Origin: Candidatus Peregrinibacteria bacterium
GTDB lineage: Bacteria > Patescibacteriota > Gracilibacteria > UBA1369 > LOWO2-01-FULL-3
DNA length: 64,000 nt
Assembly: GCA_030688025.1 (NCBI GenBank)
Contig: JAUYJL010000009.1
Location: forward strand, 1,503-65,502
Reading direction: 5' to 3'
The notes below the pieces were generated by a model. That model searched no databases. It had not been told where the DNA came from and saw nothing but the letters and a program-made list of their open reading frames with translations. Position 1 is the first letter of the stretch, and each line of letters opens with the position of its first letter. The position numbers and the translations under genes are program-made. Of this stretch, positions 1 through 64,000 are shown piece by piece.

Positions 1-1
1 T

Positions 2-3000
2 TCGCAAGTTCCGGCAAAAGAAAAAAGAGCAACTGCGCTAAGACTGCAGGGCTACATACAGCTATTAAATCAATATGCATCTATGCAGGGAAGGCTTCTT
101 TCGATAGCCGCGACATACGATTTGATGGGGACAAGGCCGGAAAAGAAACCGGAAGACACAGAGAAAAGATCATGGGAAACCGTAGTGGCAGAGGTAAGGC
201 AGGAGGCTGAAAACTCAAACAATGAAGCGAAGATAGTGGCCTCATTTCTAGATATAAAAGGCTACGAAGGGCAGGATATAAATCAGGCATCTTTGTCACG
301 CCTAACGCTCACATTAATTCAAAAAGAAAACGCAGGTTTGGAAGCAAAATATAAGGGAGTCATGGATAATGTTTCAAATGATTACGGGACTTTGGGAAAC
401 ATAATGGATCAATTTGAAAAAGCTCAAGCTGATCCGGATTGGGCGGAAGAACATGGGACAAAACTTGTAAGAATATTCAATCAGGGATCAGAAGCTTATG
501 CAAAAATGATACCTTCGATAGAGGTCGCCAGAGGAAGATTTAAAGAGATGAAATCAGATTTATCTTTAGCTCTTTTTAGCATTCAACATGGGGACAGTCC
601 GCTATTAAAACTGCATCCACAATTAAGAGATGTATACGCGATGGTATTGGAAAATGCGATAAAAAGTGTGGATCAAGTTTTGGATAATCCAAATTCTCCA
701 ATTTCAACACAACAACTCGAAAAATTAAAATTAGCTCAAAGAAATTTCGAAAAAGCAAAAGAAGATTTCTTGAATGGAGTATTAAAAAACATAGCCGTAT
801 TCACGATAATCATGGCGACATCAATAATGGGTGGAATTGCAGGATCATATTTAATTACAGGAGTGCTCAGGACATCATCGATTTTCCTAGTGCCAATAGG
901 GACATCAGCAGGAGGAGTTATCGGATCAAGAATTGGAATGTCGTTAACAAATGCGACGGGGCTTAGTAATTTCGAAAATATTTGGGATCCAAAACAGATG
1001 GGTAAAGATTTCGTTTACGGATATGGCCTTTCTCTAGGAGCTTTAATGACGGCAAAAGGAGCGATAGGCGCGCTGAAGGTTGCCAGCCATTCCAGAAATG
1101 CAAGAGTCGCAACTGGGGCAGCAAGAATGTTAAATACAATCCAGAAAGCAAAAGCATTAACATCACCATTTGAACTTCATAATGTAAGAACATCATTGGC
1201 AAAATTTGGAGCCAAAGTTGGAGAAGAATTTGCGGAAGAAACAATAGAGGAAGGGGTGGGACAAATTGGGCAAAGAATAAATAATCCTTATTTGGAATTC
1301 TTTGTCAGCGTTATAAATTCATCGGACGGAATGAATGTAAAACTAAATATGGCAGGAGTGAATACCAAGAAAGTTGGACTATCCACTGAGGGAAATAAGC
1401 TTACATATACAACAAAAACCCCACTGGAATTTATCGCAAATCTAAAAGCTCAATTCGCAGGAAAAAAAGGATCCTCTTTTGACGCAAAAATTAATCCCGA
1501 TGGAACAATCGGAATTTCAATTTACGGAAAAACTTTACACCAAAGTATTGCGACACTAACCATCCATCCATCGACAAAAGTCGCAACAGACAGCAAAGCG
1601 GTCGAAGCTAAGTCTAGCCGTAAACAAGGCCGAGCGAGGAATCTTGCCGGAAAAATCAGCAATTCAGAAATAGGAGAAACAGCGATGGAAATTATCGATG
1701 AACTTTTTGGAGAAACTGTGAAAAAATCAAAAACTGCATTCTTGAAAACAGTCGCGAAATTCAAGACAATCGGAGTTTATTTAAAAACTAATGCCAAAGA
1801 ATTAGCAACAATTTTTGATGCGAAATTTAAGGAGCAAGGAGTAGCTTTCGGAATGTCCGGAACTCAGGTTTTGCAGATACTTTATGAAACAGTCGCGAAA
1901 TTTACAAAGAAAAAAGGCACGGTATCTTTATACACAGAAGTAGCAAAGCTTAATGACGGTGCAGAACTGGTCCATATTATTGACGATATTCGGTCTTTGT
2001 ATGGAAAAGATGTAAAAGCTTTTAACAGATTTTCTTCTTTGGTTGCGGGGATTAATCCGAAGTATTTGGGCTTTGTGTTATCCTTTATTGAATCGGGACG
2101 TCCGATATATGAAAATAATATTCCTATGCTTGAGGCGTATGTTCAATTTCTTGCAGGACGTACGGCTGTTGATTCTGGAGATTACGAAAATCGTTCAAGG
2201 ATAAATATTACTGCTGAAGATATTCGCTATCTTATTTCAGCCAAGGAAGTTTATGGTGATAATTTGGAAATGTTTAAGGTTTTTTTGGAGGTTTCCAGTA
2301 AGTACGGAGGCATTAAAGAGCTTTATATAGTGAGAGTTGCATATAAAGAAAATACAGAAATGTTTCTTTCGTTCGCCAAAATAATTAAAAACCATGGTGT
2401 TAATGTGGCTAGGAAACTTGCTTCTGATGGAATGCTTGTTTTCGGAAACGATATAGAAATATTCCGCGAATATGTAAGGATTATTTCCATGAGTGGTCAG
2501 AGCATAGAGAATGCTTATCGCAATATAGGTGTTCTTTCTCTAGCACTTAAGCTTCATTCGAGCCTTAATAATGTTCCTTTCTCTCTAAATTACGACCATG
2601 CTCTTTTTGACATATTGCATTCCGGATATAAGTTAATTGGTGATGAACATGCTTTTATTGAGGAATATCTTGTTTTTCGTGAAAAGCATAAAGGGGAACA
2701 GAGGGAGGAGGCAATTTTGAAAAGCTATCTTAAGACAAGAGTCTTTTCTGACAGGGGCTGGGATTTGGGGAAGATTTATTCTGATCTCAAAAAGCTTTTT
2801 CCAGAATATGATCTTTCTGGCGGCATTACCGAGGATAATTGGCAGTTTGTTCTTGTAGCTTACTGTCATGTGGACGAGATGAATGAGGCATCGGAATTCG
2901 ATAATCAAGTTCAGGCACTCATGGATTCCTCGAAAAATTTGATTCTTGAGCGTTTAATTGGGTTGAGGGATCGGGTGCTCGCCAAAGGTTGGGAGGGATT

Positions 3001-6000
3001 GACTCCTCTGGAAGCGAACTTGCTTACTTTTTTGCATGGTGTTCCAAATTATAAGATGATTGACTCTACGGTCAAATTTATCTCGAATCTTAATCCTTCT
3101 GAAGCGGGACATGCGGATTCGTTTAAGACTATCAGGGAAAAATCACAATCTCTTCTTCGTAAATTTGCCCAGAGGGACAGGACTAATCAGGGGAAAAATA
3201 TTAATTATACTCATGCTGACATTGCTTCATTTTACGAAAAGTTTGGGGTAATAAGATGCGACACGAACTTGCTTCTATCCACTATGAGTACATTTGATGC
3301 CCTTCAGGTAGACAGGGAAAATTACGCATTAATGCAGTCTGGAATTATACAGGGAATAACGTCGCTTATTGCGATTGCTTCCGGCAATGTTCAAACTCAT
3401 ATGCCTCGTATTCAATCAATGATGGATAACCTTGCGGTTAAAATTTCGGGGACAGATGATGTTGCGCAACAAAGGGCTATTCTTCAGGAATGTAATACTC
3501 AAATTACGCAGATGCTAAGCAGTTTCTTCGAACAAGAAATGGGATTAAGAAACCTTCCTCCTGTTACGGCGGAAATGATGGAAAAGATTACTCCGTTTAT
3601 AACTTATCTTACAAATATCGCTAAGGTAAGTCAGGAAAAGCGACTAATCCTTTCGTTTTTCATTTCTCTTCAAATTTTTGGGAAGTGGGACGCATTTAAA
3701 CAAGGAGAGGAGATAGATTTATCTACTCATTTTTCAGATGATAATGTGGCTCAACTACAGGCTTATCTGTCAAAAAGAACGGCATATGATATTTTTGCCG
3801 GGTTTGATCAGTCATTTTTTGCGAAGCTTAATGAATCAACTGAAGCTGTCATGGTTGGGGAGAGTGGAGGTATTGTTGGCACACTTGGAGAGATAGATCG
3901 TCATTCGGCTGACTTAAAAGATCCTGATAATTTTAGCGAAACAGAGCGTCATTTATTTGCTGTCGTTCAGAGGTTTGGACCTAAAAAGGTTGGGAAAGCT
4001 CTTTCTATGCGCTTTAAAGATGCCAGTTATTCTGATGAAGTTATAGAGGCTCTTGGGCATATTGATAATGAAAAAGAGACTTTGCCAACATTACAAAAAG
4101 TTGCTCGTATTTTTGGATCTCTTTTGAAATTTCAGGAGACTATTGAGGCGGCAGATATTGATGGGCATGTTCGTCGGCTTGAAAATGCACTTACTCCATC
4201 TTCTCAGGTTATTGCTGTTTTTCAGAAAATAGATGTAGAGATGAGTGGTAATTCCGGGGCTAAACCGATTAGTGATGATATTGAATATCTTGAATCTATT
4301 CTCAATAAAAAGCGGAGTGAGATTACGGAGGAAGAATATAATACTGCAAAGGGGTATTTGGATGGAGTGAGGAAAACTACGATGGAGCTTTATGTTGTTA
4401 AGGATACAATAACAAAGGAGTTTTCATTGCTTGACGAAGCGAGTAAAAAAACAAGTGAATTGAGTGATATATTTAAGTCGAGGCTGAGTACTTTCCGTAA
4501 GATTCTTGTAGTTGAGGCTGGTGATAAGGCTATAACTTTACGTAGCACTATGACCGGCAACCTTAATGATGTTATTGCCCATATTCGCCAGTGCTTGGGA
4601 TGTAAGGAAAAGGAGGTAAATAATGACACTAATCTTACTTTTGGTGATAGAAATCGATTTTTTATTGTTACTCGTGAGTTCAGTATGAATCCATCTCAAA
4701 GTTTATCTGATGAACTTGTTACCGTACTAGAGACAAAAGAAGAGAATGGCGAAAAAAAACTTTCTTTTGTCATGGATAATGTTTACGGAGCTCGTTCCCC
4801 TGATATTCTTGTAACGAATGTTTTGGCTGTTTTGAGAAAATTGAAGTCAATTAGAAATGTGGCAGGTTCAAGATCAATAGATATATTTGTTACAGATGCA
4901 GCTCTTAATAGTTGCGGATTGACTCTTCAACATTTGCAGGAAAAAATTCAAAAAGAATTTGGAAAAGCTTTGTTAAGTGAGACAATAAAGGCTGTCACAG
5001 TTGCTCCATCGGCAAGCGGGGATGGTCACTATGAGATTGGTGGTGTATTTAATGGAAGAGTATCGGCAGTTACTGGTTTTGACGGAAAAGCTGAGGGGGT
5101 CACCGGTAATATTAGAGGAATTGCTATTTCCTTACCGACAGAGGGGAAGGTGGAACCGACGACTAATGTAGAGGGTGGGGAGGTGGTTTCGAAAGCTGAA
5201 ATTCCTGTTGATGTGTCTGATCAATTTTTAGATCTTGATCTTCTAAGAAAAGATTATGCTAGATATTTTTCAGGTGATTTTGAGGCTGAAGTCGCGGTGC
5301 CTTATCGTGCAAAAATGGCTCAGCTTATTGAAATAAAAAATAAGGCAAAAAATTTATCTCCTGTATTTCGAGACAAGGTTAATGCTTATGTTGATGGGAA
5401 AATCAAATCTTTAAATGATGAATTACAGCGTGGCATTTCAAAAGGTGATAGAAGAAGAATTGATGTGGCATTAAAGAAAGTTGATTCTTACAAGGAAGTC
5501 GATCGATTGTTCACTTCGCATGAATCTTCTTCAGGTATTCGGTCGGAAATAAATAAATTACCTGAGCCTGCTAAAAGATATTTAGAAAAACACTTGGCGG
5601 AATCTGAAAGGAAATCTAGCATTCATCCTAGTTCGATAAGTCTTTCTATAACTGAAAGCTTGGTTCAATATGCGACACAGGATCCCGTTTTCTTTGCGTA
5701 TGCTATTGATAAAATTGGACATTTGGAAATGTATCCTGCTCTTTTGGATTCATTAAAAGATTACAAACAAAAAGCTGAAGAATTGGATTCTGTTCTTCGA
5801 GATGCAGTTGAGAAAAAGAAAATTCTAGAAAAATATCCTAGTTTCGATCAGGAAAGCAATTTTTTTAGTGCTCTTAAAGATTTTCAGGAAATTCCTGCGA
5901 AACTTAAAGAAACCAAAACTTATTCAGAAGCTGAGGAATTATTTAGATCAAACTCTTTACCATTGGTGAAGACGGATGCTTATGGTTCAGGGCATTATAT

Positions 6001-7225
6001 GGATGCTTACAATAGTAGGATCTCTCTCAAGCTTGAAAATATATCTAGATTTGATTCTGAAATCTCTGCCAGGGTGAGTGCCCGTGATTTGCCTGAAGTA
6101 TTAAGTATTTTTAATAAACTTGTTGTTCAAGAACAGCGTCGTTATAGTTATAGAAAAGAACCTATTTCTTTCGATGAATTTAAAAATCGTTTTTCAAATT
6201 ACGAAGCATCTGTTAAGAAATTCAGTTCTTTAGATGTTTTTAAAGTTGAGGGAGGCAGGGAGGTGTTTGCGAAAAATAGTCGTGAATCATTAGAGAATTT
6301 CTTGATACAGGAAATTTTGGAAGAAGGTTTTGATCCTAAAGAGGTTGAATCTTCGGTTTTGGCGGAATATGAAAAAGTAAAAAGTTCTGCTTCTGTAACA
6401 ATTAATGTTCATTCAGATGCACTTATTAAAATTTACGAAGAAGGGGAATACAAAGTTTATGAGGAGCTTACGGATAGACATAGAGATGATAAAAACGAGG
6501 TATATTTGAAGGCGCGAAAAGAGGCTGATAAAAAAATTAGCCACGAACGACGTTTTGTGGTTGGAGCCTTGGCAAGCAAAAATGGATACGATGAAGTTAT
6601 TGGTCCTGCTCCTTTTTATGGACATGGCGTGATTACCTTAAAGGCGGATCCTATAAAGGGACGTGTTTCTTTTTTTGAAGGTGATTCGATGTCTACAAGC
6701 ACTGATACCAGAGGAGCTGAGGTTATGCCCAGATGGTTTTTTAGAAAATTGGCAAATGTTGAATCACGTAGGCTTGATTTCGATTCCGCTGTGTTCTCTA
6801 AGGCTTTGATGGAAAGTTATCTTCATCGTAGGAATTTGACTCATATTCATACGTTGTACATTGAAGCGCATGTGCTTGCACCTGTATTGGCAAAAGATTT
6901 TGAATCTGTTACTTATGGGATTTCTGAGACTGCGCCATCTCAGAAATATGAGCAGTTGAGAGTTTTAGCTGAACAAGAGGGGGTTGTTGAGCCAGGAGGT
7001 GAACTTGAACCTGCAAGGATGGAGGCTTTGGCGAAAAAGCATCAAATTGTTTTGGCAGAGAGGCGTGTTCAGCTAGAGGATTCTGCGAGAAAGATGAAGG
7101 AGTCTAGACCTGATGCACCTGCTCTTCAAATTTTGCAATTTACTGGGGATATCAGGACGGTTGATCTTTCTGGTATGGCTGCCGGATCTGCAAAAGAATC
7201 ATTAGAAGGATATAGACGGTTTTAG
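2..7225 (+). CDS. Giant (>2,400 aa) membrane-anchored protein of unknown function; 5' end truncated by the window edge
   Basis: The reading frame is open from nt 2 with no stop before the first listed ATG at 83, so the gene probably starts upstream. Hydrophobic Gly/Ile-rich segments at about aa 235-340 look like transmembrane helices. The rest is a long, mostly helical, Lys/Glu-rich sequence with no catalytic motif I recognise. Confidence 0.75.
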   Translation, partial: SQVPAKEKRATALRLQGYIQLLNQYASMQGRLLSIAATYDLMGTRPEKKPEDTEKRSWETVVAEVRQEAENSNNEAKIVASFLDIKGYEGQDINQASLSRLTLTLIQKENAGLEAKYKGVMDNVSNDYGTLGNIMDQFEKAQADPDWAEEHGTKLVRIFNQGSEAYAKMIPSIEVARGRFKEMKSDLSLALFSIQHGDSPLLKLHPQLRDVYAMVLENAIKSVDQVLDNPNSPISTQQLEKLKLAQRNFEKAKEDFLNGVLKNIAVFTIIMATSIMGGIAGSYLITGVLRTSSIFLVPIGTSAGGVIGSRIGMSLTNATGLSNFENIWDPKQMGKDFVYGYGLSLGALMTAKGAIGALKVASHSRNARVATGAARMLNTIQKAKALTSPFELHNVRTSLAKFGAKVGEEFAEETIEEGVGQIGQRINNPYLEFFVSVINSSDGMNVKLNMAGVNTKKVGLSTEGNKLTYTTKTPLEFIANLKAQFAGKKGSSFDAKINPDGTIGISIYGKTLHQSIATLTIHPSTKVATDSKAVEAKSSRKQGRARNLAGKISNSEIGETAMEIIDELFGETVKKSKTAFLKTVAKFKTIGVYLKTNAKELATIFDAKFKEQGVAFGMSGTQVLQILYETVAKFTKKKGTVSLYTEVAKLNDGAELVHIIDDIRSLYGKDVKAFNRFSSLVAGINPKYLGFVLSFIESGRPIYENNIPMLEAYVQFLAGRTAVDSGDYENRSRINITAEDIRYLISAKEVYGDNLEMFKVFLEVSSKYGGIKELYIVRVAYKENTEMFLSFAKIIKNHGVNVARKLASDGMLVFGNDIEIFREYVRIISMSGQSIENAYRNIGVLSLALKLHSSLNNVPFSLNYDHALFDILHSGYKLIGDEHAFIEEYLVFREKHKGEQREEAILKSYLKTRVFSDRGWDLGKIYSDLKKLFPEYDLSGGITEDNWQFVLVAYCHVDEMNEASEFDNQVQALMDSSKNLILERLIGLRDRVLAKGWEGLTPLEANLLTFLHGVPNYKMIDSTVKFISNLNPSEAGHADSFKTIREKSQSLLRKFAQRDRTNQGKNINYTHADIASFYEKFGVIRCDTNLLLSTMSTFDALQVDRENYALMQSGIIQGITSLIAIASGNVQTHMPRIQSMMDNLAVKISGTDDVAQQRAILQECNTQITQMLSSFFEQEMGLRNLPPVTAEMMEKITPFITYLTNIAKVSQEKRLILSFFISLQIFGKWDAFKQGEEIDLSTHFSDDNVAQLQAYLSKRTAYDIFAGFDQSFFAKLNESTEAVMVGESGGIVGTLGEIDRHSADLKDPDNFSETERHLFAVVQRFGPKKVGKALSMRFKDASYSDEVIEALGHIDNEKETLPTLQKVARIFGSLLKFQETIEAADIDGHVRRLENALTPSSQVIAVFQKIDVEMSGNSGAKPISDDIEYLESILNKKRSEITEEEYNTAKGYLDGVRKTTMELYVVKDTITKEFSLLDEASKKTSELSDIFKSRLSTFRKILVVEAGDKAITLRSTMTGNLNDVIAHIRQCLGCKEKEVNNDTNLTFGDRNRFFIVTREFSMNPSQSLSDELVTVLETKEENGEKKLSFVMDNVYGARSPDILVTNVLAVLRKLKSIRNVAGSRSIDIFVTDAALNSCGLTLQHLQEKIQKEFGKALLSETIKAVTVAPSASGDGHYEIGGVFNGRVSAVTGFDGKAEGVTGNIRGIAISLPTEGKVEPTTNVEGGEVVSKAEIPVDVSDQFLDLDLLRKDYARYFSGDFEAEVAVPYRAKMAQLIEIKNKAKNLSPVFRDKVNAYVDGKIKSLNDELQRGISKGDRRRIDVALKKVDSYKEVDRLFTSHESSSGIRSEINKLPEPAKRYLEKHLAESERKSSIHPSSISLSITESLVQYATQDPVFFAYAIDKIGHLEMYPALLDSLKDYKQKAEELDSVLRDAVEKKKILEKYPSFDQESNFFSALKDFQEIPAKLKETKTYSEAEELFRSNSLPLVKTDAYGSGHYMDAYNSRISLKLENISRFDSEISARVSARDLPEVLSIFNKLVVQEQRRYSYRKEPISFDEFKNRFSNYEASVKKFSSLDVFKVEGGREVFAKNSRESLENFLIQEILEEGFDPKEVESSVLAEYEKVKSSASVTINVHSDALIKIYEEGEYKVYEELTDRHRDDKNEVYLKARKEADKKISHERRFVVGALASKNGYDEVIGPAPFYGHGVITLKADPIKGRVSFFEGDSMSTSTDTRGAEVMPRWFFRKLANVESRRLDFDSAVFSKALMESYLHRRNLTHIHTLYIEAHVLAPVLAKDFESVTYGISETAPSQKYEQLRVLAEQEGVVEPGGELEPARMEALAKKHQIVLAERRVQLEDSARKMKESRPDAPALQILQFTGDIRTVDLSGMAAGSAKESLEGYRRF

Positions 7226-7315
7226 AGAATGAAGAAGTCAAAAGTGAATATTTTCGCTTCCAAAGTCGGAGACATTCTCACGGAAAATGGAAAGAGGTAT
7301 TCGGTTAAATAAACC

Positions 7316-9157
7316 CTAAACCCCAACCACTGCCTTTATTCTCCTTATCCCACCTGAGGAACTTTCTTCTTTTAGAATCTTGAAACTTTTTAATTCGGAT
7401 GTGTTGTTTACATGAGGACCTCCACAAATTTCACGGCTGAAAACTGTGCCTTTTTCGTCCTCTCCCATTGTGTAAACTTTCACTTTTTCACCATATTTCG
7501 ATTCAAAAAGTCCCATCGCACCTTTCGTTTTTGCCTCATCTACAGTCATTTCTTCGTAGTTCACAGGCAAAGCATTTTTTATTTGTTCATTCACAATTTC
7601 TTCAACTTGTTTGATCTGTTCCGGTGTCATTTTCTCTCCATGGCTGAAATCAAATCGAAGTCTTTCTGCCGTGATATTCGAACCTCTCTGCTCGACATGA
7701 GTCCCCAAAACTGTACGCAAAGCTTTATGTAAAAGATGAGTTGCGGTATGCAGTTTTGTGACTTCCTCGCTATGATCCGCAAGCCCTCCGGCAAATTTTT
7801 TGTCAGCTCCGGCACGTGAAAGGTCTTGGTGTTCTTTGAAAAATTTCTCAAAATTTTCAGTAACAAAATCTTTATCTTTTTTATCTTTTATCCATCCGGA
7901 ATTTTGAAGTTCCTCAACTATCATCTCGATAGGAAAGCCATAAGTAGCGAACATTTCAAAAAAGAAATTTTCTGCGAAAACCTTTAATCCTTCGGATTTT
8001 TGACCATCAAATTTTATCATTTCTTTTTTCAAAACAGCAATTCCATTGTTCAAAGTTTTTCCAAATCTTTCTTCTTCCATCGCCATTTCACTAAAAATTC
8101 TTTCCTGATTCTCAAGAAGTTCTGTGTAAAAATCACAATATTTTTTTACAAAAATACCAGCAAGTTTTCTACAAAAATCAACTTCTATTCCGACCTTCCT
8201 TCCATGTCGAATCGCCCTTCTAATAAGCCTTCGTAGCACATACCCCTGATCAACATTTGAAGGAGTAACGGCAAAGCGATCTCCTAAAATAAAAGTACCT
8301 GCTCTCAAATGATCCGAAATAATTCTCTCAGATTTTTGTATTTCTTCATTTGCCTCAGAATAATTCCCAAGAAGCCTTATCTCTTTTATTACCTCATCAA
8401 AAAGCTCAGTTTCAAACGGAGACGCTACCCCGTTCATAACGGTCAAAACACGCTCAAGCCCCATTCCCGTATCGACATTTTGTTGTTTAAGAGGCTCATA
8501 AGTCCCTTCCGTAGTTTTATTGTATTGCATGAAAACATCGTTCCAAATTTCGACCCATTTTACATCATCAGGATCAAACTTCTTTGGGGCTTCTCCTTCT
8601 CCAGTCCAGAAAAACATTTCTGTATCCGGTCCGCATGGTCCGGTAAGTCCGGCAGGCCCCCACCAATTATTCTTTTTCGGCAAAAACGCAATTCTGTCAT
8701 CAGAAACTCCAAGTCCTCTCCATACATTTGCAGATTCTTCATCTTTTGGTGCATCACTATCTCCGGCAAAACAAGAAAAAGCCAAATTTTTCAAAGAAAG
8801 CCCAAGCTCTTTAGTCAAAAATTCAAAACTCATTTTTATGGCTTCTTCCTTGAAATAATCACCGAGAGACCAATTCCCCAACATTTCAAAAAATGTAAGA
8901 TGGCACATATCTCCAACCTCATCAATGTCATCAGTTCTTATACATTTTTGCACATCTGTGAGCCTTTTCCCTTCTGCGTGAGGCGCTCCCATAAGAAAAG
9001 GAACCAGAGGATGCATTCCGGCCGTTGTAAAAAGAACGGTAGGGTCATTCTCAGGGATAAGAGAAGCTCCTTTTATCTCTCTGTGGCCATGTTTCTCGGC
9101 AAAAAAATTAATATAACGATTTCTTAAGTCCTGAGCTGTCAATTTTTGATTATTCAT
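7316..9157 (-). CDS. alaS: Alanine--tRNA ligase, short form lacking the C-terminal C-Ala/DHHA1 domain
   Basis: N-terminus LRNRYINFFAEKHGHREIKGASLIP...TTAGMHPLVPFLMG is canonical class II AlaRS. Editing-domain motifs HTATHLLH (HxxxH) and CGGPH (CxxxH) are present. The protein ends about 25 aa after CGGPH, at 613 aa. Confidence 0.93.
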   Translation of the reverse strand: MNNQKLTAQDLRNRYINFFAEKHGHREIKGASLIPENDPTVLFTTAGMHPLVPFLMGAPHAEGKRLTDVQKCIRTDDIDEVGDMCHLTFFEMLGNWSLGDYFKEEAIKMSFEFLTKELGLSLKNLAFSCFAGDSDAPKDEESANVWRGLGVSDDRIAFLPKKNNWWGPAGLTGPCGPDTEMFFWTGEGEAPKKFDPDDVKWVEIWNDVFMQYNKTTEGTYEPLKQQNVDTGMGLERVLTVMNGVASPFETELFDEVIKEIRLLGNYSEANEEIQKSERIISDHLRAGTFILGDRFAVTPSNVDQGYVLRRLIRRAIRHGRKVGIEVDFCRKLAGIFVKKYCDFYTELLENQERIFSEMAMEEERFGKTLNNGIAVLKKEMIKFDGQKSEGLKVFAENFFFEMFATYGFPIEMIVEELQNSGWIKDKKDKDFVTENFEKFFKEHQDLSRAGADKKFAGGLADHSEEVTKLHTATHLLHKALRTVLGTHVEQRGSNITAERLRFDFSHGEKMTPEQIKQVEEIVNEQIKNALPVNYEEMTVDEAKTKGAMGLFESKYGEKVKVYTMGEDEKGTVFSREICGGPHVNNTSELKSFKILKEESSSGGIRRIKAVVGV

Positions 9158-9234
9158 ATGTTTTAGTGGGTTTTGCTCGCTTATTCTACGAAAAATTACT
9201 TTAACTTACAAGTAAACTGTGACATATTATTCAC

Positions 9235-11085
9235 ATGGGCAAAAAAGCAAATATCAAAAAAATAGTTAGGGAATTAATCAAAGAAAAAGAAGGAAGAGAC
9301 AAGAAAGATAAGCGCAAGATGAAAAAGGAGCTTGTTAAAGGAATACGAAAAGAGGAACAAGCGAAGGAAAATGAAAAAAATACACACGAGAAAAAACGTA
9401 AAACAAAAGAAAAAGAACAAGCAGAAACAATCCATAAGGAAAAAAAAACAAGAATCAGATTATCTTTCAATAGCAAGAAAATATTTGGAGGAGCTCTTGT
9501 AATCATAATGCTTTCAATACTCGTTGCGACCGGATATTTACTGTTTGAAAAGGTCTTTAAATCCATTCCTATAGCCAAATATTTGCCATCGGACAGAACG
9601 ATAGCTTTCCTCGAAATAAACAGTAATTTTAATCACAATCAACTCACGAAAAGTTTTGAATTATTGAAAGATTATCCGGAATATTCAAAACAAAAAGTAC
9701 AAGAATTATTGGAAAAAAAATTATTGGGAAATTATGACAATGATATCAATCCATGGCTTGGCAGAGGGATGGGAGTAGTTTTTCTAAAAGGAAAATCCGA
9801 TGAAAAATCTTTGGATATTATCTATTTTGCAGAAGCAATAAATCAAAATAACGCAAAAAGATTTATAGAGAGCAAAAATACATACATAAAGATGGAGTAT
9901 GTCGGATATGAAGTTTACTCATCTCAAAGCGGTGAAAACATAGCTTTCGTAGACAGTTATTTAGTCTACACTCAAAACAAAAAAGCGATGGAAGATTTAT
10001 TGAATTTCGAAAAATCCAATGAAAAATCTGTATTTTTATCCGATAAGTATTCAAGGATATCAAACAACATGCCTATCAATAAAATGGCTTTCTTGTACGT
10101 AAATTTCAACCAAATCTCGGAAGAGTTTTTGAAAAACATCCCATTGTTAAAAGATTTTGATATAAATTTTAAGCAATTATTGCCTCTAATAAAACTCATG
10201 GATTCCGACGGCATGGTTCTTGTTGCGATGAATGACAAATTTGCGATTCAAAGCTTTTTAAATTTGACCATAGATAAAGTAAAAGAAGAAAAATATATAA
10301 AAATGAATGAAAAATATTCTGCAAACATTGCGCAGTATGTGGGAGAAAACGCATTGGCATTTTATGGCGGACAAAATGTTGAAAGCCAAATCAAACGTAT
10401 CATAGAGGTATTATCAAGTGGTAAACAAGAAGTGGTGGAAAATTTCGATAAAGTCTTACAAAATTACACTCAAAAATATTTTGGTTCGGAAGTGCTATTC
10501 AATTTGGACATAATGCCTTTACTGAAAAATGAATACGCTCTTGCGATAGAGAATGAAGGAGGAAAGCCAATCTACAAATTTTTTCTTGAACTTTCTGATA
10601 AAGAAAAAGACATGGAAAGGCTGGAAAAAATAGCTGATAATTTTGCAAAGATAGGAGGAGTTTTTAGACAAGAAATAGTCGAACATATTTTACCGGACGG
10701 TACTCCATCAAGAGAGATTATTGCTATTCCTGAAGCCATAAATAAAGAGTCCGAAGATTACAAAGGCATAAAAATTACGGCACTTCACGTAGGAGCAGAA
10801 TCAAAAGGATTCTTTTACGCAACAATAGAAAATGTTGCTGTAATTTCTGATAGCTTAGCCGGAATCAAAAACAGCACAGATTTAAAAGAGAATAAAAATA
10901 ATCTAAAAATTTCTGAAACATTTAAAAAATTAATTGAGCCGGTCTTAAAGAATTCAGACGAAATTTCATACTTTAATCTTGCAAAATTATTACCAAATCT
11001 GCCGTTGCCGGTCTCGGAAATCAGTGGCGGTAATAATTATTTTGATGACGGAATTGTCTCAATCAATTACTTGCATGTTAAATAA
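9235..11085 (+). CDS. Membrane-anchored hypothetical protein with a Lys/Glu-rich N-terminus
   Basis: 616-aa ORF. A highly charged K/E-rich first ~75 aa is followed by one hydrophobic helix (GGALVIIMLSILVATGYLLF) and a large extracytoplasmic-looking domain. Family not recognised with confidence. Confidence 0.6.
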   Translation: MGKKANIKKIVRELIKEKEGRDKKDKRKMKKELVKGIRKEEQAKENEKNTHEKKRKTKEKEQAETIHKEKKTRIRLSFNSKKIFGGALVIIMLSILVATGYLLFEKVFKSIPIAKYLPSDRTIAFLEINSNFNHNQLTKSFELLKDYPEYSKQKVQELLEKKLLGNYDNDINPWLGRGMGVVFLKGKSDEKSLDIIYFAEAINQNNAKRFIESKNTYIKMEYVGYEVYSSQSGENIAFVDSYLVYTQNKKAMEDLLNFEKSNEKSVFLSDKYSRISNNMPINKMAFLYVNFNQISEEFLKNIPLLKDFDINFKQLLPLIKLMDSDGMVLVAMNDKFAIQSFLNLTIDKVKEEKYIKMNEKYSANIAQYVGENALAFYGGQNVESQIKRIIEVLSSGKQEVVENFDKVLQNYTQKYFGSEVLFNLDIMPLLKNEYALAIENEGGKPIYKFFLELSDKEKDMERLEKIADNFAKIGGVFRQEIVEHILPDGTPSREIIAIPEAINKESEDYKGIKITALHVGAESKGFFYATIENVAVISDSLAGIKNSTDLKENKNNLKISETFKKLIEPVLKNSDEISYFNLAKLLPNLPLPVSEISGGNNYFDDGIVSINYLHVK

Positions 11086-11091
11086 CTGTGC

Positions 11092-13227
11092 ATGAAAAAC
11101 TTGCGAGACATACAGGAGGGGACATCAAAAGAAAAAATAGACTTGAGAAAGCCTAAAGATTTAGAGTTGCGAAAAAAAGCTGAAACTTTAAAGAAAAGCA
11201 AAAACATCTTATACAAAAAAACGCCTACGGTAAAAGAAGTAAAGGATTTGTCCGGTAACGATAATCCTTCGTATTCATACATCAAAGGAAAGTCTTATAA
11301 GGCTCCAAAATTCATTGGAAACATTTTGAAAATTGGAATTTTTGGATTTATCATAGTATTCGTATTGAACTCCGTTTCCATTTATTTTCAGGGAAAATCT
11401 TTAAAGAAAGAAATCTCAAATATTGCATACGAAGGGATAAGCTATCTTGTAGATGCAGGAAAAAGTGCGACAAAAATTCAGTTTGAAAATGCATTGGAAA
11501 CTTTCGACAAAGCCTTGAAAAATTTTTCTACAGCGGAAAACGACTTATGGTTTATCAGCAAAGACAAGACCTTTTACGCATCTGACAATAACGCAGGGAA
11601 TGCAGTGGAATCTTTACTCCAAAGTGGTAAACATTTCGCAATAGCCGGAAAATATTTTACGGAAGCACTCGATGAATTTAATAAAATCCCAGTCTTTTTT
11701 GTGTCAAAGAATAATCCTGAAACAACGCAAAAAGTATCAATAACGGAACTGCTGAAAAAAGGCCTTGATAAGACCGAAATAGCATTAAAAGAAATTGCGT
11801 CTGCTACGGAAAAAATAAAAAATATAGATGAAAAATCATTGCCGACGGAAATAGGATCAAGGATAACTTTAGCAAAACAAAAAATAAACGAAGTGTCAGG
11901 CATTTTAAAAACGATATCGGAATCATTCCCTTCGTTGCTAAAACTTTTGGGAGATGAAAAGCTCCACAGATATTTAATTCTTCTGCAAAACAACAATGAA
12001 ATTCGCGCTACAGGCGGATTTATAGGGAGTTATGCAATAGTTGAAATACAGGACGGATATATCGAAAAACTTGATGTACACGATGTTTATGACATCGACG
12101 GAAGTTATAAAGGAGTGATAGAGCCTCCCGAAGAATTGAAATTTTTCACAACAAATTGGAGGTTTAGAGATTCAAATTATTCTCCGGATTTCAAGGTTGC
12201 GGCGGCAAAGGCAAAATGGTTTTTGGAGACGGAAGGTGGCCCGGAAATAGACACAGTAATCGCAATAAATCAGGGACTGCTCAAAGATATGCTGGAAATT
12301 TCAGGGCCTGTACAGGTTGGAAATTTTGGAAAATTAAATTCAGAAAATTACAATTTACTTTTGAGTTTCATAATCGAATCAAAATATTGGGGAGCGGAAG
12401 ATCCGAAACACATATTGAAAGTTTTTATTCCGGAATTCAAAAATCAAATAATGAAAGAAGAAAATGTCAGCAAAATGATGAGCAAGTTATACAAGGCAAT
12501 TCAGCAAAAGCACATCATGGCGTATTCATCTGATCCGCAAGTCGAAGCCCTTTTTGAGTCCTTCGGTCTAAATGGAGAAATGAACAAATTGAAAAATGAT
12601 GAAGATTATTTAAGTGTAATAAATACGTCGGTCGGAGGAACAAAGTCGGATCAATTTATAGAAGAAAAAATATATCACAACACGACGATTGATAAATTTG
12701 GAACGGTTATCGATGAAGTAAATATAAAGCGTACGCATCTGTGGACAGATTCAATCTATTACCAATGGAAAAAAACTCTAGGAGCATATGGAATTGACGG
12801 AATGCCGGATCAAATAATAGACATTTTGGGGCGTGGACGAAATAAAGTATCAACAAGAGTTTATGTGCCTGACGGAGCGATTTTATTGAGCTCAACCGGC
12901 GCAGAAATCCAAACAAAATACGACAGGGATCTAAAAAAAACATATTTCATTTTTCAGGTGGAAGTGAAAGCCGGAGAGTCAAAAGAAATAAATATAAAAT
13001 ATCAATTGCCTTTCAGATTGGATTTTTCGCCTATGGCTACGTATAAAATGTACGCCGATAAACAGCCGGGAAGCAGAGGAAGTATTTTGACAAAAGAAAT
13101 ACACGGGAATGAAATCCACAATTTGGAATTCTATCCTGTGGATCAAAAATCATCCACAAACAAAGAAATAAACTACGAAACGAATCTTGTCTATAATCGA
13201 TATTTCTCAAGTATTTGGGAGAAATAA
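11092..13227 (+). CDS. DUF4012 domain-containing membrane protein
   Basis: N-terminal TM helix, then the stretch LLQNNNEIRATGGFIGSYAIVEIQDGYIEKLDVHDVYDIDG. I recognise this stretch as the DUF4012 signature. Confidence 0.75.
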   Translation: MKNLRDIQEGTSKEKIDLRKPKDLELRKKAETLKKSKNILYKKTPTVKEVKDLSGNDNPSYSYIKGKSYKAPKFIGNILKIGIFGFIIVFVLNSVSIYFQGKSLKKEISNIAYEGISYLVDAGKSATKIQFENALETFDKALKNFSTAENDLWFISKDKTFYASDNNAGNAVESLLQSGKHFAIAGKYFTEALDEFNKIPVFFVSKNNPETTQKVSITELLKKGLDKTEIALKEIASATEKIKNIDEKSLPTEIGSRITLAKQKINEVSGILKTISESFPSLLKLLGDEKLHRYLILLQNNNEIRATGGFIGSYAIVEIQDGYIEKLDVHDVYDIDGSYKGVIEPPEELKFFTTNWRFRDSNYSPDFKVAAAKAKWFLETEGGPEIDTVIAINQGLLKDMLEISGPVQVGNFGKLNSENYNLLLSFIIESKYWGAEDPKHILKVFIPEFKNQIMKEENVSKMMSKLYKAIQQKHIMAYSSDPQVEALFESFGLNGEMNKLKNDEDYLSVINTSVGGTKSDQFIEEKIYHNTTIDKFGTVIDEVNIKRTHLWTDSIYYQWKKTLGAYGIDGMPDQIIDILGRGRNKVSTRVYVPDGAILLSSTGAEIQTKYDRDLKKTYFIFQVEVKAGESKEINIKYQLPFRLDFSPMATYKMYADKQPGSRGSILTKEIHGNEIHNLEFYPVDQKSSTNKEINYETNLVYNRYFSSIWEK

Positions 13228-13228
13228 A

Positions 13229-15007
13229 CTATTTCCTTCCAAACATTTTTGAAAGTTCGGATAGCGTAAGCGAAATCATTGTCGGCCTTCCATGTGGGCA
13301 CGTATAAGGCATTTTAAGTTTTTCCATTTGCATAATCAGAGATTGCATTTCGTCGAGACTAAGTTTTTGCCCAAACTTTATTGCGCTTCTGCAAGCCATG
13401 TATGTGATTATGGTTTCAATGTTCCCCTGAAACCTTGAAGGATTTTTTTCATTTTCAATGTCATCTAAAACTCCTTTTATTACTTGTTCGATGTCTTCTC
13501 CTGCAAAGAATGAAGGAACGGAATAAACATTAAAAGTATTGCCTCCGAAATTCTCTATCTCAAATCCAAGATTTTTAAACACATCAATATTGGCTTCAAT
13601 CTGAGCAATTTCGGTGCTTGTGAACTCTATTTGCGAAGGTACAAGAAGAGGCTGAATTTTTTTGTCGGCACTTGAAAACTGCTCCATCAACTCTTCATAA
13701 CGTACTCTTTCATGTGCCGCATGTTGATCTATAAGGACAAGTCCTTCATCATTTTTTGCGACGATGTAAGAATCGGAAATCTGAACGATGGATTTTAAAA
13801 CAGGTTCTTTTTGTATCATTGCAGAGCTGTTTTGTTCGCGCTTCATCAAAATATCTTTTGAGAAATTTATAGAATCTTGCGCAGGAAAATTTTCACGAGA
13901 ACTACCAAAATTTTTCACAAAACCACCTGAAAAATTAGCATTATTGTTTGAAGGAATTTCTTTCGGCAAACTGTCAGACATATATCTTTGGGTTTCGACA
14001 AAAGCTTTTGGAATTAAATCACTTTTCTCTAACGCAGTTTTTGTAGCAGAATAAAGAACTGAATTCAAGGCTTGCTGGTCAGCAAAACGGACTTCTATCT
14101 TTCTCGGATGCACATTCACATCCACCATCGCCGGATTTATTTTTATATTTATAATGAACACCGGTTTCTTATTTTCCATCAACATAGAATGATATGCGGA
14201 CTTGATTGTATGGGCGAAAAGATGATGTTGGATATACCTCCCATTAACGAAAAAATATTGATGTTGAGAAGTACTTCGGGAAAGAAGAGGTTTCCCTATA
14301 AACCCATCAATTTGTAGCTCACTGCCGCCATAAAAGATAGGAAGCATCGCCTCGGCGGTATTTTTACCAAAAATATCAGCTACCCTCGAAATCAAATCAG
14401 TCGATTTCGGAAAATCGGAAATGACTTTTTCATTATGTATAAGCTTTAAGGCAATATGAGGATTTGCAAGCGCGATATTGTCAAACATCGTAGTGATATG
14501 TCCAAGCTCAGTTGTCTCTTTCTTTAAAAATTTTTGTCTCGCAGGAGTATTAAAAAATAAATCATATACCTCAATAATAGTGCCGACAGGAATTCCGATA
14601 TCGTCTCTGGAAACGGTATTCCCGCCTTTTATATTTATTTCTGTGCCGGAAAGATCCTCAGCATTTTTACTTTTAATAATCATGCTTGAAACGGAAGCGA
14701 TACTTGGTAAAGCTTCGCCCCTAAAGCCCATCGTATTTATTTTCCATAAATCAGACTCGGAAGAAATTTTGCTTGTTGCATGCCTTTGAGTACACATCAT
14801 TGCGTCTTCTCTCGACATTCCGCGCCCATTATCAAAAACCTTTATGAAAGTTTTTCCGGCATCTTTCACCTCAACAACAATGCGATCCGCACCTGCATCG
14901 ATACTATTCTCAACGAGTTCTTTTACCACGCTGGCAGGCCTTTCTACGACCTCTCCGGCGGCAATCTGATTTACGAGGTTCTCAGGTAAAAGTTTGATTA
15001 TAGACAT
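13229..15007 (-). CDS. mutL: DNA mismatch repair protein MutL
   Basis: N-terminus IKLLPENLVNQIAAGEVVERPASVVKELVENSIDAGA (GHKL ATPase). Length of 592 aa fits MutL, and mutS is nearby. Confidence 0.95.
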   Translation of the reverse strand: MSIIKLLPENLVNQIAAGEVVERPASVVKELVENSIDAGADRIVVEVKDAGKTFIKVFDNGRGMSREDAMMCTQRHATSKISSESDLWKINTMGFRGEALPSIASVSSMIIKSKNAEDLSGTEINIKGGNTVSRDDIGIPVGTIIEVYDLFFNTPARQKFLKKETTELGHITTMFDNIALANPHIALKLIHNEKVISDFPKSTDLISRVADIFGKNTAEAMLPIFYGGSELQIDGFIGKPLLSRSTSQHQYFFVNGRYIQHHLFAHTIKSAYHSMLMENKKPVFIINIKINPAMVDVNVHPRKIEVRFADQQALNSVLYSATKTALEKSDLIPKAFVETQRYMSDSLPKEIPSNNNANFSGGFVKNFGSSRENFPAQDSINFSKDILMKREQNSSAMIQKEPVLKSIVQISDSYIVAKNDEGLVLIDQHAAHERVRYEELMEQFSSADKKIQPLLVPSQIEFTSTEIAQIEANIDVFKNLGFEIENFGGNTFNVYSVPSFFAGEDIEQVIKGVLDDIENEKNPSRFQGNIETIITYMACRSAIKFGQKLSLDEMQSLIMQMEKLKMPYTCPHGRPTMISLTLSELSKMFGRK

Positions 15008-15008
15008 C

Positions 15009-15581
15009 TTATTTTGTTGAATAATTTACAACTATTTCGGAAGTTTGAGTTTTTCCATCCTTGAAAGTAGCCGTGAATTTAAAAGTATTTTTACCGACTC
15101 CAAGATTTCCTAATGTTTGGCTGGCCTTATATGAAAAATTTGGATTTCCCTCTTTAAAGCTTTTCAAAGTGTATGCGTCCTTCACGGTTTTTCCATTTTT
15201 TGTAAATGTTGACTCAACTGAAACTTTTGTAACATCAGGAGAAACAGTCCCTAGAAAAACAACAGGCTGTGTCGTTATAACTACATCATTTTCAGGACTT
15301 GTGATTTTTATGAAGCTCGTCGAAGCGCTTTCCTCAGGCTTTTTCTCTTCTGCAGGTTTCCCCTCGATTACGACTACAGGTTCAGCTTTTTTAACCTCAG
15401 CGACAGTCTTCACGTCTTCCTGAACAAGCCCAAGTTTTGTTTGAAGATCTTTTACCTCAATCTGTAATTTTTCAACGGCATCTTTTTGCTCTTTCAAATC
15501 ATCAATATAAGGGATTCTGCATCCTGACAAGACACCTGATGATAAAACAACGAGAGAAATAATTAAGATTTTCTTATACAT
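15009..15581 (-). CDS. Lipoprotein, unknown function
   Basis: Signal peptide with a lipobox-like LSGC (MYKKILIISLVVLSSGVLSGC), followed by a beta-rich domain. It sits between mutL and mutS. Confidence 0.65.
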   Translation of the reverse strand: MYKKILIISLVVLSSGVLSGCRIPYIDDLKEQKDAVEKLQIEVKDLQTKLGLVQEDVKTVAEVKKAEPVVVIEGKPAEEKKPEESASTSFIKITSPENDVVITTQPVVFLGTVSPDVTKVSVESTFTKNGKTVKDAYTLKSFKEGNPNFSYKASQTLGNLGVGKNTFKFTATFKDGKTQTSEIVVNYSTK

Positions 15582-15635
15582 ACATTTTGATTAATCAAAT
15601 AGTTCTGCAGGCGCAGATAATAACAAAAATCCACA

Positions 15636-18170
15636 TTAACTTCCACTCCTTTTCTTTATTTCGTCAAGCTTTTGTAATGCCTGCAGGGGAGTCAAAGAAT
15701 CGATATCAAGTGTCCTTAATTCGCTCAGAATTCCATGAGTTCTTTCATTGGCCTCGAAAAGTTTCATTTGAGAAGGATCAGGAGAAGGTTTATTTATTTT
15801 TTTATTTTCAAGATCTACCAAAACTTCTTTTGCTCTCTCAACAATTTCATAAGGAAGTCCTGCAAGTTTTGCGACCTCGATTCCATAACTTCTATCAATT
15901 CCTCCTTCGATTATTTTATACAAAAATACGACTCCATCTCGTTCATTTTCTTTGATGGCGACGCTGAAATTTTTGGCTGAGGTAAGCCCATCAATAAGCC
16001 CTATCAATTCGTGGTAGTGGGTCGCAAAAAGAGTTTTCGCTTTTACGAAATTATGAATATATTCAGTGATTGCCCATGCAATACTTACTCCATCATAAGT
16101 GGATGTTCCTCGCCCGACTTCATCCAAAATGATCAAACTTTTATCAGTCGCATGATTGAGGATATGAGACGCTTCTTGCATCTCAACCATGAAAGTACTT
16201 TCTCCTTGAACCAAATTATCGCTTGCCCCGACACGTGTAAAAATGCGATCAAATACAGGCATTTTCGCATTATCAGCAGGAACATAACTTCCTATTTGTG
16301 CCATCAGAACTATTATTGCGACTTGCCTCAAATAGGTGGATTTTCCTCCCATATTGGGACCGGTGATCAGTAAAAACCTTAAATCATCATTCATGTTTAA
16401 ATCATTCGGAACAAAGTTTGAAGATTCATTTAAGCGCTCTATGACGGGGTGTCTGCCATTTGTAATTTCAAAAGAATAATCATCCTCAAGGATTTCCGGA
16501 CGACAATAATTATTTTTTACAGCATTAAACGCAAAAGTAGAAAACACATCTGTTAGGGCAACAGCTCTGGCACAAGCCTTAATTTCACTCATCTGTTTTA
16601 CAACTTCCATTCTCACTTTATAAAAAATTTCATATTCCAGTTGTCTGATTTTTTCTTCTGCATTCAAAACTTTTTCTTCATATTCTTTTAATTCAGGAGT
16701 TATAAATCTCTCGGCATTTACCAAAGTTTGTTTGCGTATATAATCGCTTGGAACCGCAGACAGATTGGTATTGCTGATTTCGATGTAATAACCGAAAACA
16801 TTGTTGAATTTTATTTTTAAAGATGAGATTCCTGTCCGTTCAACTTCTCTTTCCTGCAAATTTCTTATAAAAGTTTTTCCTTCCGTCCCGATATTTCGTA
16901 ACTCATCCAATTCTTCATTATAAGAATCTTTTATGATCCCGCCTTCCTTTACGGTCAAAGAAGGCGCATCCACAATAGCCTTATCAATCAAATCAGTAAG
17001 TGCAGAAAAATCTCCGAGACCGGAAATCAAATCCTCAAGTCCTGAAAAATTAGAAAGTTTTTTAATCGTTGGCAAAACTTTCAATGAAGATTTTAGCGCA
17101 ACAAGGTCGCGTGCATTGCCTGTACCAAGGCTTAAACGACTAAGTAATCTTTCTATGTCAAAAATTTCATTTAATATATCGCGCAAATTTCTTAACAAAG
17201 TGGAATCGGAAAAAAAGAAAGAAACTTTGCTTAGCCGGTCATCAATTTCGGATTTTTTTAAGAGGGGATGAAGTATGAAACTCCTCATCATACGGCCACC
17301 CATCGGAGTTTTGGTGTTATCCAAAATAGAAATAACACTACCTTCTTTTTTATCGCGTGAAGTATAAAAAATCTCAAGATTTCTAATACATGATTGATCT
17401 AAAATCATAAAATCAGAGACGGCATAAGAAGAAATTTTTTGAATATGTTTGATGTCGGACTTTTGTGTTTCAAGTAAATATTCATAAAGCATGCCGCTTG
17501 CAAAAATCGCAGAAACCTTTTCCTCAAGCCCAAAAACACTAAGGGAATGAATGCCAAAATATTTTTTCAAACTCTCCTCTGGCACTTTTACATAAGAAAA
17601 AGGAAATGCATAAATCTCTTTCAAGCTTTTTAAGAAGTTAACAAAATTTTCTTTAGAATTTGAATCATAAATAATCTCAGCAGGACTAACGCGTAAAATT
17701 TCAGAACCAAGTTCATTTAAGTTTTGAACCTCAGTCGAATGAAAATCTCCCGTAGTGATATCGCAGTAGGCAAAGCCAAAAATGCCTTTATTCTCATACG
17801 CACAAGCAACGTAATTATTTGCTCTGCTATCGATAATGTTTTCATCAAAAGTTGTCCCCGGAGTGACTACACGTATGACTTCTCTTTCAACAATTCCTTT
17901 TCCGTTTGGCTCTGTAACTTGATCACAAATCGCAACTTTTTTCCCTGCGCGAGTAAGTTTTGAAAGATAATTATCAAGTGCATGATACGGTATTCCGCAC
18001 ATCGGAGTGCCATGCCGTGCTGTTAAAGCAATTTGCAAAATTTTTGAAGCATTTTGTGCATCTTCAAAAAACATCTCATAAAAATCTCCGAGTCGAAACA
18101 TCAAAATAGCATCTTTATGAATTTCTTTAATTTTATGATATTGCGCCATCATTGGCGTAACCTTTTCCAT
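15636..18170 (-). CDS. mutS: DNA mismatch repair protein MutS
   Basis: TPMMAQYHKIKEIHKDAILMFRLGDFYEMFFEDA N-terminus. Walker A is GPNMGGKST, and STFMVEMQE and DEVGRGTSTYDG are also present. Confidence 0.96.
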   Translation of the reverse strand: MEKVTPMMAQYHKIKEIHKDAILMFRLGDFYEMFFEDAQNASKILQIALTARHGTPMCGIPYHALDNYLSKLTRAGKKVAICDQVTEPNGKGIVEREVIRVVTPGTTFDENIIDSRANNYVACAYENKGIFGFAYCDITTGDFHSTEVQNLNELGSEILRVSPAEIIYDSNSKENFVNFLKSLKEIYAFPFSYVKVPEESLKKYFGIHSLSVFGLEEKVSAIFASGMLYEYLLETQKSDIKHIQKISSYAVSDFMILDQSCIRNLEIFYTSRDKKEGSVISILDNTKTPMGGRMMRSFILHPLLKKSEIDDRLSKVSFFFSDSTLLRNLRDILNEIFDIERLLSRLSLGTGNARDLVALKSSLKVLPTIKKLSNFSGLEDLISGLGDFSALTDLIDKAIVDAPSLTVKEGGIIKDSYNEELDELRNIGTEGKTFIRNLQEREVERTGISSLKIKFNNVFGYYIEISNTNLSAVPSDYIRKQTLVNAERFITPELKEYEEKVLNAEEKIRQLEYEIFYKVRMEVVKQMSEIKACARAVALTDVFSTFAFNAVKNNYCRPEILEDDYSFEITNGRHPVIERLNESSNFVPNDLNMNDDLRFLLITGPNMGGKSTYLRQVAIIVLMAQIGSYVPADNAKMPVFDRIFTRVGASDNLVQGESTFMVEMQEASHILNHATDKSLIILDEVGRGTSTYDGVSIAWAITEYIHNFVKAKTLFATHYHELIGLIDGLTSAKNFSVAIKENERDGVVFLYKIIEGGIDRSYGIEVAKLAGLPYEIVERAKEVLVDLENKKINKPSPDPSQMKLFEANERTHGILSELRTLDIDSLTPLQALQKLDEIKKRSGS

Positions 18171-18312
18171 AAACCGAATTTAAATTGCCCATGCCCCTCA
18201 GGAAGCAAAGTCTAGCAAAGATTTTAAGAAAATTTAATGAAAATTTAACAAAAATTTAATCTTCTGCCTTTACAATGTATGAAATTTCTTGCTTTACGCT
18301 TTAATGGAACAA

Positions 18313-18633
18313 CTAATTCAAAAGTGGAATAACATCAATCGCCGGCTCTTCATAAGGATGAACAGCTCTAACAGCAGCCAAAACTTCTTGAAGTTTTTCA
18401 AATGGGCAAATTGTCTCAATCCGTTCCTCTTCGACTTCCTCTATGTCACCAACTTTTCCAATATACGGATTGGCGCCTTCTAGAGGCCTAAATCGTCCGA
18501 CACCCTTCACGCTAAAACTACAAGAATCATAATCTCCAATATGCCCAGCACCTGACTGCGAAAGAGCTTCTCTCACTTTATCAGCATGAGAACTCGGCAC
18601 ATACACAACAATTTTTACATTTTTGAATTCCAT
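18313..18633 (-). CDS. Stand-alone NIF3/YqfO-family PII-like domain protein
   Basis: VKIVVYVPSSHADKVREALSQSGAGHIGDYDSCSF...GRFRPLEGANPYIGKVGDIEEVEEERIE...AHPYEEPAIDV matches the insert domain of NIF3/YbgI-type proteins from memory. The start was chosen at MEFKN (18633) rather than the upstream ATG at 18651. Confidence 0.6.
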   Translation of the reverse strand: MEFKNVKIVVYVPSSHADKVREALSQSGAGHIGDYDSCSFSVKGVGRFRPLEGANPYIGKVGDIEEVEEERIETICPFEKLQEVLAAVRAVHPYEEPAIDVIPLLN

Positions 18634-18755
18634 AAGGCAAGACTGACACAATTTGAGAAATATGTAAATTCAAGTTACAGGATTTAATAATAATTTTAAG
18701 ATTCTTTAACGAAAAGTTAATGTCCACCTGTTATGCCATATAAGCATCTTGGGGT

Positions 18756-18825
18756 GGGGGTGGCAGGTTTGCATTGGTTGACAGCGAATCAACCGATACG
18801 GGTTCGATTCCCGACACCTCCACCA
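18756..18825 (+). ncRNA. tRNA-like / tmRNA-TLD-like minihelix: 7-bp acceptor stem with G3:U70, T-arm, A73-CCA, no D-arm
   Basis: GGGGGTG pairs with CACCTCC, placing a G:T at the 3:70 position. The T-arm is ACGGG-TTCGATT-CCCGA, followed by discriminator A and an encoded CCA. There are 11 unpaired nt where the D-arm should be, and a 6-bp hairpin GGTTGA-cagcgaa-TCAACC where the anticodon arm should be. A rho-independent terminator follows immediately. Confidence 0.4.
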
Positions 18826-18839
18826 CCAATTATGCAAAA

Positions 18840-18862
18840 GGCCTCCTTTTGGAGGCCTTTTT
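18840..18862 (+). terminator. Rho-independent terminator after the tRNA-like element
   Basis: GGCCTCC-tttt-GGAGGCC perfect 7-bp stem followed by TTTTT. Confidence 0.75.
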
Positions 18863-18989
18863 GTGACAAGTCACATCGATTGACAGCGAATACGCTAATT
18901 GTATCAACTTTGTGCATTTTTTTCAATTTTTTTTTGCAACAATGTATCTATCAAATCAGCTACCGAGGATTTCTCGGAAACTGCTCATC

Positions 18990-19065
18990 TGGAGCCACTA
19001 CCCGGAATCGAACCGGGGACCTCTGCTTTACGAAAGCATTGCTCTACCAGCTGAGCTATAGTGGC
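18990..19065 (-). tRNA. tRNA-Thr (anticodon CGT), CCA encoded
   Basis: The reverse complement folds as a canonical cloverleaf. The parts are GCCACTA/TAGTGGC acceptor, GCTC-AGCTGGTA-GAGC D-arm, anticodon loop TTCGTAA, variable AGGTC, CCCGG-TTCGATT-CCGGG T-arm, and T-CCA. Total length is 76 nt. Confidence 0.9.
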
Positions 19066-19117
19066 ACAACGCTGATTCTAGGACATTGGCACGCAGTCGT
19101 AAAGGAAAAATAAAAAT

Positions 19118-19900
19118 CTATTTATTTTTCTTGGATTGAGTTTTCTTGAGAAGATTCCATGATAACTGATACATTTTTTTATGGAAGTCTGCGATCTCTT
19201 TTGAGTTGATGATGATCGCCATTTTTTCTTTCCATGATGCGATCAGGACCTTATCATCATAGATATTTATTTCCGGAGAAAATTCATATTGTTCTTTTGG
19301 AATAAGGATCATCTCGCGATTTTCAACTTTATCTTTTTTTTGCCTGTCTTTAGACATTTTATTGTCTGGAGCAATACATTTGATGTGAATATTTTTTTGC
19401 ACAGCACGTCGTTCATAATATTCAGGGAAAAAAATTGGAAGACATTTATGCATTTCCTCAACATTTGCATATGCCAAAATTTCTTCAGATGAAGTCAAAG
19501 TGTCTTCATATGCCTGTCTCATGCCTTTTTCACCTTCAAAAAAAGTTACCTTTGGTTTTGTACTTTCAGGATTTTCCAAAGATATCAATTCTGGCAAAAT
19601 ATCTTTTATGATTTTCTGCTGTTTCTCAAGTTCCTTCACATGTTCAACCTTTTCTCTTTCTATGTAATTGATCAACTCACGCGGATCTAGTGCCTTGAAA
19701 TATGTAACTCCATTTTTTTGAATAGAACTTATTAGGCCTCTTTTCCCAAGTATTTCAATAATGTCATAGATCGTCGTTCTATTGATTTCAGTTTTTGTTG
19801 CCAACATTGAAGCAGACAAAGAACCCATCCTAACAAGTTGAATATATACTAAAGATTCCTTTTCGTTGAACCCTATTTTTTTAAGTACTTCTATTATCAT
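19118..19900 (-). CDS. TrmB-family transcriptional regulator
   Basis: N-terminal winged-HTH LKKIGFNEKESLVYIQLVRMGSLSASMLATKTEINRTTIYDIIEILGKRGLIS is typical of the TrmB family. Length is 260 aa. Confidence 0.75.
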   Translation of the reverse strand: MIIEVLKKIGFNEKESLVYIQLVRMGSLSASMLATKTEINRTTIYDIIEILGKRGLISSIQKNGVTYFKALDPRELINYIEREKVEHVKELEKQQKIIKDILPELISLENPESTKPKVTFFEGEKGMRQAYEDTLTSSEEILAYANVEEMHKCLPIFFPEYYERRAVQKNIHIKCIAPDNKMSKDRQKKDKVENREMILIPKEQYEFSPEINIYDDKVLIASWKEKMAIIINSKEIADFHKKMYQLSWNLLKKTQSKKNK

Positions 19901-20042
19901 TCTGTTGTCGAAAATTTTACGACAACTCTATTATACAGCTTTAAATAAGGCTAATCAATAGAGAAAACTATCCGTTGGTAGACCATCGACAAACTGTCAA
20001 AAACATGATAGAATAACTTCTTTTAAAAATAACAATTATCCT

Positions 20043-21404
20043 ATGGAAACAATAGATTTGGTACAACCAAGACATGACTACGCGCCACCTTTTGAGTCAG
20101 GTGAACAAGGGCATATTTATATGCCGACAAGTATGCAAACTGTTGCGGCCAGACTCGAGCATGTGGGTGTAGAGACAAGAATTTTTGATGAAAATTTCAG
20201 AAAAGCAAGACTTACAAGCAATATCACAGGTATAAATTTAGTTGGAGCACCATATATTCCAGAGGCAATAGAATTACAAAGAAGAATCAGGGGTGAAAGA
20301 GCAGGTGACGGAAAATTCTTGCTTGGAGGAAAAGTAATTTCGGGACTTAAGCCAGATGAATTTACGCAACTATTTGGTACTGATTCATCCAATGGAAACA
20401 TCGACACAATGCTCACAACAAATTTGCGTATTCAAGGAGTTTTACCGCAAAAAGAAGACGTATCGCTTATAGGAATTTATGAAAAAATAGATGATGACGA
20501 TATGCGCGAATATTTATCTCGTGAATTTGGTTTTTATTTGTCGCAGGGTTGTAATCAAGCTTGTAGTTTTTGTGCGGCAGATAAAGAACAAAGAGAAAGA
20601 TATAGAAATATAGACATTGCAATAAAAGATTTAAACTATTTGATACAAAGAGCAAAGAAACTGGGAATAAATAAGTTATCAATGTATTTATCCAATTTGG
20701 ATTTATTCCAATCTCCCGAAATGCTTTATAATTTTTCACAGGAAATAAAAAGATTAAAAGAAGAAAATCCTAGATTTGAAATAGAAACCAGAGGACTATC
20801 AAGAGTGACAAGTTTTTTAAGTGCGGCAAAAAAACATGAGGAGTGGGTGCATGCAATAAGAGCATCAGGCCTTACAACTGTTGGATTTGGAGTAGATGGT
20901 TTTGACGATTTGGTCTTTAGATTGACACGTAAAAATCAGACAATAGATGAATGTGAAAGGGCAGTAAGAACATCAAGACAAGACTTCGGAATAACTCCTG
21001 AAATATTGATGGTATTCGGACATTATGGCGCAGACACGGTGGAAACACTTTCTGCGGCATATAGATTCACGGTAGAAATGATGGAGAAATATGGTGCAAT
21101 TCCTCGTCCACATATTTCAAAAAGTTTTACCCCTGGAAATGAAGGATGGTTAAATCCAGATCAACACCCAAAAAAGGCCATAGATCAATTAATACAAGAT
21201 CCAAAAATGTTTCAAGTACTGGATTTTACAACACTTGCATCAGAACTGACACATCCGGATCAAGTAATAAGGGACACAGTGAATGGATATTATTTGAAAA
21301 TCTGCAAGCTAAGTCCATTGTCAACGCAGTGGACATCGCCCCAGGGAATCGATGAAACTATAGAGGAAAATAAAGCACGGAATATGGGCAAATATGACAG
21401 ATAA
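20043..21404 (+). CDS. Radical SAM protein (B12-binding-like N-terminal domain), unknown substrate
   Basis: CxxxCxxC cluster motif GCNQACSFCAADKE at about aa 170. The preceding Rossmann-like domain resembles class B radical SAM enzymes. Confidence 0.7.
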   Translation: METIDLVQPRHDYAPPFESGEQGHIYMPTSMQTVAARLEHVGVETRIFDENFRKARLTSNITGINLVGAPYIPEAIELQRRIRGERAGDGKFLLGGKVISGLKPDEFTQLFGTDSSNGNIDTMLTTNLRIQGVLPQKEDVSLIGIYEKIDDDDMREYLSREFGFYLSQGCNQACSFCAADKEQRERYRNIDIAIKDLNYLIQRAKKLGINKLSMYLSNLDLFQSPEMLYNFSQEIKRLKEENPRFEIETRGLSRVTSFLSAAKKHEEWVHAIRASGLTTVGFGVDGFDDLVFRLTRKNQTIDECERAVRTSRQDFGITPEILMVFGHYGADTVETLSAAYRFTVEMMEKYGAIPRPHISKSFTPGNEGWLNPDQHPKKAIDQLIQDPKMFQVLDFTTLASELTHPDQVIRDTVNGYYLKICKLSPLSTQWTSPQGIDETIEENKARNMGKYDR

Positions 21405-21668
21405 AATTAAAAAATCTTTAGGTTGGCATAGGTGCCCAATACTGAGGATGCATAAACATGAATATTACAAAAACCACAAAGCAAACCATTCCGCAAACAA
21501 AACCGATTCGTATACTTTTTGGCAGTTTTTTTATCATAAATTAACAATTATATTTGATTGCAATATATGCATACTACGAAATATGCCACTATAACCATAG
21601 ATATCAAAAATAAAAAACTTGAGACAGCAAATCCTGAAAAACAACCAATACAAAAACATATAACATCC

Positions 21669-23009
21669 TTAAGTTTCATGGGTATTTATAATATCTTTAA
21701 TATTAATTTCTATTTCAAAATTCTTTAAAATCGCAATCGCTTCTAAAACATCAGCCATATGTACACCAACCCATACAGGACTTACTTCATAAGATTTAGC
21801 ATCAAAATCGTAAACATCGAACAATTTGAATTTTACATCGTATAGATTTTGCTCTTTTTGAACAGCCTCATACTCAACTTTCTTTATCCCATGCAAGGAA
21901 AATTGCAGGTCGCTACTTTCAAAATTAACATTCAATCCCTTACTTTCATCTCCAAAATAAACTTGGCCGGTTAAGATATTTTGTTTGATTTGATCTTTAA
22001 CAATAGTAAGGATTTTCGCATATGCTTCATCTGCTTTTATCGCAGAAGCTAGAGAGCTATCGTTACCAAAAACTAATTTCTCCATATTATCCGACAATGA
22101 ATGTTTCAAAAAATAACTGGAATATTTATATCCTGCAAGTGAAAAACCATTTACTAATCTCTCCAGCATGAATTTATAAAAATCTAATTTTCTTTTTTCC
22201 AATATATTGCTATTTAGCCAAGAAGTGAGCCCATCAAACAAACTCAAGTTAACCGAAACATTTGGTTCTTCATCATACCAAATATCAACAGAATCCTCTA
22301 AGAATTCAAAATTTTCGGAATCGATATTCAGTGATTCACTTTGTCCGTTATTCAAATCTCCAGAAAAATAAAAGTTTTGATATTTCTTGGAAGTGGGGGA
22401 TTTTTTATTGTGCAATATTTTCCCATTAACAATTACTTTCAGGTTATCACCATCCGTGCCACCTTTTTGCTTTGCACTTTTGCAAACAGAGGAGATTGAA
22501 AATTTTTCAGGCTTCACTCCTAAAAAGACAAAACTTATCCAAGGCACACCTTTCCTATCAATCTTAATATTCTTAGGCGGACGTAAGTCCTTTAATTGAA
22601 AAACTTCTCCTTCTTCCATTCGAAAAACTTGAATTTCTTGCAGCGAAGGAGTGCAATCAGCATAAAATTTTATATGATGTTCTCCACTTTGTAATTCGCA
22701 GAAAAAATAAATCGTTTTTGTCCCCCCCATTAAAGTGGCACCATCCCAAGAGGAAGCCGTGCCAAAGCCTTTCCATGAAGTTTGTTCTTCATGTATCTCG
22801 TACTTCCCAAATTCATAACCATCTAAAACCAATCGCAAATCATCGTCATCAGTAGATCGATTTTGTTTGGCATTCTTGGCCGAAGCGACGATCTGTATAA
22901 CATATTTACCATTATCAGTCACATCGAAAGAAGTATCTACTCCAGACCAGTGATAGATATTGCCATCCGGAGCTACTGGGAAGTTTATTTTAGAGAAAAC
23001 TTCTTTCAT
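21669..23009 (-). CDS. Hypothetical protein with an internally duplicated beta-sandwich-like N-terminal half
   Basis: 446-aa ORF. The two related segments are ...SAKNAKQNRSTDDDDLRLVLDGYEFG... and ...VCKSAKQKGGTDGDNLKVIVNGKILH.... No family recognised. It lies on the same strand as lexA and downstream of it. Confidence 0.6.
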   Translation of the reverse strand: MKEVFSKINFPVAPDGNIYHWSGVDTSFDVTDNGKYVIQIVASAKNAKQNRSTDDDDLRLVLDGYEFGKYEIHEEQTSWKGFGTASSWDGATLMGGTKTIYFFCELQSGEHHIKFYADCTPSLQEIQVFRMEEGEVFQLKDLRPPKNIKIDRKGVPWISFVFLGVKPEKFSISSVCKSAKQKGGTDGDNLKVIVNGKILHNKKSPTSKKYQNFYFSGDLNNGQSESLNIDSENFEFLEDSVDIWYDEEPNVSVNLSLFDGLTSWLNSNILEKRKLDFYKFMLERLVNGFSLAGYKYSSYFLKHSLSDNMEKLVFGNDSSLASAIKADEAYAKILTIVKDQIKQNILTGQVYFGDESKGLNVNFESSDLQFSLHGIKKVEYEAVQKEQNLYDVKFKLFDVYDFDAKSYEVSPVWVGVHMADVLEAIAILKNFEIEINIKDIINTHET

Positions 23010-23073
23010 TCTGATTAATTTTACAAATAAAGTTTCGCATATAGAGGCTATAAAATCAAAAGAAAATAATCAC

Positions 23074-23274
23074 CTACACCAACACTCCCTGTCCACCGAG
23101 TGCATAGTTTCCTCTAACTCGTTTCAAGGAAAACATTTTGTCAAAGAAACCACGTTTTTTGGCATGCAAACCATTCCTCCAGCTACCTCCGGTACCGGGA
23201 ACAAAGATTTTTTTCTGCATTGTAACAGCAGGTTTTTTCACTTTGTGAGTGTCGATTGTTAGTGTGATAAACAT
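23074..23274 (-). CDS. Small basic hypothetical protein (66 aa; start uncertain)
   Basis: ORF only. It lies between lexA and the 446-aa gene on the same strand. No recognisable motif or clear ribosome-binding site. Confidence 0.3.
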   Translation of the reverse strand: MFITLTIDTHKVKKPAVTMQKKIFVPGTGGSWRNGLHAKKRGFFDKMFSLKRVRGNYALGGQGVLV

Positions 23275-23362
23275 AGGTTTTGGGGTTAGAGAAATAACGT
23301 CTCGTTTAAATAACGAGAAATACGTTTTAATTTTTTTATAATTTTCTTAAGTTATCTGCTTT

Positions 23363-23977
23363 CTAATATTGCCTAATCATTCCGGTAACAACTCCTTGAA
23401 TAGTCAGAGACTCTTTTGGATAAATATCTTTATAATCCTTGTTTTCAGCTTTTAGATAATATTTTCCATTAGTCCTGACAAGTCTCTTCAAAGTATTCCC
23501 TTCGTCAATCAATGCAACAACGATATCTTCCGCCTTTGGCTCTTTTTTTGTATTAACCAAGACCAAATCTCCCTCAAAAATGCCTGCGTCTATCATGCTG
23601 ATACCTGTAACTTTCAAGAAAAAATAATCAGTATTGTTTTTTGCTAGCTCTTCTCCAACTTTCATCCATCCCTCAACATATTCGTCAGTAACTACAGGTC
23701 CACCAGCAGGAACAAATCCCAAAATCGGCAAACTGAAAGCCCCTTCATCAAGTTTTTCTTTCACGCTATTTAGAAGTCCGATTCCACGAGGCGTATCATC
23801 CTTTTGGATATACCCTTTTTCTTTAAGAGCAGTCAAATGCTTAAGGATACTATTGTCAGAGCTGACCCCGAAATGTTCTCTCATTTCTTTTAAAGTAGGG
23901 GATTTACCGTAAGCCAATTGATATTCTTCGATAAATTTTAGTACGGCCTCCTGTTTTTCTGTTAATACTTGATCCAT
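23363..23977 (-). CDS. lexA: LexA repressor (S24 peptidase)
   Basis: Winged HTH LTEKQEAVLKFIEEYQLAYGKSPTLKEMREHFG. Ala-Gly cleavage site in FVPAGGP. The catalytic Ser is in VTGISMIDAG and the catalytic Lys in GNTLKRLV. The start is set at MDQVL (23977) because the upstream ATG at 24010 would lie inside the promoter/operator. Confidence 0.92.
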   Translation of the reverse strand: MDQVLTEKQEAVLKFIEEYQLAYGKSPTLKEMREHFGVSSDNSILKHLTALKEKGYIQKDDTPRGIGLLNSVKEKLDEGAFSLPILGFVPAGGPVVTDEYVEGWMKVGEELAKNNTDYFFLKVTGISMIDAGIFEGDLVLVNTKKEPKAEDIVVALIDEGNTLKRLVRTNGKYYLKAENKDYKDIYPKESLTIQGVVTGMIRQY

Positions 23978-23993
23978 ATAGGTTTTTTTATAA

Positions 23994-24039
23994 GGTGAGT
24001 ATACGCTCACAGTATAGGTGAGTGCTTACTCACCGTCAA
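23994..24039 (-). promoter_or_regulatory. lexA promoter with two palindromic operators (candidate LexA boxes)
   Basis: The minus strand reads TTGACG-GTGAGTAAGCACTCACC-TATACT-GTGAGCGTATACTCACC. The -35 and -10 hexamers are separated by exactly 17 nt, and that spacer is the palindrome GGTGAGT-N4-ACTCACC (24017-24034). A second palindrome, GGTGAG-N6-CTCAC (23994-24011), abuts the -10. Confidence 0.7.
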
Positions 24040-24072
24040 TGGTATTTTTACAAATAAGTTGAAAAAATCGGA

Positions 24073-24600
24073 TTATATGTCGAAGATGTTTAAGACGCCA
24101 TATCCAAAAATGCGAGAAATTGGCTTTAAGACAACGAAATCACGATGAGCATTATATATCCTAATAGTCTCATTATATTTCTTCAAATCATTCTTTGCCT
24201 CATCAAAAACGTTAACAATTTCACTTTTTACTTCAAGAAAAACAGTGTCTTTCAAAGCCTCGGGATTTGTTTTTGCAATGTTAAAAATTTTCCCTAAAGT
24301 CCCGGAAATATCGTGTTCATAAACCATCTTGTTCGCACTTGGCACATATTCTTTTGACGCAATGGATCTTTCTGCAATCAATCCCTCTATAAGCACGTCC
24401 TGTCCGCTTACATGAGCCATAAAAGATTCTATGAAAAGAGGAATCAAATCATGTCTTTTTCTTATTTTTGCATCTACTGTGTCCCATTGGTTTTCGGCAG
24501 ACAGTCTCAAATATTTTAAGTGTCTCAATCCCACGATAACCCACAACGCCAACATAAAAATCACCGCGCCAACTATGATGAGAATATTTACAAGATCCAT
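24073..24600 (-). CDS. lemA: LemA family protein
   Basis: N-terminal TM helix followed by RHLKYLRLSAENQWDTVDAKIRKRHDLIPLFIE, which is typical of LemA. Confidence 0.8.
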   Translation of the reverse strand: MDLVNILIIVGAVIFMLALWVIVGLRHLKYLRLSAENQWDTVDAKIRKRHDLIPLFIESFMAHVSGQDVLIEGLIAERSIASKEYVPSANKMVYEHDISGTLGKIFNIAKTNPEALKDTVFLEVKSEIVNVFDEAKNDLKKYNETIRIYNAHRDFVVLKPISRIFGYGVLNIFDI

Positions 24601-25652
24601 TATTTTTTAAATTTATTGATGATATCAACTATACCGCTCGTCCCATTTTCGACTTTCGCACTTTTGTTTATATTGTTATTAAAAGCATACTCGATGGTTT
24701 TCAAAAATTCATCTGCGGAAATATTTCCGGAAAGCATCGACCATCCGAATTTTCTCACAAAAACCTGTGCATTTGCAATCTGTTCGCCACGACTCGCATG
24801 CATAGCAAGTGGAATAATCAAAACCTTCTTTTGCATTAGTGCGAGCTCAAAAAGGCTATTCGCACCGCCGCGAGAAACCACCATTTCACTCATCGCAAAA
24901 ATGTCTTTCAAGGGTTCATCCAAAAATTCATATTGTCTGTATCCGTCCTTATGTACGCCCATATCAAGATTTCCTTTTCCCGCAATATGCACGATTTGAT
25001 ATCTCTTCAAAAGTTCGTTCAAAGATTCACGAACAAAATCATTTATTTGTTTCGCGCCAAGACTTCCGCCCATTATCAAAATCACGGGACGATGCTTGTC
25101 TAAGCCAGTAAATCTATGTCCGCACTCACTGTCTCCAGTAAGAATACTCTCTCTCACAGGATTTCCAGTCACAACAACTTTTTTCAGCAAAGATTTTGAA
25201 ATAAAACTTTTCGTCTCCTCAAAACTCAAACAAATTTGTTTCGAAAATTTGAAAGAAATTTTATTTGCCAAACCCGGACTTACGTCTGATTCATGCGAAA
25301 CAACAGGGATTCTTAAAAGACTCGCCGCGATTACAACCGGCACGGCAACATATCCTCCCTTACTGAAAACTATATCAGGAGAAAATCCTTTCAAGGCTTT
25401 GTACGCTTGAAAAATTCCGGTCGGAACTTTCAAAGCGTCTACGAAATTTTTCCAAGAAAAATATCTTCTAAGTTTTCCACAATGAACGCCTACAAAAGGC
25501 ACGCCCATTTTTTCCATTATGATTTTTTCAGGTCCACTTTTGGATCCTACATAAAGAACCTCAGCTCCTCCGCGCTTCCTAAGCTCTTCGATAACGGCCA
25601 CGTTGGGGATAACGTGTCCTGCGGTTCCCCCACCTGTTAATATTATTCTCAT
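24600..25652 (-). CDS. murG: Undecaprenyldiphospho-muramoylpentapeptide beta-N-acetylglucosaminyltransferase MurG
   Basis: MRIILTGGGTAGHVIPNVAV N-terminus and the C-terminal VSRGGANSLFELA motif. It is adjacent to ftsW. Confidence 0.93.
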   Translation of the reverse strand: MRIILTGGGTAGHVIPNVAVIEELRKRGGAEVLYVGSKSGPEKIIMEKMGVPFVGVHCGKLRRYFSWKNFVDALKVPTGIFQAYKALKGFSPDIVFSKGGYVAVPVVIAASLLRIPVVSHESDVSPGLANKISFKFSKQICLSFEETKSFISKSLLKKVVVTGNPVRESILTGDSECGHRFTGLDKHRPVILIMGGSLGAKQINDFVRESLNELLKRYQIVHIAGKGNLDMGVHKDGYRQYEFLDEPLKDIFAMSEMVVSRGGANSLFELALMQKKVLIIPLAMHASRGEQIANAQVFVRKFGWSMLSGNISADEFLKTIEYAFNNNINKSAKVENGTSGIVDIINKFKK

Positions 25653-26787
25653 GGTAACTTGTGTTTTGTGAAAGATTTAAAAGAATTCCAACCGCGACTA
25701 AACATGATATAAGAGACGACCCTCCATAACTCACAAACGGCAAAGTGATTCCAGTCACCGGCATAAGCCCTGTATTCACCGCAATATTAACAAAAGCCTG
25801 CACGGTAATCCATATAGTAAGCCCTATCGCCAGCAAAGCTTCAAAACTTCCCTGCGACTTACTCGCAATTTCATATCCACGCAGAGCAATCACAAAATAC
25901 GCAAGAATCACAAAAACAATCCTGAAAAATCCAAGCTCCTCCGCACTTGCCGCAAAAATAAAATCATCGGAAGCCTGTGGCAACCAATAAGATTTTTGCA
26001 CTCCCTGAGTCAGCCCTTTTCCAAACGCTCCACCGCTCCCTACAGCGATATTTGCCTGTTGTGATTGCCAACAATAATCTTCTATACATTCTTCATTTAC
26101 ACTTGTGAATCCCTGAAATCTCTCACGTACATGCGGCACCGCAAGCACAATAACCAGTGTCCCGATAAAAGCGACAAGAAAAAGAATTCCGAGATGTTGT
26201 AATTTCGCTCCAGCCATAAAATACATAGCCACGGCAATAATAGAAACGGTCAACGTTCCACCGAAATCATTCTGCAAAATTATCGGTAAAACAATAATGC
26301 TACAAATTATGCAAAAAGGAATAAGTCCATTCTTAAAATCCTCTATATAAGCCTGTTTTTTGCTAAACCAATACGCGAGATAAAGTATGATCGCCAGTTT
26401 CGCGAACTCCGAAGGCTGAAGAGATGTATTGAAAACCACGAGCCAATTTTGCGCGATTGTTCCGAAAGTGCTTCCAAAAATAAGAACAAACAGCAAAAGC
26501 ATAACGATAAGTCCAAAAAACGGAGTGGCAATTTTCCTCCAAAATTTTATAGGCAATTTATAAGAAATATAAAATGCAAAAAGTCCTATGCCAAGGCGTA
26601 TTAAATGCTTTTTGAAAAGCAAATAACAATCTACATTCGCGTCACTGCAGTTTGGATAAAGTATTCCGGGCGCGGAAAGAGCAATCGATTTTGGAACTCC
26701 GATACTCGTAATCATGATAAGCCCTAGTATAAGCAGAAAAACTACGCTTAAAAAAAGAGGAGTATCAAATTTAAAAACATTTTTCAT
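25579..26787 (-). CDS. ftsW: SEDS-family peptidoglycan glycosyltransferase FtsW/RodA
   Basis: About 10 TM helices with the conserved QPSEFAKL and LPFVSYGGSSL motifs. The 3' end overlaps murG by 74 nt. Confidence 0.9.
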   Translation of the reverse strand: MKNVFKFDTPLFLSVVFLLILGLIMITSIGVPKSIALSAPGILYPNCSDANVDCYLLFKKHLIRLGIGLFAFYISYKLPIKFWRKIATPFFGLIVMLLLFVLIFGSTFGTIAQNWLVVFNTSLQPSEFAKLAIILYLAYWFSKKQAYIEDFKNGLIPFCIICSIIVLPIILQNDFGGTLTVSIIAVAMYFMAGAKLQHLGILFLVAFIGTLVIVLAVPHVRERFQGFTSVNEECIEDYCWQSQQANIAVGSGGAFGKGLTQGVQKSYWLPQASDDFIFAASAEELGFFRIVFVILAYFVIALRGYEIASKSQGSFEALLAIGLTIWITVQAFVNIAVNTGLMPVTGITLPFVSYGGSSLISCLVAVGILLNLSQNTSYHENNINRWGNRRTRYPQRGRYRRA

Positions 26788-26845
26788 CGAAAAAAATTAT
26801 GTCCGAGGCGAATATTACTGGTTTTAAACCAAAAGAGCAATTATA

Positions 26846-27268
26846 ATGAATTGCGTGAAAAAGATATTTTGGAAAATTTTCTCTCTCTCAGTTTTAGTCG
26901 CTTTCATAGATCAGGCGACTAAATTTTTTATTGAAAAAAACTTCCCAGAAATAACCAGCCACAACACAGGAATAGCCTTTGGAATAGACATCGGAAACGT
27001 ATGGGCAATAATAATATCAAACGTCATATTGATAGGGATTGTGATATACGCGGCAAAAAAAGAACTTCGAATAAAAAGCATGTTAACTCAAATTTTTCTC
27101 GCAATGATTCTAGGAGGAGGCATCGGAAATCTGATAGACAGAATTTTCAGAGGATCCGTCTTGGATTTCATTTCTATATGGCTCTATCCGTCATTTAATA
27201 TCGCAGATATCTGTATATCTGTCGGAATCCTCGGAATGATAATTTTCTTCAAAAAAGTGAAGAAATAA
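26846..27268 (+). CDS. lspA: Lipoprotein signal peptidase II
   Basis: 140-aa, 4-TM protein with the NTGIAFGI, GNLIDRI and FNIADICISVG motifs. Confidence 0.9.
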   Translation: MNCVKKIFWKIFSLSVLVAFIDQATKFFIEKNFPEITSHNTGIAFGIDIGNVWAIIISNVILIGIVIYAAKKELRIKSMLTQIFLAMILGGGIGNLIDRIFRGSVLDFISIWLYPSFNIADICISVGILGMIIFFKKVKK

Positions 27269-28108
27269 TCACTCCAAATTCTGTTCAAGCGTTTTTCGCA
27301 TCACCTCCACGGGAGCTTTTTTCTCCGTGAAAATTTCAAATTGTTTTACAGCCTGATACAAAAACATTTTATCTCCGGTGATGTATTTTTTGCCTAGTTC
27401 TTGAGCTTTTTTGACAAGAGGGGTAATCAAAGGGTTGTACGCAATTTCCATAAAACATTCGAAATTTTTCAAGTATTCATCGCTAAAATATTTTCCGATT
27501 TCTGAAAAATCAGCTTCTTTGTTTAGTGTCCAAATCGATGAAGTATTTATGAAAACATTCCCACCTTTTTTTACGTCCTCAAGCCCAAGTCCGACAATCT
27601 CAACTCCAAACATTTCTGAAAATTCTTTTGCCAATTTTTCAGCATTTTCTTTTGTACGATTTACGATACAGGAAACTTTTCCACCATTTTTTAATATTCC
27701 ATAAATAACAGCGCGAGCCGCTCCACCAGCGCCAAAAACCACAGCGTTCACATCTTTCAAATCACTGAAAACTTCTTTCAAAGCCTCTGCCGCACCTACG
27801 AAATCAGTGTTATATCCATACAAAAATCCACCTTTATTTACGACAGTATTCACCGCACCGATTTTTTTCGCATCCTCATCAAGAACATCAATATATCTCA
27901 AAATAGCCTCCTTATAAGGCAAAGAAACGGAAAGCCCACTGATAGGTTCATGTCGAACATTTTCAATAAATACAGAAAGTTCCGTGTCGGGAATTTCAAA
28001 AACGCCATATTGCGCATCAATGCCAATCGCTTTAAAAGCGGCATTATGCACAACAGGGGACAACGAATGTCCGGCAGGATACGCCAAAATTCCATAAGTA
28101 TTTATCAT
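27269..28108 (-). CDS. aroE: Shikimate dehydrogenase
   Basis: YGILAYPAGHSLSPVVHNAAF, VSLPYKE, NTD, and the GAGGAARAV NADP-binding loop. The start is set at MINTYG; the longer ORF runs to 28159. Confidence 0.88.
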   Translation of the reverse strand: MINTYGILAYPAGHSLSPVVHNAAFKAIGIDAQYGVFEIPDTELSVFIENVRHEPISGLSVSLPYKEAILRYIDVLDEDAKKIGAVNTVVNKGGFLYGYNTDFVGAAEALKEVFSDLKDVNAVVFGAGGAARAVIYGILKNGGKVSCIVNRTKENAEKLAKEFSEMFGVEIVGLGLEDVKKGGNVFINTSSIWTLNKEADFSEIGKYFSDEYLKNFECFMEIAYNPLITPLVKKAQELGKKYITGDKMFLYQAVKQFEIFTEKKAPVEVMRKTLEQNLE

Positions 28109-28173
28109 ATAAGAAAACATTATCATAAAAAATAAAAAACTGTTAATATCGAAAAGCAATAATCAAATATAAT

Positions 28174-28758
28174 ATGTTTAAAATCGGAGTTTTGGCCTCA
28201 ACAAAAGGAACGGATCTACAAGCCATTATTGACGAGATGAAGGCCGGTAAAATGGAGGGAGTGGAGCTTGCAGTAGTTATAAGCAATAAACAAGATTCAT
28301 ACGCACTTGAAAGAGCAAAATCACAAGGCTACAAAGCAATTTTCGTAGATCCGAAAGATCTGACACGCGAAGAATTCGACGGAAAAATCGCAAACCTACT
28401 TGAAGAAAACAAAGTCGATTTGGTCGTACTTATCGGATATATGAGAATACTCTCCACAGAATTCGTAAAAAAATTCCCACACAAAATCATAAACGTTCAT
28501 CCTGCGCTTATTCCAAAATTCTCGGGCAAAAATTTCTTCGGTTCAAATGTGCACGAAGCGGTACTTGCGGCGGAAGAGAAAGAAACAGGCATGACTATTC
28601 ATTATGTTGACGAAGAAGTTGATGCCGGAGAAATAATCTTACAAAAAAAATGCGAAGTTTTACCTACGGATACACCTGAAACATTAAAAGAAAAGGTGCA
28701 AGCCTTGGAGAAAAAGTGGTATCCTGAAATAATTCGTCAACTTGCAAAAGAAAAATAA
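28174..28758 (+). CDS. purN: Phosphoribosylglycinamide formyltransferase
   Basis: IGVLASTKGTDLQAIID, INVHPALIPKFSG, and HYVDEEVDAGEIILQ with the catalytic Asp region. Confidence 0.9.
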   Translation: MFKIGVLASTKGTDLQAIIDEMKAGKMEGVELAVVISNKQDSYALERAKSQGYKAIFVDPKDLTREEFDGKIANLLEENKVDLVVLIGYMRILSTEFVKKFPHKIINVHPALIPKFSGKNFFGSNVHEAVLAAEEKETGMTIHYVDEEVDAGEIILQKKCEVLPTDTPETLKEKVQALEKKWYPEIIRQLAKEK

Positions 28759-28813
28759 TTTTGATTTTTTAGAATTTTCATATATCTTAGCCGTACGGGC
28801 ATAATTTAAGAAC

Positions 28814-29683
28814 ATGAAATATCCAATTCCTTTCGATGAAAGGGAGTTAAAATTAAAAACGATTCAGATGCGAAAGGATATCCTTTTGGCTACACACTCA
28901 GCTGGAAGCGGACATCCGGGTGGGTCACTTTCTTCTACGGAAATCTTGACGGTCCTTTATAACTGCATTTTGCGACACGAGCCATCAGAGCCGGAAAACG
29001 AAGACCGAGACAGATTTATTCTTTCAAAAGCGCACATAACTCCGGGATATTATTCAATCCTTGCGAGAACGGGATACATTGATCCTGCGGAAATTCCAAC
29101 ATTCAGAAAATTTGGAAGTTTTCTTCAAGGACATCCAAAAAAAGATCTCAAGCATGGGATAGAAATAGGAGGAGGGTCGTTGGGGCAAAATTTCTCAGTA
29201 GCATGCGGAGTTGCCCTCGGGATTAAACAAAAAAATAAAACAGCGATGGTCTATGATCTTTCAAGTGAAGGAGAATTACAAGAAGGATCAATGTGGGAAG
29301 CGATAATGGCGGCTCCACATTTCAAATTGAATAATTTGTGCATGATAGTTGACTACAACAATCTTCAAATAGACGGATGTGCCTCAGATATAATGGAAGT
29401 TGCACCACTAGATAAAAAATTCGAAGCATTCAATTGGAATGTAATAGTTGTAAAAAACGGACACGATCTAAAAGAGGTTTACGACGCATTCAAAAAAGTT
29501 GAAGAATTATCTAAAACAACAGAAAAACCAACCGTAATAATCGCAACAACAATAAAAGGATACGGAGTTTCTTACATGGCAAATGTTTGCGGATGGCACG
29601 GGAAAGCACCAAACAAAGAAGAATATGACAAAGGAATACAAGAACTTGATGATCAAATTAATCAGCTAAATAACCAACAATGA
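28814..29683 (+). CDS. Transketolase, N-terminal (TPP-binding) subunit
   Basis: GSGHPGGSLS, the GSLGQ motif and EGELQEGSMWEA. Length is 289 aa, followed by the C-terminal subunit with a 4-nt overlap. Confidence 0.92.
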   Translation: MKYPIPFDERELKLKTIQMRKDILLATHSAGSGHPGGSLSSTEILTVLYNCILRHEPSEPENEDRDRFILSKAHITPGYYSILARTGYIDPAEIPTFRKFGSFLQGHPKKDLKHGIEIGGGSLGQNFSVACGVALGIKQKNKTAMVYDLSSEGELQEGSMWEAIMAAPHFKLNNLCMIVDYNNLQIDGCASDIMEVAPLDKKFEAFNWNVIVVKNGHDLKEVYDAFKKVEELSKTTEKPTVIIATTIKGYGVSYMANVCGWHGKAPNKEEYDKGIQELDDQINQLNNQQ

Positions 29684-30627
29684 GAAATTGGGAAATGAAA
29701 TTAGTGAGACAAGGCTGGGCTGATGCTCTAGTTGAATTAGGAGAAAAAAATCCTAATGTTGCGGTATTTGACGCGGATCTTTCAAAATCTACACTTACAA
29801 ATTTATTCAAAGATAAATTCCCGACAAGATCTTTCAATGTTGGAATCGCAGAACAAAACATGGTGAATATGGCTGGAGGATTTTCTCTGATGGGATTTGT
29901 TCCGTTTTGCGCTACATACGGAGTTTTTATGTCAGGTCGCGCATGGGAGCAGATAAGAAATACAGTGTGTATGAATAAGTTGAATGTGAAGTTTGGAGGA
30001 GCTCACGGAGGGCTTTCCGTAGGGCCTGATGGCGCGAGTCACCAAGCTCTTGAGGAAATAGCCGTAATGAGATGTTTGCCAAATATGACAGTGATTGTGC
30101 CTGCGGATTATAATGAAGCGAAAAAAGCGACATTAGCGGCGGCGGAAATAGTAGGTCCAGTTTATCTCAGATTTGGTCGTGAAAAATTGCCGGTTATTTC
30201 TGCTGAAAACACGGAATTCATTGTTGGAAAAGCAAAAATAATGCAAGAAGGAACAGATGTAACAATCGTGGCTTGTGGGGCGATGGTTGCGGAAGCTTTG
30301 GAGGCCGCCGATACATTAAAAGAACAAGGAATCTCAGCGGAAGTAATAAATTTACATACAATCAAACCGATAGATAAAGACGCATTAATAGCCAGCGCAA
30401 AGAAAACGGGAGCGGTGGTCACGGCTGAAGAACATCAAATAATGGGGGGACTGGGAAGCGCGGTCTCAGAAGTTCTATCTGCGAATTTTTCCGTACCGAT
30501 GGGATTTGTTGGAGTTGATAATACTTTTGGAGAATCCGGAACGCCTGAAGAGCTAATGAAAAAATACGGATGCAAATCGGCAAACATAGTCGAAAGAGTT
30601 CTCGAAGTTTTAAAACGAAAAAAATAA
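29680..30627 (+). CDS. Transketolase, C-terminal (pyrimidine-binding) subunit
   Basis: FNVGIAEQNMVNMAGG, GPDGASHQALEDIA-like (GPDGASHQALEEIA) and HTIKPIDKD. Confidence 0.92.
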   Translation: MRNWEMKLVRQGWADALVELGEKNPNVAVFDADLSKSTLTNLFKDKFPTRSFNVGIAEQNMVNMAGGFSLMGFVPFCATYGVFMSGRAWEQIRNTVCMNKLNVKFGGAHGGLSVGPDGASHQALEEIAVMRCLPNMTVIVPADYNEAKKATLAAAEIVGPVYLRFGREKLPVISAENTEFIVGKAKIMQEGTDVTIVACGAMVAEALEAADTLKEQGISAEVINLHTIKPIDKDALIASAKKTGAVVTAEEHQIMGGLGSAVSEVLSANFSVPMGFVGVDNTFGESGTPEELMKKYGCKSANIVERVLEVLKRKK

Positions 30628-30666
30628 ATTATTAAATTTTAAAAATTTTTTAACCTCAAAATCACA

Positions 30667-31866
30667 ATGAAATTCTCAAAAAGGCTCGCAAATCTAGGAA
30701 CAGAAGATGCATTCACAATTCTGAATGTGGCAAAGAAATTCGAACAAGAAGAGCTTACTCCTCAAGGAAAGAGCCTTGTCTACATGCAAATTGGAGAACC
30801 TGCATTTGATACTCCGGAAAATATTAAACAAGCTGGAATCAAAGCAATTCAAGAAAATAAAACTCACTACACACCAACATCAGGATTGATGGAGGTAAGA
30901 CAAGCCGTCGCTGATTACTCAACAAAAGGAACAGGAACACAGTATGAAGCAACAGATGTAACAATTCACTCAGGCGCAAAACCTGGAGTTTTTTACACAC
31001 TAAATGCGATTATTGATGAAGGAGATGAAGTAATTATTTTCGATCCAACATGGCCTATTCATTTCTCTCCGGTAAAATATTTTGGAGGAAAACCTGTCTT
31101 CATAGAACTTAAAGAAGAAGCGGATTTTCAGCCTAATTTAGAAGAAGTAAAGAATGCCATCACAGATAAAACTGTTTTAATGATTGTAAACAGCCCATCA
31201 AATCCAACAGGAGGAATCTTCACAAAAGAAACTCTTGAAGCTCTTGCAAAAATTGCAGTCGAACATGATTTATGGGTTATTTCAGACGAAATCTACGATA
31301 AAATTATCCACGAAGGAACACATCTTTCTATCACGGCAATGCCTGGAATGGCCGAGAGAACAATCCTTGCAAACGGAGCATCAAAAACATTTGCAATGAC
31401 AGGATGGAGAATGGGATGGACGGTAACAAAAAATAAAGACATGCGCGCACAGATTGAACAAATTCAATCAAATGACACTTCTTCTTCTCCGACAATGAAC
31501 CAATTGGCTGTTATGGAAGCCGTTTCAGGCCCACAAGATGCAGTTGAAGAAATGAGAAAAGAATACCTGAGAAAAAGAGATATTCTTGTGCAGTTGGTAA
31601 ACGAAATTCCAGGATTCTCAGCTAAAGCACCAAAAGGGGCTTTCTATTTATTTGCCAACGTGAAGCCACTTTGCGAAAAATTCCAAATGAACTGCTCTGA
31701 TCTTCAAAAGAAAATAATGAGAGAAGCTAATGTCCTACTACTTCCGGGAACAGGCTTCGGACCTCATGGAGAAGGCTTTGTTCGCTTCTCATACGTCGGA
31801 ACGGAAGAAACACTAAGAGAAGGATGCAAGAGAATCAAAGAATGGGCAGAAAAGGCAATGGCGTAA
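30667..31866 (+). CDS. Class I/II pyridoxal-phosphate aminotransferase (aspartate aminotransferase-like)
   Basis: NSPSNPTGG, and SKTFAMTGWRMGW containing the PLP lysine. Length is 399 aa. Confidence 0.88.
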   Translation: MKFSKRLANLGTEDAFTILNVAKKFEQEELTPQGKSLVYMQIGEPAFDTPENIKQAGIKAIQENKTHYTPTSGLMEVRQAVADYSTKGTGTQYEATDVTIHSGAKPGVFYTLNAIIDEGDEVIIFDPTWPIHFSPVKYFGGKPVFIELKEEADFQPNLEEVKNAITDKTVLMIVNSPSNPTGGIFTKETLEALAKIAVEHDLWVISDEIYDKIIHEGTHLSITAMPGMAERTILANGASKTFAMTGWRMGWTVTKNKDMRAQIEQIQSNDTSSSPTMNQLAVMEAVSGPQDAVEEMRKEYLRKRDILVQLVNEIPGFSAKAPKGAFYLFANVKPLCEKFQMNCSDLQKKIMREANVLLLPGTGFGPHGEGFVRFSYVGTEETLREGCKRIKEWAEKAMA

Positions 31867-31882
31867 AACACACACTCAAAAG

Positions 31883-31907
31883 GCCCTCACAAAATGGGGG
31901 CTTTTTT
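31883..31907 (+). terminator. Rho-independent terminator
   Basis: GCCCTCA-caaaa-TGGGGGC 7-bp stem (one G:T pair) followed by TTTTTT. Confidence 0.7.
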
Positions 31908-31975
31908 ATTATCTTGTCCTCGTGAAATTGACAGTATAAGAGCAAGTGGTAGAATAACGCGCTATAAAAGGATTT

Positions 31976-32701
31976 ATGGCTGAAACATCATCACGACAAC
32001 CAGACTTCGATTATGAAAATCCAAAAAATTTCATACCACGACCAACACCAAATTCACAGCTTGCAGTAGCCATGGACATAGAATCGATAAGGCTTCCTAC
32101 CAGGCTTTTTGCTAGAAAAGGAAGAAAGGAATTACAGATAATTGCAAATGAGCTTTTTGGGAAAGGACATCTTAAAGAGATAAAAGACATAAATAAATGG
32201 AAGTTAAATGGTGCAATAGTAGTGGCCTCATACATCAATTCGGCATTACTTTCATGCATAGTAGCACTAAAGCCAGATTTAAAAGGAACACCTGAAATAG
32301 TAGAAATGTTAGCACTTGCATATTTAATTCCATCAATAATTATTTGGGTTATAGACTTGGCTATTGCGGTACCACTATTACAATTTGTTCCAGAGATGAT
32401 AAGTAAGATTAAAGCATCTCGACCGTCACAAAAACTAGGCAGTCAAGATGCTAGAGAATTACTTGAAGAAATGGCGAATATCTTAGCTTTAGTGTCAGAG
32501 GTGAAGGATGTAGTGCCTGAAAATGAAAGAAAAGTCCTATTGGAAGCTTTAATCCTTGAAGCAAAAGAATTAGAGAAGAAAATGAGGGCAATTGAATCGC
32601 TACTAGAAGAACAATCTGGTTCTGATCTGAAAATTCAAGAACTTGCAATTTCAGGAGCAATTAATGCGAGGGTTAAGAGAGCTGTTATAAAAAAAGACTA
32701 A
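31976..32701 (+). CDS. Hypothetical membrane protein
   Basis: 241-aa ORF with two or three central hydrophobic helices and a charged coiled C-terminus. No family recognised. Confidence 0.55.
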   Translation: MAETSSRQPDFDYENPKNFIPRPTPNSQLAVAMDIESIRLPTRLFARKGRKELQIIANELFGKGHLKEIKDINKWKLNGAIVVASYINSALLSCIVALKPDLKGTPEIVEMLALAYLIPSIIIWVIDLAIAVPLLQFVPEMISKIKASRPSQKLGSQDARELLEEMANILALVSEVKDVVPENERKVLLEALILEAKELEKKMRAIESLLEEQSGSDLKIQELAISGAINARVKRAVIKKD

Positions 32702-33490
32702 TCACCACTTCAAGAAATATTTGATAGCACTCGCCAAATGGTACCAAGATATTTTGCTGAATAGAAGCTTGAAAAATGAGCCGTCGCTAAGCCTTTTGTG
32801 ATAATGCATCGCTGAAGCTGTAGGATAGTAAACGACTTTATAACCGGCTTTTCTGGTTTTTCTGCAAAGGTCGAAATCCTCCATGAAAAGGAAATATCTT
32901 TCATCAAATCCACCAATCTCGTCAAAAACTTTTTTTGGCATAACCATAAAAGCACCAGTGATCAAATCCACTTCCTGCTCTTTGGTATGGTCAAAATCAA
33001 ACATTATATAATTTTCATATCTCTTTTTAAACGGCCAAATTTTTCGTAAAAAAGTACGTTTTATAAATAGATCAAAAAACTTAAAATCTCTTCTGCATGA
33101 TTGCTGAACTTCACCACTTTGATACATGAGTTTTGGCCCAACCATGCCAACATTCTTATGTCCATCCAGGTAATCTACAAGTTTTCGGAGAGTGTCTTCT
33201 TCAACAGTAATGTCAGTATTTAAAATCAAAATATATTCGCCTTTAGAGGCATTTGATGCGAAATTGTGTCCACTGCCGTAACCAAGATTTTTCCCAGGTT
33301 CGACGAGTACTATTTCTCCATTTGACGCCGCAGTTTTTAGGTATTGCAAACTGTCATCTGTAGAAGCATTATCGCAAAAAATTATTTCAAATTCAAAATT
33401 TGTTTTGCTCTTCTTTAGGGCTTCCACACAAAATTTTGGAAAATATTTTTGATTGAAATTCACAACTGTTATCGAAAGTTTTGGAGCCAT
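32702..33490 (-). CDS. Family 2 glycosyltransferase
   Basis: LSITVVNFNQ...CDNASTDDS...NLGYGSGHN...LNTD...FMEDFDLCRR-like motifs of GT-A/GT2 enzymes. Confidence 0.85.
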   Translation of the reverse strand: MAPKLSITVVNFNQKYFPKFCVEALKKSKTNFEFEIIFCDNASTDDSLQYLKTAASNGEIVLVEPGKNLGYGSGHNFASNASKGEYILILNTDITVEEDTLRKLVDYLDGHKNVGMVGPKLMYQSGEVQQSCRRDFKFFDLFIKRTFLRKIWPFKKRYENYIMFDFDHTKEQEVDLITGAFMVMPKKVFDEIGGFDERYFLFMEDFDLCRKTRKAGYKVVYYPTASAMHYHKRLSDGSFFKLLFSKISWYHLASAIKYFLKW

Positions 33491-33502
33491 TTTCCGTAAA
33501 AA

Positions 33503-34816
33503 TTATTTTATTTTTTTCTTCATTTCCTCTCGACTTATCTTGCTTATATCTACCTTATTTTCAGAAATTTTCAAAGTAATTTCGCCTCGAACAAAACTCT
33601 TTTCAGGAATATTTTCAGCTATCACAAGCCCTGCACCAATAAAACTATCACTTCCAATTTTTGCACCGGGCATAAAGCTATTATTTATTCCGACACGAAT
33701 ATTATCACCGGTAACAATTCCAAATTTATTTTCCCCTATCGGCATTTTTTGAGAGTCTCCAATTACAGAAATTTCGCCTTCATCAAGCCGTAAATTGCCA
33801 GTCACAGTTCCCGCGCCAAAAGAAACATTATTTCCGATCACGCTATCTCCGATGTAATTTGAATGAGTCCAAACATCGTCCCCAAGAAAACTTCTCGCAA
33901 CTTCAGTAGAAAATCCGATTACACAATTTTTACCAATATTGCTTTCGCGAATCAAAGCATTTGTCGCAATCACGCTATCATCGCCGATATACACAGGTCC
34001 GTTTACAACTGCACCTTCAAGAATTTTTACATTTTCTCCGATAATAACATCGCCTTTCACCACAGCATTTTCCGAAATTTGTGCACTTTTTGCTATAGTT
34101 TTTTCCGTATTCTCAAACAAAAATTTGAAAACTTTATTCACATGCCAAGGGAATTTTATTGGCTGCCAGAAGCCTTCATACTTCACAGCTTTCATCTTTA
34201 TTCCATCGCTAATCATATTTGCCAAAGCGACTTCATACAAATCATCACTGTCACTTTTTGCTTTCTCCAAATATGAAACTAATTTTGAAAAATCTTTATG
34301 AACATGAACAACCAAATTCACCAAATTACTAGGCTCTTTGCCTTTTTCAGGCTTCTCAATAATACTTTTTATGCATCCATCATCTGAGATTTCCAAGTAT
34401 CCACCAGGGAAGTATTCATGGACAACTTTGCCTAGTAAATATCCTTCGCCGTCGCCGACTTCAAATGCTTTGATAATGCCCTCAAATGCGGATTTTTCAA
34501 CTACGTCATTACTACTAAAAATCAAAACTGGTTCACGTCCAATCACATCTTTTGCCGCCAAAACAGCGCCACACATACCAGCATCTAAATCTTTTTGCTC
34601 CACCACGGCGACATCAATCCCCAAGTTCTTACCGCACAATGCCAACTTCTCAAGATTGTGCTTTCCTCCAACAATAACCACTTCATCAAGTCCGGCATTT
34701 TTTATAAGTTCAAGTTGCCACTCAATCAAAGGTTTTCCAAGAAAATTCAAAAAATTCTTGTCAGTAATTGGCTTCATCCTTTTGCTCCTACCTGCGCCGA
34801 GAAGTAATACTTTCAT
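33503..34816 (-). CDS. Sugar-phosphate nucleotidyltransferase with C-terminal left-handed beta-helix (GlmU-like architecture)
   Basis: N-terminal LLGAGRSKRMKP nucleotidyltransferase loop. The C-terminal half has hexapeptide repeats (IGENVKI, IGDDSVI, IGKNCVI, IGNNVSF ...). Confidence 0.8.
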   Translation of the reverse strand: MKVLLLGAGRSKRMKPITDKNFLNFLGKPLIEWQLELIKNAGLDEVVIVGGKHNLEKLALCGKNLGIDVAVVEQKDLDAGMCGAVLAAKDVIGREPVLIFSSNDVVEKSAFEGIIKAFEVGDGEGYLLGKVVHEYFPGGYLEISDDGCIKSIIEKPEKGKEPSNLVNLVVHVHKDFSKLVSYLEKAKSDSDDLYEVALANMISDGIKMKAVKYEGFWQPIKFPWHVNKVFKFLFENTEKTIAKSAQISENAVVKGDVIIGENVKILEGAVVNGPVYIGDDSVIATNALIRESNIGKNCVIGFSTEVARSFLGDDVWTHSNYIGDSVIGNNVSFGAGTVTGNLRLDEGEISVIGDSQKMPIGENKFGIVTGDNIRVGINNSFMPGAKIGSDSFIGAGLVIAENIPEKSFVRGEITLKISENKVDISKISREEMKKKIK

Positions 34817-34926
34817 AAGTCTTAGAATACATGTACCGCGATTATACAGCGGAAAGGGGAGTTTTGAAAGGTTTTAAGGCTACTTCTTTGATTTGACTTT
34901 TTATTTTTTTTTGATATATTTGTTAC

Positions 34927-35012
34927 GGCGTTTGGAGGGTTCGCCCTCTCACGGCTTCCAAGCCGTAACCAAGCGTCAACAAAGAACCCGCTTCAAGGCG
35001 GATTTTTTGTTT
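34927..35012 (+). ncRNA. Candidate small RNA (orphan promoter-to-terminator unit)
   Basis: Promoter TTGACT (34893-34898), 16 nt, then TGaTATATT (extended -10, 34912-34920). About 85 nt of GC-rich structured sequence follows, with mutually exclusive pairings (GTTACGGC or CACGGC with GCCGTAAC; the hairpin GAGGG-ttcg-CCCTC). It ends in the terminator CCGCC-ttgaa-GCGGG-like CCCGC-ttcaa-GGCGG + ATTTTTTGTTTTT. There is no plus-strand ORF downstream. Confidence 0.35.
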
Positions 35013-35489
35013 TTAATCTTCTTCCGGCACGCCGTCATGTAACATTCTTTGCATTGTTTCCATATTCATGCCCCAAAAAGGGATAATACTCCAAAAGAAT
35101 TTATGTCCATCATCTATTTGCTTAACAATTACCCGTATTCGATTTCTTTTTATAACCGCAATAAACTCATAATATTTTACCGGCTTAAGTACGGTATCGG
35201 TTCGACTATGCATGCGTATCCGTTCAAACTTTTTGGTCTCCAATATTCCCTGCAAAGTGTGAGATAACTTCAATATTTCCGGGACAAAATGTAAAAGCTT
35301 AAATCTCATATACTGATCCTGCTCCAAACGAGCCTTCTCGCGCTTCTTGAACTTAAGATGTTCAAGCCCGTGTGATCCAAAAGATACTTTCTCCTTTAAA
35401 TAAGGACAATAAACGTCACAGAGCAATCTGTAAAACATTTCACCCCTTTCTTTTACCTCCTTAAACTGTTCATCTGTAAAATTAAGCAT
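35013..35489 (-). CDS. Hypothetical protein (158 aa)
   Basis: ORF with good coding appearance and no recognised family. Its 3' end abuts the terminator of the candidate small RNA. Confidence 0.55.
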   Translation of the reverse strand: MLNFTDEQFKEVKERGEMFYRLLCDVYCPYLKEKVSFGSHGLEHLKFKKREKARLEQDQYMRFKLLHFVPEILKLSHTLQGILETKKFERIRMHSRTDTVLKPVKYYEFIAVIKRNRIRVIVKQIDDGHKFFWSIIPFWGMNMETMQRMLHDGVPEED

Positions 35490-35604
35490 GACAAAAATTA
35501 TTTAATGTCTTTCTTGTAACACATCGACATTAAATTTTTATTAAAAAAAGTTAAATTCTTTACTAGAAAGTAATAATTTAAATAAGTTGGCAATAGAAAA
35601 AGGC

Positions 35605-36795
35605 CTATGTCAAAATCTCCCCCAACCTTCCTTGTTTCACCGCTTCTTTCACCTCCATTCCAATTCTTTCTCCAAAACTTACACTCTCGCCGTAAAGATA
35701 GGTTGTGCAAGGCGTAAACCTAGTCCCTGGTGATCCCGGAATTCTCATTGAAACATCAAAAACTACAAATTCCTCTTTTCCCTCATACGCTGCGATGGCT
35801 CCTTGTAGAGCAAAAGCACCGATGATTCCGGGAGCGACTTCATTCTTTAAAGTTGCCACAAATTTTTCTCCAGCCTCAAAAGCTTTTTCAAGAATTGATT
35901 CTTTTGTAGTACAAGCCACGTGTCCGGTTTCAATCATCGAAGGCGCGTATCCGGCATTCAAAAGTTCCATCTGTGTATCTGCATTTAATCTCAAAAATCC
36001 ATCCAAAGAAGTCTGTCTTCGTAAGTCTGTTCCCATTATTTCAAGTTCACCATTAAGAGGGGAGTAGAAAAAATTGAAATTTATTTGCGCACCGATAATA
36101 AATTCTTCGATCACAGAATTATCCAAATCTTTCTGATTTATTTTGCCTTCGTTTATCATTTTTTCGCTGACAGTAAAATAAGAATCAGTATTTGTAATAA
36201 CGAAAAAAGCCCTTTCATATCCCCTTATCGCCTCATTCACTTTTACGATCAATGGTCCACCTTTGTCAGTTACAAAATGTGTGTCCAATATTTTTTTAGT
36301 ATCTTCGTAACCCAATTTTTCACCACCTTGTCTGACAATTTTCGGCATTCTTATTCCGGCTTTTTCAAGAAGATAATATTGGTTTTTTGGTTGATCTCTC
36401 TCTTCGAGTTTTACTCCTTCTCTAAGCCCAAAAACCGGCACTTTAAATTGGTCTTCAAAGTCTTTAAAATCTTTGAAATAAACCCAGAAATATCGATTAT
36501 GAATGAAAATCGTATTCATCGCACGAAGCTTTTCTTGAACATCTTCATTGATAATATCTGAAAATTTATCTACCAAAATGATTTCATCAATACATCCACG
36601 TCCATCTTCACGGGTTTTATAATATTTAGAATATGTCTTGTCTCTGCCGTTTTGGCAAACTGCGACAGTTTTAAATCCATGTTTTTTTGCGCCACTGCAA
36701 ACATCGAGTGCGCTGTGTCCGCCAAGAACACCAATCGTAATATTTTTTAAATCGTAAGTCTTCAAAATCTCCAAAATATCTTTTTGTCCGATCAT
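35605..36795 (-). CDS. purP: Archaeal-type FAICAR synthetase PurP paralog (ATP-grasp, formate-dependent)
   Basis: ITIGVLGGHSALDVCSGAKKHGFKTVAVC N-terminus and the ATP-grasp C-terminal half. It is paralogous to the neighbouring gene. Confidence 0.75.
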   Translation of the reverse strand: MIGQKDILEILKTYDLKNITIGVLGGHSALDVCSGAKKHGFKTVAVCQNGRDKTYSKYYKTREDGRGCIDEIILVDKFSDIINEDVQEKLRAMNTIFIHNRYFWVYFKDFKDFEDQFKVPVFGLREGVKLEERDQPKNQYYLLEKAGIRMPKIVRQGGEKLGYEDTKKILDTHFVTDKGGPLIVKVNEAIRGYERAFFVITNTDSYFTVSEKMINEGKINQKDLDNSVIEEFIIGAQINFNFFYSPLNGELEIMGTDLRRQTSLDGFLRLNADTQMELLNAGYAPSMIETGHVACTTKESILEKAFEAGEKFVATLKNEVAPGIIGAFALQGAIAAYEGKEEFVVFDVSMRIPGSPGTRFTPCTTYLYGESVSFGERIGMEVKEAVKQGRLGEILT

Positions 36796-36828
36796 TGCTG
36801 TAAAAATTAAAATATAATTTTGGCTTTC

Positions 36829-37854
36829 TTATCCAAGAACCTCCGAAAGCCTATCCTGCTCTATCGCCATTTTAATATCTCTTGCCAGTCTGCGTCCAGT
36901 GCTCATTGGTTCGTTGTATTTTAGCCAAGTGTAAGGAGAACCGTTTATGTACGGATTTGTCCCGGCCACAATCCTTGCTGAAATTTCAAAAACTGAATAA
37001 TTAAGTTCAGGATCGATGATGCCTTCAAGACAGAAAGGCCCAAAAAGTCCTCCTGTAACCAACTTTTTCGAAGCATCAACTACGCGTTGTCCCATCTCAA
37101 AAATCTCCGGTAAAAGTGATTCTCTGACCACCAAAGGTACATTCCCTGTGATTGTATAAGTCGTACGAATATCTACATCAACCTGATCTTTAGCCGCAAT
37201 TCGTCCGATAGAATCGGCATTTGACTCGTATCTTTTATCAAATCCCATCACCTCAAGTTCGCCGGTAAGTGGGCTGTAAAAATAGTGTGTATAAACAGGA
37301 ACTCCGACTACATATTCCTGAATTGCATATTTTTCGTGCCCTTCTTTTTCTCTATACCCCTCATATCTTTCATAAAATTCTTTTGCGGAATTTGCAATAA
37401 AATATCCTTTTCCGCCGTGCGCTCCATGAAATTTTACGATAACAGCTCTATCTATTTCCTCAGGAGTTTTGAAAATTTTCGGAAGCATGATGTTCGCATC
37501 AAGAAGCCATTGTCTCTCTTTTGTCCTATCTGATTCCCATTCCAAAATCGCCTTTGTTCCATAGTGCATGGCCTTGACCTCCATCATTTTGCTAGGCCCT
37601 ATATAAGCTACAAAAGAACCATGAGGAACGATAATTGCATTCTGTTTTATAAGCTCAGGCTCTATGCTGAAATAATCTTTAAATGAATCTACGGTGATAA
37701 TCTGATCCGCGACCCCGTAAGACAAATAAGGCTTTTCTTTGCCTTTTTCACAGATACATATAGTCTCGAATCCTTCATCCTTTGCCCCTTTTAGAATCTG
37801 AAGAGCAGTGTGGCTTCCAAGTGTCGCTATTTTGTAATCTTTGATGTTTCCCAT
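36829..37854 (-). CDS. purP: Archaeal-type FAICAR synthetase PurP (ATP-grasp, formate-dependent)
   Basis: KIATLGSHTALQILKGAKDEGFETICIC..., IVPHGSF, and FCLEGI...FEISARIVAGTN match the PurP (DUF1246/DUF1297) family as I remember it. Confidence 0.8.
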   Translation of the reverse strand: MGNIKDYKIATLGSHTALQILKGAKDEGFETICICEKGKEKPYLSYGVADQIITVDSFKDYFSIEPELIKQNAIIVPHGSFVAYIGPSKMMEVKAMHYGTKAILEWESDRTKERQWLLDANIMLPKIFKTPEEIDRAVIVKFHGAHGGKGYFIANSAKEFYERYEGYREKEGHEKYAIQEYVVGVPVYTHYFYSPLTGELEVMGFDKRYESNADSIGRIAAKDQVDVDIRTTYTITGNVPLVVRESLLPEIFEMGQRVVDASKKLVTGGLFGPFCLEGIIDPELNYSVFEISARIVAGTNPYINGSPYTWLKYNEPMSTGRRLARDIKMAIEQDRLSEVLG

Positions 37855-37957
37855 ATACTAAAAATTTTAGGTCTTTTGGCCATCGTACAAGAAATTGGAG
37901 GACTTGTCCACGAAATAAAATTCCCCCCAGATTCTAAAAGACCAATTTTCCCAAAAT

Positions 37958-37987
37958 TTGCATAGTTTTTTGTTTATTTGCTATAAT
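37958..37987 (+). promoter_or_regulatory. Promoter for the MNT/HEPN operon (apparently leaderless mRNA)
   Basis: TTGCAT (37958-37963), 18 nt, TATAAT (37982-37987). The MNT ATG at 37994 is only 6 nt downstream of the -10. Confidence 0.5.
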
Positions 37988-37993
37988 AAAAAC

Positions 37994-38287
37994 ATGACAG
38001 TTCAAGCATTAAAAAAACAGATCATTCCCACGTTGCAACGCCGAGGAGCAATAAAAATAGCAATTTTTGGGTCATTTGCTACAAGAAAAGAAAAAAAAAC
38101 AAGCGACGTTGATATTTTAGTAAAATTCAAAAATGAAGTTACTCTGCTTCAATTGTCAAATATGAAGCTGGAATTAGAAGATAAACTGGAAAGAAAAGTA
38201 GATCTCCTGACATATGGAGGCATAAATCCACGCCTAAAAAAGATCATTCTACAGGAACAAAAAATTATATATGAAAAAAGATCCTAA
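37994..38287 (+). CDS. Nucleotidyltransferase-domain antitoxin (MNT) of a HEPN/MNT module
   Basis: IAIFGSFATRKEKKTSDVDILVKF matches the GSxxRG...DxD minimal nucleotidyltransferase motif. It overlaps the HEPN gene by 17 nt. Confidence 0.85.
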   Translation: MTVQALKKQIIPTLQRRGAIKIAIFGSFATRKEKKTSDVDILVKFKNEVTLLQLSNMKLELEDKLERKVDLLTYGGINPRLKKIILQEQKIIYEKRS

Positions 38288-38663
38288 GATCTTTCTCGAA
38301 CATGTCCTAGAAAGCATCGAAGACATCGAAAAATACACAAAAGGACAGACTAAAGAAAAATTTGCAAAAGCAAAAATGATGCAAGATGCAGTCATTAGAA
38401 AATTTGAAATCATTGGGGAAGCAGTTAAAAATCTTCCACCGCCTTTTAGAAAAAAATACCCAAAAATTGCTTGGAGAGACATTGCGGGAATGAGAGATAT
38501 ACTCATACACGAATATTTTGGCATAAACATAAATGTTGTGTGGAAGACGGTACAAGAAGATCTCCCAAGCTTAAAAAGACAAATCACTGAACTTAATGAA
38601 AGCAGGCTTGAAATATCTGCCGGCAAAGGGAAAGTATTGAATTCATTAAAAGATTTGAGGTAA
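38271..38663 (+). CDS. HEPN (DUF86) toxin of a HEPN/MNT module
   Basis: RDILIHEY is the Rx4H HEPN motif. Size (130 aa) and pairing with MNT fit. Confidence 0.85.
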   Translation: MKKDPKIFLEHVLESIEDIEKYTKGQTKEKFAKAKMMQDAVIRKFEIIGEAVKNLPPPFRKKYPKIAWRDIAGMRDILIHEYFGININVVWKTVQEDLPSLKRQITELNESRLEISAGKGKVLNSLKDLR

Positions 38664-38675
38664 TATCGATCTCCT

Positions 38676-38819
38676 ATGGAGATAATTTACAGCTCAAAAT
38701 TTGCTCGAGAATACAAAAAACTGCCCAATAATATCAAATACAGAATAATCTTTGATATTTCAAAAGACAAAAATACGGTACATTTTCATGCGGTTGGAGA
38801 CCACGATATCTATCAATAA
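38676..38819 (+). pseudogene. Internally deleted RelE/ParE-like toxin remnant (47 codons)
   Basis: MEIIYSSKFAREYKKLPNNIKYRIIFDISKDKNTVHFHAVGDHDIYQ. The N-terminal F.reykkLp..ik and C-terminal yRiif.i......v.....vg.h.diY halves of a RelE/ParE fold are present but the middle is missing. There is no antitoxin partner. Confidence 0.4.
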
Positions 38820-38824
38820 TTTTT

Positions 38825-39649
38825 TCAAAGCGGACTTTTAATATTTCGAATACTCGACGCGGAAACCTGAGTATATCTTTGCGTGGTGCGGAGATTTTGA
38901 TGTCCCAAAAGAGTTTGTATGTAACGGATATCGGTGCCATTTTCGAGCAAATGAGTGGCAAAACTATGGCGAAGGCTGTGAAAAGTCGCGTCAGCAAAAA
39001 CGCCAGACTTTAAAAGTGCATTGCTAAAGATTTTTTGCGCAGTACGAGTGGTAAGTCGTCCACCTCGTTCACTTTCAAAAAGGAAATCATTTTTATCTCT
39101 TCCTGCAACAAAATCTATCAAAGGAGAAATCAACTTTTCCGGCAAAATGGTAATTCTGTCTTTATTGCCTTTTGCCTGTATTACGTAAATGATTTTCTCA
39201 GAAATATTCAAATCTTTAACTTTGATTTTTACAACTTCACTAACCCGAAGCCCAGCTCCATAAGCCAAAGAAATCATAAGTCGGTGTTTTAAGTTTGTTA
39301 TGGAATCAATAACTTTCAAAATGTCGTTTTTCGCCAAAACAACAGGAAGTTTCAGGGGTCGACGTGCAAATTTTATATCAATTTTGCAAAAGCATTTCAT
39401 GACATCTCTATAAAAAAACTTAATGGCATTGAGATAAAGATTCACAGTCTCAGGCGCATAATTTTTCAAATGTTTTTGTTTCAAAAAATCTTTAATAATT
39501 TCAACATCGGGAGAAGAAATATCTCTACCGACGAAGTTGAAAAACTCCCTCAAACAAGCCAAATAAGACTTCCTAGTCTGCGGGCTGTAATTTCTGATGA
39601 TGATTTCTCTTTCGGTCTGATTTATGTAAAAAGAATGTTCCATATACAC
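38825..39649 (-). CDS. Integron-integrase-like tyrosine recombinase lacking the IntI-specific additional domain
   Basis: RRPLKLPVVLAKNDI, LAYGAGLRVSEVVKIKVKDL, AKGNKDRITILPEKL, HSLRHSFATHLLENGTDIRYIQTLLGHQNLRTTQRYTQV and a C-terminal IKSPL. It is divergent from the cassette array with the attI-like site about 110 bp upstream. Confidence 0.9.
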   Translation of the reverse strand: MYMEHSFYINQTEREIIIRNYSPQTRKSYLACLREFFNFVGRDISSPDVEIIKDFLKQKHLKNYAPETVNLYLNAIKFFYRDVMKCFCKIDIKFARRPLKLPVVLAKNDILKVIDSITNLKHRLMISLAYGAGLRVSEVVKIKVKDLNISEKIIYVIQAKGNKDRITILPEKLISPLIDFVAGRDKNDFLFESERGGRLTTRTAQKIFSNALLKSGVFADATFHSLRHSFATHLLENGTDIRYIQTLLGHQNLRTTQRYTQVSASSIRNIKSPL

Positions 39650-39716
39650 ACTTATACATCCCCGACTTAAAATATTCTTAAATTTTTCCTGAAATTTTGC
39701 TAAACTCTAAAACCTG

Positions 39717-39746
39717 ATGACAAAACCAACATTGTTCGTATATACT
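39717..39746 (+). promoter_or_regulatory. Candidate cassette promoter (Pc-like) reading into attI
   Basis: ATGACA (39717-39722), 18 nt, TATACT (39741-39746). This is the same -10 hexamer as the lexA promoter, oriented toward the array. Confidence 0.3.
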
Positions 39747-39756
39747 CCCCTCAGAA

Positions 39757-39796
39757 GTTTCTATACGAAAACACTTCGCATAGAAACGAGTTAGCC
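39757..39796 (+). other. attI-like site
   Basis: Imperfect inverted repeat GTTTCTATACGAA-aacac-TTCGCATAGAAAC, followed by GA-GTTAGCC-GAAAT. The GTTAGCC at 39790-39796 supplies the TTAGCC that matches R'' (GGCTAAC) of the first attC. Confidence 0.7.
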
Positions 39797-39846
39797 GAAA
39801 TATCCTTTTATTAAACTCATTATTTAAAATCCTTAACTAAAATGTT

Positions 39847-40362
39847 ATGCACATCAAAAAACGTCCGTTGGTAATTTTTTTATCAATAGTAGCCATCTCT
39901 TTTATTGCTGGGTTGCTATATATGAACAAAGGGGTAGATCCAAACTATTCAATTTCAATTAATGGAAAAAACATAGTTGTTTCTCAGGATAAATGGAAAT
40001 TCGTTGAACCCTTTGAACCAAGTTTATATAGCAAAAATTATAGTGCTATAAATAAAAGAGATGGCCACGAATTTGAGCAGATGATAACAGTCTTTCTACA
40101 AAAAATGACTGACGATAGAAAAATTGGAGAAAAAATTACCAACTCAGAGTATATCGAAGCTTTTGTTGTGCATCCAAATTCAGTTACCGTACAAATCAGA
40201 ATTGATAAAGGTGATTATTGGGTCATGAGTAGAGAAACCTTTGAATCAAAAAATAATTACCCAGATCAAACAGATGTATCTTATTCTGATTTGTTACTGA
40301 ATTTTGAGGATATGCAGAACAGAATCGATAATACAAAATACATTTTAAATAATGAGTTTTAA
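39847..40362 (+). CDS. Cassette 1: membrane-anchored hypothetical protein (171 aa)
   Basis: Single ORF in cassette 39791-40494, with an N-terminal TM helix (LVIFLSIVAISFIAGLLYM). Confidence 0.6.
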   Translation: MHIKKRPLVIFLSIVAISFIAGLLYMNKGVDPNYSISINGKNIVVSQDKWKFVEPFEPSLYSKNYSAINKRDGHEFEQMITVFLQKMTDDRKIGEKITNSEYIEAFVVHPNSVTVQIRIDKGDYWVMSRETFESKNNYPDQTDVSYSDLLLNFEDMQNRIDNTKYILNNEF

Positions 40363-40383
40363 AAAACAATAAAAGGATACATC

Positions 40384-40500
40384 GGCTAACACAGAATATG
40401 CGGTTTCGCTCCCGTTGGTCGCTACACCCATATTTGCCAGCGGTCGCCCTTCGGGCATATTATACCGCTGTCAAACATCGCATATTCTGGGACGTTGTGC
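40384..40500 (+). other. attC 1 (R'' GGCTAAC ... R' GTTGTGC)
   Basis: L'' CAGAATATGCG pairs with L' CGCATATTCTG, and inner TTTGCCAGCGGT pairs with ACCGCTGTCAAA. Spacers are 1 nt after R'' and 4 nt (GGAC) before R'. Confidence 0.85.
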
Positions 40501-40578
40501 GAAATTCTCTTTTGTGAAAAACTGAAAACAAGGATAATTTTGGCACTTTTTAACTCATTAACTCTTAATTTAAAAACT

Positions 40579-41421
40579 ATGAGCGAGCAAACAACATCGA
40601 AACCTTGGTATAAAAAATGGTGGGGAATCATTTTAACAATCGCATTTTTCCCTCTTGTTGTACCATATTTAGTATGGACAAAAACAACTTGGAATAAATG
40701 GGTCAAAATCGCCATAACGGCAGTTTGTGCAATTATTGTTATTTCCAGCATGGTTGATTCCAGTCAAAGAAAGCAGGAATCCTTGGATCTCGTAAATCAA
40801 GCAGAAGTCTTTATCAGTGAAAATAAAATTAGCGATGCTTTGACTGCTTTGAATAAATCTCAAGAACTTAATACTATAAAAAGTGAAAATTCTGCTTTTG
40901 AATTAGAGGAGAAAATAACAAAATTGCAATCAGCAGAGTTTTTGAAAAAGACTTTAGCAGATATGTCAGATAGCGATTTTGACCTTCTACAGAAAGGCGA
41001 GCTAAAAACATCTTTTATCAATCACGATGGACTAAATAAACTTTTCCTTGCAAAGCTACGAGAGAACGCTGATCAGAGAGCCGTATATATTGCTGAAGTT
41101 GAGGAGTTAAGAAAAAAAGAACAAGAAGAAGCTGAGAAGAAAAAACTAGAAGCTGAAGCCAACGCTAGAACAGAAACGATTGAAAAGCAGTTTAGTGCTT
41201 GGGACGGCTCTCACATTAAACTTACAAGATTGATAAAAAATTCCATGAATGACCCAGATAGCTATGAACATGTTGAAACTAAATATTGGGACATGAAAGA
41301 TCATCTTATTGTAAATACAACATTTAGAGGGAAAAATGCTTTCGGCGGAACTGTAAAAAATACAGTAAAAGCCAAGGTTTCTCTTGACGGTGAGAATGTC
41401 GAAATTCTTGAACAATATTAA
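40579..41421 (+). CDS. Cassette 2: two-TM, coiled-coil hypothetical protein (280 aa)
   Basis: The start is set at MSEQTTSKPWYKKWW; the listed ORF start at 40495 is the cassette junction itself. The central region is Glu/Lys-rich and coiled. The C-terminal FSAWDGSH...KNAFGG domain has unknown function. Confidence 0.6.
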   Translation: MSEQTTSKPWYKKWWGIILTIAFFPLVVPYLVWTKTTWNKWVKIAITAVCAIIVISSMVDSSQRKQESLDLVNQAEVFISENKISDALTALNKSQELNTIKSENSAFELEEKITKLQSAEFLKKTLADMSDSDFDLLQKGELKTSFINHDGLNKLFLAKLRENADQRAVYIAEVEELRKKEQEEAEKKKLEAEANARTETIEKQFSAWDGSHIKLTRLIKNSMNDPDSYEHVETKYWDMKDHLIVNTTFRGKNAFGGTVKNTVKAKVSLDGENVEILEQY

Positions 41422-41475
41422 AGCGGATAAAAAGTGCCAAAATTGAATTAGATTTTTTTCACAAAAGAGAACATC

Positions 41476-41552
41476 GCACAACAGCGTGTATGCGGTTCCG
41501 CTACGCTCCACCCATATTGCTTCGCAACATCGCATACACGCAAACGTTAGCC
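41476..41552 (+). other. attC 2 (R'' GCACAAC ... R' GTTAGCC)
   Basis: L'' GCGTGTATGCG pairs with L' CGCATACACGC. There is 1 nt on the R'' side and AAAC on the R' side. Length is 77 bp. Confidence 0.85.
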
Positions 41553-41645
41553 GAAATTCAAAAAATATTTTCCTATAATTAAAGAGTTTTGATAGGCTCT
41601 TAGAAAATAACAAGCTTTATATAATCCACTAACAACATAAAAAAT

Positions 41646-42041
41646 ATGAAAGTACTTATCATCAAAAACGCACTAATACATTTCCTCCTGATTCCATTCT
41701 ATATTTTCACAGCAAAAGAAGTTGCACTCATGCCAGCAGATAGATGGGATACACTTCTTTTATTTATTGGTCTGATTGTCATAGCGCCAATTACCAGCAA
41801 CTTTATCTACAATTACAAAAATGCTGAAACTCAAAAAGCGATAAACTGGGGGCATGTAACGACATTTTTCTCAATGCTGGTAATTGGCATGCTGTTCATA
41901 GCTTTAGATGTTCTTCTCGTTTTAATGGTCGGAAATGTATTAGTTTTTAGATTAGTGCTTGCTCTTTTCTGGCTAGCCGTAGTTACATTTGATTTTGCAG
42001 ATTTTCTGACAAATACAAAGAGCCTATCAAAACAAAAATAA
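41646..42041 (+). CDS. Cassette 3: small 4-TM membrane protein (131 aa)
   Basis: Four hydrophobic helices; no family recognised. Confidence 0.55.
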   Translation: MKVLIIKNALIHFLLIPFYIFTAKEVALMPADRWDTLLLFIGLIVIAPITSNFIYNYKNAETQKAINWGHVTTFFSMLVIGMLFIALDVLLVLMVGNVLVFRLVLALFWLAVVTFDFADFLTNTKSLSKQK

Positions 42042-42113
42042 GGGAAAATATTTTTTGAACTCGCTCCTTTCAGTCGCGCCCCGCTGCGCTCTCCTCCCTT
42101 TGGTCGTCGGGTC

Positions 42114-42226
42114 GGCTAACACTGCATAACAGGTTCGGCTCTTGCAGAGCCTCACCCAAATTGCGCAGGTGTGAGCCTTCGGCTATTATACACCTGCGCA
42201 ACTTCTGTTATGCAGGAACGTTATAT
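42114..42226 (+). other. attC 3 (R'' GGCTAAC ... R' GTTATAT)
   Basis: L'' CTGCATAACAGG pairs with L' TCTGTTATGCAG, and inner TTGCGCAGGTGT pairs with ACACCTGCGCAA. The R'-side spacer is GAAC. Confidence 0.85.
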
Positions 42227-42267
42227 GAAATGCTTTTGGGGCTAACTTTATTTGATACAATCAAAAC

Positions 42268-43182
42268 ATGAAATTTCAATTAACGGAACCGAACAAACAA
42301 TATTCAAATGCTGAACTCATAGAAGATATTCAAAGAGTTGCAGGTGAGCTCGGCAAAAATTCTGTATCCCAACGAGAATATGATCGATTGGGCAATTTTT
42401 CGTATCAGACATTCAAAAAGAGGTTCGGTTCCTGGAAAAGTGCATTAAAAGAAGCTGGGCTTGAACAAAGCAAGCGTCCTTGGGGTGGTGATTTAACAGA
42501 AACACGCATACCCAAAGAACAGCTTATTGCAGATATGAAAAGAGTTGCAGGCGAACTGGAAAAACAAGCTATCACAATTGCTGATTATGATAAGCATGGA
42601 AAGTTTGGCTCTTCGGCAATCTGTAAAAGATTTGGTGGCTGGAACAAGGCAAAAGAAGCAGCAAATCTGAAAATCGGAAGAGTTTATAATTCAACAGACG
42701 AAGACTATTTTGAAAACATAGCTGATGTTTGGGAACATCTTGGTCGCCAACCACGATATCAAGAAATGACAGCACCACTTTCAAAATTAAATATATCATC
42801 ATACGAGCGAAAATTTGGAACATGGCGAAATGCTCTCGAAAAATTTGTTGAATATATAAACTCTAAAGACGACGCCGAAGAGCCGCAAGAAGCAATCGAG
42901 CCAAAGAAATCAGCAATTGTTCCTAAAAAAGAAGAGAAACCAATAAAAAAGCAGGTGGTTAAAAAAAGAACCAACCGCATTGCAAATCTACGACAGAGAT
43001 TTAGAGTAATGAAAAGAGATGGTTTCAAATGTGTATTGTGTGGAAGTTCGCCAGCAACTCAAGTAGGCTGTGAATTGCATATAGATCACATCATACCTTG
43101 GAGTAAAGGTGGTGAAACTGTAGAGGAAAATTTAAGGACGCTTTGTTCAAGCTGTAATTTAGGAAGATCAAATAAAGAATAA
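42268..43182 (+). CDS. Cassette 4: HNH endonuclease with three N-terminal ~55-aa repeats
   Basis: C-terminal CVLCGS...HIDHIIPWSKGGETVEENLRTLCSSCN is an HNH motif. The N-terminus has three copies of ...(Q/D)YD(R/K)...(F/Y)...KRFGSWK(S/N)AL.EAGL-type repeats (homing-endonuclease-associated repeat). Confidence 0.85.
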   Translation: MKFQLTEPNKQYSNAELIEDIQRVAGELGKNSVSQREYDRLGNFSYQTFKKRFGSWKSALKEAGLEQSKRPWGGDLTETRIPKEQLIADMKRVAGELEKQAITIADYDKHGKFGSSAICKRFGGWNKAKEAANLKIGRVYNSTDEDYFENIADVWEHLGRQPRYQEMTAPLSKLNISSYERKFGTWRNALEKFVEYINSKDDAEEPQEAIEPKKSAIVPKKEEKPIKKQVVKKRTNRIANLRQRFRVMKRDGFKCVLCGSSPATQVGCELHIDHIIPWSKGGETVEENLRTLCSSCNLGRSNKE

Positions 43183-43204
43183 TGAACCGCCCCAAAAGCA
43201 CATC

Positions 43205-43282
43205 ATATAACAAGGCATATACGGCTACGCTACGCTTCGCCCATATTGCTATCGCAACATCGTATATGCCGAAACGTTAGCC
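43205..43282 (+). other. attC 4 (R'' ATATAAC ... R' GTTAGCC)
   Basis: L'' GGCATATACGG pairs with L' CGTATATGCC. The R'-side spacer is GAAAC. Length is 78 bp. Confidence 0.85.
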
Positions 43283-43326
43283 GAAATTGAAAGTAATTTT
43301 TTTATTCCTTTAACCAAAATCAAAAC

Positions 43327-43605
43327 ATGGAAAAGTATTTCATTTTAGCAATAACATTTGCATATAGCATCGGCGGTTTAGTCACATTCGCAGGATTTTT
43401 TCCAACAATGAAGGATTTATGGAAAGGAAAACCAAGTGCAAATGTGCACACCTACATAATTTGGTCGATAACAACCTTCCTTACATCTTTATATGCAATA
43501 TTTGTTGTCAAAGACTTGGTTTTCAGTTTGGTTATCAACCTACAATTAGCGGCATGTTTAATAGTTTTGATTTTGAGATTAAGGCTAAAATTAAAAAGAA
43601 CATAA
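43327..43605 (+). CDS. Cassette 5: small 3-TM membrane protein (92 aa; SemiSWEET/PQ-loop-like topology)
   Basis: Three hydrophobic helices in 92 aa. The family assignment is only a guess from topology. Confidence 0.45.
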   Translation: MEKYFILAITFAYSIGGLVTFAGFFPTMKDLWKGKPSANVHTYIIWSITTFLTSLYAIFVVKDLVFSLVINLQLAACLIVLILRLRLKLKRT

Positions 43606-43665
43606 AAAAATTACTTTCAACTCAAGGGGACGCTGCGCTTTCGCTCCCTTCAGTCGCTCACCCTC

Positions 43666-43783
43666 GGCTAACACTGAATGTGCGGTTCGCGGCTTGCAGC
43701 CGCTCTCCCATATTCACTGGCGGTGAATCGCTTTGCGATATATTATACCGCCAGTGAACATCGCACATTCAGAAACGTTAGGC
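43666..43783 (+). other. attC 5 (R'' GGCTAAC ... R' GTTAGGC)
   Basis: L'' CTGAATGTGCG pairs with L' CGCACATTCAG, and inner TTCACTGGCGGT pairs with ACCGCCAGTGAA. The R'-side spacer is AAAC. Confidence 0.85.
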
Positions 43784-43873
43784 GAAAGAAGAAAAAGCAT
43801 TTGTATTTTACAGTCGACTTGACAAGTCGCCAAAAAAAAGTATAAAGTAGAAAACTATTAACACATACTATTT

Positions 43874-44101
43874 ATGGAAAAAATACAATGTCCTGGTTAT
43901 TACTATAAAAATCGTGAAATGCAGCCAGCCTTTCCTGATGATAAAGTTGATGCATTAGTCCAAGAAGTAGATGGCGAACTCATAGTAGCATGCCCATTTT
44001 TAAGACAACCTACTGAGGCCAGCCCATTGTTATGCGGAAGAATACTTCAGATAACGCATACTGACGAAGTAGCGGCTGGCTGCCCCTATTCAACAAAGTA
44101 A
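43874..44101 (+). CDS. Cassette 6: small Cys-containing hypothetical protein (75 aa)
   Basis: Single ORF in cassette 43778-44239; no family recognised. Confidence 0.45.
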   Translation: MEKIQCPGYYYKNREMQPAFPDDKVDALVQEVDGELIVACPFLRQPTEASPLLCGRILQITHTDEVAAGCPYSTK

Positions 44102-44119
44102 ACCGCTTTTTCTTCCATC

Positions 44120-44245
44120 GCCTAACAATGAATAACTGGTTCACTCCTTCACTCCGTTCAGTCGTTCTCCCAAATTTGGCGGCGGTATGTCGCTCCGCTC
44201 CAAATTTTACCGCCACCACACTTCAGTTATTCATGGACGTTAGCT
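44120..44245 (+). other. attC 6 (R'' GCCTAAC ... R' GTTAGCT)
   Basis: L'' ATGAATAACTGG pairs with L' CAGTTATTCAT, and inner TTTGGCGGCGGT pairs with ACCGCCACCACA (imperfect). The R'-side spacer is GGAC. Confidence 0.85.
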
Positions 44246-44474
44246 GAAATATTCCTTTTCTTTTCTGGGCTATCGCCCAATTGTTTTAAAAAATTTTCAA
44301 ATTTCTTTTTCTTTTTTATAAGGGGAAATATGGAGTTTTCTCCGCTCTGCTACGAAAACACTTGTTTTGTAGAGGGGAATAGCGGTGTTTCCTCCGCTTC
44401 GCTCCAGAAACTCTTTATATATTAAGGGAAAAATACTATACTACCATTAACCCGCCTTTGAACATAAAAACCCT

Positions 44475-46535
44475 ATGGAAATTAATTTCAAAAGTAAATT
44501 ATTTGAACTACTAAAAAGAGACCATCGTCTTTGGAATGAAGAGACCAAGGAATTCAATGAAACTCTTTTAAAAGATTTAGTGGATAAGCTGGATGAAAAT
44601 ATCCTCGAGCTACTTTTTAATAACGCGGAAACAAAAGAACGATTTTTCATAAAAATAAAGGATGTTTATGTATTAAAGCAAAACGAGTTAAAATTTTTCA
44701 TTGATGAAAATAAATTAGACAATTCATTTACCCAGCTTGCCAATAAAATTGGCCTCACCATAGATGACAAAAAAGACGAAAGGGTTGTTTTGAACTGGCC
44801 ATTTAAGGATTGTGTATTAGAGGGCGGCATGACAAAAGAAGACGCTGTTGATGTTTATTATAAATTTGATAAAAAGACCGGCGAATGGAAAGAGGAGGCC
44901 GCAAAGAGAAAAGAAATTTTCTTTAATGAAGTTTTAGCTCGCGATGAAATAGACCGGCTTGAAGATCCAAAAACTCTTTATAAGTGGCGAAGATTTACTG
45001 CTGAAAATTCTGAAAATGGAGAAGAGTTAAAAGAAATAAAGAGAGACGAAAAAGGGATTATAAAGGAAAATTTTGTAATCAAAGGCAATAATCTACTTTC
45101 ATTACATAGCTTAAAATCTCAATTTGAAGGGAAAATAAAACTTATCTACATAGATCCCCCATTTAACACTGGTAAGGATGAATTCAAGTATAATGACAAC
45201 TTTAATCATTCTGCATGGCTAACTTTCATGAAAAACAGGCTAGCGGTAGCAAAAGAATTATTAAGAGATGACGGCGTAATTTTTGTACACATTGGCAATG
45301 AGGAAGCGGCATATATGCAAGTTTTATTAGATGAAATTTTTAACAGGGAAAATTATTTGAATCATATTACAATGAGTACTAATGCGGCATCTGGATTTAA
45401 AGCTACCAGTGCTAAAATATTTTCAACAGCAAACCATATTTTTGTTTATGCCAAAAAAGCAGATAAGGGGTATTTGAATAAGTTATATACAAGAAAAGAA
45501 TATGATGATAGTTACGGATATTATTTACTAAATCCAAGCGAACCATATTCAAGATGGAAGTACAAAAAAATTATTGAAATACTCGCCGAAGAAAATGGAT
45601 TTAAAGATGTGAAATCTTTTCAGAAAAGTTTCGCCAAAGAAATTATACTGGAAAAAATAAAAAAATTTGCACATCTAAATAAGGAAAGAGTATTCCGGAC
45701 TGCAGCATTAGGCGGAGGCGCACTTACGAAAAGAAAAGTCACTGTAGAAAAATCCAAAAAAGAAAAAGGGGTTGTTCTCCAACATCCAAATGAAGACGTG
45801 AAAGGTTTTTATATTTTAAATGGAGAACAGATCGTTTTTTGGTCAAATACCTATAAAGAAATTGATGGAGATATTGTGCCAGCAACATCCCTCACAGATG
45901 TATGGACTGACATCGGTTTTACTGGAATCGCAAATGAGGGTGGTATAACCTTAAAAAATGGCAAAAAACCTGAACCTCTCCTTAAAAGGATAATTGAATT
46001 AGGATCAAGCGAAAATGATATAGTACTTGATTTCTTCGCTGGCAGTGGAACCACTTGCGCGGTGGCCCATAAAATGGGACGACAGTGGATTGCCATCGAA
46101 CAACTTGATTATTCTGATAATAACCCTGAGGAAAGAATGAAAGGGGTCATTGCTGGCGATCCTACTGGAATTTCCAAAACAATAAATTGGAAGGGTGGAG
46201 GTGACTTTATTTACACGCAACTGGCAAAATGGAATGAAGAGGCAAAAGAAAAAATTTCTGAAGCAAAATCTTATGATGAGTTAGTGAAGCTATTTTCATT
46301 GCTCTATGAAAAATATTTCCTAAATTATAATGTGCGAGCAAAAGATTTTAAAGAAAGCATAATAGAAAACAATGAATTCAAAAAACTTTCACTCGAAAGA
46401 CAAAAGGAAATATTTGGAAAAATGCTCGATCTAAACCAGATGTACATAAATTTCAGTGAAAGGAATGATAAAAAATATGAGCTAACATCAAGAGATATAG
46501 AACTCAGTGAAAAATTTTATAATGTGAAAAATTAA
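44475..46535 (+). CDS. mod: Cassette 7: Type III restriction-modification methyltransferase (Mod)
   Basis: LIYIDPPFNTGKDEF (motif IV, DPPF) precedes DFFAGSGTTCAVAHKMGRQWIAIE (motif I), a beta-class order typical of Type III Mod. The res gene follows immediately. Confidence 0.88.
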   Translation: MEINFKSKLFELLKRDHRLWNEETKEFNETLLKDLVDKLDENILELLFNNAETKERFFIKIKDVYVLKQNELKFFIDENKLDNSFTQLANKIGLTIDDKKDERVVLNWPFKDCVLEGGMTKEDAVDVYYKFDKKTGEWKEEAAKRKEIFFNEVLARDEIDRLEDPKTLYKWRRFTAENSENGEELKEIKRDEKGIIKENFVIKGNNLLSLHSLKSQFEGKIKLIYIDPPFNTGKDEFKYNDNFNHSAWLTFMKNRLAVAKELLRDDGVIFVHIGNEEAAYMQVLLDEIFNRENYLNHITMSTNAASGFKATSAKIFSTANHIFVYAKKADKGYLNKLYTRKEYDDSYGYYLLNPSEPYSRWKYKKIIEILAEENGFKDVKSFQKSFAKEIILEKIKKFAHLNKERVFRTAALGGGALTKRKVTVEKSKKEKGVVLQHPNEDVKGFYILNGEQIVFWSNTYKEIDGDIVPATSLTDVWTDIGFTGIANEGGITLKNGKKPEPLLKRIIELGSSENDIVLDFFAGSGTTCAVAHKMGRQWIAIEQLDYSDNNPEERMKGVIAGDPTGISKTINWKGGGDFIYTQLAKWNEEAKEKISEAKSYDELVKLFSLLYEKYFLNYNVRAKDFKESIIENNEFKKLSLERQKEIFGKMLDLNQMYINFSERNDKKYELTSRDIELSEKFYNVKN

Positions 46536-46537
46536 GT

Positions 46538-49321
46538 ATGAATGAGCAAAATTTACAACAGCTCATTGAATCAGAAATAGGTCGAAAGACCATTTCGAAA
46601 ATAGATTTGCCTGAATACATCACTACTAATTTAAGGCACGATTTTTGGTATTGGCAAAAAGAAGCATTGCAATATTTTTTTGCATTTGATGATCCTGTAT
46701 ACGAATTTGAGAAAATAGTGAATGAGCCAACTCACTTGATGTTTAACATGGCGACCGGCACAGGCAAAACCATGCTCATGGGAGCACTGATTTTATATTA
46801 CTACACAAAGGGTTATAAACACTTCATTTTCTTTGTAAACCAAAATAACATTGTAGATAAAACGGAAAATAATTTTATCAATAAAAGCCACACTAAATAT
46901 ATTTTCAGGCAGAGGACAGTAATAGATGACAAGACAATCAATATCCGCAAAGTTGAAACTTTTGACGAAACTGATGACATTCAAATTAAATTTGTTTCAA
47001 TTCATAAGCTTCACAACGATGTCTATTTAGCAAAAGAAAATTCCTTAACACTTCAGGAATTACAGACAAGAGATTTAGTCATGATCGGAGACGAAGCACA
47101 TCATTTTAACGCTTCCACAATAAAGAATGGCCAAACAGAAATTGAATTACCAACAGAACTAAAAGAGAATGCCAGTGATAAAGATATTGAGAAAAGCTGG
47201 GAAGATACGGTTTTAAATAAGATTTTGAGAAAAGGAAAAAGTAAACAAGATGTCGAGAATAAAAATGTTTTACTGGAATTTACTGCAACCATTCCTAAAA
47301 ATACAGATGTTATTGAAAAATACCACACAAAGATTATATATAAATTTGAACTCGTTGATTTTTTAAAGGCGGGATATACAAAGGAAATAAACTTAGTATC
47401 CACATCACTGAAAAAGAAAGAGAAAATTTTATTATCCTTGCTTTTTAATTGGTACCGTCATCAGATTGCACTAAAAAATAACATACCAAATTTTAAGCCA
47501 GTCATTCTTTTCAGAAGTAAACTTATTGAAGAATCAGAAAAAGATTATCAGGAATTTTGTTCAATTATTTCAAAACTAAATCCCTCAGATTTTGATTTCT
47601 TAAAAACTGTTGAGGATAGTATAAAACAAGATCAGGACAGTCTATTTAAAGTTTATGAACAAGGAAAAAGTCGCGTAAAGCAGCTTTTGCAGTTTATTAA
47701 GGACGAAAAAATCAACATTCGCCAGATACTGGATTACTTACAATCAGAATTTTCTGAAAAAAATTGCATTATTACGAACTCAAAAGATAACAATGCAACT
47801 ACTAAAGAAAAAACCTCAGAAGAGCAGGAGCAACTACTAAACAGCTTAGAAGATAAAAATAATCATACCCGTGCAATTTTTACGGTAAAACGACTTACTG
47901 AGGGCTGGGATGTATTAAATCTCTTTGATATAGTTAGACTCTATGAAGGAAGAGATGAGGGGCATAAAAACGGTAAAAGAATTGCCGGTCAAGCAACGAC
48001 TCAAGAAATACAACTAATCGGGCGTGGAGTCCGTTATTTCCCCTTTTCTTACAATGAGCATGAAAAAAACAAAAGAAAATTTGACAATGATTTAGAAAAT
48101 CCCCTCAGAGTTTTGGAAGAGTTTTATTATCACAGTGGAGGCGGTGATTTAGAAAAAGAACGCAGATATATTGATGAATTAAAACGAGAACTTAAAAATA
48201 AAGGATATATTCAAGAGAATAGATCACCAAAGAAATTTAGTTTGAAAGAAGAGTTTAAACAAACAGCTTTTTTTAGAGAGATAAAAGTGTGGAAGAATGA
48301 AAGAATAGAGAATCCGGAAAGGCGCCGACATACACTAACGGAATTGCAAAAGAATTTTATTTTTGAGTACAAAACAAAAGATTTGTCGTTAAGTGAGCAA
48401 CGTGTTGTTTTCGATAATGAGGTCGACGAAATGCTTGCTGAAAGTAAAAGTACAGAGAGAAAAACCTTAAACGTAAAAATTTCAGAGTTTGAAAAACATA
48501 TTGTATGGAAAGCTATAAACAGAAAAGCAAAAAAAGATTTATCGATTTTGCGCTTTGATAATTTGAAAGATGAATTGGATATTAAAAGTATTGATGAAAT
48601 TTTCTCCGATAATCTTCTTGGGGAATTTAAGGTAAATATTATTGTTTCAAAAACTAAAAATGGGTTCTCCGAAATAGATAACAAGGAAAAATTAGAAATA
48701 CTACTTTCCTTTTTTGATGAATTTACCAAGAAGCTAAAAGAAATTGCTAATCCATTCAAAGGAACAATGGATTTTATGCCGTTTTCATTTGGTCAACTTT
48801 TTGGCGAGGAAAAAAAGAAAAATGTGCTTATCGACGAAGAGAGTAAGGCTCTTGAGGTAGAGTTACTCCAACACAAATGGTATGTTTTAGACGGGTTTAA
48901 TGGAACAAGTGAGGAAAGAGATTTAATTGAATTTTTCAAAAACAAATTTGGCAATCTTGAAGAAAAATATGACGAAATTTATCTGCTCAGAAACGAGGAG
49001 GTATATAAACTCTATGATTTTGAACAGGGACGTGGATTTGAGCCAGATTTTTTACTTTTCCTGAAAGGTAAGGAAGGAAATTTATATTTCCAAGTATTTA
49101 TTGAGCCAAAAGGTAGTCAATTTACAGATAAAGAAGGTGGTTTCAAGGAAAGCAAAGAAGGATGGAAGGAAGAATTTTTACAACAAATTACAGATAAATA
49201 TGGCACTGGCAACTTATTAAAAGTAGAAAGTAAAAACTACAAATTGATCGGATTACCTTTATTCAACAAGCAAGAAGAACATTCCTTTGATACAGAATTT
49301 AGTAATCTGCTATTAAAATAG
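46538..49321 (+). CDS. res: Cassette 7: Type III restriction enzyme Res subunit (SF2 helicase-nuclease)
   Basis: Walker A is MATGTGKT and the DEAH box is MIGDEAHHF. Helicase motif VI-like QLIGRGVR is present, as is a C-terminal nuclease-like EPDFLLF...IEPKG (PD-ExK). Confidence 0.88.
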   Translation: MNEQNLQQLIESEIGRKTISKIDLPEYITTNLRHDFWYWQKEALQYFFAFDDPVYEFEKIVNEPTHLMFNMATGTGKTMLMGALILYYYTKGYKHFIFFVNQNNIVDKTENNFINKSHTKYIFRQRTVIDDKTINIRKVETFDETDDIQIKFVSIHKLHNDVYLAKENSLTLQELQTRDLVMIGDEAHHFNASTIKNGQTEIELPTELKENASDKDIEKSWEDTVLNKILRKGKSKQDVENKNVLLEFTATIPKNTDVIEKYHTKIIYKFELVDFLKAGYTKEINLVSTSLKKKEKILLSLLFNWYRHQIALKNNIPNFKPVILFRSKLIEESEKDYQEFCSIISKLNPSDFDFLKTVEDSIKQDQDSLFKVYEQGKSRVKQLLQFIKDEKINIRQILDYLQSEFSEKNCIITNSKDNNATTKEKTSEEQEQLLNSLEDKNNHTRAIFTVKRLTEGWDVLNLFDIVRLYEGRDEGHKNGKRIAGQATTQEIQLIGRGVRYFPFSYNEHEKNKRKFDNDLENPLRVLEEFYYHSGGGDLEKERRYIDELKRELKNKGYIQENRSPKKFSLKEEFKQTAFFREIKVWKNERIENPERRRHTLTELQKNFIFEYKTKDLSLSEQRVVFDNEVDEMLAESKSTERKTLNVKISEFEKHIVWKAINRKAKKDLSILRFDNLKDELDIKSIDEIFSDNLLGEFKVNIIVSKTKNGFSEIDNKEKLEILLSFFDEFTKKLKEIANPFKGTMDFMPFSFGQLFGEEKKKNVLIDEESKALEVELLQHKWYVLDGFNGTSEERDLIEFFKNKFGNLEEKYDEIYLLRNEEVYKLYDFEQGRGFEPDFLLFLKGKEGNLYFQVFIEPKGSQFTDKEGGFKESKEGWKEEFLQQITDKYGTGNLLKVESKNYKLIGLPLFNKQEEHSFDTEFSNLLLK

Positions 49322-49324
49322 GAA

Positions 49325-49379
49325 GTTTTCGGTCGGGGCAATTCACCCCTTTAGTTCCCCTCTTGCCCCTCCCTCAAAC
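49325..49379. repeat. Conserved-loop hairpin H1 (degenerate copy)
   Basis: GTTTTCGGTCGGGGCAA - TTCACCCCTTTAGTTCCCCTC - TTGCCCCTCCCTCAAAC, with 13/17 stem pairs. Confidence 0.6.
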
Positions 49380-49390
49380 AAGAAATAGGT

Positions 49391-49445
49391 GTTTTGGGTG
49401 GCGGGCATTCACCCCTTTAATTCCCCTCTGCCCACCACCCAAAAC
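49391..49445. repeat. Conserved-loop hairpin H2
   Basis: GTTTTGGGTGGCGGGCA - TTCACCCCTTTAATTCCCCTC - TGCCCACCACCCAAAAC, with 16/17 stem pairs. Confidence 0.75.
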
Positions 49446-49509
49446 GGAAAAAGAAATTTGAAAATTTTTAAAACAACCGACTATCGACGGAAAAGAAAAG
49501 GAATACATC

Positions 49510-49636
49510 AGCTAACACTGCGTATGCGGTTACGGCTTGCTCCGTACCTCCGCAAGCCTCCACCCATATTTGCCAGTGGTAAGCACTTCGTGCAATTATA
49601 CCACTGGCAAACATCGCATACGCAGGGACGTTATGT
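49510..49636 (+). other. attC 7 (R'' AGCTAAC ... R' GTTATGT)
   Basis: L'' TGCGTATGCG pairs with L' CGCATACGCA, and inner TTTGCCAGTGGT pairs perfectly with ACCACTGGCAAA. The R'-side spacer is GGGAC. Confidence 0.88.
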
Positions 49637-49666
49637 GAAATAGACTTTACTACCTAAGTGCAAAAT

Positions 49667-50437
49667 ATGACAAACGATCAAACTAAAAAATTCTACGATG
49701 AACTATCGGCTGATTATCATTTGATTTTCGGTAATTGGGATAATGCAATAAAAAGACAATCAAAAATTTTAGATAACATTATCCAAAAATATTCAAAAAA
49801 CGAATCAAAAACGTTATTGGATTGTTCTTGCGGGATAGGAACACAAGCCATTGGATTAGCGAATCTTGGATATAAAGTTCATGCAACAGATTTAAGTCCA
49901 AAAGCAATTGTGAGAGCCAGATTAGAAGCAAACAAAAGGGGTGTTTCAATATCTTTCGATGTTGCCGATTTCAAGAAATTAGAAGATCAAGTTGAAGGAA
50001 CTTTTGATATTGTCATTTCTTGTGATAATTCATTACCACATTTATTAACAGACGAAGAATTGCTTTTGGCTGCAAAAAATATTCTTTCTAAAATGAAATC
50101 CAATAGCTTGTTTATCGCAAGCATCAGAGATTATGACCAACTTTTGGAAGACAAACCAATTAGCACTCAACCAAACGTAAAAGATTTTACAAAGGAAAGA
50201 ACAATTTCTTTTCAAGTGTGGGATTGGGATGAAAATAATGTTTATACTGTTAATCATTTTACTCTGAAAGGAATTAATGAAAAATTTGATACGTTTTTGA
50301 GAACAACTAAATATAGAGCATATAAACGCGATGAAATGTCTAAAATTTTTAAAGAAGCAGGATTTATCGAAATCAAATGGTTAATGCCGAATGAATCAGA
50401 ATACTATCAGCCGATAATAATTGCGTTGAAACCGTAA
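49667..50437 (+). CDS. Cassette 8: class I SAM-dependent methyltransferase (small-molecule type)
   Basis: LLDCSCGIGTQAIGLANLGYKVHATDLS (motif I and the post-I acidic residue). The start is set at ATG 49667 (MTNDQ) rather than GTG 49658. Confidence 0.8.
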   Translation: MTNDQTKKFYDELSADYHLIFGNWDNAIKRQSKILDNIIQKYSKNESKTLLDCSCGIGTQAIGLANLGYKVHATDLSPKAIVRARLEANKRGVSISFDVADFKKLEDQVEGTFDIVISCDNSLPHLLTDEELLLAAKNILSKMKSNSLFIASIRDYDQLLEDKPISTQPNVKDFTKERTISFQVWDWDENNVYTVNHFTLKGINEKFDTFLRTTKYRAYKRDEMSKIFKEAGFIEIKWLMPNESEYYQPIIIALKP

Positions 50438-50449
50438 AGTCTACATCAC

Positions 50450-50591
50450 ATAACACGGTATATGGGGTTCAGAAAATTTCACTCAAAAGATTTAAAAGGA
50501 ATGTGAAATTTTCTTCTCCCAAATTTGCCTCACACTATTGATAAAAATTAAGGAGTTCGGCAAACTTCCCATATACCGAAACGTTGTGCGA
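50450..50591 (+). other. attC 8 (R'' ACATAAC ... R' GTTGTGC)
   Basis: L'' CGGTATATGGG pairs with L' CCCATATACCG. An inner hairpin is GAAAATTTCAC...GTGAAATTTTC. The R'-side spacer is AAAC. Length is 142 bp. Confidence 0.85.
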
Positions 50592-50761
50592 AATATTTTT
50601 CAATATTTTTTCTTTAATAAGGAATTTTTGTTGAAGAATTTAAAAAAGGATGGAATTTTTATTTTAATGAGGGGGATATAATGTATTTTTTGCTCCGTTC
50701 CTCCGCAAAAAATGGATTTAATATTTAATGGAAAATCAGTATAATACCACTGTAAAACACT

Positions 50762-51598
50762 ATGGCTAAAAAAACTCAATCAAAAAGATTAACGAATCAG
50801 CATAAAAAATCTCAAGGTGTAGTCGGTATATTCTGTAACGAAGCAAAGTTACATGATAAAACGGTTTGTAAAATTTCATACCTTGTAATTGAACAACTTA
50901 AAAAGGAACTTCCTCAGTTATCTTTTAGATATAGAACGTGTATAAAAAAGGAAGAAATAAACAAAGCGTTAAAGAAAATTGATCCAGAATTGGGGCAAAC
51001 CCTTTTTGTGCCAAATTCAAGTATTATTCCAGATGGTGGTATAATTGAAGTAAAAGATGATAGTGGTAATTGGAGAGTAGTACTTGTAACAGAAGCTAAA
51101 CATCAAGGAAAAGACATTGAAAATATACAAATAGGAAATCTAGTTGGTAAAAATAACAATCAAGACTTAATGGCTGCTGGCAATGCCATAGAAAGATCGC
51201 ATAAAAACATATCAGAAATTGCCAACTTTATGCTATATGAATCCCATTTCCCCTATATCTTATTCCTGGAAGGATCAAATTTTCTTACTAAAACTATTTC
51301 AATTAAAAGACCTGACGGAAGAGTGGTTACTCTTAATTATAACTCAGGCATGTTAAATAGATTGGATAGATTAACTTGTGCAAATTATGGAATGCCAATT
51401 AACACTAATTTATGTAAAAATAAATTTGTTAAACATAAAGATAAAACGATTATGCTTCAAGCAGCTTCAATTTTTACACAAGGAAATGGAGGAAAGTGGG
51501 ATGTAAAAGAAATGTTTGATATTATGATTGAAATTTCAAAAACCTCTCTTCAAGTATTAGGAAGTGAAATATTTAAACAAATAACCAAGCGAAAATAA
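50762..51598 (+). CDS. Cassette 9: EcoRI-family Type II restriction endonuclease
   Basis: Near-colinear similarity, from memory, to R.EcoRI. This includes PQLSFRYR, IIPDGGIIEVKDD, WRVVLVTEAKHQGKDI (catalytic D...E-A-K), QDLMAAGNAIERSHKNISEIANFM, FLEGSNFLT, YGMPIN and IMLQAASI. Length is 278 aa versus 277 aa for EcoRI. Confidence 0.88.
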   Translation: MAKKTQSKRLTNQHKKSQGVVGIFCNEAKLHDKTVCKISYLVIEQLKKELPQLSFRYRTCIKKEEINKALKKIDPELGQTLFVPNSSIIPDGGIIEVKDDSGNWRVVLVTEAKHQGKDIENIQIGNLVGKNNNQDLMAAGNAIERSHKNISEIANFMLYESHFPYILFLEGSNFLTKTISIKRPDGRVVTLNYNSGMLNRLDRLTCANYGMPINTNLCKNKFVKHKDKTIMLQAASIFTQGNGGKWDVKEMFDIMIEISKTSLQVLGSEIFKQITKRK

Positions 51599-51627
51599 GA
51601 GATTTATTCATTTAACATAATCTGATA

Positions 51628-52683
51628 ATGGCAAGAAATGCAACAAACAAATTATTGCAAAAAGCTAAGGAATCAAAGAGTGATGAGTTTTACACTCAAC
51701 TTTCAGATATAGAAAGTGAATTGCAACACTACAAAGGTCATTTTAAGGACAAAGTGGTTTTTTGTAATTGCGATGACCCTAAAATTAGCAACTTCTTTAA
51801 CTATTTTGCTTCAAACTTCAAAGAGTTGGGATTAAAAAAAATAATAGCTTCTTGTCATAGAAAACAAGAAAGAAATTTATTTAATACTAAAGAATTTGAA
51901 AGTGGTTATTTTTATGAATATTCAGGTGCTCCGGGAGAAAAAATAAACCCAAGTTCAAATGACATGATTCATTTTAAAGGAGATGGCGATTTTCGCAGCA
52001 CTGAAAGCATTGAACTATTAAAACAATCCGATATTATTGTTACTAATCCACCATTTTCGTTATTCAGGGATTTCGTAGGTCAATTGGTAAAATATGATAA
52101 AAAATTTTTGATAATAGGCAACGTTAATGCTATTACCTATAAAGAAATTTTTAAATTAATTAAGAAAAACAAGGCGTGGCTAGGAATAAATCTAGGTAGA
52201 GGTATTTCAGGTTTTATTGTACCAGAACATTACGAGCTTTACGGAACGGAAGCTCGTATCGATAGTCTTGGAAATAGAATAATCTCCCCAAATAACTGTT
52301 TATGGCTAACTAATTTAGACACATCCAAAAGGCACGAAGACATTATTCTTACAAAGAGATATTTTGGAAACGAAATTGATTATCCCCGTTACGATAACTA
52401 TGATGGAATTAATATAGATAAAACAAAAGATATTCCTTTAGATTATGCAGGCGTTATGGGAGTACCAATAACCTTTTTACATAAATACAATTCAGAGCAG
52501 TTTGAAATCATTAAATTTAGAAAAGGAAATGATGAGAAAGATTTGTCAGTAAACGGGAAATGTCCTTATTTTAGAATCTTAATCAGAAATAAACGCATAC
52601 AGAAGACTGGCAGTTGTCATGCAAGAATTGCAACAGATCAATGTCAGGAATATAAAATGATACCAATACAAACTTTATTATGA
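51628..52683 (+). CDS. Cassette 9: EcoRI-family N6-adenine DNA methyltransferase
   Basis: MARNATNKLL..SKSDEFYTQ, CNCDDP, GDGDFRS, IIVTNPPFSLF (motif IV NPPF), YDKKFLIIGNVN, GFIVPEHYELYGTEARID, NNCLWLTNLD, GVMGVPITFLHK and CPYFRILI all follow M.EcoRI as I remember it. There is an extra ~25-aa tail. Confidence 0.88.
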   Translation: MARNATNKLLQKAKESKSDEFYTQLSDIESELQHYKGHFKDKVVFCNCDDPKISNFFNYFASNFKELGLKKIIASCHRKQERNLFNTKEFESGYFYEYSGAPGEKINPSSNDMIHFKGDGDFRSTESIELLKQSDIIVTNPPFSLFRDFVGQLVKYDKKFLIIGNVNAITYKEIFKLIKKNKAWLGINLGRGISGFIVPEHYELYGTEARIDSLGNRIISPNNCLWLTNLDTSKRHEDIILTKRYFGNEIDYPRYDNYDGINIDKTKDIPLDYAGVMGVPITFLHKYNSEQFEIIKFRKGNDEKDLSVNGKCPYFRILIRNKRIQKTGSCHARIATDQCQEYKMIPIQTLL

Positions 52684-54176
52684 TAAAGACAATAACCATC
52701 CAAAATTTTAGAGGTATAAGGGAACTAAAAGATTTTGAACTCAAAAATCTTTCATTGCTTGTTGGTGAAAATGGAACAAGTAAAACCTCTATTTTAGAAG
52801 CGATAAATTTTTGTCTTTCTCCTTATTTTATATCTGGAAGAATTAAACATACAGATTTTTACAAAGGTGAAGATATTGAGATAAAAATTATTTTGGAATT
52901 TGATGAAAATTTCAAAGTCTTTTTGCCTGATGGCTATACCAAACAAGAGGTTGAGTGCAATAAGGTTTGTTTAGAAATAAAAAAAAGAGATAGGGCGACT
53001 CCCAAAAAGGCATTTTCGGACATTGTTGTTGTTTCTCATTATGTTTTACCAAGCAAAGAAAAAGATAATGAAAATGGTTGGGAGATAACACGAGGAACGG
53101 GATCAAAATTTAAATTTGATGAAAGACGGTTGTCTTTTCCTTTGGAGTCAGAAGGGCTACCAAAAAGTTTTTATTTTCCAAAAAACCGAGAAAAACAATT
53201 GCAGAGAGGCTTTAATTCTTCTATTTCTTCAGTTTTTGATGACTTTAATTGGAGATTCAATAAAGAAGTAAGAAAAATTGAAACAGAAGAAAATTTTAGT
53301 GGAGAAAAATTTACATCTCAAAAAAATAATTTTGAATCAAGTATTTTAGAAAAAATTGATGAACAATCACAACAAAAGACATTCCAGACACTAAACGAAA
53401 AACTGGAAAAAGTAGGTTTACCAAAAGCTGATCTTTCACTAATTGATTGCAATGCGCCTTTTGACAATGCTTTTCTTTCTCAAAAATTAGAATGTTTAGA
53501 CTTGCCTATATCTCAACTTGGGTCAGGTGTTGAAATGGTTGTTTCTTTATTGTTTTTAGAAACAATGGCAGAAATTTCAAAAGAAAATATCTTGATTTTA
53601 ATTGATGAACCAGAGCTACACCTACACCCAGATTTACAAAATAATTTTATTGATCACATAGTATCAATTTCTGAAAAAAATCAATTTCTATTTTCTACTC
53701 ACTCCCCACTTTTCGTTAAACAAACATTAAATAATGAAAATGGAAAAATTCAAATTCATTGTTTGGAAAAAGAAAATGGAGAAGTAAAAATTTTAGAATT
53801 AGAAAAAAGAGTTTTGCCGTATGTTTCAGCTAACGAAGTAAATTTTATTGCTTTTGGGTTAGCAACAGAAGAATATCACAATGAACTTTATAATGAGATT
53901 GAAATAAATTTTTGGAATGATCCAGATAATGATTTTAAAACATTGAAACAAAACGGAAGTTATGACAATAATGACTGTCGTCAAATTATTTTTGATAACG
54001 AATTTTTCTCAAAATTTAAACAAGAACAAATAGATAGTCCTTTTAGGACTACTCAAAATAAAGTAACAATCCACACCTACATTAGAAATAGAATTCATCA
54101 CTCTAAAGAAAATGGAGAAAGTCCAACAACACAAGAATTAAAACAATCCATAGAGAAAATGCGAGGATTTCTTTAA
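52680..54176 (+). CDS. Cassette 9: ABC/OLD-like (AAA_15/21-type) ATPase with a non-TOPRIM C-terminal domain
   Basis: Walker A GENGTSKTS, Walker B ILILIDEPELHLHP and H-loop FSTHSP. The ~115-aa C-terminus has no DxD/TOPRIM motif but contains RNRIHH (an Rx4H pattern). The start codon overlaps the methyltransferase stop (ATGA). Confidence 0.75.
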   Translation: MIKTITIQNFRGIRELKDFELKNLSLLVGENGTSKTSILEAINFCLSPYFISGRIKHTDFYKGEDIEIKIILEFDENFKVFLPDGYTKQEVECNKVCLEIKKRDRATPKKAFSDIVVVSHYVLPSKEKDNENGWEITRGTGSKFKFDERRLSFPLESEGLPKSFYFPKNREKQLQRGFNSSISSVFDDFNWRFNKEVRKIETEENFSGEKFTSQKNNFESSILEKIDEQSQQKTFQTLNEKLEKVGLPKADLSLIDCNAPFDNAFLSQKLECLDLPISQLGSGVEMVVSLLFLETMAEISKENILILIDEPELHLHPDLQNNFIDHIVSISEKNQFLFSTHSPLFVKQTLNNENGKIQIHCLEKENGEVKILELEKRVLPYVSANEVNFIAFGLATEEYHNELYNEIEINFWNDPDNDFKTLKQNGSYDNNDCRQIIFDNEFFSKFKQEQIDSPFRTTQNKVTIHTYIRNRIHHSKENGESPTTQELKQSIEKMRGFL

Positions 54177-54182
54177 TAAGGT

Positions 54183-54231
54183 GTTTTTCTTTTTCCAATT
54201 CACCCCTAACCCCTCTTGGAAAAAGAAAAAC
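54183..54231. repeat. Conserved-loop hairpin H3
   Basis: GTTTTTCTTTTTCCAA - TTCACCCCTAACCCCTC - TTGGAAAAAGAAAAAC, a perfect 16-bp stem. Confidence 0.75.
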
Positions 54232-54308
54232 GAAAAATAAAAATTCCAAATAGAAATAAAATTCTTCAACAAAAGAATAAGGAATGAAAAAATATTGAAA
54301 AATACATC

Positions 54309-54435
54309 GCACAACAACTCATATCTGGCTCAAGAAATTGACACATTAATATTTCAAAGGAAAGTCAATTTCTTTCGACCCAAATTTTTGCTTCACTACG
54401 TTTTGCAAAAACTTCAGATATGAGTAACGTTAGCC
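54309..54435 (+). other. attC 9 (R'' GCACAAC ... R' GTTAGCC)
   Basis: L'' CTCATATCTGG pairs with L' CAGATATGAG. An inner hairpin is GAAATTGAC...GTCAATTTC. The R'-side spacer is TAAC. Confidence 0.85.
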
Positions 54436-54662
54436 GAAATACATTTTTACTATTCCCTTTTTGTCGCTCCGCTTTTCGGACTTTTAATAAGGAGGGGCGA
54501 ATTGATTCTTTATTTTTAGAGGGGGGGGCTGTCTGCCTTTGGCAGCCAGTAAGGTATTTTCTTGCTCCCTTCGGTCGCTACGAAAAATTTAGAATTATTT
54601 TAGAAATATTTAATAATTGCATGATATAATCACTACGAAATTTTAAATAAATCAGAATAAAT

Positions 54663-56255
54663 ATGAACACAACAGAACAAAACGAATTATTAAGTATTCA
54701 AGAAGCAAGCACATGGGCTAGCTCATTTTTGAAGCGCGTCGTTACAGAAAGCAACATTTCATATCTAATTCAGTATGGCAGAGTTAGAAAAATTGGAGAA
54801 AATGGCACAACTCAAATAATAAAAGCAGATTTACTTAGATATTACGAAAAAAGTCGCCCTAGTCGTGAAATATCATGGAAAAAAACGCTTGGAGATGACT
54901 TAAACTGGTCTTTATCTTTTGAACAATATAGAGAATCTGAAACCACAAAGCATGTTCATCGGTTACATCCATACAAAGGAAAATACATTCCTCAACTTGT
55001 TGAGTATTTTTTAGACGATCACACGGATAATTTTAAGAAACAAACTTATTTTAAAAAGGGTGACATCATTCTTGATCCATTTTGTGGAAGTGGAACAACG
55101 CTTGTGCAAGCAAATGAATTGGGTATGCACTCAATCGGGATAGATATTTCCGCCTTCAATTCCTTAATTTCAAACATTAAAATTGGAAAACATGACTTTG
55201 AAGAACTCACCCTGGTAATTAAGCAAATTACTAACAACTTGGAAAAAATTTTAAAGGACGCACACGCAATAGATTTTGAATCAGAACTATTAAAAGAGCT
55301 AAATCAATTCAATTCAAAAAATTTCCCCTCTCCGGAATTTAAGTACAAAATACGCCAAGGACAGGTTGATGAAAGAAAATTTGGAAGCGAAAAAGAAAAA
55401 GAATTTCTGAAAATTTACGATACATTGGTCAAAAAGTATGGAATTAAATTAAAACAACAAAAAAATGAAACATTCTTAGATAAATGGTATCTACAAGCAA
55501 TCAGAGATGAAATAAATTTCATGTTTGAGCAAATTAAGCAAATCAAAAATCCAGACATCAAAAAAGTAATAAGTGTTATTTTAAGCCGTACTATCAGATC
55601 TTGCCGTGCAACAACCCATTCAGATTTAGCAACGCTCAAGGAGCCACAAATAACAACTTATTATTGCAAAAAGCACGGGAAAATGTGCAAACCTCTTTTT
55701 TCAATTTTGAGCTGGTGGAAGCGATATGCTCAAGACACAATGTATAGGTTTAAACAATTCGAAAAATTACGAACTGATACAAAACAAATTTGCTTAACAG
55801 GTGATTCAAGAGAAATAGATATTTTTGGAGAACTAGATAACCGTTATCCCGATTTTGCTAAAATCGTAAAAACTCAAAAGATTAAAGGTATTTTTTCTTC
55901 ACCTCCTTATGTTGGATTGATTGATTATCACGAACAACATGCCTACGCCTATGATCTCTTCGGATTTAAGCGCAAAGACGAATCTGAAATAGGCCCGCTT
56001 TTTCGAGGACAAGGATTAGAAGCAAGAAAAAGCTATATTGAAGGGATTTCATCTGTACTGCTAAATTGCAAAAAATTTCTAGCAGATGATTTCTCCATAT
56101 TTTTAGTAGCCAATGATAAATGGGGTATGTATCCTGAAATTGCTAAAAAAGCAGGACTAAAAATTGTTGAAGAATTTAAAAGACCCGTTTTAAACCGTAC
56201 CGAAAAAGACAAAGGAGCGTATTCAGAGATAATTTTTCACTTAAAAAATAATTAA
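54663..56255 (+). CDS. Cassette 10: DNA methyltransferase (N4-C/N6-A amino-methyltransferase, SPPY motif, alpha-like order)
   Basis: ILDPFCGSGTTLVQANELGMHSIGIDIS (motif I) lies about 270 aa before IFSSPPYVGLIDY (motif IV). The N-terminal segment LSIQEASTWAS... looks like a small HTH. Confidence 0.82.
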   Translation: MNTTEQNELLSIQEASTWASSFLKRVVTESNISYLIQYGRVRKIGENGTTQIIKADLLRYYEKSRPSREISWKKTLGDDLNWSLSFEQYRESETTKHVHRLHPYKGKYIPQLVEYFLDDHTDNFKKQTYFKKGDIILDPFCGSGTTLVQANELGMHSIGIDISAFNSLISNIKIGKHDFEELTLVIKQITNNLEKILKDAHAIDFESELLKELNQFNSKNFPSPEFKYKIRQGQVDERKFGSEKEKEFLKIYDTLVKKYGIKLKQQKNETFLDKWYLQAIRDEINFMFEQIKQIKNPDIKKVISVILSRTIRSCRATTHSDLATLKEPQITTYYCKKHGKMCKPLFSILSWWKRYAQDTMYRFKQFEKLRTDTKQICLTGDSREIDIFGELDNRYPDFAKIVKTQKIKGIFSSPPYVGLIDYHEQHAYAYDLFGFKRKDESEIGPLFRGQGLEARKSYIEGISSVLLNCKKFLADDFSIFLVANDKWGMYPEIAKKAGLKIVEEFKRPVLNRTEKDKGAYSEIIFHLKNN

Positions 56256-56256
56256 T

Positions 56257-57054
56257 ATGGCACTATCAAAAGATTTACAACAGAAGGTTTATGAATTTCT
56301 AAAGGGGAAAATCCTTAAAAAAATTGATGAATACAACTTGAGCGATGAAGACTCATCAAAACCTTTTCAATATGCTCTTTTTACAAAAAAGGGTTACTTG
56401 GCTAAAGGATTTATTCATGGATGTGAAACAGCACTTGGAAATTGGCACGAAACCATAGCGAAAATTATTGCCACTGAAAATTTTGCAACTGCAAATAAAT
56501 TACAAGGACAAAACAAATTAAAAGGTAAAATCACAAGAGAGGCACAAAGAACATCTGAAAATATTTTAAGTGATCTTGATAGCGTTAAGAGAGAACCAAA
56601 TCACAAGTCAGAGTCAGAAGAAATTTTTAATGCTAGCCAAAACCTCGAACAAACAGAGGACAGAATACAAACTGTTGATCTCTACCTAGAAACAAAAGAC
56701 GGTGAAGAAATTTATTTTGAAATAAAGGGACCTAAGCCAAATAAAAACGAAATGAGAGCAGCAAAAAGAGATTTGCTAGAAATATATGCAATGAGATCAG
56801 CGGAAGGCAAGAAAGTAAAAATTTATTTAGGCATGTACTACAACCCATATTATCCCGAAGAGTACCAAAGATGGACATGTATAAAATTCTTTGATAAAGG
56901 TAATGACTTTCTTATTGGCAAAGACTTTTGGGACTTTTTAGGCGGAAACGGAGCTTATGAGGAATTAATTGATATTTATGAAAAAGTCGGAGAAAAAATA
57001 AGACCAGTGCTAGATCAAAAGTTCAAGGACATTGCAAAAAATCAAGAAGAATAA
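56257..57054 (+). CDS. Cassette 10: PD-(D/E)xK Type II restriction endonuclease (family uncertain, possibly TdeIII-like)
   Basis: VDLYLETKDGEEIYFEIKGPKPN fits D-Xn-E-X-K. The gene starts 2 nt after the methyltransferase stop. The family name is only a recollection. Confidence 0.6.
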   Translation: MALSKDLQQKVYEFLKGKILKKIDEYNLSDEDSSKPFQYALFTKKGYLAKGFIHGCETALGNWHETIAKIIATENFATANKLQGQNKLKGKITREAQRTSENILSDLDSVKREPNHKSESEEIFNASQNLEQTEDRIQTVDLYLETKDGEEIYFEIKGPKPNKNEMRAAKRDLLEIYAMRSAEGKKVKIYLGMYYNPYYPEEYQRWTCIKFFDKGNDFLIGKDFWDFLGGNGAYEELIDIYEKVGEKIRPVLDQKFKDIAKNQEE

Positions 57055-57057
57055 AGT

Positions 57058-57106
57058 GTTTTGGCTCGGGCAATTCACCCCCGGCCCCTCTTGCCCTCGC
57101 CAAAAC
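57058..57106. repeat. Conserved-loop hairpin H4
   Basis: GTTTTGGCTCGGGCAA - TTCACCCCCGGCCCCTC - TTGCCCTCGCCAAAAC, with 14/16 stem pairs. Confidence 0.7.
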
Positions 57107-57238
57107 AGAATCAATTCGCCCCTTATAAATAAGTGAAAAGCGGTCGTGACATCGGGAATAGTAAAAATGTACTTCGTTCGGTCGCTACGCTCCCTCCGAC
57201 CACGCTGCGCTCTCGCTCCACTGCGTTACGCTCGGGTC

Positions 57239-57371
57239 GGCTAACACAGCATAACAGGTTCGGGGCTCGGCTCGCCCCTCACCCAAATTGCTTGTTCGCT
57301 TAGGCGGTGCACTCCGTGCTATTATACCGCCACGCTCACTTCGCAACTTCTGTTATGCTGGAACGTTAGCT
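57239..57371 (+). other. attC 10 (R'' GGCTAAC ... R' GTTAGCT)
   Basis: L'' CAGCATAACAGG pairs with L' TCTGTTATGCTG. The R'-side spacer is GAAC. It is closely related to attC 3. Confidence 0.85.
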
Positions 57372-57532
57372 GAAATTTGACTTATTTTTTCAGAACTACT
57401 AACATTAAGACACAATCACATTTTTAGGAAGAGCAAAAACATTCCGGAAAAGATGAAAATCTTAATTTGGGCACACCCCCGACCACCGTATCCGTTAAAA
57501 AGGAATGAATATTATAACATAACACTTAAACC

Positions 57533-57853
57533 ATGAGACTCGGAATTGTAATCTACTCAAACGACGCTGAAACAGTCTGGAACGCACTCAGATTTGCGAA
57601 TTTTTCGCTTAAAGAAGGGGATAGCGTAAAAATATTTTTGCTTGCGAAAGGAGTTGAATATCAAAAACTGGACAGTGAAAAATTTAACATTCAGGAACAA
57701 ACAAAATCTTTTTTAGAAAAAACCGGCGAAATTTTTGCATGTGGAACATGTCTAAAAAGTCGTGAATCGGAAGGGTCGGAAGTATGCCCTATGTCTACGA
57801 TGAAAGATTTATACGAATTGGTGAAAGAAAGTGACAAAGTCCTTTCATTCTAA
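57533..57853 (+). CDS. DsrE/DsrF-like family protein (possible terminal cassette without attC)
   Basis: 106 aa. IVIYSNDAETVWNALRFANFSL...IFLLAKGV...IFACGTCLKSR resembles the DsrE-like fold family. Confidence 0.6.
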   Translation: MRLGIVIYSNDAETVWNALRFANFSLKEGDSVKIFLLAKGVEYQKLDSEKFNIQEQTKSFLEKTGEIFACGTCLKSRESEGSEVCPMSTMKDLYELVKESDKVLSF

Positions 57854-57928
57854 GATGCTGCCTCTTTCATTTCAGACCTTGACATCCTATATCCTAAAAG
57901 CGGATTATCTTTCCCTATAACAACAAAT

Positions 57929-58225
57929 ATGGTTGAGAAACACGTAGGGAATATAGATAAACATGCAAAGGTAAAAGTAGATGGTGTCCCCTATGCTTTT
58001 GTTCAAACGAATAGAAGTACATCACCTCATCATATGGGATCTTCAAGAGGAGACACTCCTCTGCAGATTTTTAGAAGAGTTAACGAAACCGGCGCATATG
58101 TTTATTTTGGCGAAGCAGGTCCACAGCATGCGATCGACATACTGCCAGTAGATCAAAGAAGAGAACGTCTAAAAACAAGAGTATTAGAACTATTATCAAC
58201 CCTACCTGCACAAGAATCTAAATAA
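57929..58225 (+). CDS. Hypothetical protein (98 aa)
   Basis: ORF only; it lies between the array and purH. Confidence 0.4.
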   Translation: MVEKHVGNIDKHAKVKVDGVPYAFVQTNRSTSPHHMGSSRGDTPLQIFRRVNETGAYVYFGEAGPQHAIDILPVDQRRERLKTRVLELLSTLPAQESK

Positions 58226-58231
58226 GTGGTG

Positions 58232-59770
58232 CTAGTGCTTAAAATACCTTCTTCCTGAGAACACCATCGCAATCCCAAGCTCATCGGCTTTTTTAATGAC
58301 TTCCTCGTCGCTCACAGACCCTCCCGGTTGAATAATAGCTGAAATCCCAAGATCATGGGCCATCTCAACGCTATCCACGAATGGGAAGAATGCATCTGAA
58401 GACATCACAGAGCCTTTTACACGGTCGCCACCCTTGAAACCGGCAATCTTTATGCTATCCACTCTAGACATCTGTCCAGCCCCAATTCCGGTGACTACAG
58501 TGCCTTTTGAGAAGATAATTGCATTGGATCTGACGTGTTTTACGACTTTCGTAGCAAAAAGCATACTCGCCATCTCTTCCGAAGTCGGTTTTGCCTTTGT
58601 AACTACCTTCAAATCGTCCAAAGTAAGATCATAAGAGTCCTTTGTTTGTATCAAAATTCCACCGGCAACCTTCTTGATATCGGTCTGGAACATATCTTTT
58701 TTAAGTTCACCAGTCTCAAGAATTCGTAGATTTTTCCTGGTCATAAGTCTTTTTAGGGCGGAAGGCGCATAAGAAGGCGCAATAATCAATTCCACGAACA
58801 TATTTTCAGCCTTCATCTGATCCAAAATTCCATCAGTCACTTCTCTGTTTAACGCGATAATACAGCCAAAAGCTGACATAGGGTCAACTCTATAAGCCTG
58901 AATAAATGCATCTTCGATATTTTCAGACGATGCAACTCCACAAGGATTATTGTGCTTAACAAAGACCACAGTTGGCTCTTTGAACTCCTTCACAAGCTCA
59001 AGCGCGCTATCCGCATCCACGATATTATTGAAAGATAATTCTTTTCCATGTAAAACTTTTGAATTCGTCACATTCGCATCATGATTATCAGGATGTCTGA
59101 AAAATGCGGCTTTCTGTTGAGGATTTTCACCATATCTCAAACTGCAAACTTTCTCATAATGAAGATCCAAAAGCTCAGCTTCACCAAGCACGCCTCTGAA
59201 ATAATTATCAATCATTTCATCGTACTTGTAAGTCAAAGTGAAAGCCTTTCTGGCCAATTTTTTGCGTGTTTCTAGGCTTGTTTCTGCGTTTTCCTTGATC
59301 TCGGCAAGTACATTCTCGTAATCCCTAGGATCAGTCAAAACAGTCACAAATTTAAAGTTTTTTGCGGCACTTCTTACCATGCTAGGCCCACCAATATCAA
59401 TATTTTCAATAGCTTCTTCCTCTGTCACTCCGGCTTTTTCGATAGTCGCTTTAAATGGATAAAGATTTATAACAACAAGGTCAATAAACTGAATTCCATG
59501 TTTTTCCGCCGTTTCTACATGTTCTTTGTTATCTCTCAAAGCCAAAATTCCACCATGAACAAGAGGATGAAGAGTTTTTACCCTACCTCCCATCATTTCC
59601 GGAAAACCCGTATAGTCAGACACATCTTTTACGCTTACATTAGCCTCTTTTAAGGCCTTTGCCGTCCCTCCGGTAGAAAGAATCTCAACTCCGTTTTTCT
59701 CAAGCTCTCGCGCAAATTCAACAATCCCGGTCTTGTCAGAAACGCTAACTAAAGCTGTTTTTACCGGCAT
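58232..59770 (-). CDS. purH: Bifunctional AICAR formyltransferase / IMP cyclohydrolase
   Basis: ALVSVSDKTGIVEFAREL, GGTAKAL, VKTLHPLVHGGIL, DLVVINLYPF and a C-terminal QPGGSVSD...FSGRRYFKH. Confidence 0.95.
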   Translation of the reverse strand: MPVKTALVSVSDKTGIVEFARELEKNGVEILSTGGTAKALKEANVSVKDVSDYTGFPEMMGGRVKTLHPLVHGGILALRDNKEHVETAEKHGIQFIDLVVINLYPFKATIEKAGVTEEEAIENIDIGGPSMVRSAAKNFKFVTVLTDPRDYENVLAEIKENAETSLETRKKLARKAFTLTYKYDEMIDNYFRGVLGEAELLDLHYEKVCSLRYGENPQQKAAFFRHPDNHDANVTNSKVLHGKELSFNNIVDADSALELVKEFKEPTVVFVKHNNPCGVASSENIEDAFIQAYRVDPMSAFGCIIALNREVTDGILDQMKAENMFVELIIAPSYAPSALKRLMTRKNLRILETGELKKDMFQTDIKKVAGGILIQTKDSYDLTLDDLKVVTKAKPTSEEMASMLFATKVVKHVRSNAIIFSKGTVVTGIGAGQMSRVDSIKIAGFKGGDRVKGSVMSSDAFFPFVDSVEMAHDLGISAIIQPGGSVSDEEVIKKADELGIAMVFSGRRYFKH

Positions 59771-60121
59771 ATTATTTGTCTTATGATTTACTTACACCCG
59801 AGGCAGAAGTTTACTCATCAAGAGCACAAAAATCAAGAGCTTATGAAAGATTCGAATCAACAAACGCATATCCGCGGGCGGTCTTATGGTTTGATTTGAC
59901 AATTTTCCTCGGGGAAAAACATCTCACCGCACGTACCACGATCTTTTTTCAATAATTGTTAAACTCACTAAAACATTTCTGTACGTATTGGATGGGAAAA
60001 ATTCGACTTGACGGATTTTGGGTTGGAAAAATATTTCGCTTATTTTTCTTTCCTGTAAATTTTTTCAAAATTTCTGAAATTTCACATAACTTTTCCCGGA
60101 AAATATGCGGCAGACACACTG

Positions 60122-60139
60122 GGTGAGCGTACGCTCACC
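60122..60139. promoter_or_regulatory. Third copy of the lexA-type operator (perfect palindrome GGTGAGC-GTAC-GCTCACC)
   Basis: Perfect 18-bp palindrome matching GGTGAG-N6-CTCACC, 130 nt upstream of the HNH gene ATG at 60269. Confidence 0.6.
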
Positions 60140-60268
60140 GCCATATCGCCACACCATGATCGCTCCCCGCGAAAATGTGTTAAAATGGCTTATCCCTGCG
60201 GTTTTCTCGTTGATTTTTGCAATATTTTTTGGTATCTTTTTGTCAGATATTTAATAACTTTTAACATC

Positions 60269-61084
60269 ATGGACAAATCAGAATTACACAAAAAATTTGT
60301 AAAATTAGGACAAGAAAAATCCCACATTTCTCATCAATTATTGGCACTTTTGCCGGAAATTTTTGAAAAATCCGTTTTTCTTGATTATGGCTGTGGCTCG
60401 ATTTATGAATATGCGGCGCGTTTTGGAGACGGCTTGAGCGCGGGCGTTGTCGACAAAGTTTTAAAATTGAAAGAAAATTTGTCCGAATGTCCTTCTTTGT
60501 TCGAAACTGTGGCAACCCAAGGAGTGCATAAGGTAGCCATAATCGCGAGTTTGGCGAATAGCAAAACTGAAAAAGAGTTGGTTGAGGTGGTGAAAAATAT
60601 GAGCAAAGACGCGGTTCAAGAATATTCGAAAGTAAAACGCGGGAAAAAGGTGAGAATTATGACAAAAATTGAAATGGACGAAGAAATGGAGTTTTTGTTT
60701 TTGAAGCTAAAGAAAAAACTAAAAACCGTCTCCAACAAGGAAACGATGAAACGGCTTTTACAAGCCATGGATAGACAACTTTTCCCCGAGGAAAAAGTGA
60801 GTGGTGACGGCGGAGTTGTCAAAAAAATCACCAGATATATTCCGAAAGCCAAAAAACGTGAATTGTATCAGGAAACTTTGGGGCGATGTGCTTATGATGG
60901 CTGTAATAGGCCAATCGACACCTTGCACCATACTGATGGCTACAGCAAAACAAAAAATCACAACAATGTCGTCGGACTTTGCGAAATTCATCATCAGTTT
61001 GCTCATAACGGCATAGATAGGCCACTTGTGAAAATGGATTTGCTTTACAGAAGGTACAGGCAAAGGGCACTCGTGGCGGGGTAG
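60269..61084 (+). CDS. HNH endonuclease (DUF222-like architecture), putatively LexA-controlled
   Basis: C-terminal CAYDGCNRPIDTLHHTDGYSKTKNHNNVVGLCEIHHQFAH is an HNH motif. The start is set at MDKSELHKK; the listed ORF runs from 60185. Confidence 0.75.
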   Translation: MDKSELHKKFVKLGQEKSHISHQLLALLPEIFEKSVFLDYGCGSIYEYAARFGDGLSAGVVDKVLKLKENLSECPSLFETVATQGVHKVAIIASLANSKTEKELVEVVKNMSKDAVQEYSKVKRGKKVRIMTKIEMDEEMEFLFLKLKKKLKTVSNKETMKRLLQAMDRQLFPEEKVSGDGGVVKKITRYIPKAKKRELYQETLGRCAYDGCNRPIDTLHHTDGYSKTKNHNNVVGLCEIHHQFAHNGIDRPLVKMDLLYRRYRQRALVAG

Positions 61085-61271
61085 CTTGCGGTGGCGGGGG
61101 TAGTTGAGGCAAACGCGACCACAGGAAAATGACAAACTGTGCTCGCGATGATATAGTTTGTGGTGAAGAAGCTGAGAGACAATTAGCGGAGGAGCCAAGG
61201 TCGTCCTAAACCTTCCGCTAACCCCATCCTTTACTATGCAGGTTATTCCAGCCCATATTCAATTCCATCTT

Positions 61272-61432
61272 CCACGGATTACGCCTCATCCTCTCCACCC
61301 TTGCTCCACGGATTACGCCTCATCCACTCCACCCTTGCTCCACGGATTACGCCTCGTCCACTCCACCCTTGCTCCACGGATTACACCTCATCCACTCCAC
61401 CTTTACTCCAAGGATTACATCTTAGAATTCTC
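61272..61432. repeat. 34-bp tandem repeat (about 4.7 units) derived from the 3' end of yidD
   Basis: Units lie at 61272, 61306, 61340 and 61374, with a degenerate unit at 61408. The consensus is CCACGGATTACGCCTCATCCACTCCACCCTTGCT. The reverse complement encodes ...NPWSKGGVDE(A/V)*, the YidD C-terminus plus stop. Confidence 0.9.
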
Positions 61433-61644
61433 CAAACAGTTTTCAAGCTTCCCAAAACCAGCCCATGCTTTTTCAAGGCAACACGAGAATATTCCGAACA
61501 ACTCGGCTTAAACTTACAATACCCCTGCGGGAAAAACACCTTAAGTAAGCCATGATCAGGCGACAACGTCTTTTGATAAAGACCAACGAAAAAAGCCGCC
61601 GTATTTCTCGGCAGCTTCCATATATATAGTAAAACCTTCTTCAT
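61381..61644 (-). CDS. yidD: Membrane protein insertion efficiency factor YidD
   Basis: CKFKPSCSEYSRVALKKHG...RILRCNPWSKGGVD is the YidD signature. Length is 87 aa. Confidence 0.9.
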   Translation of the reverse strand: MKKVLLYIWKLPRNTAAFFVGLYQKTLSPDHGLLKVFFPQGYCKFKPSCSEYSRVALKKHGLVLGSLKTVWRILRCNPWSKGGVDEV

Positions 61645-61645
61645 C

Positions 61646-62818
61646 CTAGTAATAATTGATAGGGTTTTTCTTCACACCATTTATCGTTACTTCCCAATGT
61701 AAATGGATTCCTGTAATACCGTAAACACGTCCTGTATTTCCCATAATACCAATTACTTCACCTTGGTTTACATGTTGTCCAACAGATACGTTTACGCTAT
61801 CCATGTGAGCATAAAGAGTCTGAACCCCATCTCCATTATCTATGATGACATGATTTCCATATCCACCTCCCCAAGTTCCAGAAGAAGCCTTTATGACTGT
61901 ACCACTAGCCGCAGACCAAATAGGTGGTTTGCCTCTGTCCGCAATATCTATAGCGTAATGTCCTGAGTGATATCCTTGAGTAATTTTACCTCTGGTAGGG
62001 AATATAAATATCTTTCCAACAGCAGGCGCCGCATCCGATGGAGACGCTGAAATCGCACGAATGTCTCTTGTTACAGACGATACCCTATATGTGCTTCCGG
62101 CGATCAAATCACCGCTAATAGGTTTTGCGTTTGGAAGAAAGACCGATTGTCCTTTTGAAAGTGTCTCAGTGCTAAGCCCATTTTGAGCGACGATAACATC
62201 CTGTGAAATAGAATATTTTTTTGCGATTTTGCCTAGAGTGTCACCTGATTTGACTGTATAACTTACTCCGTCAACCGGTGGAACTCGAAGAGATTGGCCT
62301 ATTCTAAGAGAATTCACATTAGCTAAATGATTTTCCCACATAATAGTTTCCATTTTTAGGCCATATCTAGAGGCAATCACCGATAAAGATTCTCCGGATT
62401 CAACTACATGAACCGCATAATCGCTAAGACCTGCCCTTGAAGAAGAATCCGTGACGGGATTCATTTTTACAATATATCCGTTTTCATCTGAAACAAGCAC
62501 ATCTCCGGGAGTAATATATGATTCCATATAGCTTTCCTGATACATCATTGAAGCCGCGGTAAAATTCCCTCCGGCCGTGATAGAAGTCATAGCCAAGGCC
62601 ACAATCGAAACAACGCTGGCTTGGAACAGAAGCCTTTTCTGAGGAGCAACAGGGATAACACTACTAATATAATTCTTAATCCCCTCCAAAAAAGAAAAAG
62701 CCTTCTTGGAAGCAGGATTCTTCAAAAGATAAGTAACGGGGGAGATTGTAAACTTAAGGAAATCAACCACATACATCTTTACAAGATATCCCTTTGAGAA
62801 TATTCGCAGATGGCGCAT
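61646..62818 (-). CDS. M23 family metallopeptidase with two LysM domains
   Basis: The LysM domains are HVVESGESLSVIASRYGL and YTVKSGDTLGKIAKKYSI. The M23 motifs are HYAIDIA, NHVIIDNG...LYAHM and GIHLHWEV. An N-terminal TM helix is present. Confidence 0.9.
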   Translation of the reverse strand: MRHLRIFSKGYLVKMYVVDFLKFTISPVTYLLKNPASKKAFSFLEGIKNYISSVIPVAPQKRLLFQASVVSIVALAMTSITAGGNFTAASMMYQESYMESYITPGDVLVSDENGYIVKMNPVTDSSSRAGLSDYAVHVVESGESLSVIASRYGLKMETIMWENHLANVNSLRIGQSLRVPPVDGVSYTVKSGDTLGKIAKKYSISQDVIVAQNGLSTETLSKGQSVFLPNAKPISGDLIAGSTYRVSSVTRDIRAISASPSDAAPAVGKIFIFPTRGKITQGYHSGHYAIDIADRGKPPIWSAASGTVIKASSGTWGGGYGNHVIIDNGDGVQTLYAHMDSVNVSVGQHVNQGEVIGIMGNTGRVYGITGIHLHWEVTINGVKKNPINYY

Positions 62819-63269
62819 TCTTCTCGCAAACTTGTTTACCTGTAATGTCGTTTCTAATGTTTCTATGATGACTTTGGTTAATGTTTTTTAAGCCACGGAC
62901 TATAACACTATGCGCTTAAAATGTCAACTCCATCAAGATATTACTTTTCCCTATTATGACTGATTTCACCCCCCTAAGACAACACCCCCTAGTTGACTTT
63001 CATAGTGAAACATGGCGAACAGATTATCTTGAAGATTTTTAACACACAGAAAACCTCTCCTGTAAGCCATAATCTAAGTCAAGTGGATTATCGAAGTATA
63101 ACTACTCGGAAAAATAAATACTTGACTTTTTTAGACAATCATTGTCCTTTTCTCTTGCAAAAAAAATGCCATTTTGGTAACTTCCGTCTGCTTTTATATT
63201 TCTGTTCTATCGTTACGCGGCCCAAAGGGCTGCCTAGCCAACACGATAGGGCTATAATCCAAAGAATAT

Positions 63270-63935
63270 ATGGATAAAAGAATCGCAAAATATGAGCTTA
63301 TGCTGATTCTGATGCCGGACATGGGTGAGTCCAAAACGGCTGAAGAATTACAGGAAGTTCGTGAACAAATCACCTCCGTAGGTGGAGAGATCCTAGAAGA
63401 GGATCTTTGGGGTGTCCGCAAACTTGCTTACCAAATCAAAAAGCAAGAAAACGGCTACTATGTAGTGCTCAATCTTACATTGGGAACGGATGAAGTGCAT
63501 GAACTTGAAAAATCACTCATCCTAAATCCGCAGGTGATAAGACATCTTGCAATGAGAGTTTCAGATTCGTACACTCTAAAAAAACTCGCAGACTACGAAG
63601 CGGAGTGGGAAAAAGATGATATTGAAAGCAAGAAAAAAGAAGATGAAGAGCAGGAAAGAAAAGATGGATTGAAAAAAACCGTAAAGAAAGTTAAAGAAGT
63701 GGAAGAAGTTAAAGAAGCTGTAAAAGTTAAGGAGGAGGAGGTAGTGGAGAAAAAGGAAGAAGAAAAACCTAAAAAGGAGGTAAAAGAAGAAAAGGAAGAG
63801 GAAGTTTCTGAGGAAGAAAAACCAAAGAAAGAGGTAAAGAAAAAGAAAGAAGAAGAACCGGATTCAAGATCAAAACTTGATGAATTTGACGAAAAATTAC
63901 GAAGTCTTATAAATGATCCGGATATAACTCTATAA
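63270..63935 (+). CDS. rpsF: 30S ribosomal protein S6 with a ~120-aa Lys/Glu-rich C-terminal extension
   Basis: YELMLILMPDMGE...WGVRKLAYQIKKQENGYYVVLNL is S6. The tail consists of KKEEEKPKKEVKEE-type repeats. Confidence 0.9.
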   Translation: MDKRIAKYELMLILMPDMGESKTAEELQEVREQITSVGGEILEEDLWGVRKLAYQIKKQENGYYVVLNLTLGTDEVHELEKSLILNPQVIRHLAMRVSDSYTLKKLADYEAEWEKDDIESKKKEDEEQERKDGLKKTVKKVKEVEEVKEAVKVKEEEVVEKKEEEKPKKEVKEEKEEEVSEEEKPKKEVKKKKEEEPDSRSKLDEFDEKLRSLINDPDITL

Positions 63936-63953
63936 TCTTTTACCGCTAAAACC

Positions 63954-64000
63954 ATGAGATCAATAAACAAAGTCATTCTTGTAGGAAACCTCACGAGAGA
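63954..64000 (+). CDS. ssb: Single-stranded DNA-binding protein, 5' fragment (runs off the window)
   Basis: MRSINKVILVGNLTR is the canonical SSB N-terminus, and the gene follows rpsF as in many bacteria. Confidence 0.7.
   Translation, partial: MRSINKVILVGNLTR

Follow-up and report, generated by a model that had tools for sequence, protein, structure and literature searches.

A GTGAG-N6-CTCAC palindrome as the probable LexA operator of the Peregrinibacteria/Peribacteria lineage

The window analyzed here, which is the whole stretch of 64,000 nucleotides (G+C content of 36%), contains a lexA gene whose ATG is at position 23977 (Table 1). The encoded protein has an N-terminal DNA-binding domain (PF01726) and a C-terminal S24 peptidase domain (PF00717), scores 161.7 bits against the NCBIfam equivalog TIGR00498 (cutoff, 110.95), and matches a deposited LexA (P0001) of a Candidatus Peregrinibacteria MAG with 100% identity. 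In the NCBI taxonomy, Peregrinibacteriota stand outside the Patescibacteria group. Residues A91-G92, S127, and K164 of the window protein, which align to A84-G85, S119, and K156 of E. coli LexA, are invariant in 16 homologues. The sequence marks this gene as a canonical lexA whose product has kept both its cleavage site and its catalytic dyad. In the recognition helix, L45 and K46 align to E44 and E45 of E. coli LexA, and the presence of leucine and lysine in place of the two glutamates fits an altered DNA specificity. A longer, 215-aa ORF with a GTG start at 24010 was considered and dropped in favor of the ATG at 23977, which is where the deposited protein and all of the homologues begin.

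The gene order in this part of the window is ftsW-murG-lemA-lexA. lemA (24073 to 24600, minus strand) adjoins lexA upstream on the same strand, an arrangement that is found in 53 loci (among L001 to L074). On the other side of lexA there is a small ORF (Table 1) whose position is kept in 28 loci, 26 of which are among the 80 lexA loci described below. NCBIfam and PHROGs contain no match to it, and neither do the precomputed Pfam results. It is possibly cotranscribed with lexA, is a putative member of the SOS system, and may be a lexA-operon gene, such as one for a small effector induced by damage.

Read on the minus strand, window positions 24039 to 23994 are TTGACG / GTGAGTAAGCACTCACC / TATACT / GTGAGCGTATACTCACC. 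A promoter scan identifies TTGACG-17 nt-TATACT (24039 to 24011, minus strand) as a sigma-70-type promoter that agrees with the consensus at 10 of 12 positions. Operator 1 is an 18-bp palindrome, GGTGAGT-AAGC-ACTCACC, with arms of 7 bp (GGTGAGT/ACTCACC). It fills the 17-nt spacer of the lexA promoter, and its base 1 is the final G of the -35 hexamer. Operator 2 begins at the final T of the -10 hexamer, overlaps the predicted transcription start, and ends 17 nt short of the lexA ATG. The sequence-only reading had claimed this anatomy for the segment (hexamers, 17-nt spacing, and palindromes), and the claim matches exactly both on re-reading and in the promoter scan. The accompanying claim that a palindrome overlaps lexA's own promoter also stands, with operator 1 lying in the -35/-10 spacer and operator 2 abutting the -10 hexamer.

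Table 1. Coordinates of the lexA and HNH-nuclease features in the window
Feature	Position	Strand	Basis or remark
-35 hexamer TTGACG, lexA promoter	24034..24039	-	Promoter scan
Operator 1, GGTGAGTAAGCACTCACC (lexA strand)	24017..24034	.	Perfect GGTGAG-N6-CTCACC
-10 hexamer TATACT	24011..24016	-	Promoter scan
Operator 2, TGTGAGCGTATACTCACC	23994..24011	.	One mismatch (TGTGAG...CTCACC)
lexA CDS (204 aa + stop)	23363..23977	-	Pfam LexA_DNA_bind + Peptidase_S24; NCBIfam TIGR00498
Small basic 66-aa ORF	23074..23274	-	~90 nt downstream of lexA; called gene in public contig
Third operator-type site, GGTGAGCGTACGCTCACC	60122..60139	.	Perfect 18-bp palindrome upstream of HNH-nuclease gene
HNH-nuclease gene (271 aa)	60269..61084	+	HNH zinc-finger motif

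With two or fewer mismatches allowed, GGTGAG-N6-CTCACC has 4 matches in the 64-kb window, a count that 0 of 100 shuffles reached; the expected number is 0.71. Two of these 4 matches are perfect at 12 of 12 positions. The E. coli-type box, CTGT-N8-ACAG, is absent near lexA when one mismatch or fewer is allowed (among the matches listed, the closest is ~7 kb away), and it is not enriched in the window, with 10 counted versus 12.2 expected. The Gram-positive-type box, GAAC-N4-GTTC, is likewise absent near lexA at one mismatch or fewer, with the closest of the matches listed ~1.5 kb away, and is not enriched in the window (12 counted versus 22.2 expected). The GGTGAG half-site is unlike the boxes of both groups, as had been proposed from the letters of the sequence, and neither type of box occurs near lexA at this stringency.

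For a comparison with related organisms, we used 80 lexA loci, which are species representatives labelled Peregrinibacteria, Peribacteria, or Gracilibacteria and were obtained by searching a genome collection with a LexA alignment. They represent one LexA family, picked via two conserved peptides, and their LexA proteins are 59 to 97% identical to the window protein. In this comparison of lexA promoters from related MAGs, which the sequence-only reading had proposed as a check, the motif is kept: TTGAC-GGTGAG-N6-CTCACC-TAnnnT is present with two or fewer mismatches over 20 scored positions in 78 of 81 lexA promoters (window included), and 63 of these promoters match the full module perfectly. 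Of the other three promoters, that of L026 is truncated by a contig end, that of L044 has 86 nt of upstream sequence only, and the third has 4 mismatches. Across the 78 promoters, the operator arms carry 1.5 to 2.0 bits of information per position and the six spacer positions carry 0.2 to 0.8 bits, with 60 distinct spacers represented. TTGAC is invariant or nearly so and the TAnnnT positions are invariant. Because the -35 and -10 elements vary as little as the arms do, part of the conservation of the module is conservation of the promoter itself.

A second site lies 1 to 6 nt past the -10 hexamer in 58 of the 78 lexA promoters. One of its arms is nearly always imperfect, often CTTAC, and its spacer is more constrained, staying near CGTACA. 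In ~457 kb of lexA flanking sequence, every match with one mismatch or fewer is at a lexA operator except for three (L056, L066, and L071). These three related loci share a conserved element, GGTGAG-N6-CCGCACC, ~90 nt upstream of operator 1 (position 2856 in L056, 2860 in L066, and 2854 in L071). In L031, L040, and L050, there are 60 to 90 nt of extra sequence between the operator-bearing promoter and the lexA start, which is usually at a distance of 20 to 40 nt.

The LexA recognition helix, SDNS(I/V)LKH(L/V), is almost invariant in this family. The only lexA promoter with a symmetric change in the operator arms (GGTGAT/ATCACC) is that of L041, and the LexA encoded at this locus has the most divergent helix, SDNGVIKHL. 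The coincidence of a changed arm and a changed helix would link LexA to the site, and as a single case it is only suggestive.

Inverted repeats of this kind could also act as nucleic acid structure, either as a hairpin or cruciform in the DNA or as a hairpin in the 5' untranslated region of the mRNA, rather than as a protein-binding site. Both lexA sites are able to form stems of 6 to 7 bp, the lexA mRNA would carry operator 2 at its 5' end, and 17 terminator-like sites on unrelated contigs are among the 122 metagenome matches listed in the scan described below, so that sequences of this class may work as hairpins in other settings. However, operator 1 is upstream of the transcription start, no T-run follows operator 1 or operator 2 at lexA, and functionally linked genes carry the sequence as well. 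An Rfam scan of the window found a single tRNA only and no known RNA at lexA or at the 60122 operator locus. Over 78 lineages, the arms are fixed without compensatory variation while the spacer drifts freely, which argues for base-specific recognition by a dimeric protein and not for a hairpin. We consider a purely structural role very improbable and regard the palindrome as a protein-binding site.

Five Peregrinibacteria recA genes were chosen by protein homology and by the length of their contigs, independently of the motif; several of them are from genomes in the lexA set. In all five, a perfect operator occupies the promoter register seen at lexA. In four of the five, the operator is 31 to 38 nt before the called recA ATG. 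In the fifth, L242, it is 54 nt inside the called recA ORF, whose product is 379 aa compared with 349 to 362 aa for the other four, and the true start of this recA is presumably downstream of the called one. recX is the next gene after recA in 5 of 5 loci. A tblastn search of the 80 lexA loci with E. coli RecA showed that recA is not linked to lexA in these loci.

We also scanned metagenome contigs with the bare palindrome class GGTGAGYRTAYRCTCACC, which covers one spacer class and includes no promoter or gene information. Since such a scan selects for the motif, the recA genes described above serve as the reverse test, and three of their five spacers fall outside this pattern. The scan returned at least 122 sites in at least 120 loci. 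At least 52 of these matches, among those listed, lie between TTGAC and TAnnnT, in the register seen at lexA. Apart from the terminator-like sites mentioned above, the other matches listed comprise 28 sites on contigs with a G+C content of 50% or more and 25 sites on contigs below 50%. Based on the first downstream ORF at the 52 promoter-register sites among the matches listed, the most frequent product is RecA (at least 18). These RecA proteins are 69 to 90% identical to one another and so come from different organisms. RadA, recognizable by its zinc ribbon, KaiC-type ATPase, and KNRFG motif, follows at least 7 sites, and LexA follows at least 6. There are at least 4 Bro-N proteins and at least 3 members of a RhuM/Fic-type cluster. 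At least one site each precedes a Y-family (IMS) polymerase, RmuC, a C5 DNA methylase, a separate Fic protein, a PD-(D/E)XK nuclease, and a relative of the window HNH protein, the last of which is a putative assignment, made from N-terminal similarity by eye. A motif search with inspection of the downstream genes had been suggested on the basis of the window sequence, and it leads to recA, radA, lexA, and a Y-family polymerase gene among the matches listed.

The accessory genes behind the module (Bro-N, RhuM/Fic, Fic, PD-(D/E)XK, C5-methylase, and others) are at loci L182, L187, L132, L154, L156, L158, L153, L196, and L184. Two of these contigs, L182 and L187, each carry two modules 1 to 5 kb apart. 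The identity of these downstream genes suggests that toxin-like or mobile-element genes in these bacteria may be wired to the SOS signal.

Relaxed searches of 716 kb of metagenome loci and of 313 kb of Peregrinibacteria-like contigs found no additional promoter-type sites, and the regulon therefore looks small, with few genes per genome. As a specificity control only, we searched 2.9 million viral contigs for the full promoter-operator module and obtained 0 matches. The bare palindrome class has 30 matches in the viral contigs, and these are confined to a few phage families; some resemble terminator hairpins and most are in unrelated sequence. That the resemblance to an operator arose by chance inside a strong promoter is hardly credible given this control, the excess of matches in the window, the retention of the module in 78 of 81 lexA promoters, and its presence at 5 of 5 recA promoters. 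The promoter hexamers are likewise conserved, as such an origin would allow, and nothing further speaks for it.

The third operator-type site in the window is upstream of the HNH-nuclease gene (Table 1), which makes this gene a candidate member of the regulon. The invariant residues of the HNH family are C207, C212, H220, H221, C238, H241, H242, and H246, and homologues of the window protein are seen only in Peregrinibacteria-type MAGs. The operator is present in 4 of 7 HNH orthologue loci (L082, L083, L084, and L088) and also in L175, at varying positions; L082 and L083 have identical upstream sequence and count as one instance. In four related cassettes of the window's subfamily, the 60122 to 60139 site is the best-conserved upstream block. 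It is not in promoter-spacer register: the proximal promoter-like element follows ~85 nt downstream, an arrangement in which a repressor would not obviously block the promoter.

Within window positions 59900 to 61084, the HNH gene is preceded by a conserved cassette of ~370 nt. Its elements are a boundary hairpin, TTTTCCTCGGGGAAAA (59903 to 59919); TTGACG at 60009, in the distal part; the LexA-type site; the block AAAATGTGTTAAAATGGCTTAT..CTGCGGTTTT, which is conserved; and, proximally, TTGATT-17-TATCTT. The cassette has no match in Rfam. The neighborhoods of the HNH gene differ between genomes, and since orthologues are found in unrelated neighborhoods, the cassette may be mobile or often relocated. 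A reading of the HNH protein as a Ref-like, RecA-dependent nuclease was not adopted, as the sequence matches are below threshold, and a search of the PDB with a confident AlphaFold model of the protein gave no match at an E value of ≤0.001. In M. tuberculosis, REP13E12, which encodes a protein with DUF222 and HNH domains, is LexA regulated, with a LexA-type site upstream of the HNH gene, and occurs in several genomic contexts. The resemblance of the window HNH gene to REP13E12 is a lead only, and Pfam reports no DUF222 for the window protein.

Because the same promoter-palindrome unit precedes recA, radA, and a lesion-bypass polymerase gene in related genomes, the palindrome is very probably a LexA site. 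We propose with high confidence that GGTGAG-N6-CTCACC (core GTGAG-N6-CTCAC) would serve the Peregrinibacteria/Peribacteria lineage as its SOS box, the operator of LexA, in a classical autoregulatory arrangement. The earlier suggestion that GGTGAG may define the SOS box of this lineage gains strong in silico support from 78 of 81 lexA promoters, 5 of 5 recA promoters, and the presence of a true LexA. Location and regulon content point to LexA as the protein that binds the palindrome, and we infer both repression by the bound protein and a response of the system to damage.

The palindrome could instead be the operator of another dimeric factor that coregulates lexA, recA, and radA, with LexA binding elsewhere or to nothing. 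Such a factor is conceivable insofar as the binder is identified here through location and regulon content, and non-LexA SOS repressors have a precedent in the Bacteroidetes, which have an SOS repressor that is non-homologous to LexA (PMC8565304). Yet 58 of 78 lineages have two copies of the site with the gene for an intact, canonical LexA directly downstream, and autoregulation of LexA at its own promoter is a near-universal arrangement. In addition, there is no alternative LexA box of the E. coli or Gram-positive type near lexA, the LexA helix is invariant like the half-site, and the one promoter with symmetrically changed arms belongs to a LexA whose helix is changed too. We therefore judge a different binder to be unlikely and favor LexA itself.

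With LexA as the binder, one LexA dimer would occupy operator 1, which is the whole 17-nt spacer between TTGACG and TATACT, and a second dimer would sit on the imperfect operator 2, reaching from the end of the -10 hexamer across the transcription start. Either dimer would shut out RNA polymerase, so that lexA would repress itself. Upon DNA damage, RecA filaments would be expected to trigger self-cleavage of LexA at Ala91-Gly92 via Ser127 and Lys164. This cleavage would free the promoters of lexA, recA(-recX), radA, the Y-family polymerase gene, and the accessory genes.

The proposed system has much in common with that of E. coli, in which lexA encodes a winged-helix LexA with a self-cleaving S24 domain, two palindromic operators overlap the lexA promoter, and recA belongs to the same regulon. 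In our own comparison of the cores, aligned over 16 bp, the TG and CA dinucleotides coincide (cTGt-N8-aCAg versus gTGag-N6-ctCAc). In contrast, the half-site of E. coli is different, and its helix has E44/E45 where the window protein has L45/K46. Whereas E. coli SOS boxes occupy varied positions, nearly every regulon promoter identified here keeps to a single register, in which the operator takes up the -35/-10 spacer exactly. The E. coli lexA promoter has two boxes, which the imperfect second operator here parallels. The Cheo box (GAAC-N4-GTTC) of Firmicutes and Actinobacteria is also a palindrome recognized by a canonical LexA, and its regulon shares the core of lexA, recA, and a translesion polymerase gene. 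However, it differs in half-site and in spacing (12 to 14 bp versus 16 to 18 bp here), and there is none near lexA.

To our knowledge, the canonical LexA boxes do not include GTGAG-N6-CTCAC. Sanchez-Osuna, Barbe, and Erill reportedly described LexA regulons of Patescibacteria by comparative genomics in 2017; these are reduced-genome candidate phyla, as is the group studied here, and no other study of SOS in such organisms is known to us. According to a later compilation, the experimentally validated LexA proteins of that work are from Collierbacteria (Microgenomates) and from a Parcubacteria bacterium (PMC8565304, Table S2), and in another paper, the 2017 work is cited among cases of direct-repeat motifs (PMC7739468). 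LexA motifs differ from phylum to phylum, and by 2021 the number reported had reached 17 (PMC8565304). GTGAG-N6-CTCAC is not among the example motifs in that publication. In a literature search, we found no paper linking LexA with Peregrinibacteria and no GTGAG-type box; the motifs of PMID 28618189 were outside this comparison. Among papers that contain a GTGAG string together with LexA and "SOS box," none is, by its title, on such a motif. The GTGAG-N6-CTCAC motif is probably unreported so far. On balance, we favor the reading that it would be an undescribed LexA motif for the SOS regulon of a whole lineage, in which a fixed module would drive recA, radA, lexA, Bro-N, Fic/RhuM, PD-(D/E)XK, and HNH genes.

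If this reading is true, toxin-like and mobile-element genes of these episymbionts are tied to DNA damage. Gene regulation in candidate-phyla bacteria, which are not growable alone, is almost uncharted, and a confidently predicted operator that comes with a repressor and the core of a regulon (lexA, recA-recX, radA, and a Y-family polymerase gene) is a rare testable circuit for Peregrinibacteria. The motif would also be one more divergent LexA motif, paired with an invariant helix, SDNSILKH, and as such would be useful for tracing how LexA specificity changes. The promoter-operator module could be used as a marker for damage-inducible genes in metagenomes, Fic/RhuM, Bro-N, and HNH genes among them. 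The current understanding is not overturned by these results, since the SOS system would be as expected with a different box, which is a new sequence in a well-known system.

Several other features of the window deserve mention. A 2380-aa ORF at 83 to 7225 (plus strand) has no Pfam match at an E value of ≤1e-5. There is a tyrosine recombinase gene at 38825 to 39649. A dense defense island extends from 42268 to 57054 and contains an HNH_repeat homing-type nuclease, a type III restriction-modification system (Mod and Res), an EcoRI endonuclease/methylase pair, an AAA_15 ATPase, and an extra methylase with a TdeIII-type endonuclease. Two tandem DUF1246/DUF1297 genes are located at 35605 to 37854 (minus strand), near purH (58232 to 59770). 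We take this pair to belong to the archaeal-type PurP family, which is presumably unusual in a bacterium.

Follow-up and report, generated by a model that had tools for sequence, protein, structure and literature searches.

A likely integron-like cassette-capture platform made of Xer/dif-type parts in CPR bacteria

The window analyzed here, a 64-kb stretch of DNA, contains a minus-strand tyrosine recombinase gene, an adjoining dif-like attI and ten plus-strand cassettes that end in attC-like sites. We consider it likely that this locus is a chromosomal cassette-capture platform which works in the manner of an integron, is made of Xer/dif-type parts and occurs CPR-wide. The best reading is that a recombinase without the I2 domain, grouping with integron integrases (IntI), acts on single-stranded hairpins that mimic dif. 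Its basis is the anatomy of the locus, the recombination footprint, covariation within the sites, a bias toward bottom-strand folding, cassette turnover at genus level from one fixed junction, and the association of recombinase and array across sampled CPR lineages. A first-pass annotation had described an integron-like platform with attI, attC-bounded cassettes and G|TT exchange; the footprint, the covariation and the conserved attI support this description, as do junction-exact breaks of homology and the recombinase-array link across sampled CPR lineages. "Integron-like" is thus appropriate for the array, but the locus is not a canonical integron: a recombinase without the IntI additional domain, sites without extrahelical bases and the dif-like character of the sites place it outside the integron family as defined. 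The CPR-like genomic background that had been guessed was right, since the source MAG is labelled Candidatus Peregrinibacteria. No published description of such an integron-type platform in CPR was found in the literature, and the arrangement resembles an intermediate proposed for the origin of integrons.

Recombinase, attI and cassette array

The recombinase gene occupies 38825-39643 on the minus strand and encodes 272 aa from ATG 39643. It had been drawn from 39649, and the ORF does reach a GTG there, but the ATG is the likelier start. The protein is identical to database protein P0001, contains all residues of the catalytic R..K..HxxR..H..Y set and ends in IKSPL. Pfam recognizes Phage_integrase and a SAM-like N domain; the NCBIfam model XerA_Arch scores 213.4 bits (cut-off 220), and the integron integrase model TIGR02249 scores 187.8 bits (cut-off 265), with the match split over two stretches. 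Alignment gaps lie opposite residues 183-244 of VchIntIA and opposite 42 residues of IntI1; the IntI-specific additional (I2) domain of ~42 residues is absent, so the intI_Cterm search that had been suggested would be expected to give a negative result. In the AlphaFold model (pLDDT 85) the helix at 181-198 is also absent, and the closest structures are XerA 5hxy and VchIntIA 2a3v. Other features are of the IntI type (LPVVL, the C-terminal SPL and the N-domain spacing), and a crude, small neighbour-joining tree clusters the protein with IntI, away from XerA/C/D, with 98% bootstrap, the node joining the CPR proteins themselves having only 43% support. Neither the window nor any of the related loci encodes a second tyrosine recombinase.

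The attI core (39773-39801, plus strand) is composed of an L arm ACTTCGCATAG (39773-39783), the spacer AAACGAG (39784-39790) and an R arm TTAGCCGAAAT (39791-39801). Both attI and the folded sites have the 11-7-11 layout of dif, the R arm TTATGTGAAAT corresponding to TTATGTTAAAT in E. coli dif. The arms of the window attI show dyad symmetry at 7/11 positions and are identical to E. coli dif at 7+7 of 22 arm positions; for the consensus attI the figure is 7+10, or 17/22. Crossover probably takes place between G39790 and T39791. The first junction, GTTAGCC at 39790-39796, had been located exactly, at the end of an attI-like inverted repeat, and attI is retained in 65/68 loci with the consensus aATTCGyATAgAAAcGAG|TTAt.tgAAAT. 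The distance to the recombinase start had been underestimated as about 110 bp: the crossover is 147 nt from ATG 39643, and in most related loci attI lies 100-160 nt from where the gene begins. A consensus scan suggests a candidate Pc directed into the array (ATGACA-18-TATACT, 39717-39746, plus strand, 10/12 positions) and a promoter-like sequence directed into the recombinase gene (TTGTCA-18-CAAAAT, 39694-39723, minus strand, 9/12 positions). Accessory arm-type boxes 5' of the attI core (39732-39769) comprise TTGTTCGTATATAC (39732-39745) and an inverted TTTCTATACGAA (39758-39769). Additional TTCGTATA-type boxes, direct or inverted, are found upstream of attI in many related loci.

According to the ORF list, all long ORFs of the 39.8-57.4 kb region lie on the plus strand, so that the recombinase gene is divergent from them as originally noted. 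Ten structured sites on this strand (40384-57371) bound ten cassettes; all ten palindromes that had been claimed are present, with lengths of 77-142 nt, and a search of the entire window with a covariance model built from the sites returned these ten only. Cassette 1 (39791-40494, 704 nt) starts with TTAGCC, contains a 171-aa ORF (39847-40362) without a Pfam match and ends in site 1 (40384-40500, 117 nt, model match 112.5 bits), whose R'' box is GGCTAAC. Cassette 2 (40495-41546, 1052 nt) encodes a 280-aa membrane/coiled-coil protein (40579-41421) with no significant Pfam match and has a site of the short type (41476-41552, 77 nt, 80.1 bits). The 131-aa ORF (41646-42041) of cassette 3 (41547-42220, 674 nt; site 42114-42226, 113 nt, 105.9 bits) also has no Pfam match. 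Cassette 4 (42221-43276, 1056 nt) codes for a 304-aa HNH endonuclease with HNH-associated repeats (42268-43182) and again has a short-type site (43205-43282, 78 nt, 72.1 bits). Two small ORFs without Pfam matches follow, one of 92 aa (43327-43605) in cassette 5 (43277-43777, 501 nt; site 43666-43783, 118 nt, 108.2 bits) and a Cys-rich one of 75 aa (43874-44101) in cassette 6 (43778-44239, 462 nt; site 44120-44245, 126 nt, 111.9 bits). Cassette 7 (44240-49630, 5391 nt; site 49510-49636, 127 nt, 123.9 bits) opens with a conserved leader (44240-44474), which is common to first cassettes of other loci, followed by a type III restriction-modification pair (Mod 44475-46535, 686 aa; Res 46538-49321, 927 aa). 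A SAM-dependent methyltransferase of 259 aa (49658-50437) is encoded by cassette 8 (49631-50583, 953 nt; AT-rich site 50448-50589, 142 nt, 86 bits). Cassette 9 (50584-54429, 3846 nt; AT-rich site 54309-54435, 127 nt, 74.5 bits) contains genes for EcoRI endonuclease (50762-51598), EcoRI methylase (51628-52683) and an AAA_15 ATPase (52680-54176), and cassette 10 (54430-57365, 2936 nt) those for a DNA methylase (54663-56255) and a TdeIII-type restriction endonuclease (56257-57054). Site 10 (57239-57371, 133 nt, 91.5 bits) is the last of the array, as no further site was found in 57372-58400 even with filters off. The cargo is accessory; in the window, an HNH nuclease, methyltransferases and three restriction-modification systems are among it.

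Two tandem plus-strand hairpins with a conserved loop TTCACCCC..CCCCTC lie downstream of the final stop codon in cassette 7 and ahead of the attC-like site of this cassette (49325-49445; 49325-49379 and 49391-49445), and single hairpins of the same type are located 3' of the last ORFs of cassettes 9 (54183-54231) and 10 (57058-57106). Beyond site 10, a variable plus-strand segment without a site (57372-58231) opens with TTAGCT-GAAAT and contains a DsrE-like ORF (57533-57853) and a 98-aa ORF (57929-58225). This segment is either a terminal cassette whose site has been lost or the sequence that ancestrally lay to the right of attI.

Footprint and folding of the sites

The hexamer rule, as first described, holds in all ten cassettes: the hexamer that follows G in the upstream GTT is reverse-complementary to the box at the 3' end of the same cassette. 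The listed pairs are exact for C1-C5 (TTAGCC/GGCTAA, TTGTGC/GCACAA, TTAGCC/GGCTAA, TTATAT/ATATAA and TTAGCC/GGCTAA) and for C6-C10 (TTAGGC/GCCTAA, TTAGCT/AGCTAA, TTATGT/ACATAA, TTGTGC/GCACAA and TTAGCC/GGCTAA). As a same-site control, R'' was compared with R' of its own site, which gave 0/10 matches in the window and 7/116 in the wider set. Chance had been called implausible, and only 14 of 1,000,000 hexamer shuffles (75,600 distinct orders are possible) reached 10/10 (p about 1.4e-5). In other loci the rule is exact for 34/66 cassettes, where shuffling predicts 5.25.

Every site in the window begins with NNNNAAC and finishes with GTTNNNN. The boxes had been likened to RYYYAAC and GTTRRRY; AAC...GTT is indeed present in all ten, but no more than roughly a quarter of 113 related sites show the strict form. 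The actual consensus of these sites is RYATAAC ... GTTATGY-GAAAT, and their R boxes match dif better than RYYYAAC/GTTRRRY. GC enrichment applies to eight sites (0.46-0.55 against a background of ~0.33) but not to sites 8 and 9 (0.35). The L''/L' stems do vary in sequence while remaining complementary, with 97% pairing and compensatory changes at 8/11 pairs in the window; over the window and the wider set, 95-97% of positions are paired and 8-10 of 11 pairs covary, and every shuffled or slid control falls far below the real pairing score. Folding of the bottom strand had been proposed as a check; this strand is the more stable one in 100/111 sites (mean -2.4 kcal/mol, p 7e-17), and two G.T pairs, invariant or nearly so, form on that strand only. 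The site anatomy also includes a fixed 1-nt versus 4-nt spacer, a 3-nt bulge and a conserved three-way junction. No extrahelical bases were detected in the L stem (stems without a bulge, 109/113 and 102/113), an absence that goes together with that of the I2 domain.

These features suggest how the cassettes could move. The double-stranded dif-like core adjoining the gene (L arm TTCGCATAG, a 7-nt spacer and R arm TTRRRYGAAAT) would act as attI, and the bottom strand of each site would fold into a dif mimic with an R stem closed by an invariant G.T pair, a 3-nt spacer bulge, an L stem of 11 bp that includes CGCATA, and a tip that branches. The neighbouring recombinase, probably the enzyme that moves the cassettes, would cut at AA^C in the bottom strand (top-strand G|TT) of a folded site and of attI or a second site. 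One strand pair would then be exchanged, presumably as a single-strand exchange, and the junction would be resolved by replication. Cassettes would thus leave as circles and enter again at attI, and this excision and re-insertion would explain why each of them opens with bases complementary to the box at its own 3' end. There is a precedent in phage CTX, whose folded single-stranded dif mimic is recombined by I2-less Xer enzymes (PMC4246890; PMC4792948).

Related loci in CPR bacteria

We then considered 80 GTDB loci, the best matches to one family-specific peptide pattern, all of which encode homologous recombinases. The covariance model from the window sites identified 117 sites in these best 80 loci; all are located in the 348 kb upstream of the recombinase gene and on the divergent strand, and the 625 kb downstream gave no match. 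Of the 51 loci whose upstream sequence reaches 700 nt or more, 47 contain at least one site. Most CPR species represented among these 80 best matches have the arrangement next to a recombinase of this family. Site lengths range from 57 to 196 nt and the median cassette size is 883 bp; the longest ORF is on the cassette strand in 54/59 cassettes, and the cargo is accessory and heterogeneous over the sampled loci.

Alternative cassette orders in related MAGs had been suggested as something to look for, and three related genomes have both flanks in common and differ in their cassettes from exactly G|TT onward. The attI is common to L001/L002, L004, L089 and L091, all of which have cassettes of their own from G|TT on, and the flanks are common to L001/L002 and L004 as well. 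Homology of the window with L001 and L004 stops at 39802 and 39793, respectively; on the other side, the distal segment 57372-58231 has no homology to L001, whereas purH (from 58233) is homologous. In addition, a recombinase identical to P0038 is encoded by 23 contigs from different samples, all with one and the same array, which indicates that turnover is slow or currently absent in that species.

Alternative explanations and known systems

One alternative, which we regard as possible although clearly the less probable account, is that the recombinase is the sole chromosome-dimer-resolution Xer of CPR bacteria and attI the chromosomal dif located next to the gene, an arrangement known from XerS/difSL. 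IMEX-like elements exploiting this dif would accumulate there as the cassettes, and capture would be a side effect rather than the role of a specialized integrase. XerS/difSL, XerH/difH and archaeal XerA/dif likewise combine a short, simple tyrosine recombinase with a dif-like core of two 11-bp imperfect inverted arms; XerS is reported to be genetically linked to its site (PMC2731167), and XerA is the top NCBIfam match and one of the two top structural matches. This explanation also agrees with the 11-7-11 attI and its 17/22 consensus identity to dif, with strong conservation of the family (55-68% identity between distant CPR lineages) as the only tyrosine recombinase per locus, and with the absence of close relatives from viral contigs. 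Moreover, the 'Cand' simple tyrosine recombinases (Smyshlyaev et al. 2021, PMC8138268), matched here by description only, are Xer-related enzymes of candidate phyla that are treated as possible, class-specific substitutes for Xer; attI, hairpin sites and cassettes do not appear in that paper. However, the single-recombinase systems use one site, with no array of cassettes, and the CPR spacer is 7 nt rather than 6. The sign of the GC skew does not change across 10/14 loci or the window, which is weak evidence that attI is not obviously at the terminus. The flanking genes depend on lineage (purP/purH in the window, rpmE/prfA in L173), the protein has IntI-type features and groups with IntI rather than XerA/C/D in the crude tree, and no replication or phage functions were found in the cassettes. 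The two roles are compatible with each other.

It is far less probable that the array is a CALIN on which an ordinary IntI, encoded at another place in the genome or in the community, acts in trans, the neighbouring recombinase being unrelated. CALINs, i.e., attC clusters without an integrase, occur commonly and over a wider range than complete integrons (PMC9668308), and the sites do have attC-type AAC...GTT boxes and a G|TT crossover. Against this, recombinase, attI at a near-constant distance and divergent array occur together in 47/51 loci from distant lineages with no site downstream, no IntI was seen in any locus examined, the R boxes are nearer to dif than to the integron consensus, and the extrahelical bases on which IntI depends to choose the strand (PMC4792948) are missing from the sites. 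The remaining explanation, with no recombination at all, in which terminators or REP-like intergenic repeats lie beside the recombinase by chance, is strongly disfavoured: stably folding sites 3' of stop codons and stable arrays in one species would fit it, but terminators do not explain the own-cassette hexamers, the homology breaks exactly at G|TT, a recombinase link strict for strand and side or a folding bias toward the bottom, non-transcribed strand.

The cassette-capture platform that we favour shares with integrons, among them sedentary chromosomal ones like the Vibrio superintegron, a recombinase gene in divergent orientation, an adjoining attI and co-oriented cassettes that end in an imperfect palindrome with AAC...GTT boxes. 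In both, G|TT crossover leaves a cassette with a start complementary to its own box, folding is better for the bottom strand, the accessory cargo is mixed and includes defence genes, and array content varies among relatives. In contrast to integrons, the CPR recombinase lacks I2 and scores under the integron-integrase cut-off, the sites have the unequal spacers, bulge and three-way junction instead of extrahelical bases in the L stem, and the R/L boxes and attI are dif-like and conserved in sequence over the sampled CPR lineages. Several large CPR cassettes, unlike typical ones, are multi-gene and have their own leader with promoter-like sequences. Archaeal integrons (Ghaly et al. 2022, PMC9668308) are also integron-type arrays recovered through MAGs from uncultured lineages outside the classical hosts, but their IntIs retain the additional domain and their attC sites fold as in bacteria, neither of which applies here.

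Elements of the CTX-phi type (IMEXs at dif, using XerC/D) resemble the CPR system in the I2-less enzyme, the folded single-strand dif mimic and the absence of extrahelical bases; in their integration, one strand pair is exchanged and the junction is resolved by replication (PMC4246890; PMC4792948). IMEXs, however, are phages or satellites that bring along genes for their replication, present in single or few tandem copies and dependent on the XerC/XerD pair, and CTX-phi integration is irreversible, whereas a CPR array can comprise ten or more small cassettes that are non-replicative and all have a complete site, next to the gene of one recombinase. The pdif modules of Acinetobacter have double-stranded XerC/D sites rather than single-strand hairpins, alternate in orientation on plasmids and form no one-directional array next to a dedicated recombinase gene; they are similar to the CPR cassettes in that accessory genes lie between Xer-binding dif-like sites and are thought to be mobilized by Xer (PMC7399989).

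A cassette array with attC-like sites

The tyrosine recombinase gene of the window (minus-strand ORF 38825-39649, annotated protein from the ATG at 39643) is followed on its divergent side by 18 kb in which all long ORFs lie on the plus strand without exception. Ten attC-like sites, each a folded hairpin element closing one cassette, divide these ORFs into groups. They were located on the plus strand at 40384-40500, 41476-41552, 42114-42226, 43205-43282, 43666-43783, 44120-44245, 49510-49636, 50448-50589, 54309-54435 and 57239-57371 (sites 1-10, respectively), with lengths of 77-142 nt, and all of them begin with NNNNAAC and end with GTTNNNN. Both the divergent arrangement and the ten structured dividers had been described in the first-pass annotation, and both were recovered here. 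A spacer-aware scanner retrieved all ten sites, versus 0-3 matches per shuffle. No sites were returned by an ungapped arm-matching scan of the window, because the spacers on the two sides differ in length (1 versus 4 nt), and the output of a generic inverted-repeat search was dominated by unrelated pairs. An Rfam scan at the gathering threshold detected a single tRNA and no family for the sites or for the loop-conserved hairpins considered in the last section.

When the start of each cassette was defined by assuming exchange just 3' of the G in GTT, the first six bases of every cassette (10 out of 10) proved to be a perfect reverse complement of its own 3' box, with six different hexamers in use. 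Such complete agreement was reached by only 14 of 1,000,000 hexamer shuffles, and the two boxes of a single site were fully complementary in 0/10 cases; the rule proposed from the sequence thus holds throughout. The first junction (GTTAGCC, 39790-39796) adjoins the recombinase gene as proposed, whereas its distance from the start codon is 147 nt and not about 110 bp.

Three restriction-modification (R-M) systems form part of the cargo: a type III system, an EcoRI system accompanied by an AAA_15 ATPase, and a methylase/TdeIII pair. The other cassettes encode an HNH nuclease, a methyltransferase and five small proteins of unknown type, and none of the cassettes encodes a recombinase. A single promoter-like site in the platform (39717-39746) is a candidate Pc on the basis of its consensus match, and the large cassettes have their own -10-like leaders.

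On the top strand, the 5' part of a site is composed of (ACATC)-RYATAAC, a single A, an 11-nt L'' arm, GTTC and a variable, often GC-rich branch, and the 3' part of CCCAWAT, a second hairpin, AACWTC joined to an 11-nt L' arm (often CGCATA..), RRAC, GTTATGY and GAAAT. Among the ten sites of the window, 97% of the L stem is paired, with compensatory changes at 8 of 11 pairs; for 113 related sites collected from many genomes with a covariance model built from these ten, the figure is 95%, with covariation at 10 of 11 pairs. Scores were far lower in every shuffled and slid control. The central part of the sites carries conserved motifs. The attC architecture previously assigned to the sites stood as far as imperfect palindromes, covarying stems and the core triplets are concerned (AAC in 111 and GTT in 100 of the 113 related sites), but the strict boxes did not, since RYYYAAC is present in only 27/113 and GTTRRRY in only 23/113. 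Bulged (extrahelical) bases are missing from the L stem in 109/113 sites for the 5' arm and in 102/113 for the 3' arm. The asymmetry sits in the spacer, where a fixed A (1 nt) faces RRAC (4 nt).

In the consensus fold of the bottom strand, derived from 16 long sites, an invariant G.T pair closes the R stem, which is followed by a 3-nt bulge, the L stem and a three-way junction; the first hairpin of this junction holds a second, nearly invariant G.T pair. Both pairs would become A.C mismatches on the top strand, and the bottom strand is the more stable one in 100 of 111 sites (mean 2.4 kcal/mol, p 7e-17). Therefore, it is apparently the folded, single bottom strand that is under selection, as in integron attC sites.

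The attI core between the recombinase gene and the first cassette (39773-39801) reads ACTTCGCATAG-AAACGAG-TTAGCCGAAAT, with a putative crossover after G39790, and further TTCGTATA-type boxes are present upstream of it. It has the layout of a Xer core site, i.e., two 11-bp arms in imperfect inverted orientation (symmetric at 7/11 positions) that flank a 7-nt spacer, which is one base longer than the 6-bp spacer of dif. Compared with E. coli dif (GGTGCGCATAA-TGTATA-TTATGTTAAAT, verified in MG1655), the consensus aATTCGyATAgAAAcGAG|TTAt.tgAAAT, found in 65 of 68 related loci and mostly 100-160 nt upstream of the gene, is identical at 7/11 positions in the left arm and 10/11 in the right arm; for the attI of the window itself, the agreement is 7+7 of 22 arm positions. 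Every cassette site repeats the attI pattern in its 3' half. With the 3-nt bulge looped out, CGCATA and GTT would be as far apart as in attI, so that the folded site would mimic attI.

The recombinase and its relatives across CPR

The recombinase is composed of a tyrosine-recombinase catalytic domain and a SAM-like N-terminal domain. XerA_Arch, among its two best curated matches, gave 213.4 bits (cut-off 220), and the integron integrase model TIGR02249 gave 187.8 bits (cut-off 265) with a match split into two stretches. The scores for XerC (179.8 bits, cut-off 335) and XerD (162.9 bits, cut-off 330) were also too low, so no XerA, XerC or XerD model reached its cut-off with this protein; judging from their NCBI names, some homologues do pass the XerA model.

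Integrons, as delimited by IntegronFinder and by Messier & Roy, are defined by an integrase with the IntI-specific additional (I2) domain, a helix around patch III. This domain is missing from the recombinase: a gap lies opposite residues 183-244 of VchIntIA (2a3v) in the alignment, and 42 additional-domain residues of IntI1 have no counterpart (the IntI1 reference sequence was confirmed by 100% identity in thousands of plasmids). The AlphaFold model (pLDDT 85) likewise predicts no helix at 181-198, and its best structural matches are XerA and VchIntIA with equal scores, well above XerD, XerH and lambda Int. An LPVVL motif, the spacing of the N-terminal domain and a C-terminal SPL are common to the recombinase and IntI and missing in E. 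coli XerC/D. In a small and crude neighbour-joining tree (254 columns), the CPR proteins grouped together with canonical IntIs with 98% bootstrap, to the exclusion of XerA, XerC and XerD.

A protein identical to the recombinase is present in a Candidatus Peregrinibacteria MAG, and thousands of relatives were found in CPR MAGs at 55-68% identity, some of them named 'site-specific tyrosine recombinase/integron integrase' by NCBI. The best 80 loci from GTDB species representatives were searched with the covariance model built from the sites of the window. It gave 117 matches in 348 kb upstream of the recombinase, all on the strand divergent from its gene, versus 0 in 625 kb downstream, and at least one site was detected in 47 of the 51 loci having at least 700 nt of upstream sequence. 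The model is specific, with one marginal match in 265 kb of loci encoding distant recombinases. In these other loci, the own-cassette rule is exact in 34 of 66 neighbouring site pairs (5.25 expected from shuffling) and holds with at most one mismatch in 53 of 66. The median cassette size is 883 bp, and the longest ORF lies on the cassette strand in 54 of 59 cassettes. The cargo is mixed (Fic, GNAT, NUDIX, methyltransferases, an ABC transporter, a radical SAM enzyme and many ORFs with no Pfam family), and the cassettes form long arrays in which replication or phage genes were not found. In locus L035, a site (ACATC-GTACAAC-A-CGGGATATCTGG) seemingly begins about 35 nt past the attI junction and may represent an empty cassette overlooked by the model.

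In 29 of the best 80 loci, all from species-representative MAGs, the contig breaks off within 700 nt of the recombinase gene on its upstream side, suggesting that assemblies break systematically at the arrays; a repeat-rich or heterogeneous array would have this effect on assembly.

Outside CPR MAGs, a scan of viral contigs yielded no relative above 34% identity; its best matches were canonical IntI-like proteins, which retain the additional domain, and the covariance model was silent on these contigs but for one marginal match. The match (22.8 bits, E 0.002) lies at 2753-2896 of L098, a viral contig of 63 kb. It precedes the gene of a recombinase of 277 aa that is 33% identical to the query, on the upstream side, and may be a distant relative of the system. 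Four other viral contigs from IMG/VR (L093-L096) encode IntI-like proteins of 314-331 aa with the full additional-domain motif ALVRKYPQAPLQWGWQYVFP, which look like canonical integron integrases on contigs labelled viral. A tblastn search of plasmids found only recombinases of at most 39% identity, without arrays.

That cassette content varies between relatives at the same platform, as in integrons, was borne out by comparison of the window with closely related contigs. In L001 and L002, whose recombinase is 88% identical, the flanks are the same as in the window, with purH at one end and two purP-like genes at the other. Between attI and purH, three sites (one in a decayed state) accompany genes for LysE, GNAT and toxin-antitoxin proteins. 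Nucleotide homology to the window ends at 39802 for L001 and at 39793, i.e., at the junction, for L004. Two further contigs sharing attI (L089 and L091) have different first cassettes again, and the window, L001/L002, L004, L089 and L091 all diverge in content past the junction; an exact-pattern metagenome scan for attI retrieved four loci only. Variation of the array within one population was not observed, as 23 contigs from many samples with an identical recombinase (database protein P0038) all carry the same array. Therefore, turnover is visible between species and not within the P0038 population. A tblastx comparison of the ten window cassettes against all loci revealed no common cargo and similarity only at the level of sites and leaders, and hence no direct case of one cassette in two arrays.

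The spot just downstream of the recombinase is also variable: the window segment 37916-38824, between the recombinase stop and the purP-like genes, contains a HepT-like toxin gene (38271-38663) overlapped by an ORF of 109 aa (37958-38287), whereas L001 lacks it and L004 has an HTH gene there. The platform flanks, namely two adjacent purP-like genes (DUF1246/DUF1297; 35605-37854) and purH (58232-59770), are the same in L001, L002 and L004, and the presence of purine-synthesis genes in a CPR genome is noteworthy.

Integron-type and Xer-type readings

The simplest account of these sequence features would be integron-type recombination by an enzyme devoid of I2. The folded bottom strand would offer a dif-like duplex to the recombinase, which would cleave at AA^C of the R box and exchange one strand with attI or another site, and the resulting junction would be resolved by replication. 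XerC/D process the folded attachment site of CTX-phi in the same manner, and that site is also devoid of extrahelical bases (PMC4246890; PMC4792948). The I2 domain and the extrahelical bases of integrons are described as having evolved together (PMC4792948), and their joint lack here is internally consistent with such co-evolution.

The system resembles integrons in that attI adjoins the recombinase gene, cassettes are inserted at G|TT, the sites are attC-like palindromes of variable length and the content varies between relatives. It differs from them in two defining features, since the recombinase has no additional domain and the sites have none of the extrahelical bases that I2 recognises in integrons. 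Archaeal integrons keep the additional domain (PMC9668308), unlike the recombinase studied here. The cassettes may also be compared with IMEXs (integrative mobile elements exploiting Xer), which lack a recombinase of their own and integrate at a dif-type site through a dif-like attP, in CTX-phi a folded single strand: the cassettes encode no recombinase and end in folded dif mimics, and they are devoid of replication and phage genes and are arranged in long arrays. The system would work like an integron and is anatomically between Xer/dif-IMEX systems and integrons. A more far-reaching reading, which we rate as somewhat short of an even chance, is that CPR bacteria have a natural 'proto-integron', in which a recombinase sister to IntI that never acquired I2 takes up cassettes at a dif-like attI, in the form of single-stranded hairpins that mimic dif, and may double as the Xer of the cell.

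Alternatively, CPR bacteria may use the recombinase as their housekeeping Xer, in which case attI would be the chromosomal dif. Xer-related recombinases from candidate phyla have been assigned to a 'Cand' subgroup, for which a role in place of Xer was suggested (PMC8138268), and the dif site of XerS is genetically linked to its gene (PMC2731167). On the other side, GC skew has the same sign on both flanks in 10 of 14 loci and in the window; it gave no support for attI as the terminus dif, a weak argument because it comes from flanks of 10 kb. A dual role in Xer recombination and cassette capture is possible. It is unlikely that the array is a CALIN (an attC cluster without integrase) served in trans by a normal IntI, given the strict linkage of arrays to the recombinase gene and the lack of extrahelical bases in the sites. 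Plain structural repeats cannot account for the own-cassette footprint.

A full-text literature search for integrons, attC or cassette arrays in CPR/Patescibacteria found nothing relevant, and the IntegronFinder 2.0 survey does not mention CPR. The recombinase family has probably been catalogued already as 'Cand', and the literature searched yielded no account of the attI, hairpin sites or arrays. Standard integron detection requires the additional domain, so such arrays would be reported at best as CALINs, and the arrays themselves may be a systematic cause of the 29 of 80 contig ends just upstream of the gene.

The origin of I2 and attC has been regarded as a chicken-and-egg paradox, and a Xer-like ancestor with IMEX-like cassettes was speculated by Escudero et al. 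(PMC4792948). The arrays reported here combine a full recombination footprint with the lack of both I2 and extrahelical bases and with sites that are still dif-like. The evolutionary question thereby becomes testable with real sequences and a clonable 272-aa enzyme. If the proto-integron reading is true, the arrays would represent a living Xer/IMEX-to-integron intermediate as proposed in that work. Integron-type gene capture, so far undescribed in this major bacterial radiation, would then be general there. It would also mean a dedicated acquisition route for accessory and defence genes in CPR bacteria, which have tiny genomes and symbiotic lifestyles; here, three R-M systems are found in one array.

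Conserved non-coding elements of the cassettes

Besides the sites, a second type of hairpin was observed, with the conserved loop TTCACCCC-N2-7-CCCCTC, a variable stem with compensating changes and the flanks TAAGGnGTTTTGG...CCAAAAC. Four copies are present on the cassette strand (+) of the window (49325-49379, 49391-49445, 54183-54231 and 57058-57106) and 22 more in 16 loci (e.g., L037 7311-7327 and L057 7758-7774). The hairpin always lies on the cassette strand, immediately past the final stop codon of a large multi-gene cassette, and precedes the site of that cassette by 80-150 nt. It matches no Rfam family, and may act as a terminator, RNA element or protein-binding site.

Large cassettes also share a conserved non-coding leader (44240-44474, 50584-50761 and 54430-54662), which is found as well in the first cassettes of seven loci from distant CPR lineages (L027, L079, L047, L018, L037, L074 and L070). 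Its elements are, in order, GAAATATTCCTTTTCT, a GGGCTATCGCCC hairpin, AAGGAGAGGGG, a GTTTTCTCCGCTtCGCTmCGAAAAC hairpin and a TGnTATAAT-like -10. GAGGGG in the leader is complementary to CCCCTC in the loop of the 3' hairpin; an interaction between the two is speculative.

In addition, GC-rich degenerate motifs of the CGCTCC / TCGCTnCGCT type occur at 42057-42113, 43624-43665 and 57175-57238 as well as inside sites 1, 2, 4 and 6. They are concentrated just upstream of several sites and in the 5' branch of these, in a genome that otherwise has a GC content of 33%.

Follow-up and report, generated by a model that had tools for sequence, protein, structure and literature searches.

Canonical integrons, whether built on IntI1, built on VchIntIA or sedentary in chromosomes, share a layout in which the integrase gene is divergent from an array of co-oriented, promoterless cassettes, with attI beside the gene and a promoter-like site before attI. 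Their attC sites are imperfect palindromes framed by RYYYAAC and GTTRRRY boxes, and along the array the R'' box of site n bears the footprint of the R' box of site n-1. The cassettes vary at a fixed locus, and defence-type cargo is found among them. The additional domain of IntI is thought to read the extrahelical bases of the folded attC, and Escudero reportedly named this domain in 2016 as the step leading from an Xer-like enzyme to a single-strand recombinase. A later article likewise regards the domain as the step that turned an Xer-like enzyme into a single-strand recombinase (Escudero 2020, PMC7790495). IntegronFinder defines IntI by the combination of PF00589 and intI_Cterm (Cury 2016, PMC4889954). 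Archaeal integrons, which lie outside the classical bacterial phyla and come from MAGs of small-genome organisms, encode integrases that reportedly possess this IntI-specific domain (Ghaly et al. 2022, PMC9668308). Open-access papers and bioRxiv yielded no account of an integron in CPR/Patescibacteria, nor of an integron integrase lacking the domain; an earlier description elsewhere is possible.

The known substrates of Xer recombinases are duplex sites of ∼28 to 31 bp that serve dimer resolution, not hairpin-bounded cassette arrays. Mobile DNA can be moved by Xer-type enzymes, as proposed here for the cassettes of CPR. The CTX phage, an IMEX, integrates as a folded single-stranded hairpin through the exchange of one strand, and the pdif modules of Acinetobacter plasmids are a further example of such mobile DNA. 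To our knowledge, such elements either occur singly at dif, as a phage or an island, or consist of modules bounded by duplex dif-like sites, and they show neither a platform of divergent integrase, promoter and attI nor long co-oriented arrays.

The window analyzed here is a stretch of 64,000 nt from a MAG of Candidatus Peregrinibacteria, a member of the CPR (GCA_030688025.1, contig JAUYJL010000009.1, positions 1,503 to 65,502). It contains the gene of a tyrosine recombinase of 272 or 274 aa, which is quite probably the integrase of a chromosomal integron-like system widespread in CPR/Patescibacteria. The system shares with canonical integrons all of the layout features, site boxes and cargo traits outlined above. 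Like archaeal integrons, it is found in MAGs of small-genome organisms that do not belong to the classical bacterial phyla. Judged from sequence, it appears to work like an integron yet fails the current definition of IntI, which requires the additional domain. Since the same pairing of recombinase and array recurs in dozens of other ultra-small CPR bacteria, these integrons would form a large class that has so far been overlooked.

Recombinase gene, attI-like site and cassette array

The recombinase gene (38825-39649, minus strand) is an intact open reading frame of 274 aa when read from GTG; its start is likely the ATG at 39643, because the identical database protein P0001 is 272 aa long. 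The Xer-sized product shows a PF00589 domain (E = 7.9e-42) preceded by an N-terminal SAM-like domain (SAM_4). The IntI-style boxes listed in the initial annotation are all present in this protein, with RRPLKLPVVL at residues 96 to 105, LAYGAGLRVSE at 128 to 138, KGNKDRITILPEKL at 160 to 173, HSLRHSFATHLL at 224 to 235, LLGH at 247 to 250, YTQV at 259 to 262, and IKSPL at 270 to 274. The catalytic residues R135, K160, H224, R227, H250, and Y259 are invariant among 31 family members.

Divergent from this gene, ten attC-like repeats of 77 to 142 nt lie on the plus strand within 40379-57376, each with an R''-type box that has AAC at its end and an R'-type box that begins with GTT. Given with their R'' box, R' box and score, these are site 1 (40379-40505; GGCTAAC, GTTGTGC; 113.6 bits), site 2 (41471-41557; GCACAAC, GTTAGCC; 80.7 bits), site 3 (42109-42231; GGCTAAC, GTTATAT; 108.7 bits), site 4 (43200-43287; ATATAAC, GTTAGCC; 72.9 bits), site 5 (43661-43788; GGCTAAC, GTTAGGC; 108.2 bits), site 6 (44115-44250; GCCTAAC, GTTAGCT; 106.6 bits), site 7 (49505-49641; AGCTAAC, GTTATGT; 116 bits), site 8 (50443-50594; ACATAAC, GTTGTGC; 91.6 bits), site 9 (54304-54440; GCACAAC, GTTAGCC; 71.4 bits), and site 10, the last of the array (57234-57376; GGCTAAC, GTTAGCT; 98.2 bits). 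The R'' 7-mer of every site (10 of 10) is exactly reverse-complementary to the R' 7-mer of the site before it, site 1 being compared with the GTTAGCC of the attI-like site, and the complementarity often extends 27 to 33 nt past the box. This pattern is the footprint that would be expected from the insertion and excision of cassettes by crossover in the conserved GTT. Cleavage of the top strand in R'' would leave the same footprint, yet a crossover in R', as in canonical integrons, agrees with the R'-type half-site that attI presents beside the gene. An Rfam scan of the window at gathering thresholds returned one tRNA only and matched the repeats to no known RNA or DNA structure family.

The array of ten cassettes (39791-57365, plus strand) carries every listed cargo ORF on the plus strand. 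The cargo comprises an HNH endonuclease (42268-43182), a type III restriction-modification (R-M) pair of Mod and Res in a 5.4-kb cassette (44475-49321), a SAM methyltransferase (49658-50437), an EcoRI endonuclease with an EcoRI methylase and an AAA_15 ATPase (50762-54176), an N6/N4 methylase with a TdeIII endonuclease (54663-57054), and four small or unknown ORFs.

The attI-like site (39757-39801, plus strand) consists of a 13-bp palindrome that forms a hairpin with the loop AACAC (39757-39787, z = -4.6), followed by GA, by GTTAGCC (39790-39796), 140 bp upstream of the recombinase start, and by GAAAT. Part of it (39773-39801) is a weak match to the attC model, and its GTTAGCC is the reverse complement of the first attC R'' box, GGCTAAC. 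The cassette junction (GTT, 39790) lies outside the palindrome and not at its center. Among the window and the loci of two relatives with 88%- and 76%-identical recombinases, the conservation of the intergenic region ends directly after GTTA; because conservation across the three loci breaks there, GTTA is taken as the attI junction, and the crossover would fall within its GTT. Between the gene and the attI-like site, a Pc-like promoter-like site, ATGACA-18-TATACT (39717-39746, plus strand), points toward the cassettes and matches 10 of 12 consensus positions, and a second one, TTGTCA-18-CAAAAT (39694-39723, minus strand; 9 of 12), points toward the recombinase gene. Both are consensus matches only. 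Both hexamers of the former, ATGACA and TATACT, fall in columns conserved among the window and the two relatives (L081 and L084) and are sigma-70-like by consensus only.

The arrangement suggests a mechanism parallel to that of canonical integrons, in which the recombinase recombines the attI-like site just upstream of its own gene with the attC-like sites bounding the promoterless cassettes, and also the attC-like sites with each other. The crossover would take place in the conserved ACGTT/GTT of the R' box, so that an inserted cassette begins with the 3' part of an R' box matching its own R''. Transcription of the cassettes would start from the conserved promoter-like site that separates the gene from attI. 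The attC-like sites are most likely used in folded single-stranded form, preferentially as the bottom strand.

Comparison with close relatives shows that cassette content varies at a fixed chromosomal locus. In the relative with 88% identity (L081/L082), the recombinase gene lies directly beside the same PurP-PurP pair as in the window, and purH borders the array on its far side. The array itself, with three attC matches, carries different cargo: LysE, an acetyltransferase, HTH/HigB pairs, and a metallophosphatase. The relative with 76% identity (L084) is situated near the same PurP pair, with one HTH gene in between, and has a single cassette; a DsrE-like fragment lies beyond its attC, and a DsrE-like gene also follows the last attC of the window. 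Cassette 5 of the window shows 83.7% nucleotide identity with a cassette of a further locus (L053), the recombinase of which is only 48% identical to that of the window.

Absence of the additional domain and affinities of the protein

The initial annotation had estimated a spacing of about 50 residues between the LPE and HxLRHSFAT boxes, compared to about 90 in IntI1, and had concluded that the additional domain is lacking. The measured values are 50 residues between LPEKL (ending at 173) and H224 in the recombinase and 92 between LPESL (ending at 184) and H277 in IntI1, for which a reference sequence 100% identical to annotated intI1 genes was used. BLASTP aligns the two proteins with 30% identity and places 42 gap positions in the query within residues 181 to 200. 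The phmmer match to VchIntIA (2a3v), the full sequence of which was confirmed against the PDB, is split into query residues 17 to 182 aligned with IntI residues 14 to 182 and query residues 202 to 274 aligned with IntI residues 245 to 317, leaving the 62 IntI residues 183 to 244 unmatched opposite 19 query residues. In a MAFFT alignment with IntI1, VchIntIA, two XerA proteins, XerC, and XerD, the recombinase and its relatives share the gap with all Xer proteins. The AlphaFold2 model of the recombinase (mean pLDDT of 86) joins helices 171-181 and 201-215 by a short strand-containing linker, with no extra helix between them. By these comparisons, the IntI-specific additional domain of ∼35 aa near patch III is absent, which confirms that the recombinase is without ∼42 residues of the IntI-specific insertion (I2 helix region); the alignments, which could have revealed an additional domain after all, bear out the initial annotation.

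In this respect, the protein differs from archaeal as well as bacterial IntI proteins. The domain has been reported as necessary for IntI activity (Messier and Roy 2001, as cited in PMC9668308), and this published necessity counts against an integrase reading of the CPR enzyme.

In size and domain layout, and by its best matches among profiles and structures, the protein resembles the Xer proteins of the XerA, XerS-difSL, and XerH-difH systems. The best NCBIfam model is XerA_Arch (NF040815), with 213.4 bits, narrowly below the cutoff of 220. The models for IntI also remain below their cutoffs, TIGR02249 (integron integrase) with 187.8 bits compared to 265 and with the match in two pieces, and NF011946 with 123.8 bits compared to 435. 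Foldseek ranks XerA (5hxy and 4a8e) and VchIntIA (2a3v) about equally for the recombinase model, and PGAP labels some relatives as "site-specific tyrosine recombinase/integron integrase."

Likeness to IntI is found in the KLPVVL motif, the HxLRHSFAT box, and the C-terminal SPL; KLPVVL and SPL are common to the CPR family and IntI, and the XerA matches stop short of SPL. In neighbor-joining (NJ) trees based on 266 columns, the CPR proteins are monophyletic in 100 of 100 bootstraps, as are the IntI proteins, and the two groups form a joint clade (99 of 100) apart from two XerA proteins and E. coli XerC and XerD. These trees comprise 15 to 25 taxa, with two partial XerA sequences and with IntI represented by IntI1, three class 1-like relatives, and VchIntIA; the search for IntI1 homologues gave only relatives with at least 74% identity and therefore added little IntI diversity. 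Since the sampling is small and the method simple, the apparent sister relationship to IntI is treated as a lead that could change with broad sampling, and it agrees with the IntI-like signatures outside the missing domain (KLPVVL and C-terminal SPL). A position inside ordinary XerC/D without any link to attC arrays, which the initial annotation had named as an outcome that would speak against it, is not what these trees and the loci described below indicate.

Linkage with arrays and folding of the attC-like sites across CPR

The recombinase is not a lone oddity but belongs to a very large, CPR-wide family. Thousands of relatives of ∼270 aa with ∼55 to 65% identity come from CPR/Patescibacteria, and an exhaustive search of representatives yields 2168 clusters at E<=1e-30. 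Species-representative genomes contributed 80 loci with recombinases 46 to 61% identical to that of the window. According to their record titles, these belong to Peregrini-, Peri-, Uhr-, Moran-, Magasanik-, Wolfe-, Nomura-, Dojka-, Gracili-, and Shapirobacteria, and also include MAGs labeled Saccharibacteria and a small number labeled as other than CPR. The two PurP-type genes beside the recombinase gene of the window could suggest an archaeal origin, but this is rejected because the exact protein is that of a Candidatus Peregrinibacteria MAG and its relatives are from CPR.

A covariance model of the attC-like sites gives 117 matches at E<0.1 in the 80 loci, all of them upstream of the recombinase gene and on the opposite strand. 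These fall within 340 kb of upstream sequence, compared to no match in 611 kb downstream, which makes a coincidental adjacency of recombinase and array very unlikely. At least one attC match is present at 44 of the 48 loci that have at least 700 bp of upstream sequence (92%). In 32 of the 80 loci, the contig ends less than 700 bp upstream of the recombinase gene, compared to 3 of 80 downstream; such an imbalance would be expected of arrays that disrupt the assembly. The footprint recurs outside the window, where, counted with ungapped 6-mers, 33 of 55 adjacent pairs have an R''(n) reverse-complementary to R'(n-1); R'' matches the R' box of its own site in 11 of 95, near the 10% expected by chance (∼0.10 per 6-mer pair). 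Two loci with 10 kb of upstream sequence each (L041 and L048) show no array even with the filters off; as only weak attI-like matches are seen there, they look like empty platforms. Neither the 64-kb window nor any of 85 loci (∼20 kb per locus, 1.1 Mb in total) contains a further tyrosine recombinase, and no IntI-like gene is found among them. The class of domain-less recombinases on cassette arrays proposed in the initial annotation thus gains support from many CPR loci. From this genomic association, we infer that the recombinase catalyzes the recombination of the cassettes; the single-strand pathway, the choice of strand, and the exact position of cleavage are likewise proposed.

The folded bottom strands of the attC-like sites show an R stem, an asymmetric 5x1 internal loop (five nucleotides in the 5' arm opposite a single one in the 3' arm), an 11-bp L stem, and a branched variable part. 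Unlike canonical attC, they contain no extrahelical bases in the uninterrupted 11-bp L stem, as seen by DNA folding of the sites of the window, and have the 5x1 loop in place of the canonical spacer; the R stems reach ∼30 bp, and the motifs GGTTC, CCCAWATT, and AACWTC are conserved internally. The consensus reads AAC-A, TAT..GG.T, CCCA.ATT, AAC.TC, AC-GTT-A, and GAAAT. When 95 sites of 42 other loci are aligned to the model, which was built from the ten sites of the window only, 94.8% of cells are paired, compared to 22 to 38% when the partners are slid by 1 to 3 columns; training on the window and fitting the alignment to the model both inflate the apparent uniformity, and the margin in pairing is large. 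Compensatory changes occur in 10 of the 11 L-stem pairs among these 95 sites. In 86 of 95 sites, the bottom strand folds into the more stable structure (Wilcoxon p ∼1e-13), because several positions pair as G-T on the bottom strand and face each other as A-C on the top strand. Sites without extrahelical bases fit an enzyme without the domain that reads such bases, so that both together form a coherent variant.

Competing explanations and meaning of the finding

The main rival to the integron reading takes the recombinase primarily as the single housekeeping Xer of CPR, in charge of dimer resolution, with attI as a dif-like site and the cassettes as Xer-exploiting, IMEX-like elements that accumulate there. 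The two readings overlap and differ in which function is primary; that it should be dimer resolution seems rather unlikely. The best NCBIfam and PDB matches are indeed to XerA (213.4 bits, cutoff of 220), the family is very large (2168 clusters) and conserved (∼55 to 60% identity across CPR lineages), a 13-bp palindrome is present at attI, two loci have the gene and an attI-like match only, and no second recombinase is encoded nearby in the window or the 85 loci. The recombination sites of xerS/difSL and xerH/difH also adjoin the recombinase gene. A dif-like role of attI is, however, difficult to reconcile with the GTT junction (39790) outside the palindrome instead of at its center, and the NJ trees group the family with IntI and not with XerA, XerC, or XerD. 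Arrays occur at 92% of the informative loci with fixed orientation and spacing, and together with the promoter-like site and the co-oriented, promoterless cargo of the window, these are hallmarks of integrons and not of sporadic IMEX insertion.

The same enzyme and sites could also operate by duplex two-strand exchange at the L'-spacer-R' cores, the inverted repeats serving another purpose, for example as terminators or cruciform signals. The L-stem sequences are not conserved yet covary with partners 50 to 150 nt away, which fits the recognition of structure and not of sequence, and duplex recombination would not select for an asymmetry such as the more stable bottom strand in 86 of 95 sites. 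This makes duplex exchange improbable in spite of the well-conserved sequence of the R' side (ACGTT...GAAAT) and of an Xer-like enzyme lacking the domain to which the single-strand specificity of IntI is tied (Escudero 2020, PMC7790495). Far less credible still is an incidental adjacency, with a canonical, domain-bearing IntI elsewhere in the genome or in trans moving the cassettes and the arrays being CALINs, that is, attC clusters without an integrase. Recombinases without intI_Cterm next to attC have been found scattered in the tree, 29 of 50 of them in genomes with an IntI elsewhere (Cury 2016, PMC4889954), and the CPR loci were examined over ∼20 kb each. Here, in contrast, the array-linked recombinases form one clade in the NJ trees, 117 matches lie upstream and 0 downstream, arrays accompany the gene at 44 of 48 informative loci in many lineages, and the 1.1 Mb of loci examined contain no IntI-like gene. 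The conservation at attI breaks exactly at the GTTA beside the gene, and the attC-like sites are without the extrahelical bases that the IntI domain reads.

Within the integron reading, a further-reaching proposal is put forward tentatively, as possible but not favored: that the CPR family preserves or re-creates the state of IntI before the acquisition of I2, as an Xer-like enzyme that recombines cassettes in the form of folded single-stranded hairpins and is possibly still a dimer resolvase, with platforms near-universal across CPR and invisible to the finders. The recombinase may have a dual role as integrase and housekeeping Xer. Instead of representing an ancestral state, the family may also have lost the domain secondarily. 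If this pre-I2 state were true, the additional domain would not be the innovation that enabled integrons, and CPR would possess a near-universal system of gene exchange and defence islands that current finders do not see.

The assignment of the recombinase as the integrase of an integron-like system has consequences of its own. The initial annotation had suspected that standard integron finders could miss such a recombinase; this follows from the definition of IntI used by IntegronFinder, which would pass over the CPR enzyme because both PF00589 and intI_Cterm are required (Cury 2016, PMC4889954). Arrays that have been filed as orphan attC clusters, or that were not detected, would need reannotation. 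If the assignment holds, integrons would reach a major part of bacterial diversity without reports in the literature searched, and a natural enzyme lacking the domain, together with matching attC sites devoid of extrahelical bases, would open the origin of integrons to experiment. It would also explain the exchange of R-M and other defence genes among these genome-reduced episymbionts.

Gene neighborhood of the array

The array of ten cassettes lies in a purine-biosynthesis neighborhood, with two PurP-like genes (window 35605-37854, minus strand) on one flank and purH (58232-59770, minus strand) on the opposite one. The PurP-like genes, which are DUF1246/DUF1297 genes in the related loci, are presumably an archaeal-type FAICAR synthetase. 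A DsrE-like gene (57533-57853) is located immediately past the final attC. The gap between the PurP genes and the recombinase gene contains a toxin-antitoxin pair of an MNT-like nucleotidyltransferase and a HepT-like protein (37958-38663, plus strand). This pair is missing from L081/L082, the 88%-identical relative, and in L084, the 76%-identical relative, an HTH-domain gene occupies the gap in its place.

The window contains other repeats as well. The 34-nt unit TCCACGGATTACGCCTCATCCACTCCACCCTTGC occurs in five tandem copies (61237-61440) overlapping ORFs at 61236-61555, and degenerate lysine/glutamate-rich repeats (GAAGAAGAAAAACC...) are found at 63600-63860, at the 3' end of the ORF at 63270-63935.

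Related loci without arrays, and loci in MAGs with non-CPR labels

Two related loci, L041 and L048, from one WWE3 MAG and one Moraniibacteriota MAG, show a weak attI-like match ∼100 bp upstream of the recombinase (L041:9853-9881 and L048:9870-9898), with no attC array within 10 kb. These loci look like empty platforms.

Eleven contigs with CPR-type recombinases (L002, L014, L019, L032, L052, L056, L063, L065, L069, L072, and L080), some of them bearing arrays, sit in MAGs labeled Actinomycetota, Pseudomonadales, Gammaproteobacteria, Bdellovibrionales, Margulisiibacteriota, or Micrarchaeota. These contigs may be misbinned or mislabeled.

Shared cassettes and cassette ends

A complete small cassette (window 43260-43690) shares 83.7% nucleotide identity with L053:953-1383, from a Peribacteria MAG, whereas the recombinase of that locus is just 48% identical to the Peregrinibacteria recombinase of the window. 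This difference in identity suggests an exchange of cassettes between lineages.

Both ends of the 5.4-kb type III R-M cassette (window 44239-44381 and 49335-49534) are 75 to 94% identical to segments of several other loci. L008, L019, L030, and L064 contain both ends, with the two matches in L008 separated by ∼5 kb, and L009, L051, and L054 match a single end. The R-M cargo proteins c7a and c7b have no match in the loci with such segments. At 49325-49445 the ends contain a 55-nt tandem repeat, and the start and end of the cassette are linked by a 33-nt inverted repeat. The ends may form a long-hairpin cassette "shell" that is conserved while its cargo can be exchanged; such a shell would be relevant to the origin of cassettes.

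Follow-up and report, generated by a model that had tools for sequence, protein, structure and literature searches.

A putative integron-like array of folded attC-type sites beside an Xer-type recombinase in a CPR genome

The attC sites of integrons are recognized by their shape, through extrahelical bases that are bound by the I2 domain specific to the integrase IntI. By definition, classical extrahelical bases lie on the R''-L'' arm of the folded site and are single bases without a partner on the R'-L' arm (PMC2727003). The IntI family carries its additional domain around patch III, and archaeal IntIs retain this domain, their attCs being reported with the bacterial fold (PMC9668308). The dif sites follow instead an 11-6-11 layout, as in Bacillus subtilis (ACTTCCTAGAA-TATATA-TTATGTAAACT) and Escherichia coli (GGTGCGCATAA-TGTATA-TTATGTTAAAT) (PMC3025954). 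How single-strand recombination arose from Xer-like ancestors has been a matter of speculation (PMC4792948).

The window analyzed here is a stretch of 64,000 nucleotides from a Candidatus Peregrinibacteria bacterium, one of the ultra-small bacteria of the CPR. It contains ten repeated sites, found exactly where a sequence-only reading of the letters had placed them (40384-57371). These are probably attC-type recombination sites of an integron-like array, which would be served by the divergent Xer-type recombinase encoded at 38825-39649 through dif-like hairpins and bottom-strand exchange. At least 15 sites are present in the genome as a whole, arrayed between accessory-gene cassettes; those of the window array carry restriction-modification systems. 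No description of integrons or attC was found in the literature on CPR, Patescibacteria and their lineages.

Grammar and fold of the ten sites

All ten sites share the parse R''(xxxxAAC)-A-L''(11 nt)...L'(11 nt)-RRAC-R'(GTTxxxx)-GAAAT, with minor exceptions in spacer and flanks (Table 1). The R boxes RYYYAAC...GTTRRRY are inverted in each of them and hold the conserved AAC/GTT, whose pairs are kept at 93.7% across 74 further sites. The R''-L'' spacer is a single A throughout. A contrast of 1 versus 4 nt between the two spacers had been claimed, and it stands in nine sites, where the L'-R' spacer reads RRAC; site 9 alone has 1 versus 3 nt (AAC), which leaves a 2-nt bulge. Site 4 also fits the (1,4) class, given one terminal A.G mismatch. 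The L box, described earlier as 10-12 nt long, measures 11 nt in every case. The 3' flank is GAAAT in nine sites and GAAAG in one. The 5' flank had been given as (A)CATC, which is partly overstated: ACATC is found in six sites and CCATC in one, but GGGTC in two and CCCTC in another. The box CCCAWATT does occur exactly once per site, as described; across the window it has 17 matches against 8.7 +/- 2.6 expected, and ACGTTRNNNGAAAT has nine against 0.08 expected, all nine inside sites. The cassettes leave a clear footprint, since R''(n+1) is the exact reverse complement of R'(n) for n = 0..9. The series starts at an eleventh, attI-type half site just beyond the range covered by the sequence-only reading, which had overlooked it (core 39773-39801).

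Table 1. Coordinates and letters of the recombinase gene, the attI-type core and the ten attC-type sites in the window (bits: score under covariance model R1)
Feature	Span	R''..R'	Strand	R1 bits	CCCAWATT box	L'-R' spacer	Details
Array-linked tyrosine recombinase P0001, 274 aa	38825..39649		-				Xer/XerA-like, without the IntI-specific insertion
attI-type core	39773..39801		+				ACTTCGCATAG-AAACGAG-TTAGCCGAAAT, 11-7-11
attI-type core, lone R' GTTAGCC	39790-39796		+				no R''
attC 1	40379..40505	40384-40500	+	117.2	40427-40434 (CCCATATT)	GGAC	ACATC/GGCTAAC/A/CAGAATATGCG/...CCCATATT...AACAT/CGCATATTCTG/GGAC/GTTGTGC/GAAAT; 3-nt bulge in bottom-strand fold
attC 2	41471..41557	41476-41552	+	94.8	41511-41518	AAAC	short type, 77 nt from R'' to R'; hairpins 1 and 2 minimal
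attC 3	42109..42231	42114-42226	+	111.8	42155-42162 (CCCAAATT)	GAAC	5' flank GGGTC; AACTT precedes L'
attC 4	43200..43287	43205-43282	+	88.7	43240-43247	AAAC	short type; first L pair is the A.G mismatch
attC 5	43661..43788	43666-43783	+	108.7	43707-43714	AAAC	5' flank CCCTC, 3' flank GAAAG
attC 6	44115..44250	44120-44245	+	103.6	44169-44176 (CCCAAATT)	GGAC	5' flank CCATC; CACTT precedes L'
attC 7	49505..49641	49510-49636	+	117.5	49563-49570	GGAC	
attC 8	50443..50594	50448-50589	+	105.2	50518-50525	AAAC	hairpin 1 long and A+T-rich
attC 9	54304..54440	54309-54435	+	80.4	54379-54386	AAC	
attC 10	57234..57376	57239-57371	+	101.5	57282-57289	GAAC	last of the array; 5' flank GGGTC

The L stem is supported by covariation: all 11 of its pairs have varied on either side, pairing amounts to 93.7% and the covariation score is 0.402 against 0.099 in shuffles; the alignment (A2) was fitted to the model and favors the model's structure, which is partly offset by a free-register parse and by RNAalifold. 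The latter, run on the ten sites, independently recovered the same 1 x 4 asymmetric loop and 11-bp stem, and (1,4) was the dominant spacer class in the free-register scan. Registers slid along the stem pair at only 26-42%, and the covarying register is the one that gives the 3-nt bulge. The stem counts 11 bp in 47 of 56 cleanly parsed sites. The bulge persists under alternative pairings, as the earlier reading would have it: in partition-function folding of the bottom strand in cassette-circle context, its nucleotides have P(unpaired) >= 0.98 in all ten sites, a value that for site 9 concerns its two bulge nucleotides. The R-arm and AAC/GTT positions are nearly invariant and give no covariation signal. 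The asymmetric loop, 1 x 4 or at times 1 x 3, sits in the place of the unpaired central spacer of classical sites, which at ~5 x 6 nt is far larger.

The CCCAWATT box is not the independent internal motif that it had been taken for. Its AWATT pairs with AAC-W'-T just 5' of L', a pairing that had been overlooked, and covaries with it: W and W' are complementary in 46 of 47 sites (T-A 25, A-T 19, C-G 2, one mismatch; Fisher p = 7e-13). This pairing makes a three-way junction in which only CC is unpaired. The first C of the box probably closes hairpin 1, whose closing pairs are moderately supported (27 of 41 Watson-Crick). A first reading, in which GTT after L'' paired with AAC and a second 2-nt bulge, (A/T)T, lay on the R'-L' arm, was ruled out by the covariation of W with that dinucleotide; these bases are therefore paired and hairpin 2 is stacked on the L stem.

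Folded in this way, each site presents two similar 11-bp arms, one made of the flanks and the R box and the other of the inner L stem and AWAT, with the shared pattern ACWTC-NNN-TAW / WTA-NNN-GAWAT. In consensus, the R'' arm acaTCgcaTAA resembles the L' arm ACaTCggATAt, and the R' arm TTAtccGAAAT resembles the arm of L'' plus box, ATATccGAtAT. The arms border a 6-bp center bearing the bulge, giving a dif-like 11-6-11 core: one strand of the center has 6 nt in 53 of 53 sites, and the other has 9 nt (46 sites) or 8 nt (7 sites). This parse follows from the similarity of the arms and the conserved TAT/ATA, and the arm limits suggested by conservation should be read as approximate. The 2-nt bubble previously described outside the R boxes is explained by the same arms, because the outer pentamers ACWTC and GAAAT of 11-bp Xer-type arms are conserved yet non-complementary; on the bottom strand, it amounts to one T.T mismatch and a G.T wobble. 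In attC 7, the R arm read on the bottom strand is ATTTCACATAA and shares 10 of 11 positions with the right arm of E. coli dif, which on that strand reads ATTTAACATAA (dif from PMC3025954). One site of the same genome (C17:55-154) has no hairpin 1 and holds a contiguous 11-6-11, ACATCGCCGAA CAGCGG ATATCCGAAAT.

The recombinase, the attI region and related loci

The array is composed of co-oriented cassettes, each ending in an attC, and the recombinase gene is transcribed divergently from it. Its product, P0001, has the Pfam domains Phage_integrase and SAM-like N. Among NCBIfam models, it scores 213 bits with XerA_Arch (cut-off 220) and 188 bits with the IntI model TIGR02249 (cut-off 265), the latter match being split into two stretches. 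The alignment to VchIntIA (2a3v) is likewise split (17-182/14-182 and 202-274/245-317), leaving ~43 residues of IntI 183-244 without a counterpart in P0001, and the best solved relatives are XerA 4a8e and 5hxy. The lack of the IntI insertion, noticed from the letters, is thus borne out by both the NCBIfam scores and this alignment. A second, separate Xer-type tyrosine recombinase gene is encoded elsewhere in the genome.

Upstream of the attI core lie TTCG(C/T)ATA direct repeats. The motif TTCGCATA-RnAAC-NA-GTTRRRY-GAAAT was present in most of 30 loci examined, typically ~90-160 nt from the integrase start. The covariance model R1, derived from the ten window sites, matched the attI region weakly and in part (39768-39806, E = 0.06) and did not pick up a degenerate, attC-like stretch in reverse orientation at ~60075-60185.

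In 80 integrase-homologue loci of CPR genomes, R1 found 74 sites (E <= 0.01), all of them upstream of the integrase gene and on the opposite strand. Of the 34 loci whose upstream sequence exceeded 2 kb, 29 had at least one site and the same integrase/array layout; the other five had no R1 match, so the grammar is not universal among relatives. In a phylum-wide sample, matches at E <= 1e-5 occurred in 54 of 301 genomes and in 53 of 248 genera. The grammar is thus not local, and homologous sites elsewhere in CPR keep its features. A search of Rfam over the array at E <= 1 returned two chance-level matches only, and no family fits.

Proposed mechanism and alternative readings

The observed basis of the proposal is the covarying structure, the similarity of the arms, the constant orientation of the sites beside the recombinase gene, the footprint left by the cassettes and the bias of the mispairs toward one strand. 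From these letters, one strand, most likely the bottom one, would fold into a hairpin imitating a double-stranded dif-like core. The R arm would comprise 11 bp, with bottom-strand 5'-ATTTC-RYYYAA|C facing GTTRRRY-GATGT and including one T.T mismatch and one G.T wobble. The central region would count 6 bp, of which the first is the C-G pair of the R box and the second an invariant T.G wobble, and the cleaved strand would carry three extra central bases (5'-TYY-3' on the bottom strand, RRA on the top), beginning two nucleotides 3' of the presumed cleavage AA|C. The L arm, again of 11 bp, would combine the inner 7 bp of the L stem, with its conserved TAT/ATA, and 4 bp in which the box AWAT pairs with AC-W'-T; hairpin 1 would branch off within it, forming the three-way junction. 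Each of the two similar arms would be the sequence-specific target of one recombinase monomer, and the monomer on the R arm would cut the bottom strand between A and C. The partner in the exchange of one strand would be either another attC or attI, itself a plain 11-7-11 site, and the junction would be resolved by replication, as in integrons and in CTX-phage integration by XerCD.

The recombinase has no I2, and a source of asymmetry other than I2-read extrahelical bases is proposed, namely the bulge, the arm mismatches and the branch. The site grammar may in this way be what the recombinase recognizes in its substrate, as was first suggested from the letters. The bulge, a conserved asymmetry, is a reasonable candidate for strand or direction choice. 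It lies directly inside the R box, and its terminal C corresponds to the G that classical bottom strands conserve after AAC (PMC2727003). However, it is no simple equivalent of extrahelical bases, because it is located on the R'-L' arm and the classical ones on the R''-L'' arm.

The same system could instead recombine its top strand, with cleavage at AA|C of R'' and cassettes that carry the attC body, and any internal promoter, at their 5' end. This seems rather unlikely. In its favor, the central loop has all its extra bases on the R'-L' arm, the 3' arm when the top strand folds, and by analogy this would be the extrahelical geometry of the classical recombinogenic strand (PMC2727003). Moreover, other genomes (L039, L052) conserve the downstream leader together with some of the attC bodies, and attC 1 and attC 7 contain a promoter-like TTGCCA-18-TATTAT reading downstream. 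On the other hand, the mispairs that would read as G.T number 52 for the bottom strand and 14 for the top one, a bias also known from classical attC (1.24 versus 0.39 per site; PMC5027507), and the bottom strand is the more stable one in ten of ten cassette-circle folds and nine of ten array-context folds. The integrase-proximal site carries R' without R'', and homology with the related locus L004 (84%) stops at 39807, just beyond the attI R', which puts the border between the conserved platform and the variable cassettes at R'(0) rather than at the first R''. Identity with L039 is only ~70% over the attC body but rises to 100% over the segment that starts 8 nt ahead of G|TT and runs into the leader of the cassette. 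The mispair bias and these homology boundaries disfavor both the top-strand and the R''-crossover models and point to bottom-strand exchange at G|TT. Exact-protein look-ups were uninformative on the crossover: the only other occurrence of the HNH cassette was on a 1.2-kb contig with the same sequence as the window, and the methyltransferase cassette had no record in other contexts. Indirect hints of cassette excision or integration come from a 62-nt stretch spanning R' and the leader of the cassette, which is 100% identical in genomes whose integrases share only 48% identity, and from a possibly circular contig with two attC.

Recombination of double-stranded DNA in the manner of Xer/dif modules, comparable to the pdif modules of Acinetobacter plasmids, is improbable. 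Here, the L'-R' half (11-9-11) would be a duplex core site and the hairpin potential incidental. This half does read as left arm, 9 bp and right arm, attI is a plain 11-7-11 duplex-type site and the recombinase is Xer-like. However, L'' and L' covary over 40-100 nt at their non-conserved positions (11 of 11 pairs), as does the box with W', which protein binding to duplex DNA would not need, and the outer GAWAT of the L'' arm arises only on folding, except in the branch-less C17 site. It is highly improbable that the conserved features act on RNA or transcription, whether as promoters, as processing sites or as terminators that insulate one cassette from the next. In favor of such a role, the cassettes are large, comprise several genes and require expression signals of their own, the internal loop of hairpin 2 holds a conserved ATTATAC, and TTGCCA is rightly spaced in the long sites. 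A promoter reading of CCCAWATT with TTGCCA...TATTATAC was nevertheless rejected: two sites match at 9-10 of 12 positions, but promoter-like matches show no regional enrichment (67 versus 64.9 +/- 8.4 in shuffles), and short sites keep the grammar without a -10-like element. The strand that the wobble bias favors is antisense to the cassette genes, recombination is the process signaled by the R'(n)/R''(n+1) footprint and by the fixed association with a recombinase gene, and the absence of Rfam matches also counts against a role in RNA.

Meaning and comparison with known systems

We hold with middling confidence that these loci represent a widespread CPR integron lineage (~18% of sampled genomes), with a dedicated I2-less Xer-type recombinase, folded single-stranded sites that mimic dif, and asymmetry from the 3-nt bulge and the branched L arm. 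A natural system appears to run cassette arrays with an ancestral-looking toolkit in about one CPR genome in five. If true, it would stand between Xer/CTX-type recombination and IntI integrons, either as a living intermediate or as a solution of independent origin, and a cassette array would need neither I2 nor extrahelical bases. The Xer-to-integron transition would become testable through the bulge, the arm mismatches, the W-W' pair and the branch, all of them mutable features that allow tests of how strand choice and one-strand exchange are enforced without I2. Standard integron finders would miss complete CPR integrons, since they require the IntI domain; the covariance model and the grammar offer a route to annotating such arrays. 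If active, the system could also provide a new orthogonal structure-specific recombination tool.

The sites resemble those used by IntI, such as attCaadA7 and VCR, in being imperfect palindromes (77-142 nt here) with RYYYAAC...GTTRRRY ends, placed one between each pair of co-oriented cassettes beside a divergent tyrosine recombinase gene and an attI with the R' side only. They also share the complementarity of R' with the R'' of the next site, apparently, at a much smaller size, an unpaired region directly inside the R box with G after AAC on the bottom strand (PMC2727003), a variable terminal structure, and the enrichment of bottom-strand G.T mispairs (PMC5027507). They depart from the classical description, as the sequence-only reading held, in having no extrahelical bases on the R''-L'' arm, where the sole extra is a whole hairpin branch and the center has 6 nt in 53 of 53 sites, and in an uninterrupted L stem of 11 bp against the classical 7-8 bp. 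Every extra base of the central loop, which measures 1 x 4 nt, is on the R'-L' arm, conservation reaches 5 nt past both R boxes and includes a TAT in the L region, and the terminal structure is constrained, being a three-way junction in which the C-CC-AWATT strand is conserved. Unlike IntI, the recombinase has no I2 domain to contact extrahelical bases.

The likeness to Xer/dif lies in the two 11-bp arms, with outer ACTTC-like and (T/G)AAAT-like and inner TAA/TTA elements, around a 6-bp center (PMC3025954). The folded single-stranded attP of CTX phage, used by XerCD, belongs with the same group. Unlike these, the CPR recombinase is a dedicated paralogue beside the array, with a second Xer-type gene elsewhere; the sites are arrayed between mobile cassettes and are not a single terminus site for dimer resolution; and the center has a fixed 3-nt bulge and the L arm is broken by a branch. 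Archaeal integrons (Ghaly et al. 2022) are similar in forming arrays outside the usual bacterial hosts, in metagenome-assembled genomes, but the CPR system has neither the additional domain of IntI nor the bacterial attC fold.

Site grammar and its spread across CPR genomes

All ten palindromic sites of the array parse as flank-R''(7)-A-L''(11)-variable-CCCAWATT-variable-L'(11)-spacer-R'(7)-flank, where the spacer before R' reads RRAC everywhere except in site 9, which has AAC. The 1/4 register was regained by a scan in which both spacers were left free (0-6 nt), RNAalifold applied to the ten sites independently returned the 1 x 4 loop together with an 11-bp stem, and partition-function folds leave the three extra bases unpaired on the bottom strand (P of at least 0.98). 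All three agree with the 1-nt versus 4-nt spacers described in the sequence-only reading, apart from the 3-nt spacer of site 9, and the bulge is kept in both kinds of fold. Regarding the constant flanks also described there, GAAAT holds in nine of the ten sites, but ACATC only in six, the others carrying CCATC (once), GGGTC (twice) and CCCTC (once). ACGTTRNNNGAAAT occurs 9 times against 0.08 expected and CCCAWATT 17 times against 8.7, with exactly one copy of the latter in each site. The spacer scan, the folds and the motif counts therefore confirm the site grammar with small corrections.

A covariance model built from the ten sites (R1) recovers all of them at E <= 4e-21 and matches the lone R' site weakly. 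In 80 loci fetched via the recombinase it detects 74 sites, every one of them upstream of, and opposite in strand to, the recombinase gene, with at least one site in 29 of the 34 loci having more than 2 kb of upstream sequence. The grammar also recurs in genomes drawn evenly from the phylum, 54 of 301 (53 genera) holding matches at E <= 1e-5. In a model-independent scan of the loci, (1,4) is by far the commonest spacer pair, followed by a (1,3) subtype. Among 56 cleanly parsed sites, 47 have an L stem of 11 bp, and 39 of the 56 have the box, with 7 more matching it in relaxed form. The attC variant that these ten sites represent is real and conserved, and it spans the phylum. Among the papers searched, none was found that describes integrons or attC sites in CPR bacteria, an absence that does not prove that there is no such description.

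In loci L012, L016, L020, L027 and L031, some of which are labelled Saccharibacteria or Peregrinibacteria, the first site is a nearly identical attC-like one, GGGGAATATAAC-A-AGGGATATGAG...CTCATATCCCT-GAC-GTT, with 1/3 spacing, placed 0.8-1.4 kb before the integrase on its upstream side; this first site may have been conserved within a lineage. In 28 of the 80 loci (L004-L083) the recombinase gene lies less than 300 nt from a contig end, which suggests that these repeat-rich arrays routinely break metagenome assemblies and that array sizes are therefore underestimated.

The window's own genome holds five further sites of the same grammar on other contigs. On contig C18 a pair of sites (L084) flanks a 148-aa ORF, and contig C21 carries a single site whose R'' is degenerate. 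All three are separate from the main array and are CALIN-like (attC without integrase), no recombinase gene being called nearby. Contig C17 (3682 bp; L085) contains two attC sites, two ORFs (695 aa, 306 aa) and an 'empty cassette' of 67 nt. Because of its exact 129-bp terminal direct repeat it is possibly circular or repeat-collapsed; its R' GTTCGGC matches its R'' GCCGAAC, and it could be an excised two-cassette circle.

Proposed folded core, central bulge and three-way junction

Across the 74 sites, in an alignment fitted to the model, all 11 pairs of the L stem show changes on both sides, the share of paired cells is 93.7% against 26-42% in slid registers, and the covariation score is 0.402 against 0.099 in shuffles. 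Several conserved positions of the site cannot covary; L'' positions 6-8 are a conserved TAT. The variable box base (W) covaries with the partner (W') before L' (T-A 25, A-T 19, C-G 2, one mismatch), which shows AWATT to be base-paired with AAC-W'-T, hairpin 2 being stacked straight onto the L stem. Given this covariation, the (A/T)T that precedes L' does not form a second bulge. Hairpin 1 is a branch on the R''-L'' side, between GTT and YCNCC, whose closing pairs are moderately supported. One site of the same genome (C17:55-154) lacks this branch: without hairpin 1, L'' continues straight into AAAT, giving a contiguous 11-6-11.

In the long attC type, hairpin 2 has TTG(C/G)CA at its base, and a conserved unpaired ATTATAC follows about 17-18 nt downstream. 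The two resemble -35 and -10 elements directed into the next cassette and are conserved in other genomes (loci L004 and L057); a simple promoter scan gave no statistical enrichment for them.

Counting 11 nt away from each presumed cleavage point gives four arms with inferred boundaries. The consensus is acaTCgcaTAA for the R'' arm and ACaTCggATAt for the L' arm, and TTAtccGAAAT for the R' arm and ATATccGAtAT for L'' plus box; on each strand the two arms nearly repeat one another. The centre that they enclose is 6 nt long on the R''-L'' strand of all 53 sites, and on the opposite strand it has 9 nt in 46 sites and 8 nt in 7. On this parse the folded site is an 11-6-11 core carrying a bulge of 3 nt, or sometimes of 2 nt. 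These arms are alike to those of dif from Bacillus subtilis (ACTTCCTAGAA-TATATA-TTATGTAAACT) and Escherichia coli (GGTGCGCATAA-TGTATA-TTATGTTAAAT) (PMC3025954), the E. coli right arm and the R arm of attC 7 being identical at 10 of 11 positions. At the attI-type site the core is simply ACTTCGCATAG-AAACGAG-TTAGCCGAAAT (11-7-11); TTCG(C/T)ATA repeats lie upstream of it, and the site is conserved in relatives.

This parse accounts for the remaining features of the sequence-only reading. The proposed mismatch bubble is borne out, two outer-flank positions being non-Watson-Crick on the top strand in 48 and 53 of 56 sites, and is better explained by ACWTC and GAAAT being the outer pentamers of two arm types, non-complementary at two positions. 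Likewise, the internal CCCAWATT box, present once per site, is better explained as part of the paired three-way junction. All three features noted there were correct observations, better explained as a folded dif-like core, a central bulge and a three-way junction.

Recombinase, cassettes and the probable exchanged strand

The host genome (1.18 Mb, 98% complete), whose contig C23 contains the window, encodes next to the array the tyrosine recombinase P0001, whose closest relatives come from MAGs of Gracilibacteria, Peregrinibacteria and other Patescibacteria. As the earlier reading had held, this protein lacks the IntI insertion: the IntI profile scores under its cut-off with the match split in two, and about 43 residues are missing relative to VchIntIA. 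Its best solved relatives are archaeal XerA proteins. Its last residues, ...SPL, line up with the end of VchIntIA, ...GVLSPL, which gives this otherwise XerA-like protein an IntI-like tail. Another locus of the genome encodes a second tyrosine recombinase, which could serve dimer resolution. The integrase adjoins two PurP-type genes in tandem (DUF1246/DUF1297), and purH lies beyond the array, so that the surroundings are a purine-biosynthesis neighbourhood.

Features of the array, its surroundings and related contigs
Feature	Position	Strand	Remark
PurP-type genes	35605-37854		two in tandem
Tyrosine recombinase P0001	38825-39649	-	274 aa; array-linked gene
P0001 C-terminus	38825-38845		...SPL
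attI-type site, core	39773-39801
Lone R'-type box GTTAGCC	39790	+	between recombinase gene and ten sites
Ten attC sites	40384-57371	+
TTG(C/G)CA and ATTATAC	40434-40463; 49570-49599		also in hairpin 2 of attC 3, 5, 10
Type III R-M cassette leader and trailer	44231-44300 / 49325-49450		compared with L039
purH	58232-59770
Degenerate attC-like stretch	60075-60185		reverse-oriented
attC pair (L084)	C18:38707-39466
Single attC site	C21:3063-3213

The ten sites divide co-oriented cassettes, which carry unknown proteins, an HNH nuclease, a methyltransferase, a Type III R-M system, an EcoRI-type R-M with an AAA_15 ATPase, and a TdeIII-type R-M. The R' of each site, the lone R' included, is the exact reverse complement of the next site's R'', a complementarity that is the expected footprint for integron-type cassettes. 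Beyond purH, beside an 18-bp palindrome, is found a degenerate attC-like stretch, ATTTCACATAAC-TTTT-CCCGGAAAATATGCGG..., undetected by the covariance model.

Several observations bear on the strand exchanged. Would-be G.T mispairs number 52 on the bottom strand against 14 on the top strand; classical attC sites are biased in the same way, with 1.24 per site against 0.39 (PMC5027507). The invariant A facing the C of RRAC becomes a T.G wobble on the bottom strand. In folds the bottom strand is the more stable one for nine of the ten sites in array context and for all ten in circle context. The integrase-proximal site has R' and lacks R''. Homology with the closest relative, L004, spans the attI region and ends just past the attI R', and in locus L039 an attC body about 70% identical turns 100% identical from 8 nt before G|TT onward, over 62 nt into the cassette leader. 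Together these favour exchange of the bottom strand at G|TT, as in classical integrons, which is probably what takes place, while exchange of the top strand appears unlikely. Recombination of duplex sites of the Xer-module type is less likely still, long-range covariation arguing against it, and a role in RNA or transcription is very improbable, given a wobble bias that lies on the antisense strand and a promoter scan without enrichment.

At L039 the leader of the Type III R-M cassette recurs with 100% identity across about 62 nt, and its trailer with about 87% identity across 128 nt, around entirely different ORFs; the integrase of that genome shares only 48% identity. Such modular leader/trailer elements appear to move or to be selected independently of cargo.

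Proposed mechanism and comparison with known systems

Starting from the structure of the folded bottom strand, a mechanism of exchange can be proposed. Two monomers would bind its R and L arms sequence-specifically, and the R-arm monomer would cut AA|C. The 3-nt bulge, sitting two nucleotides into the exchanged segment, would mark the strand, pre-bend the centre so that only the R-arm monomer is active, and disfavour religation or a second exchange. Further asymmetry may be added by the branch, which interrupts the strand open to cutting by an L-arm monomer, and by the distorted outer R arm. The resulting junction would be resolved by replication.

The extrahelical bases of classical attC sites are defined as single bases of the R''-L'' arm (PMC2727003); IntI binds them, and they direct strand choice (PMC5027507). 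The sites described here differ, as had been suspected, since their R''-L'' arm has no extrahelical bases and the extra ones stand on the R'-L' arm, at the position of the unpaired central spacer of classical attC. On the bottom strand they directly follow the conserved G after AAC, the same G being conserved in classical attC. Mechanistically, the nearest precedent is integration of the CTX phage, in which XerCD, without an I2-like domain, exchange one strand pair between the chromosome and a folded single strand that mimics duplex dif (PMC3442271, PMC4792948). A Xer-like ancestor of integrases has been put forward as explicit speculation (PMC4792948).
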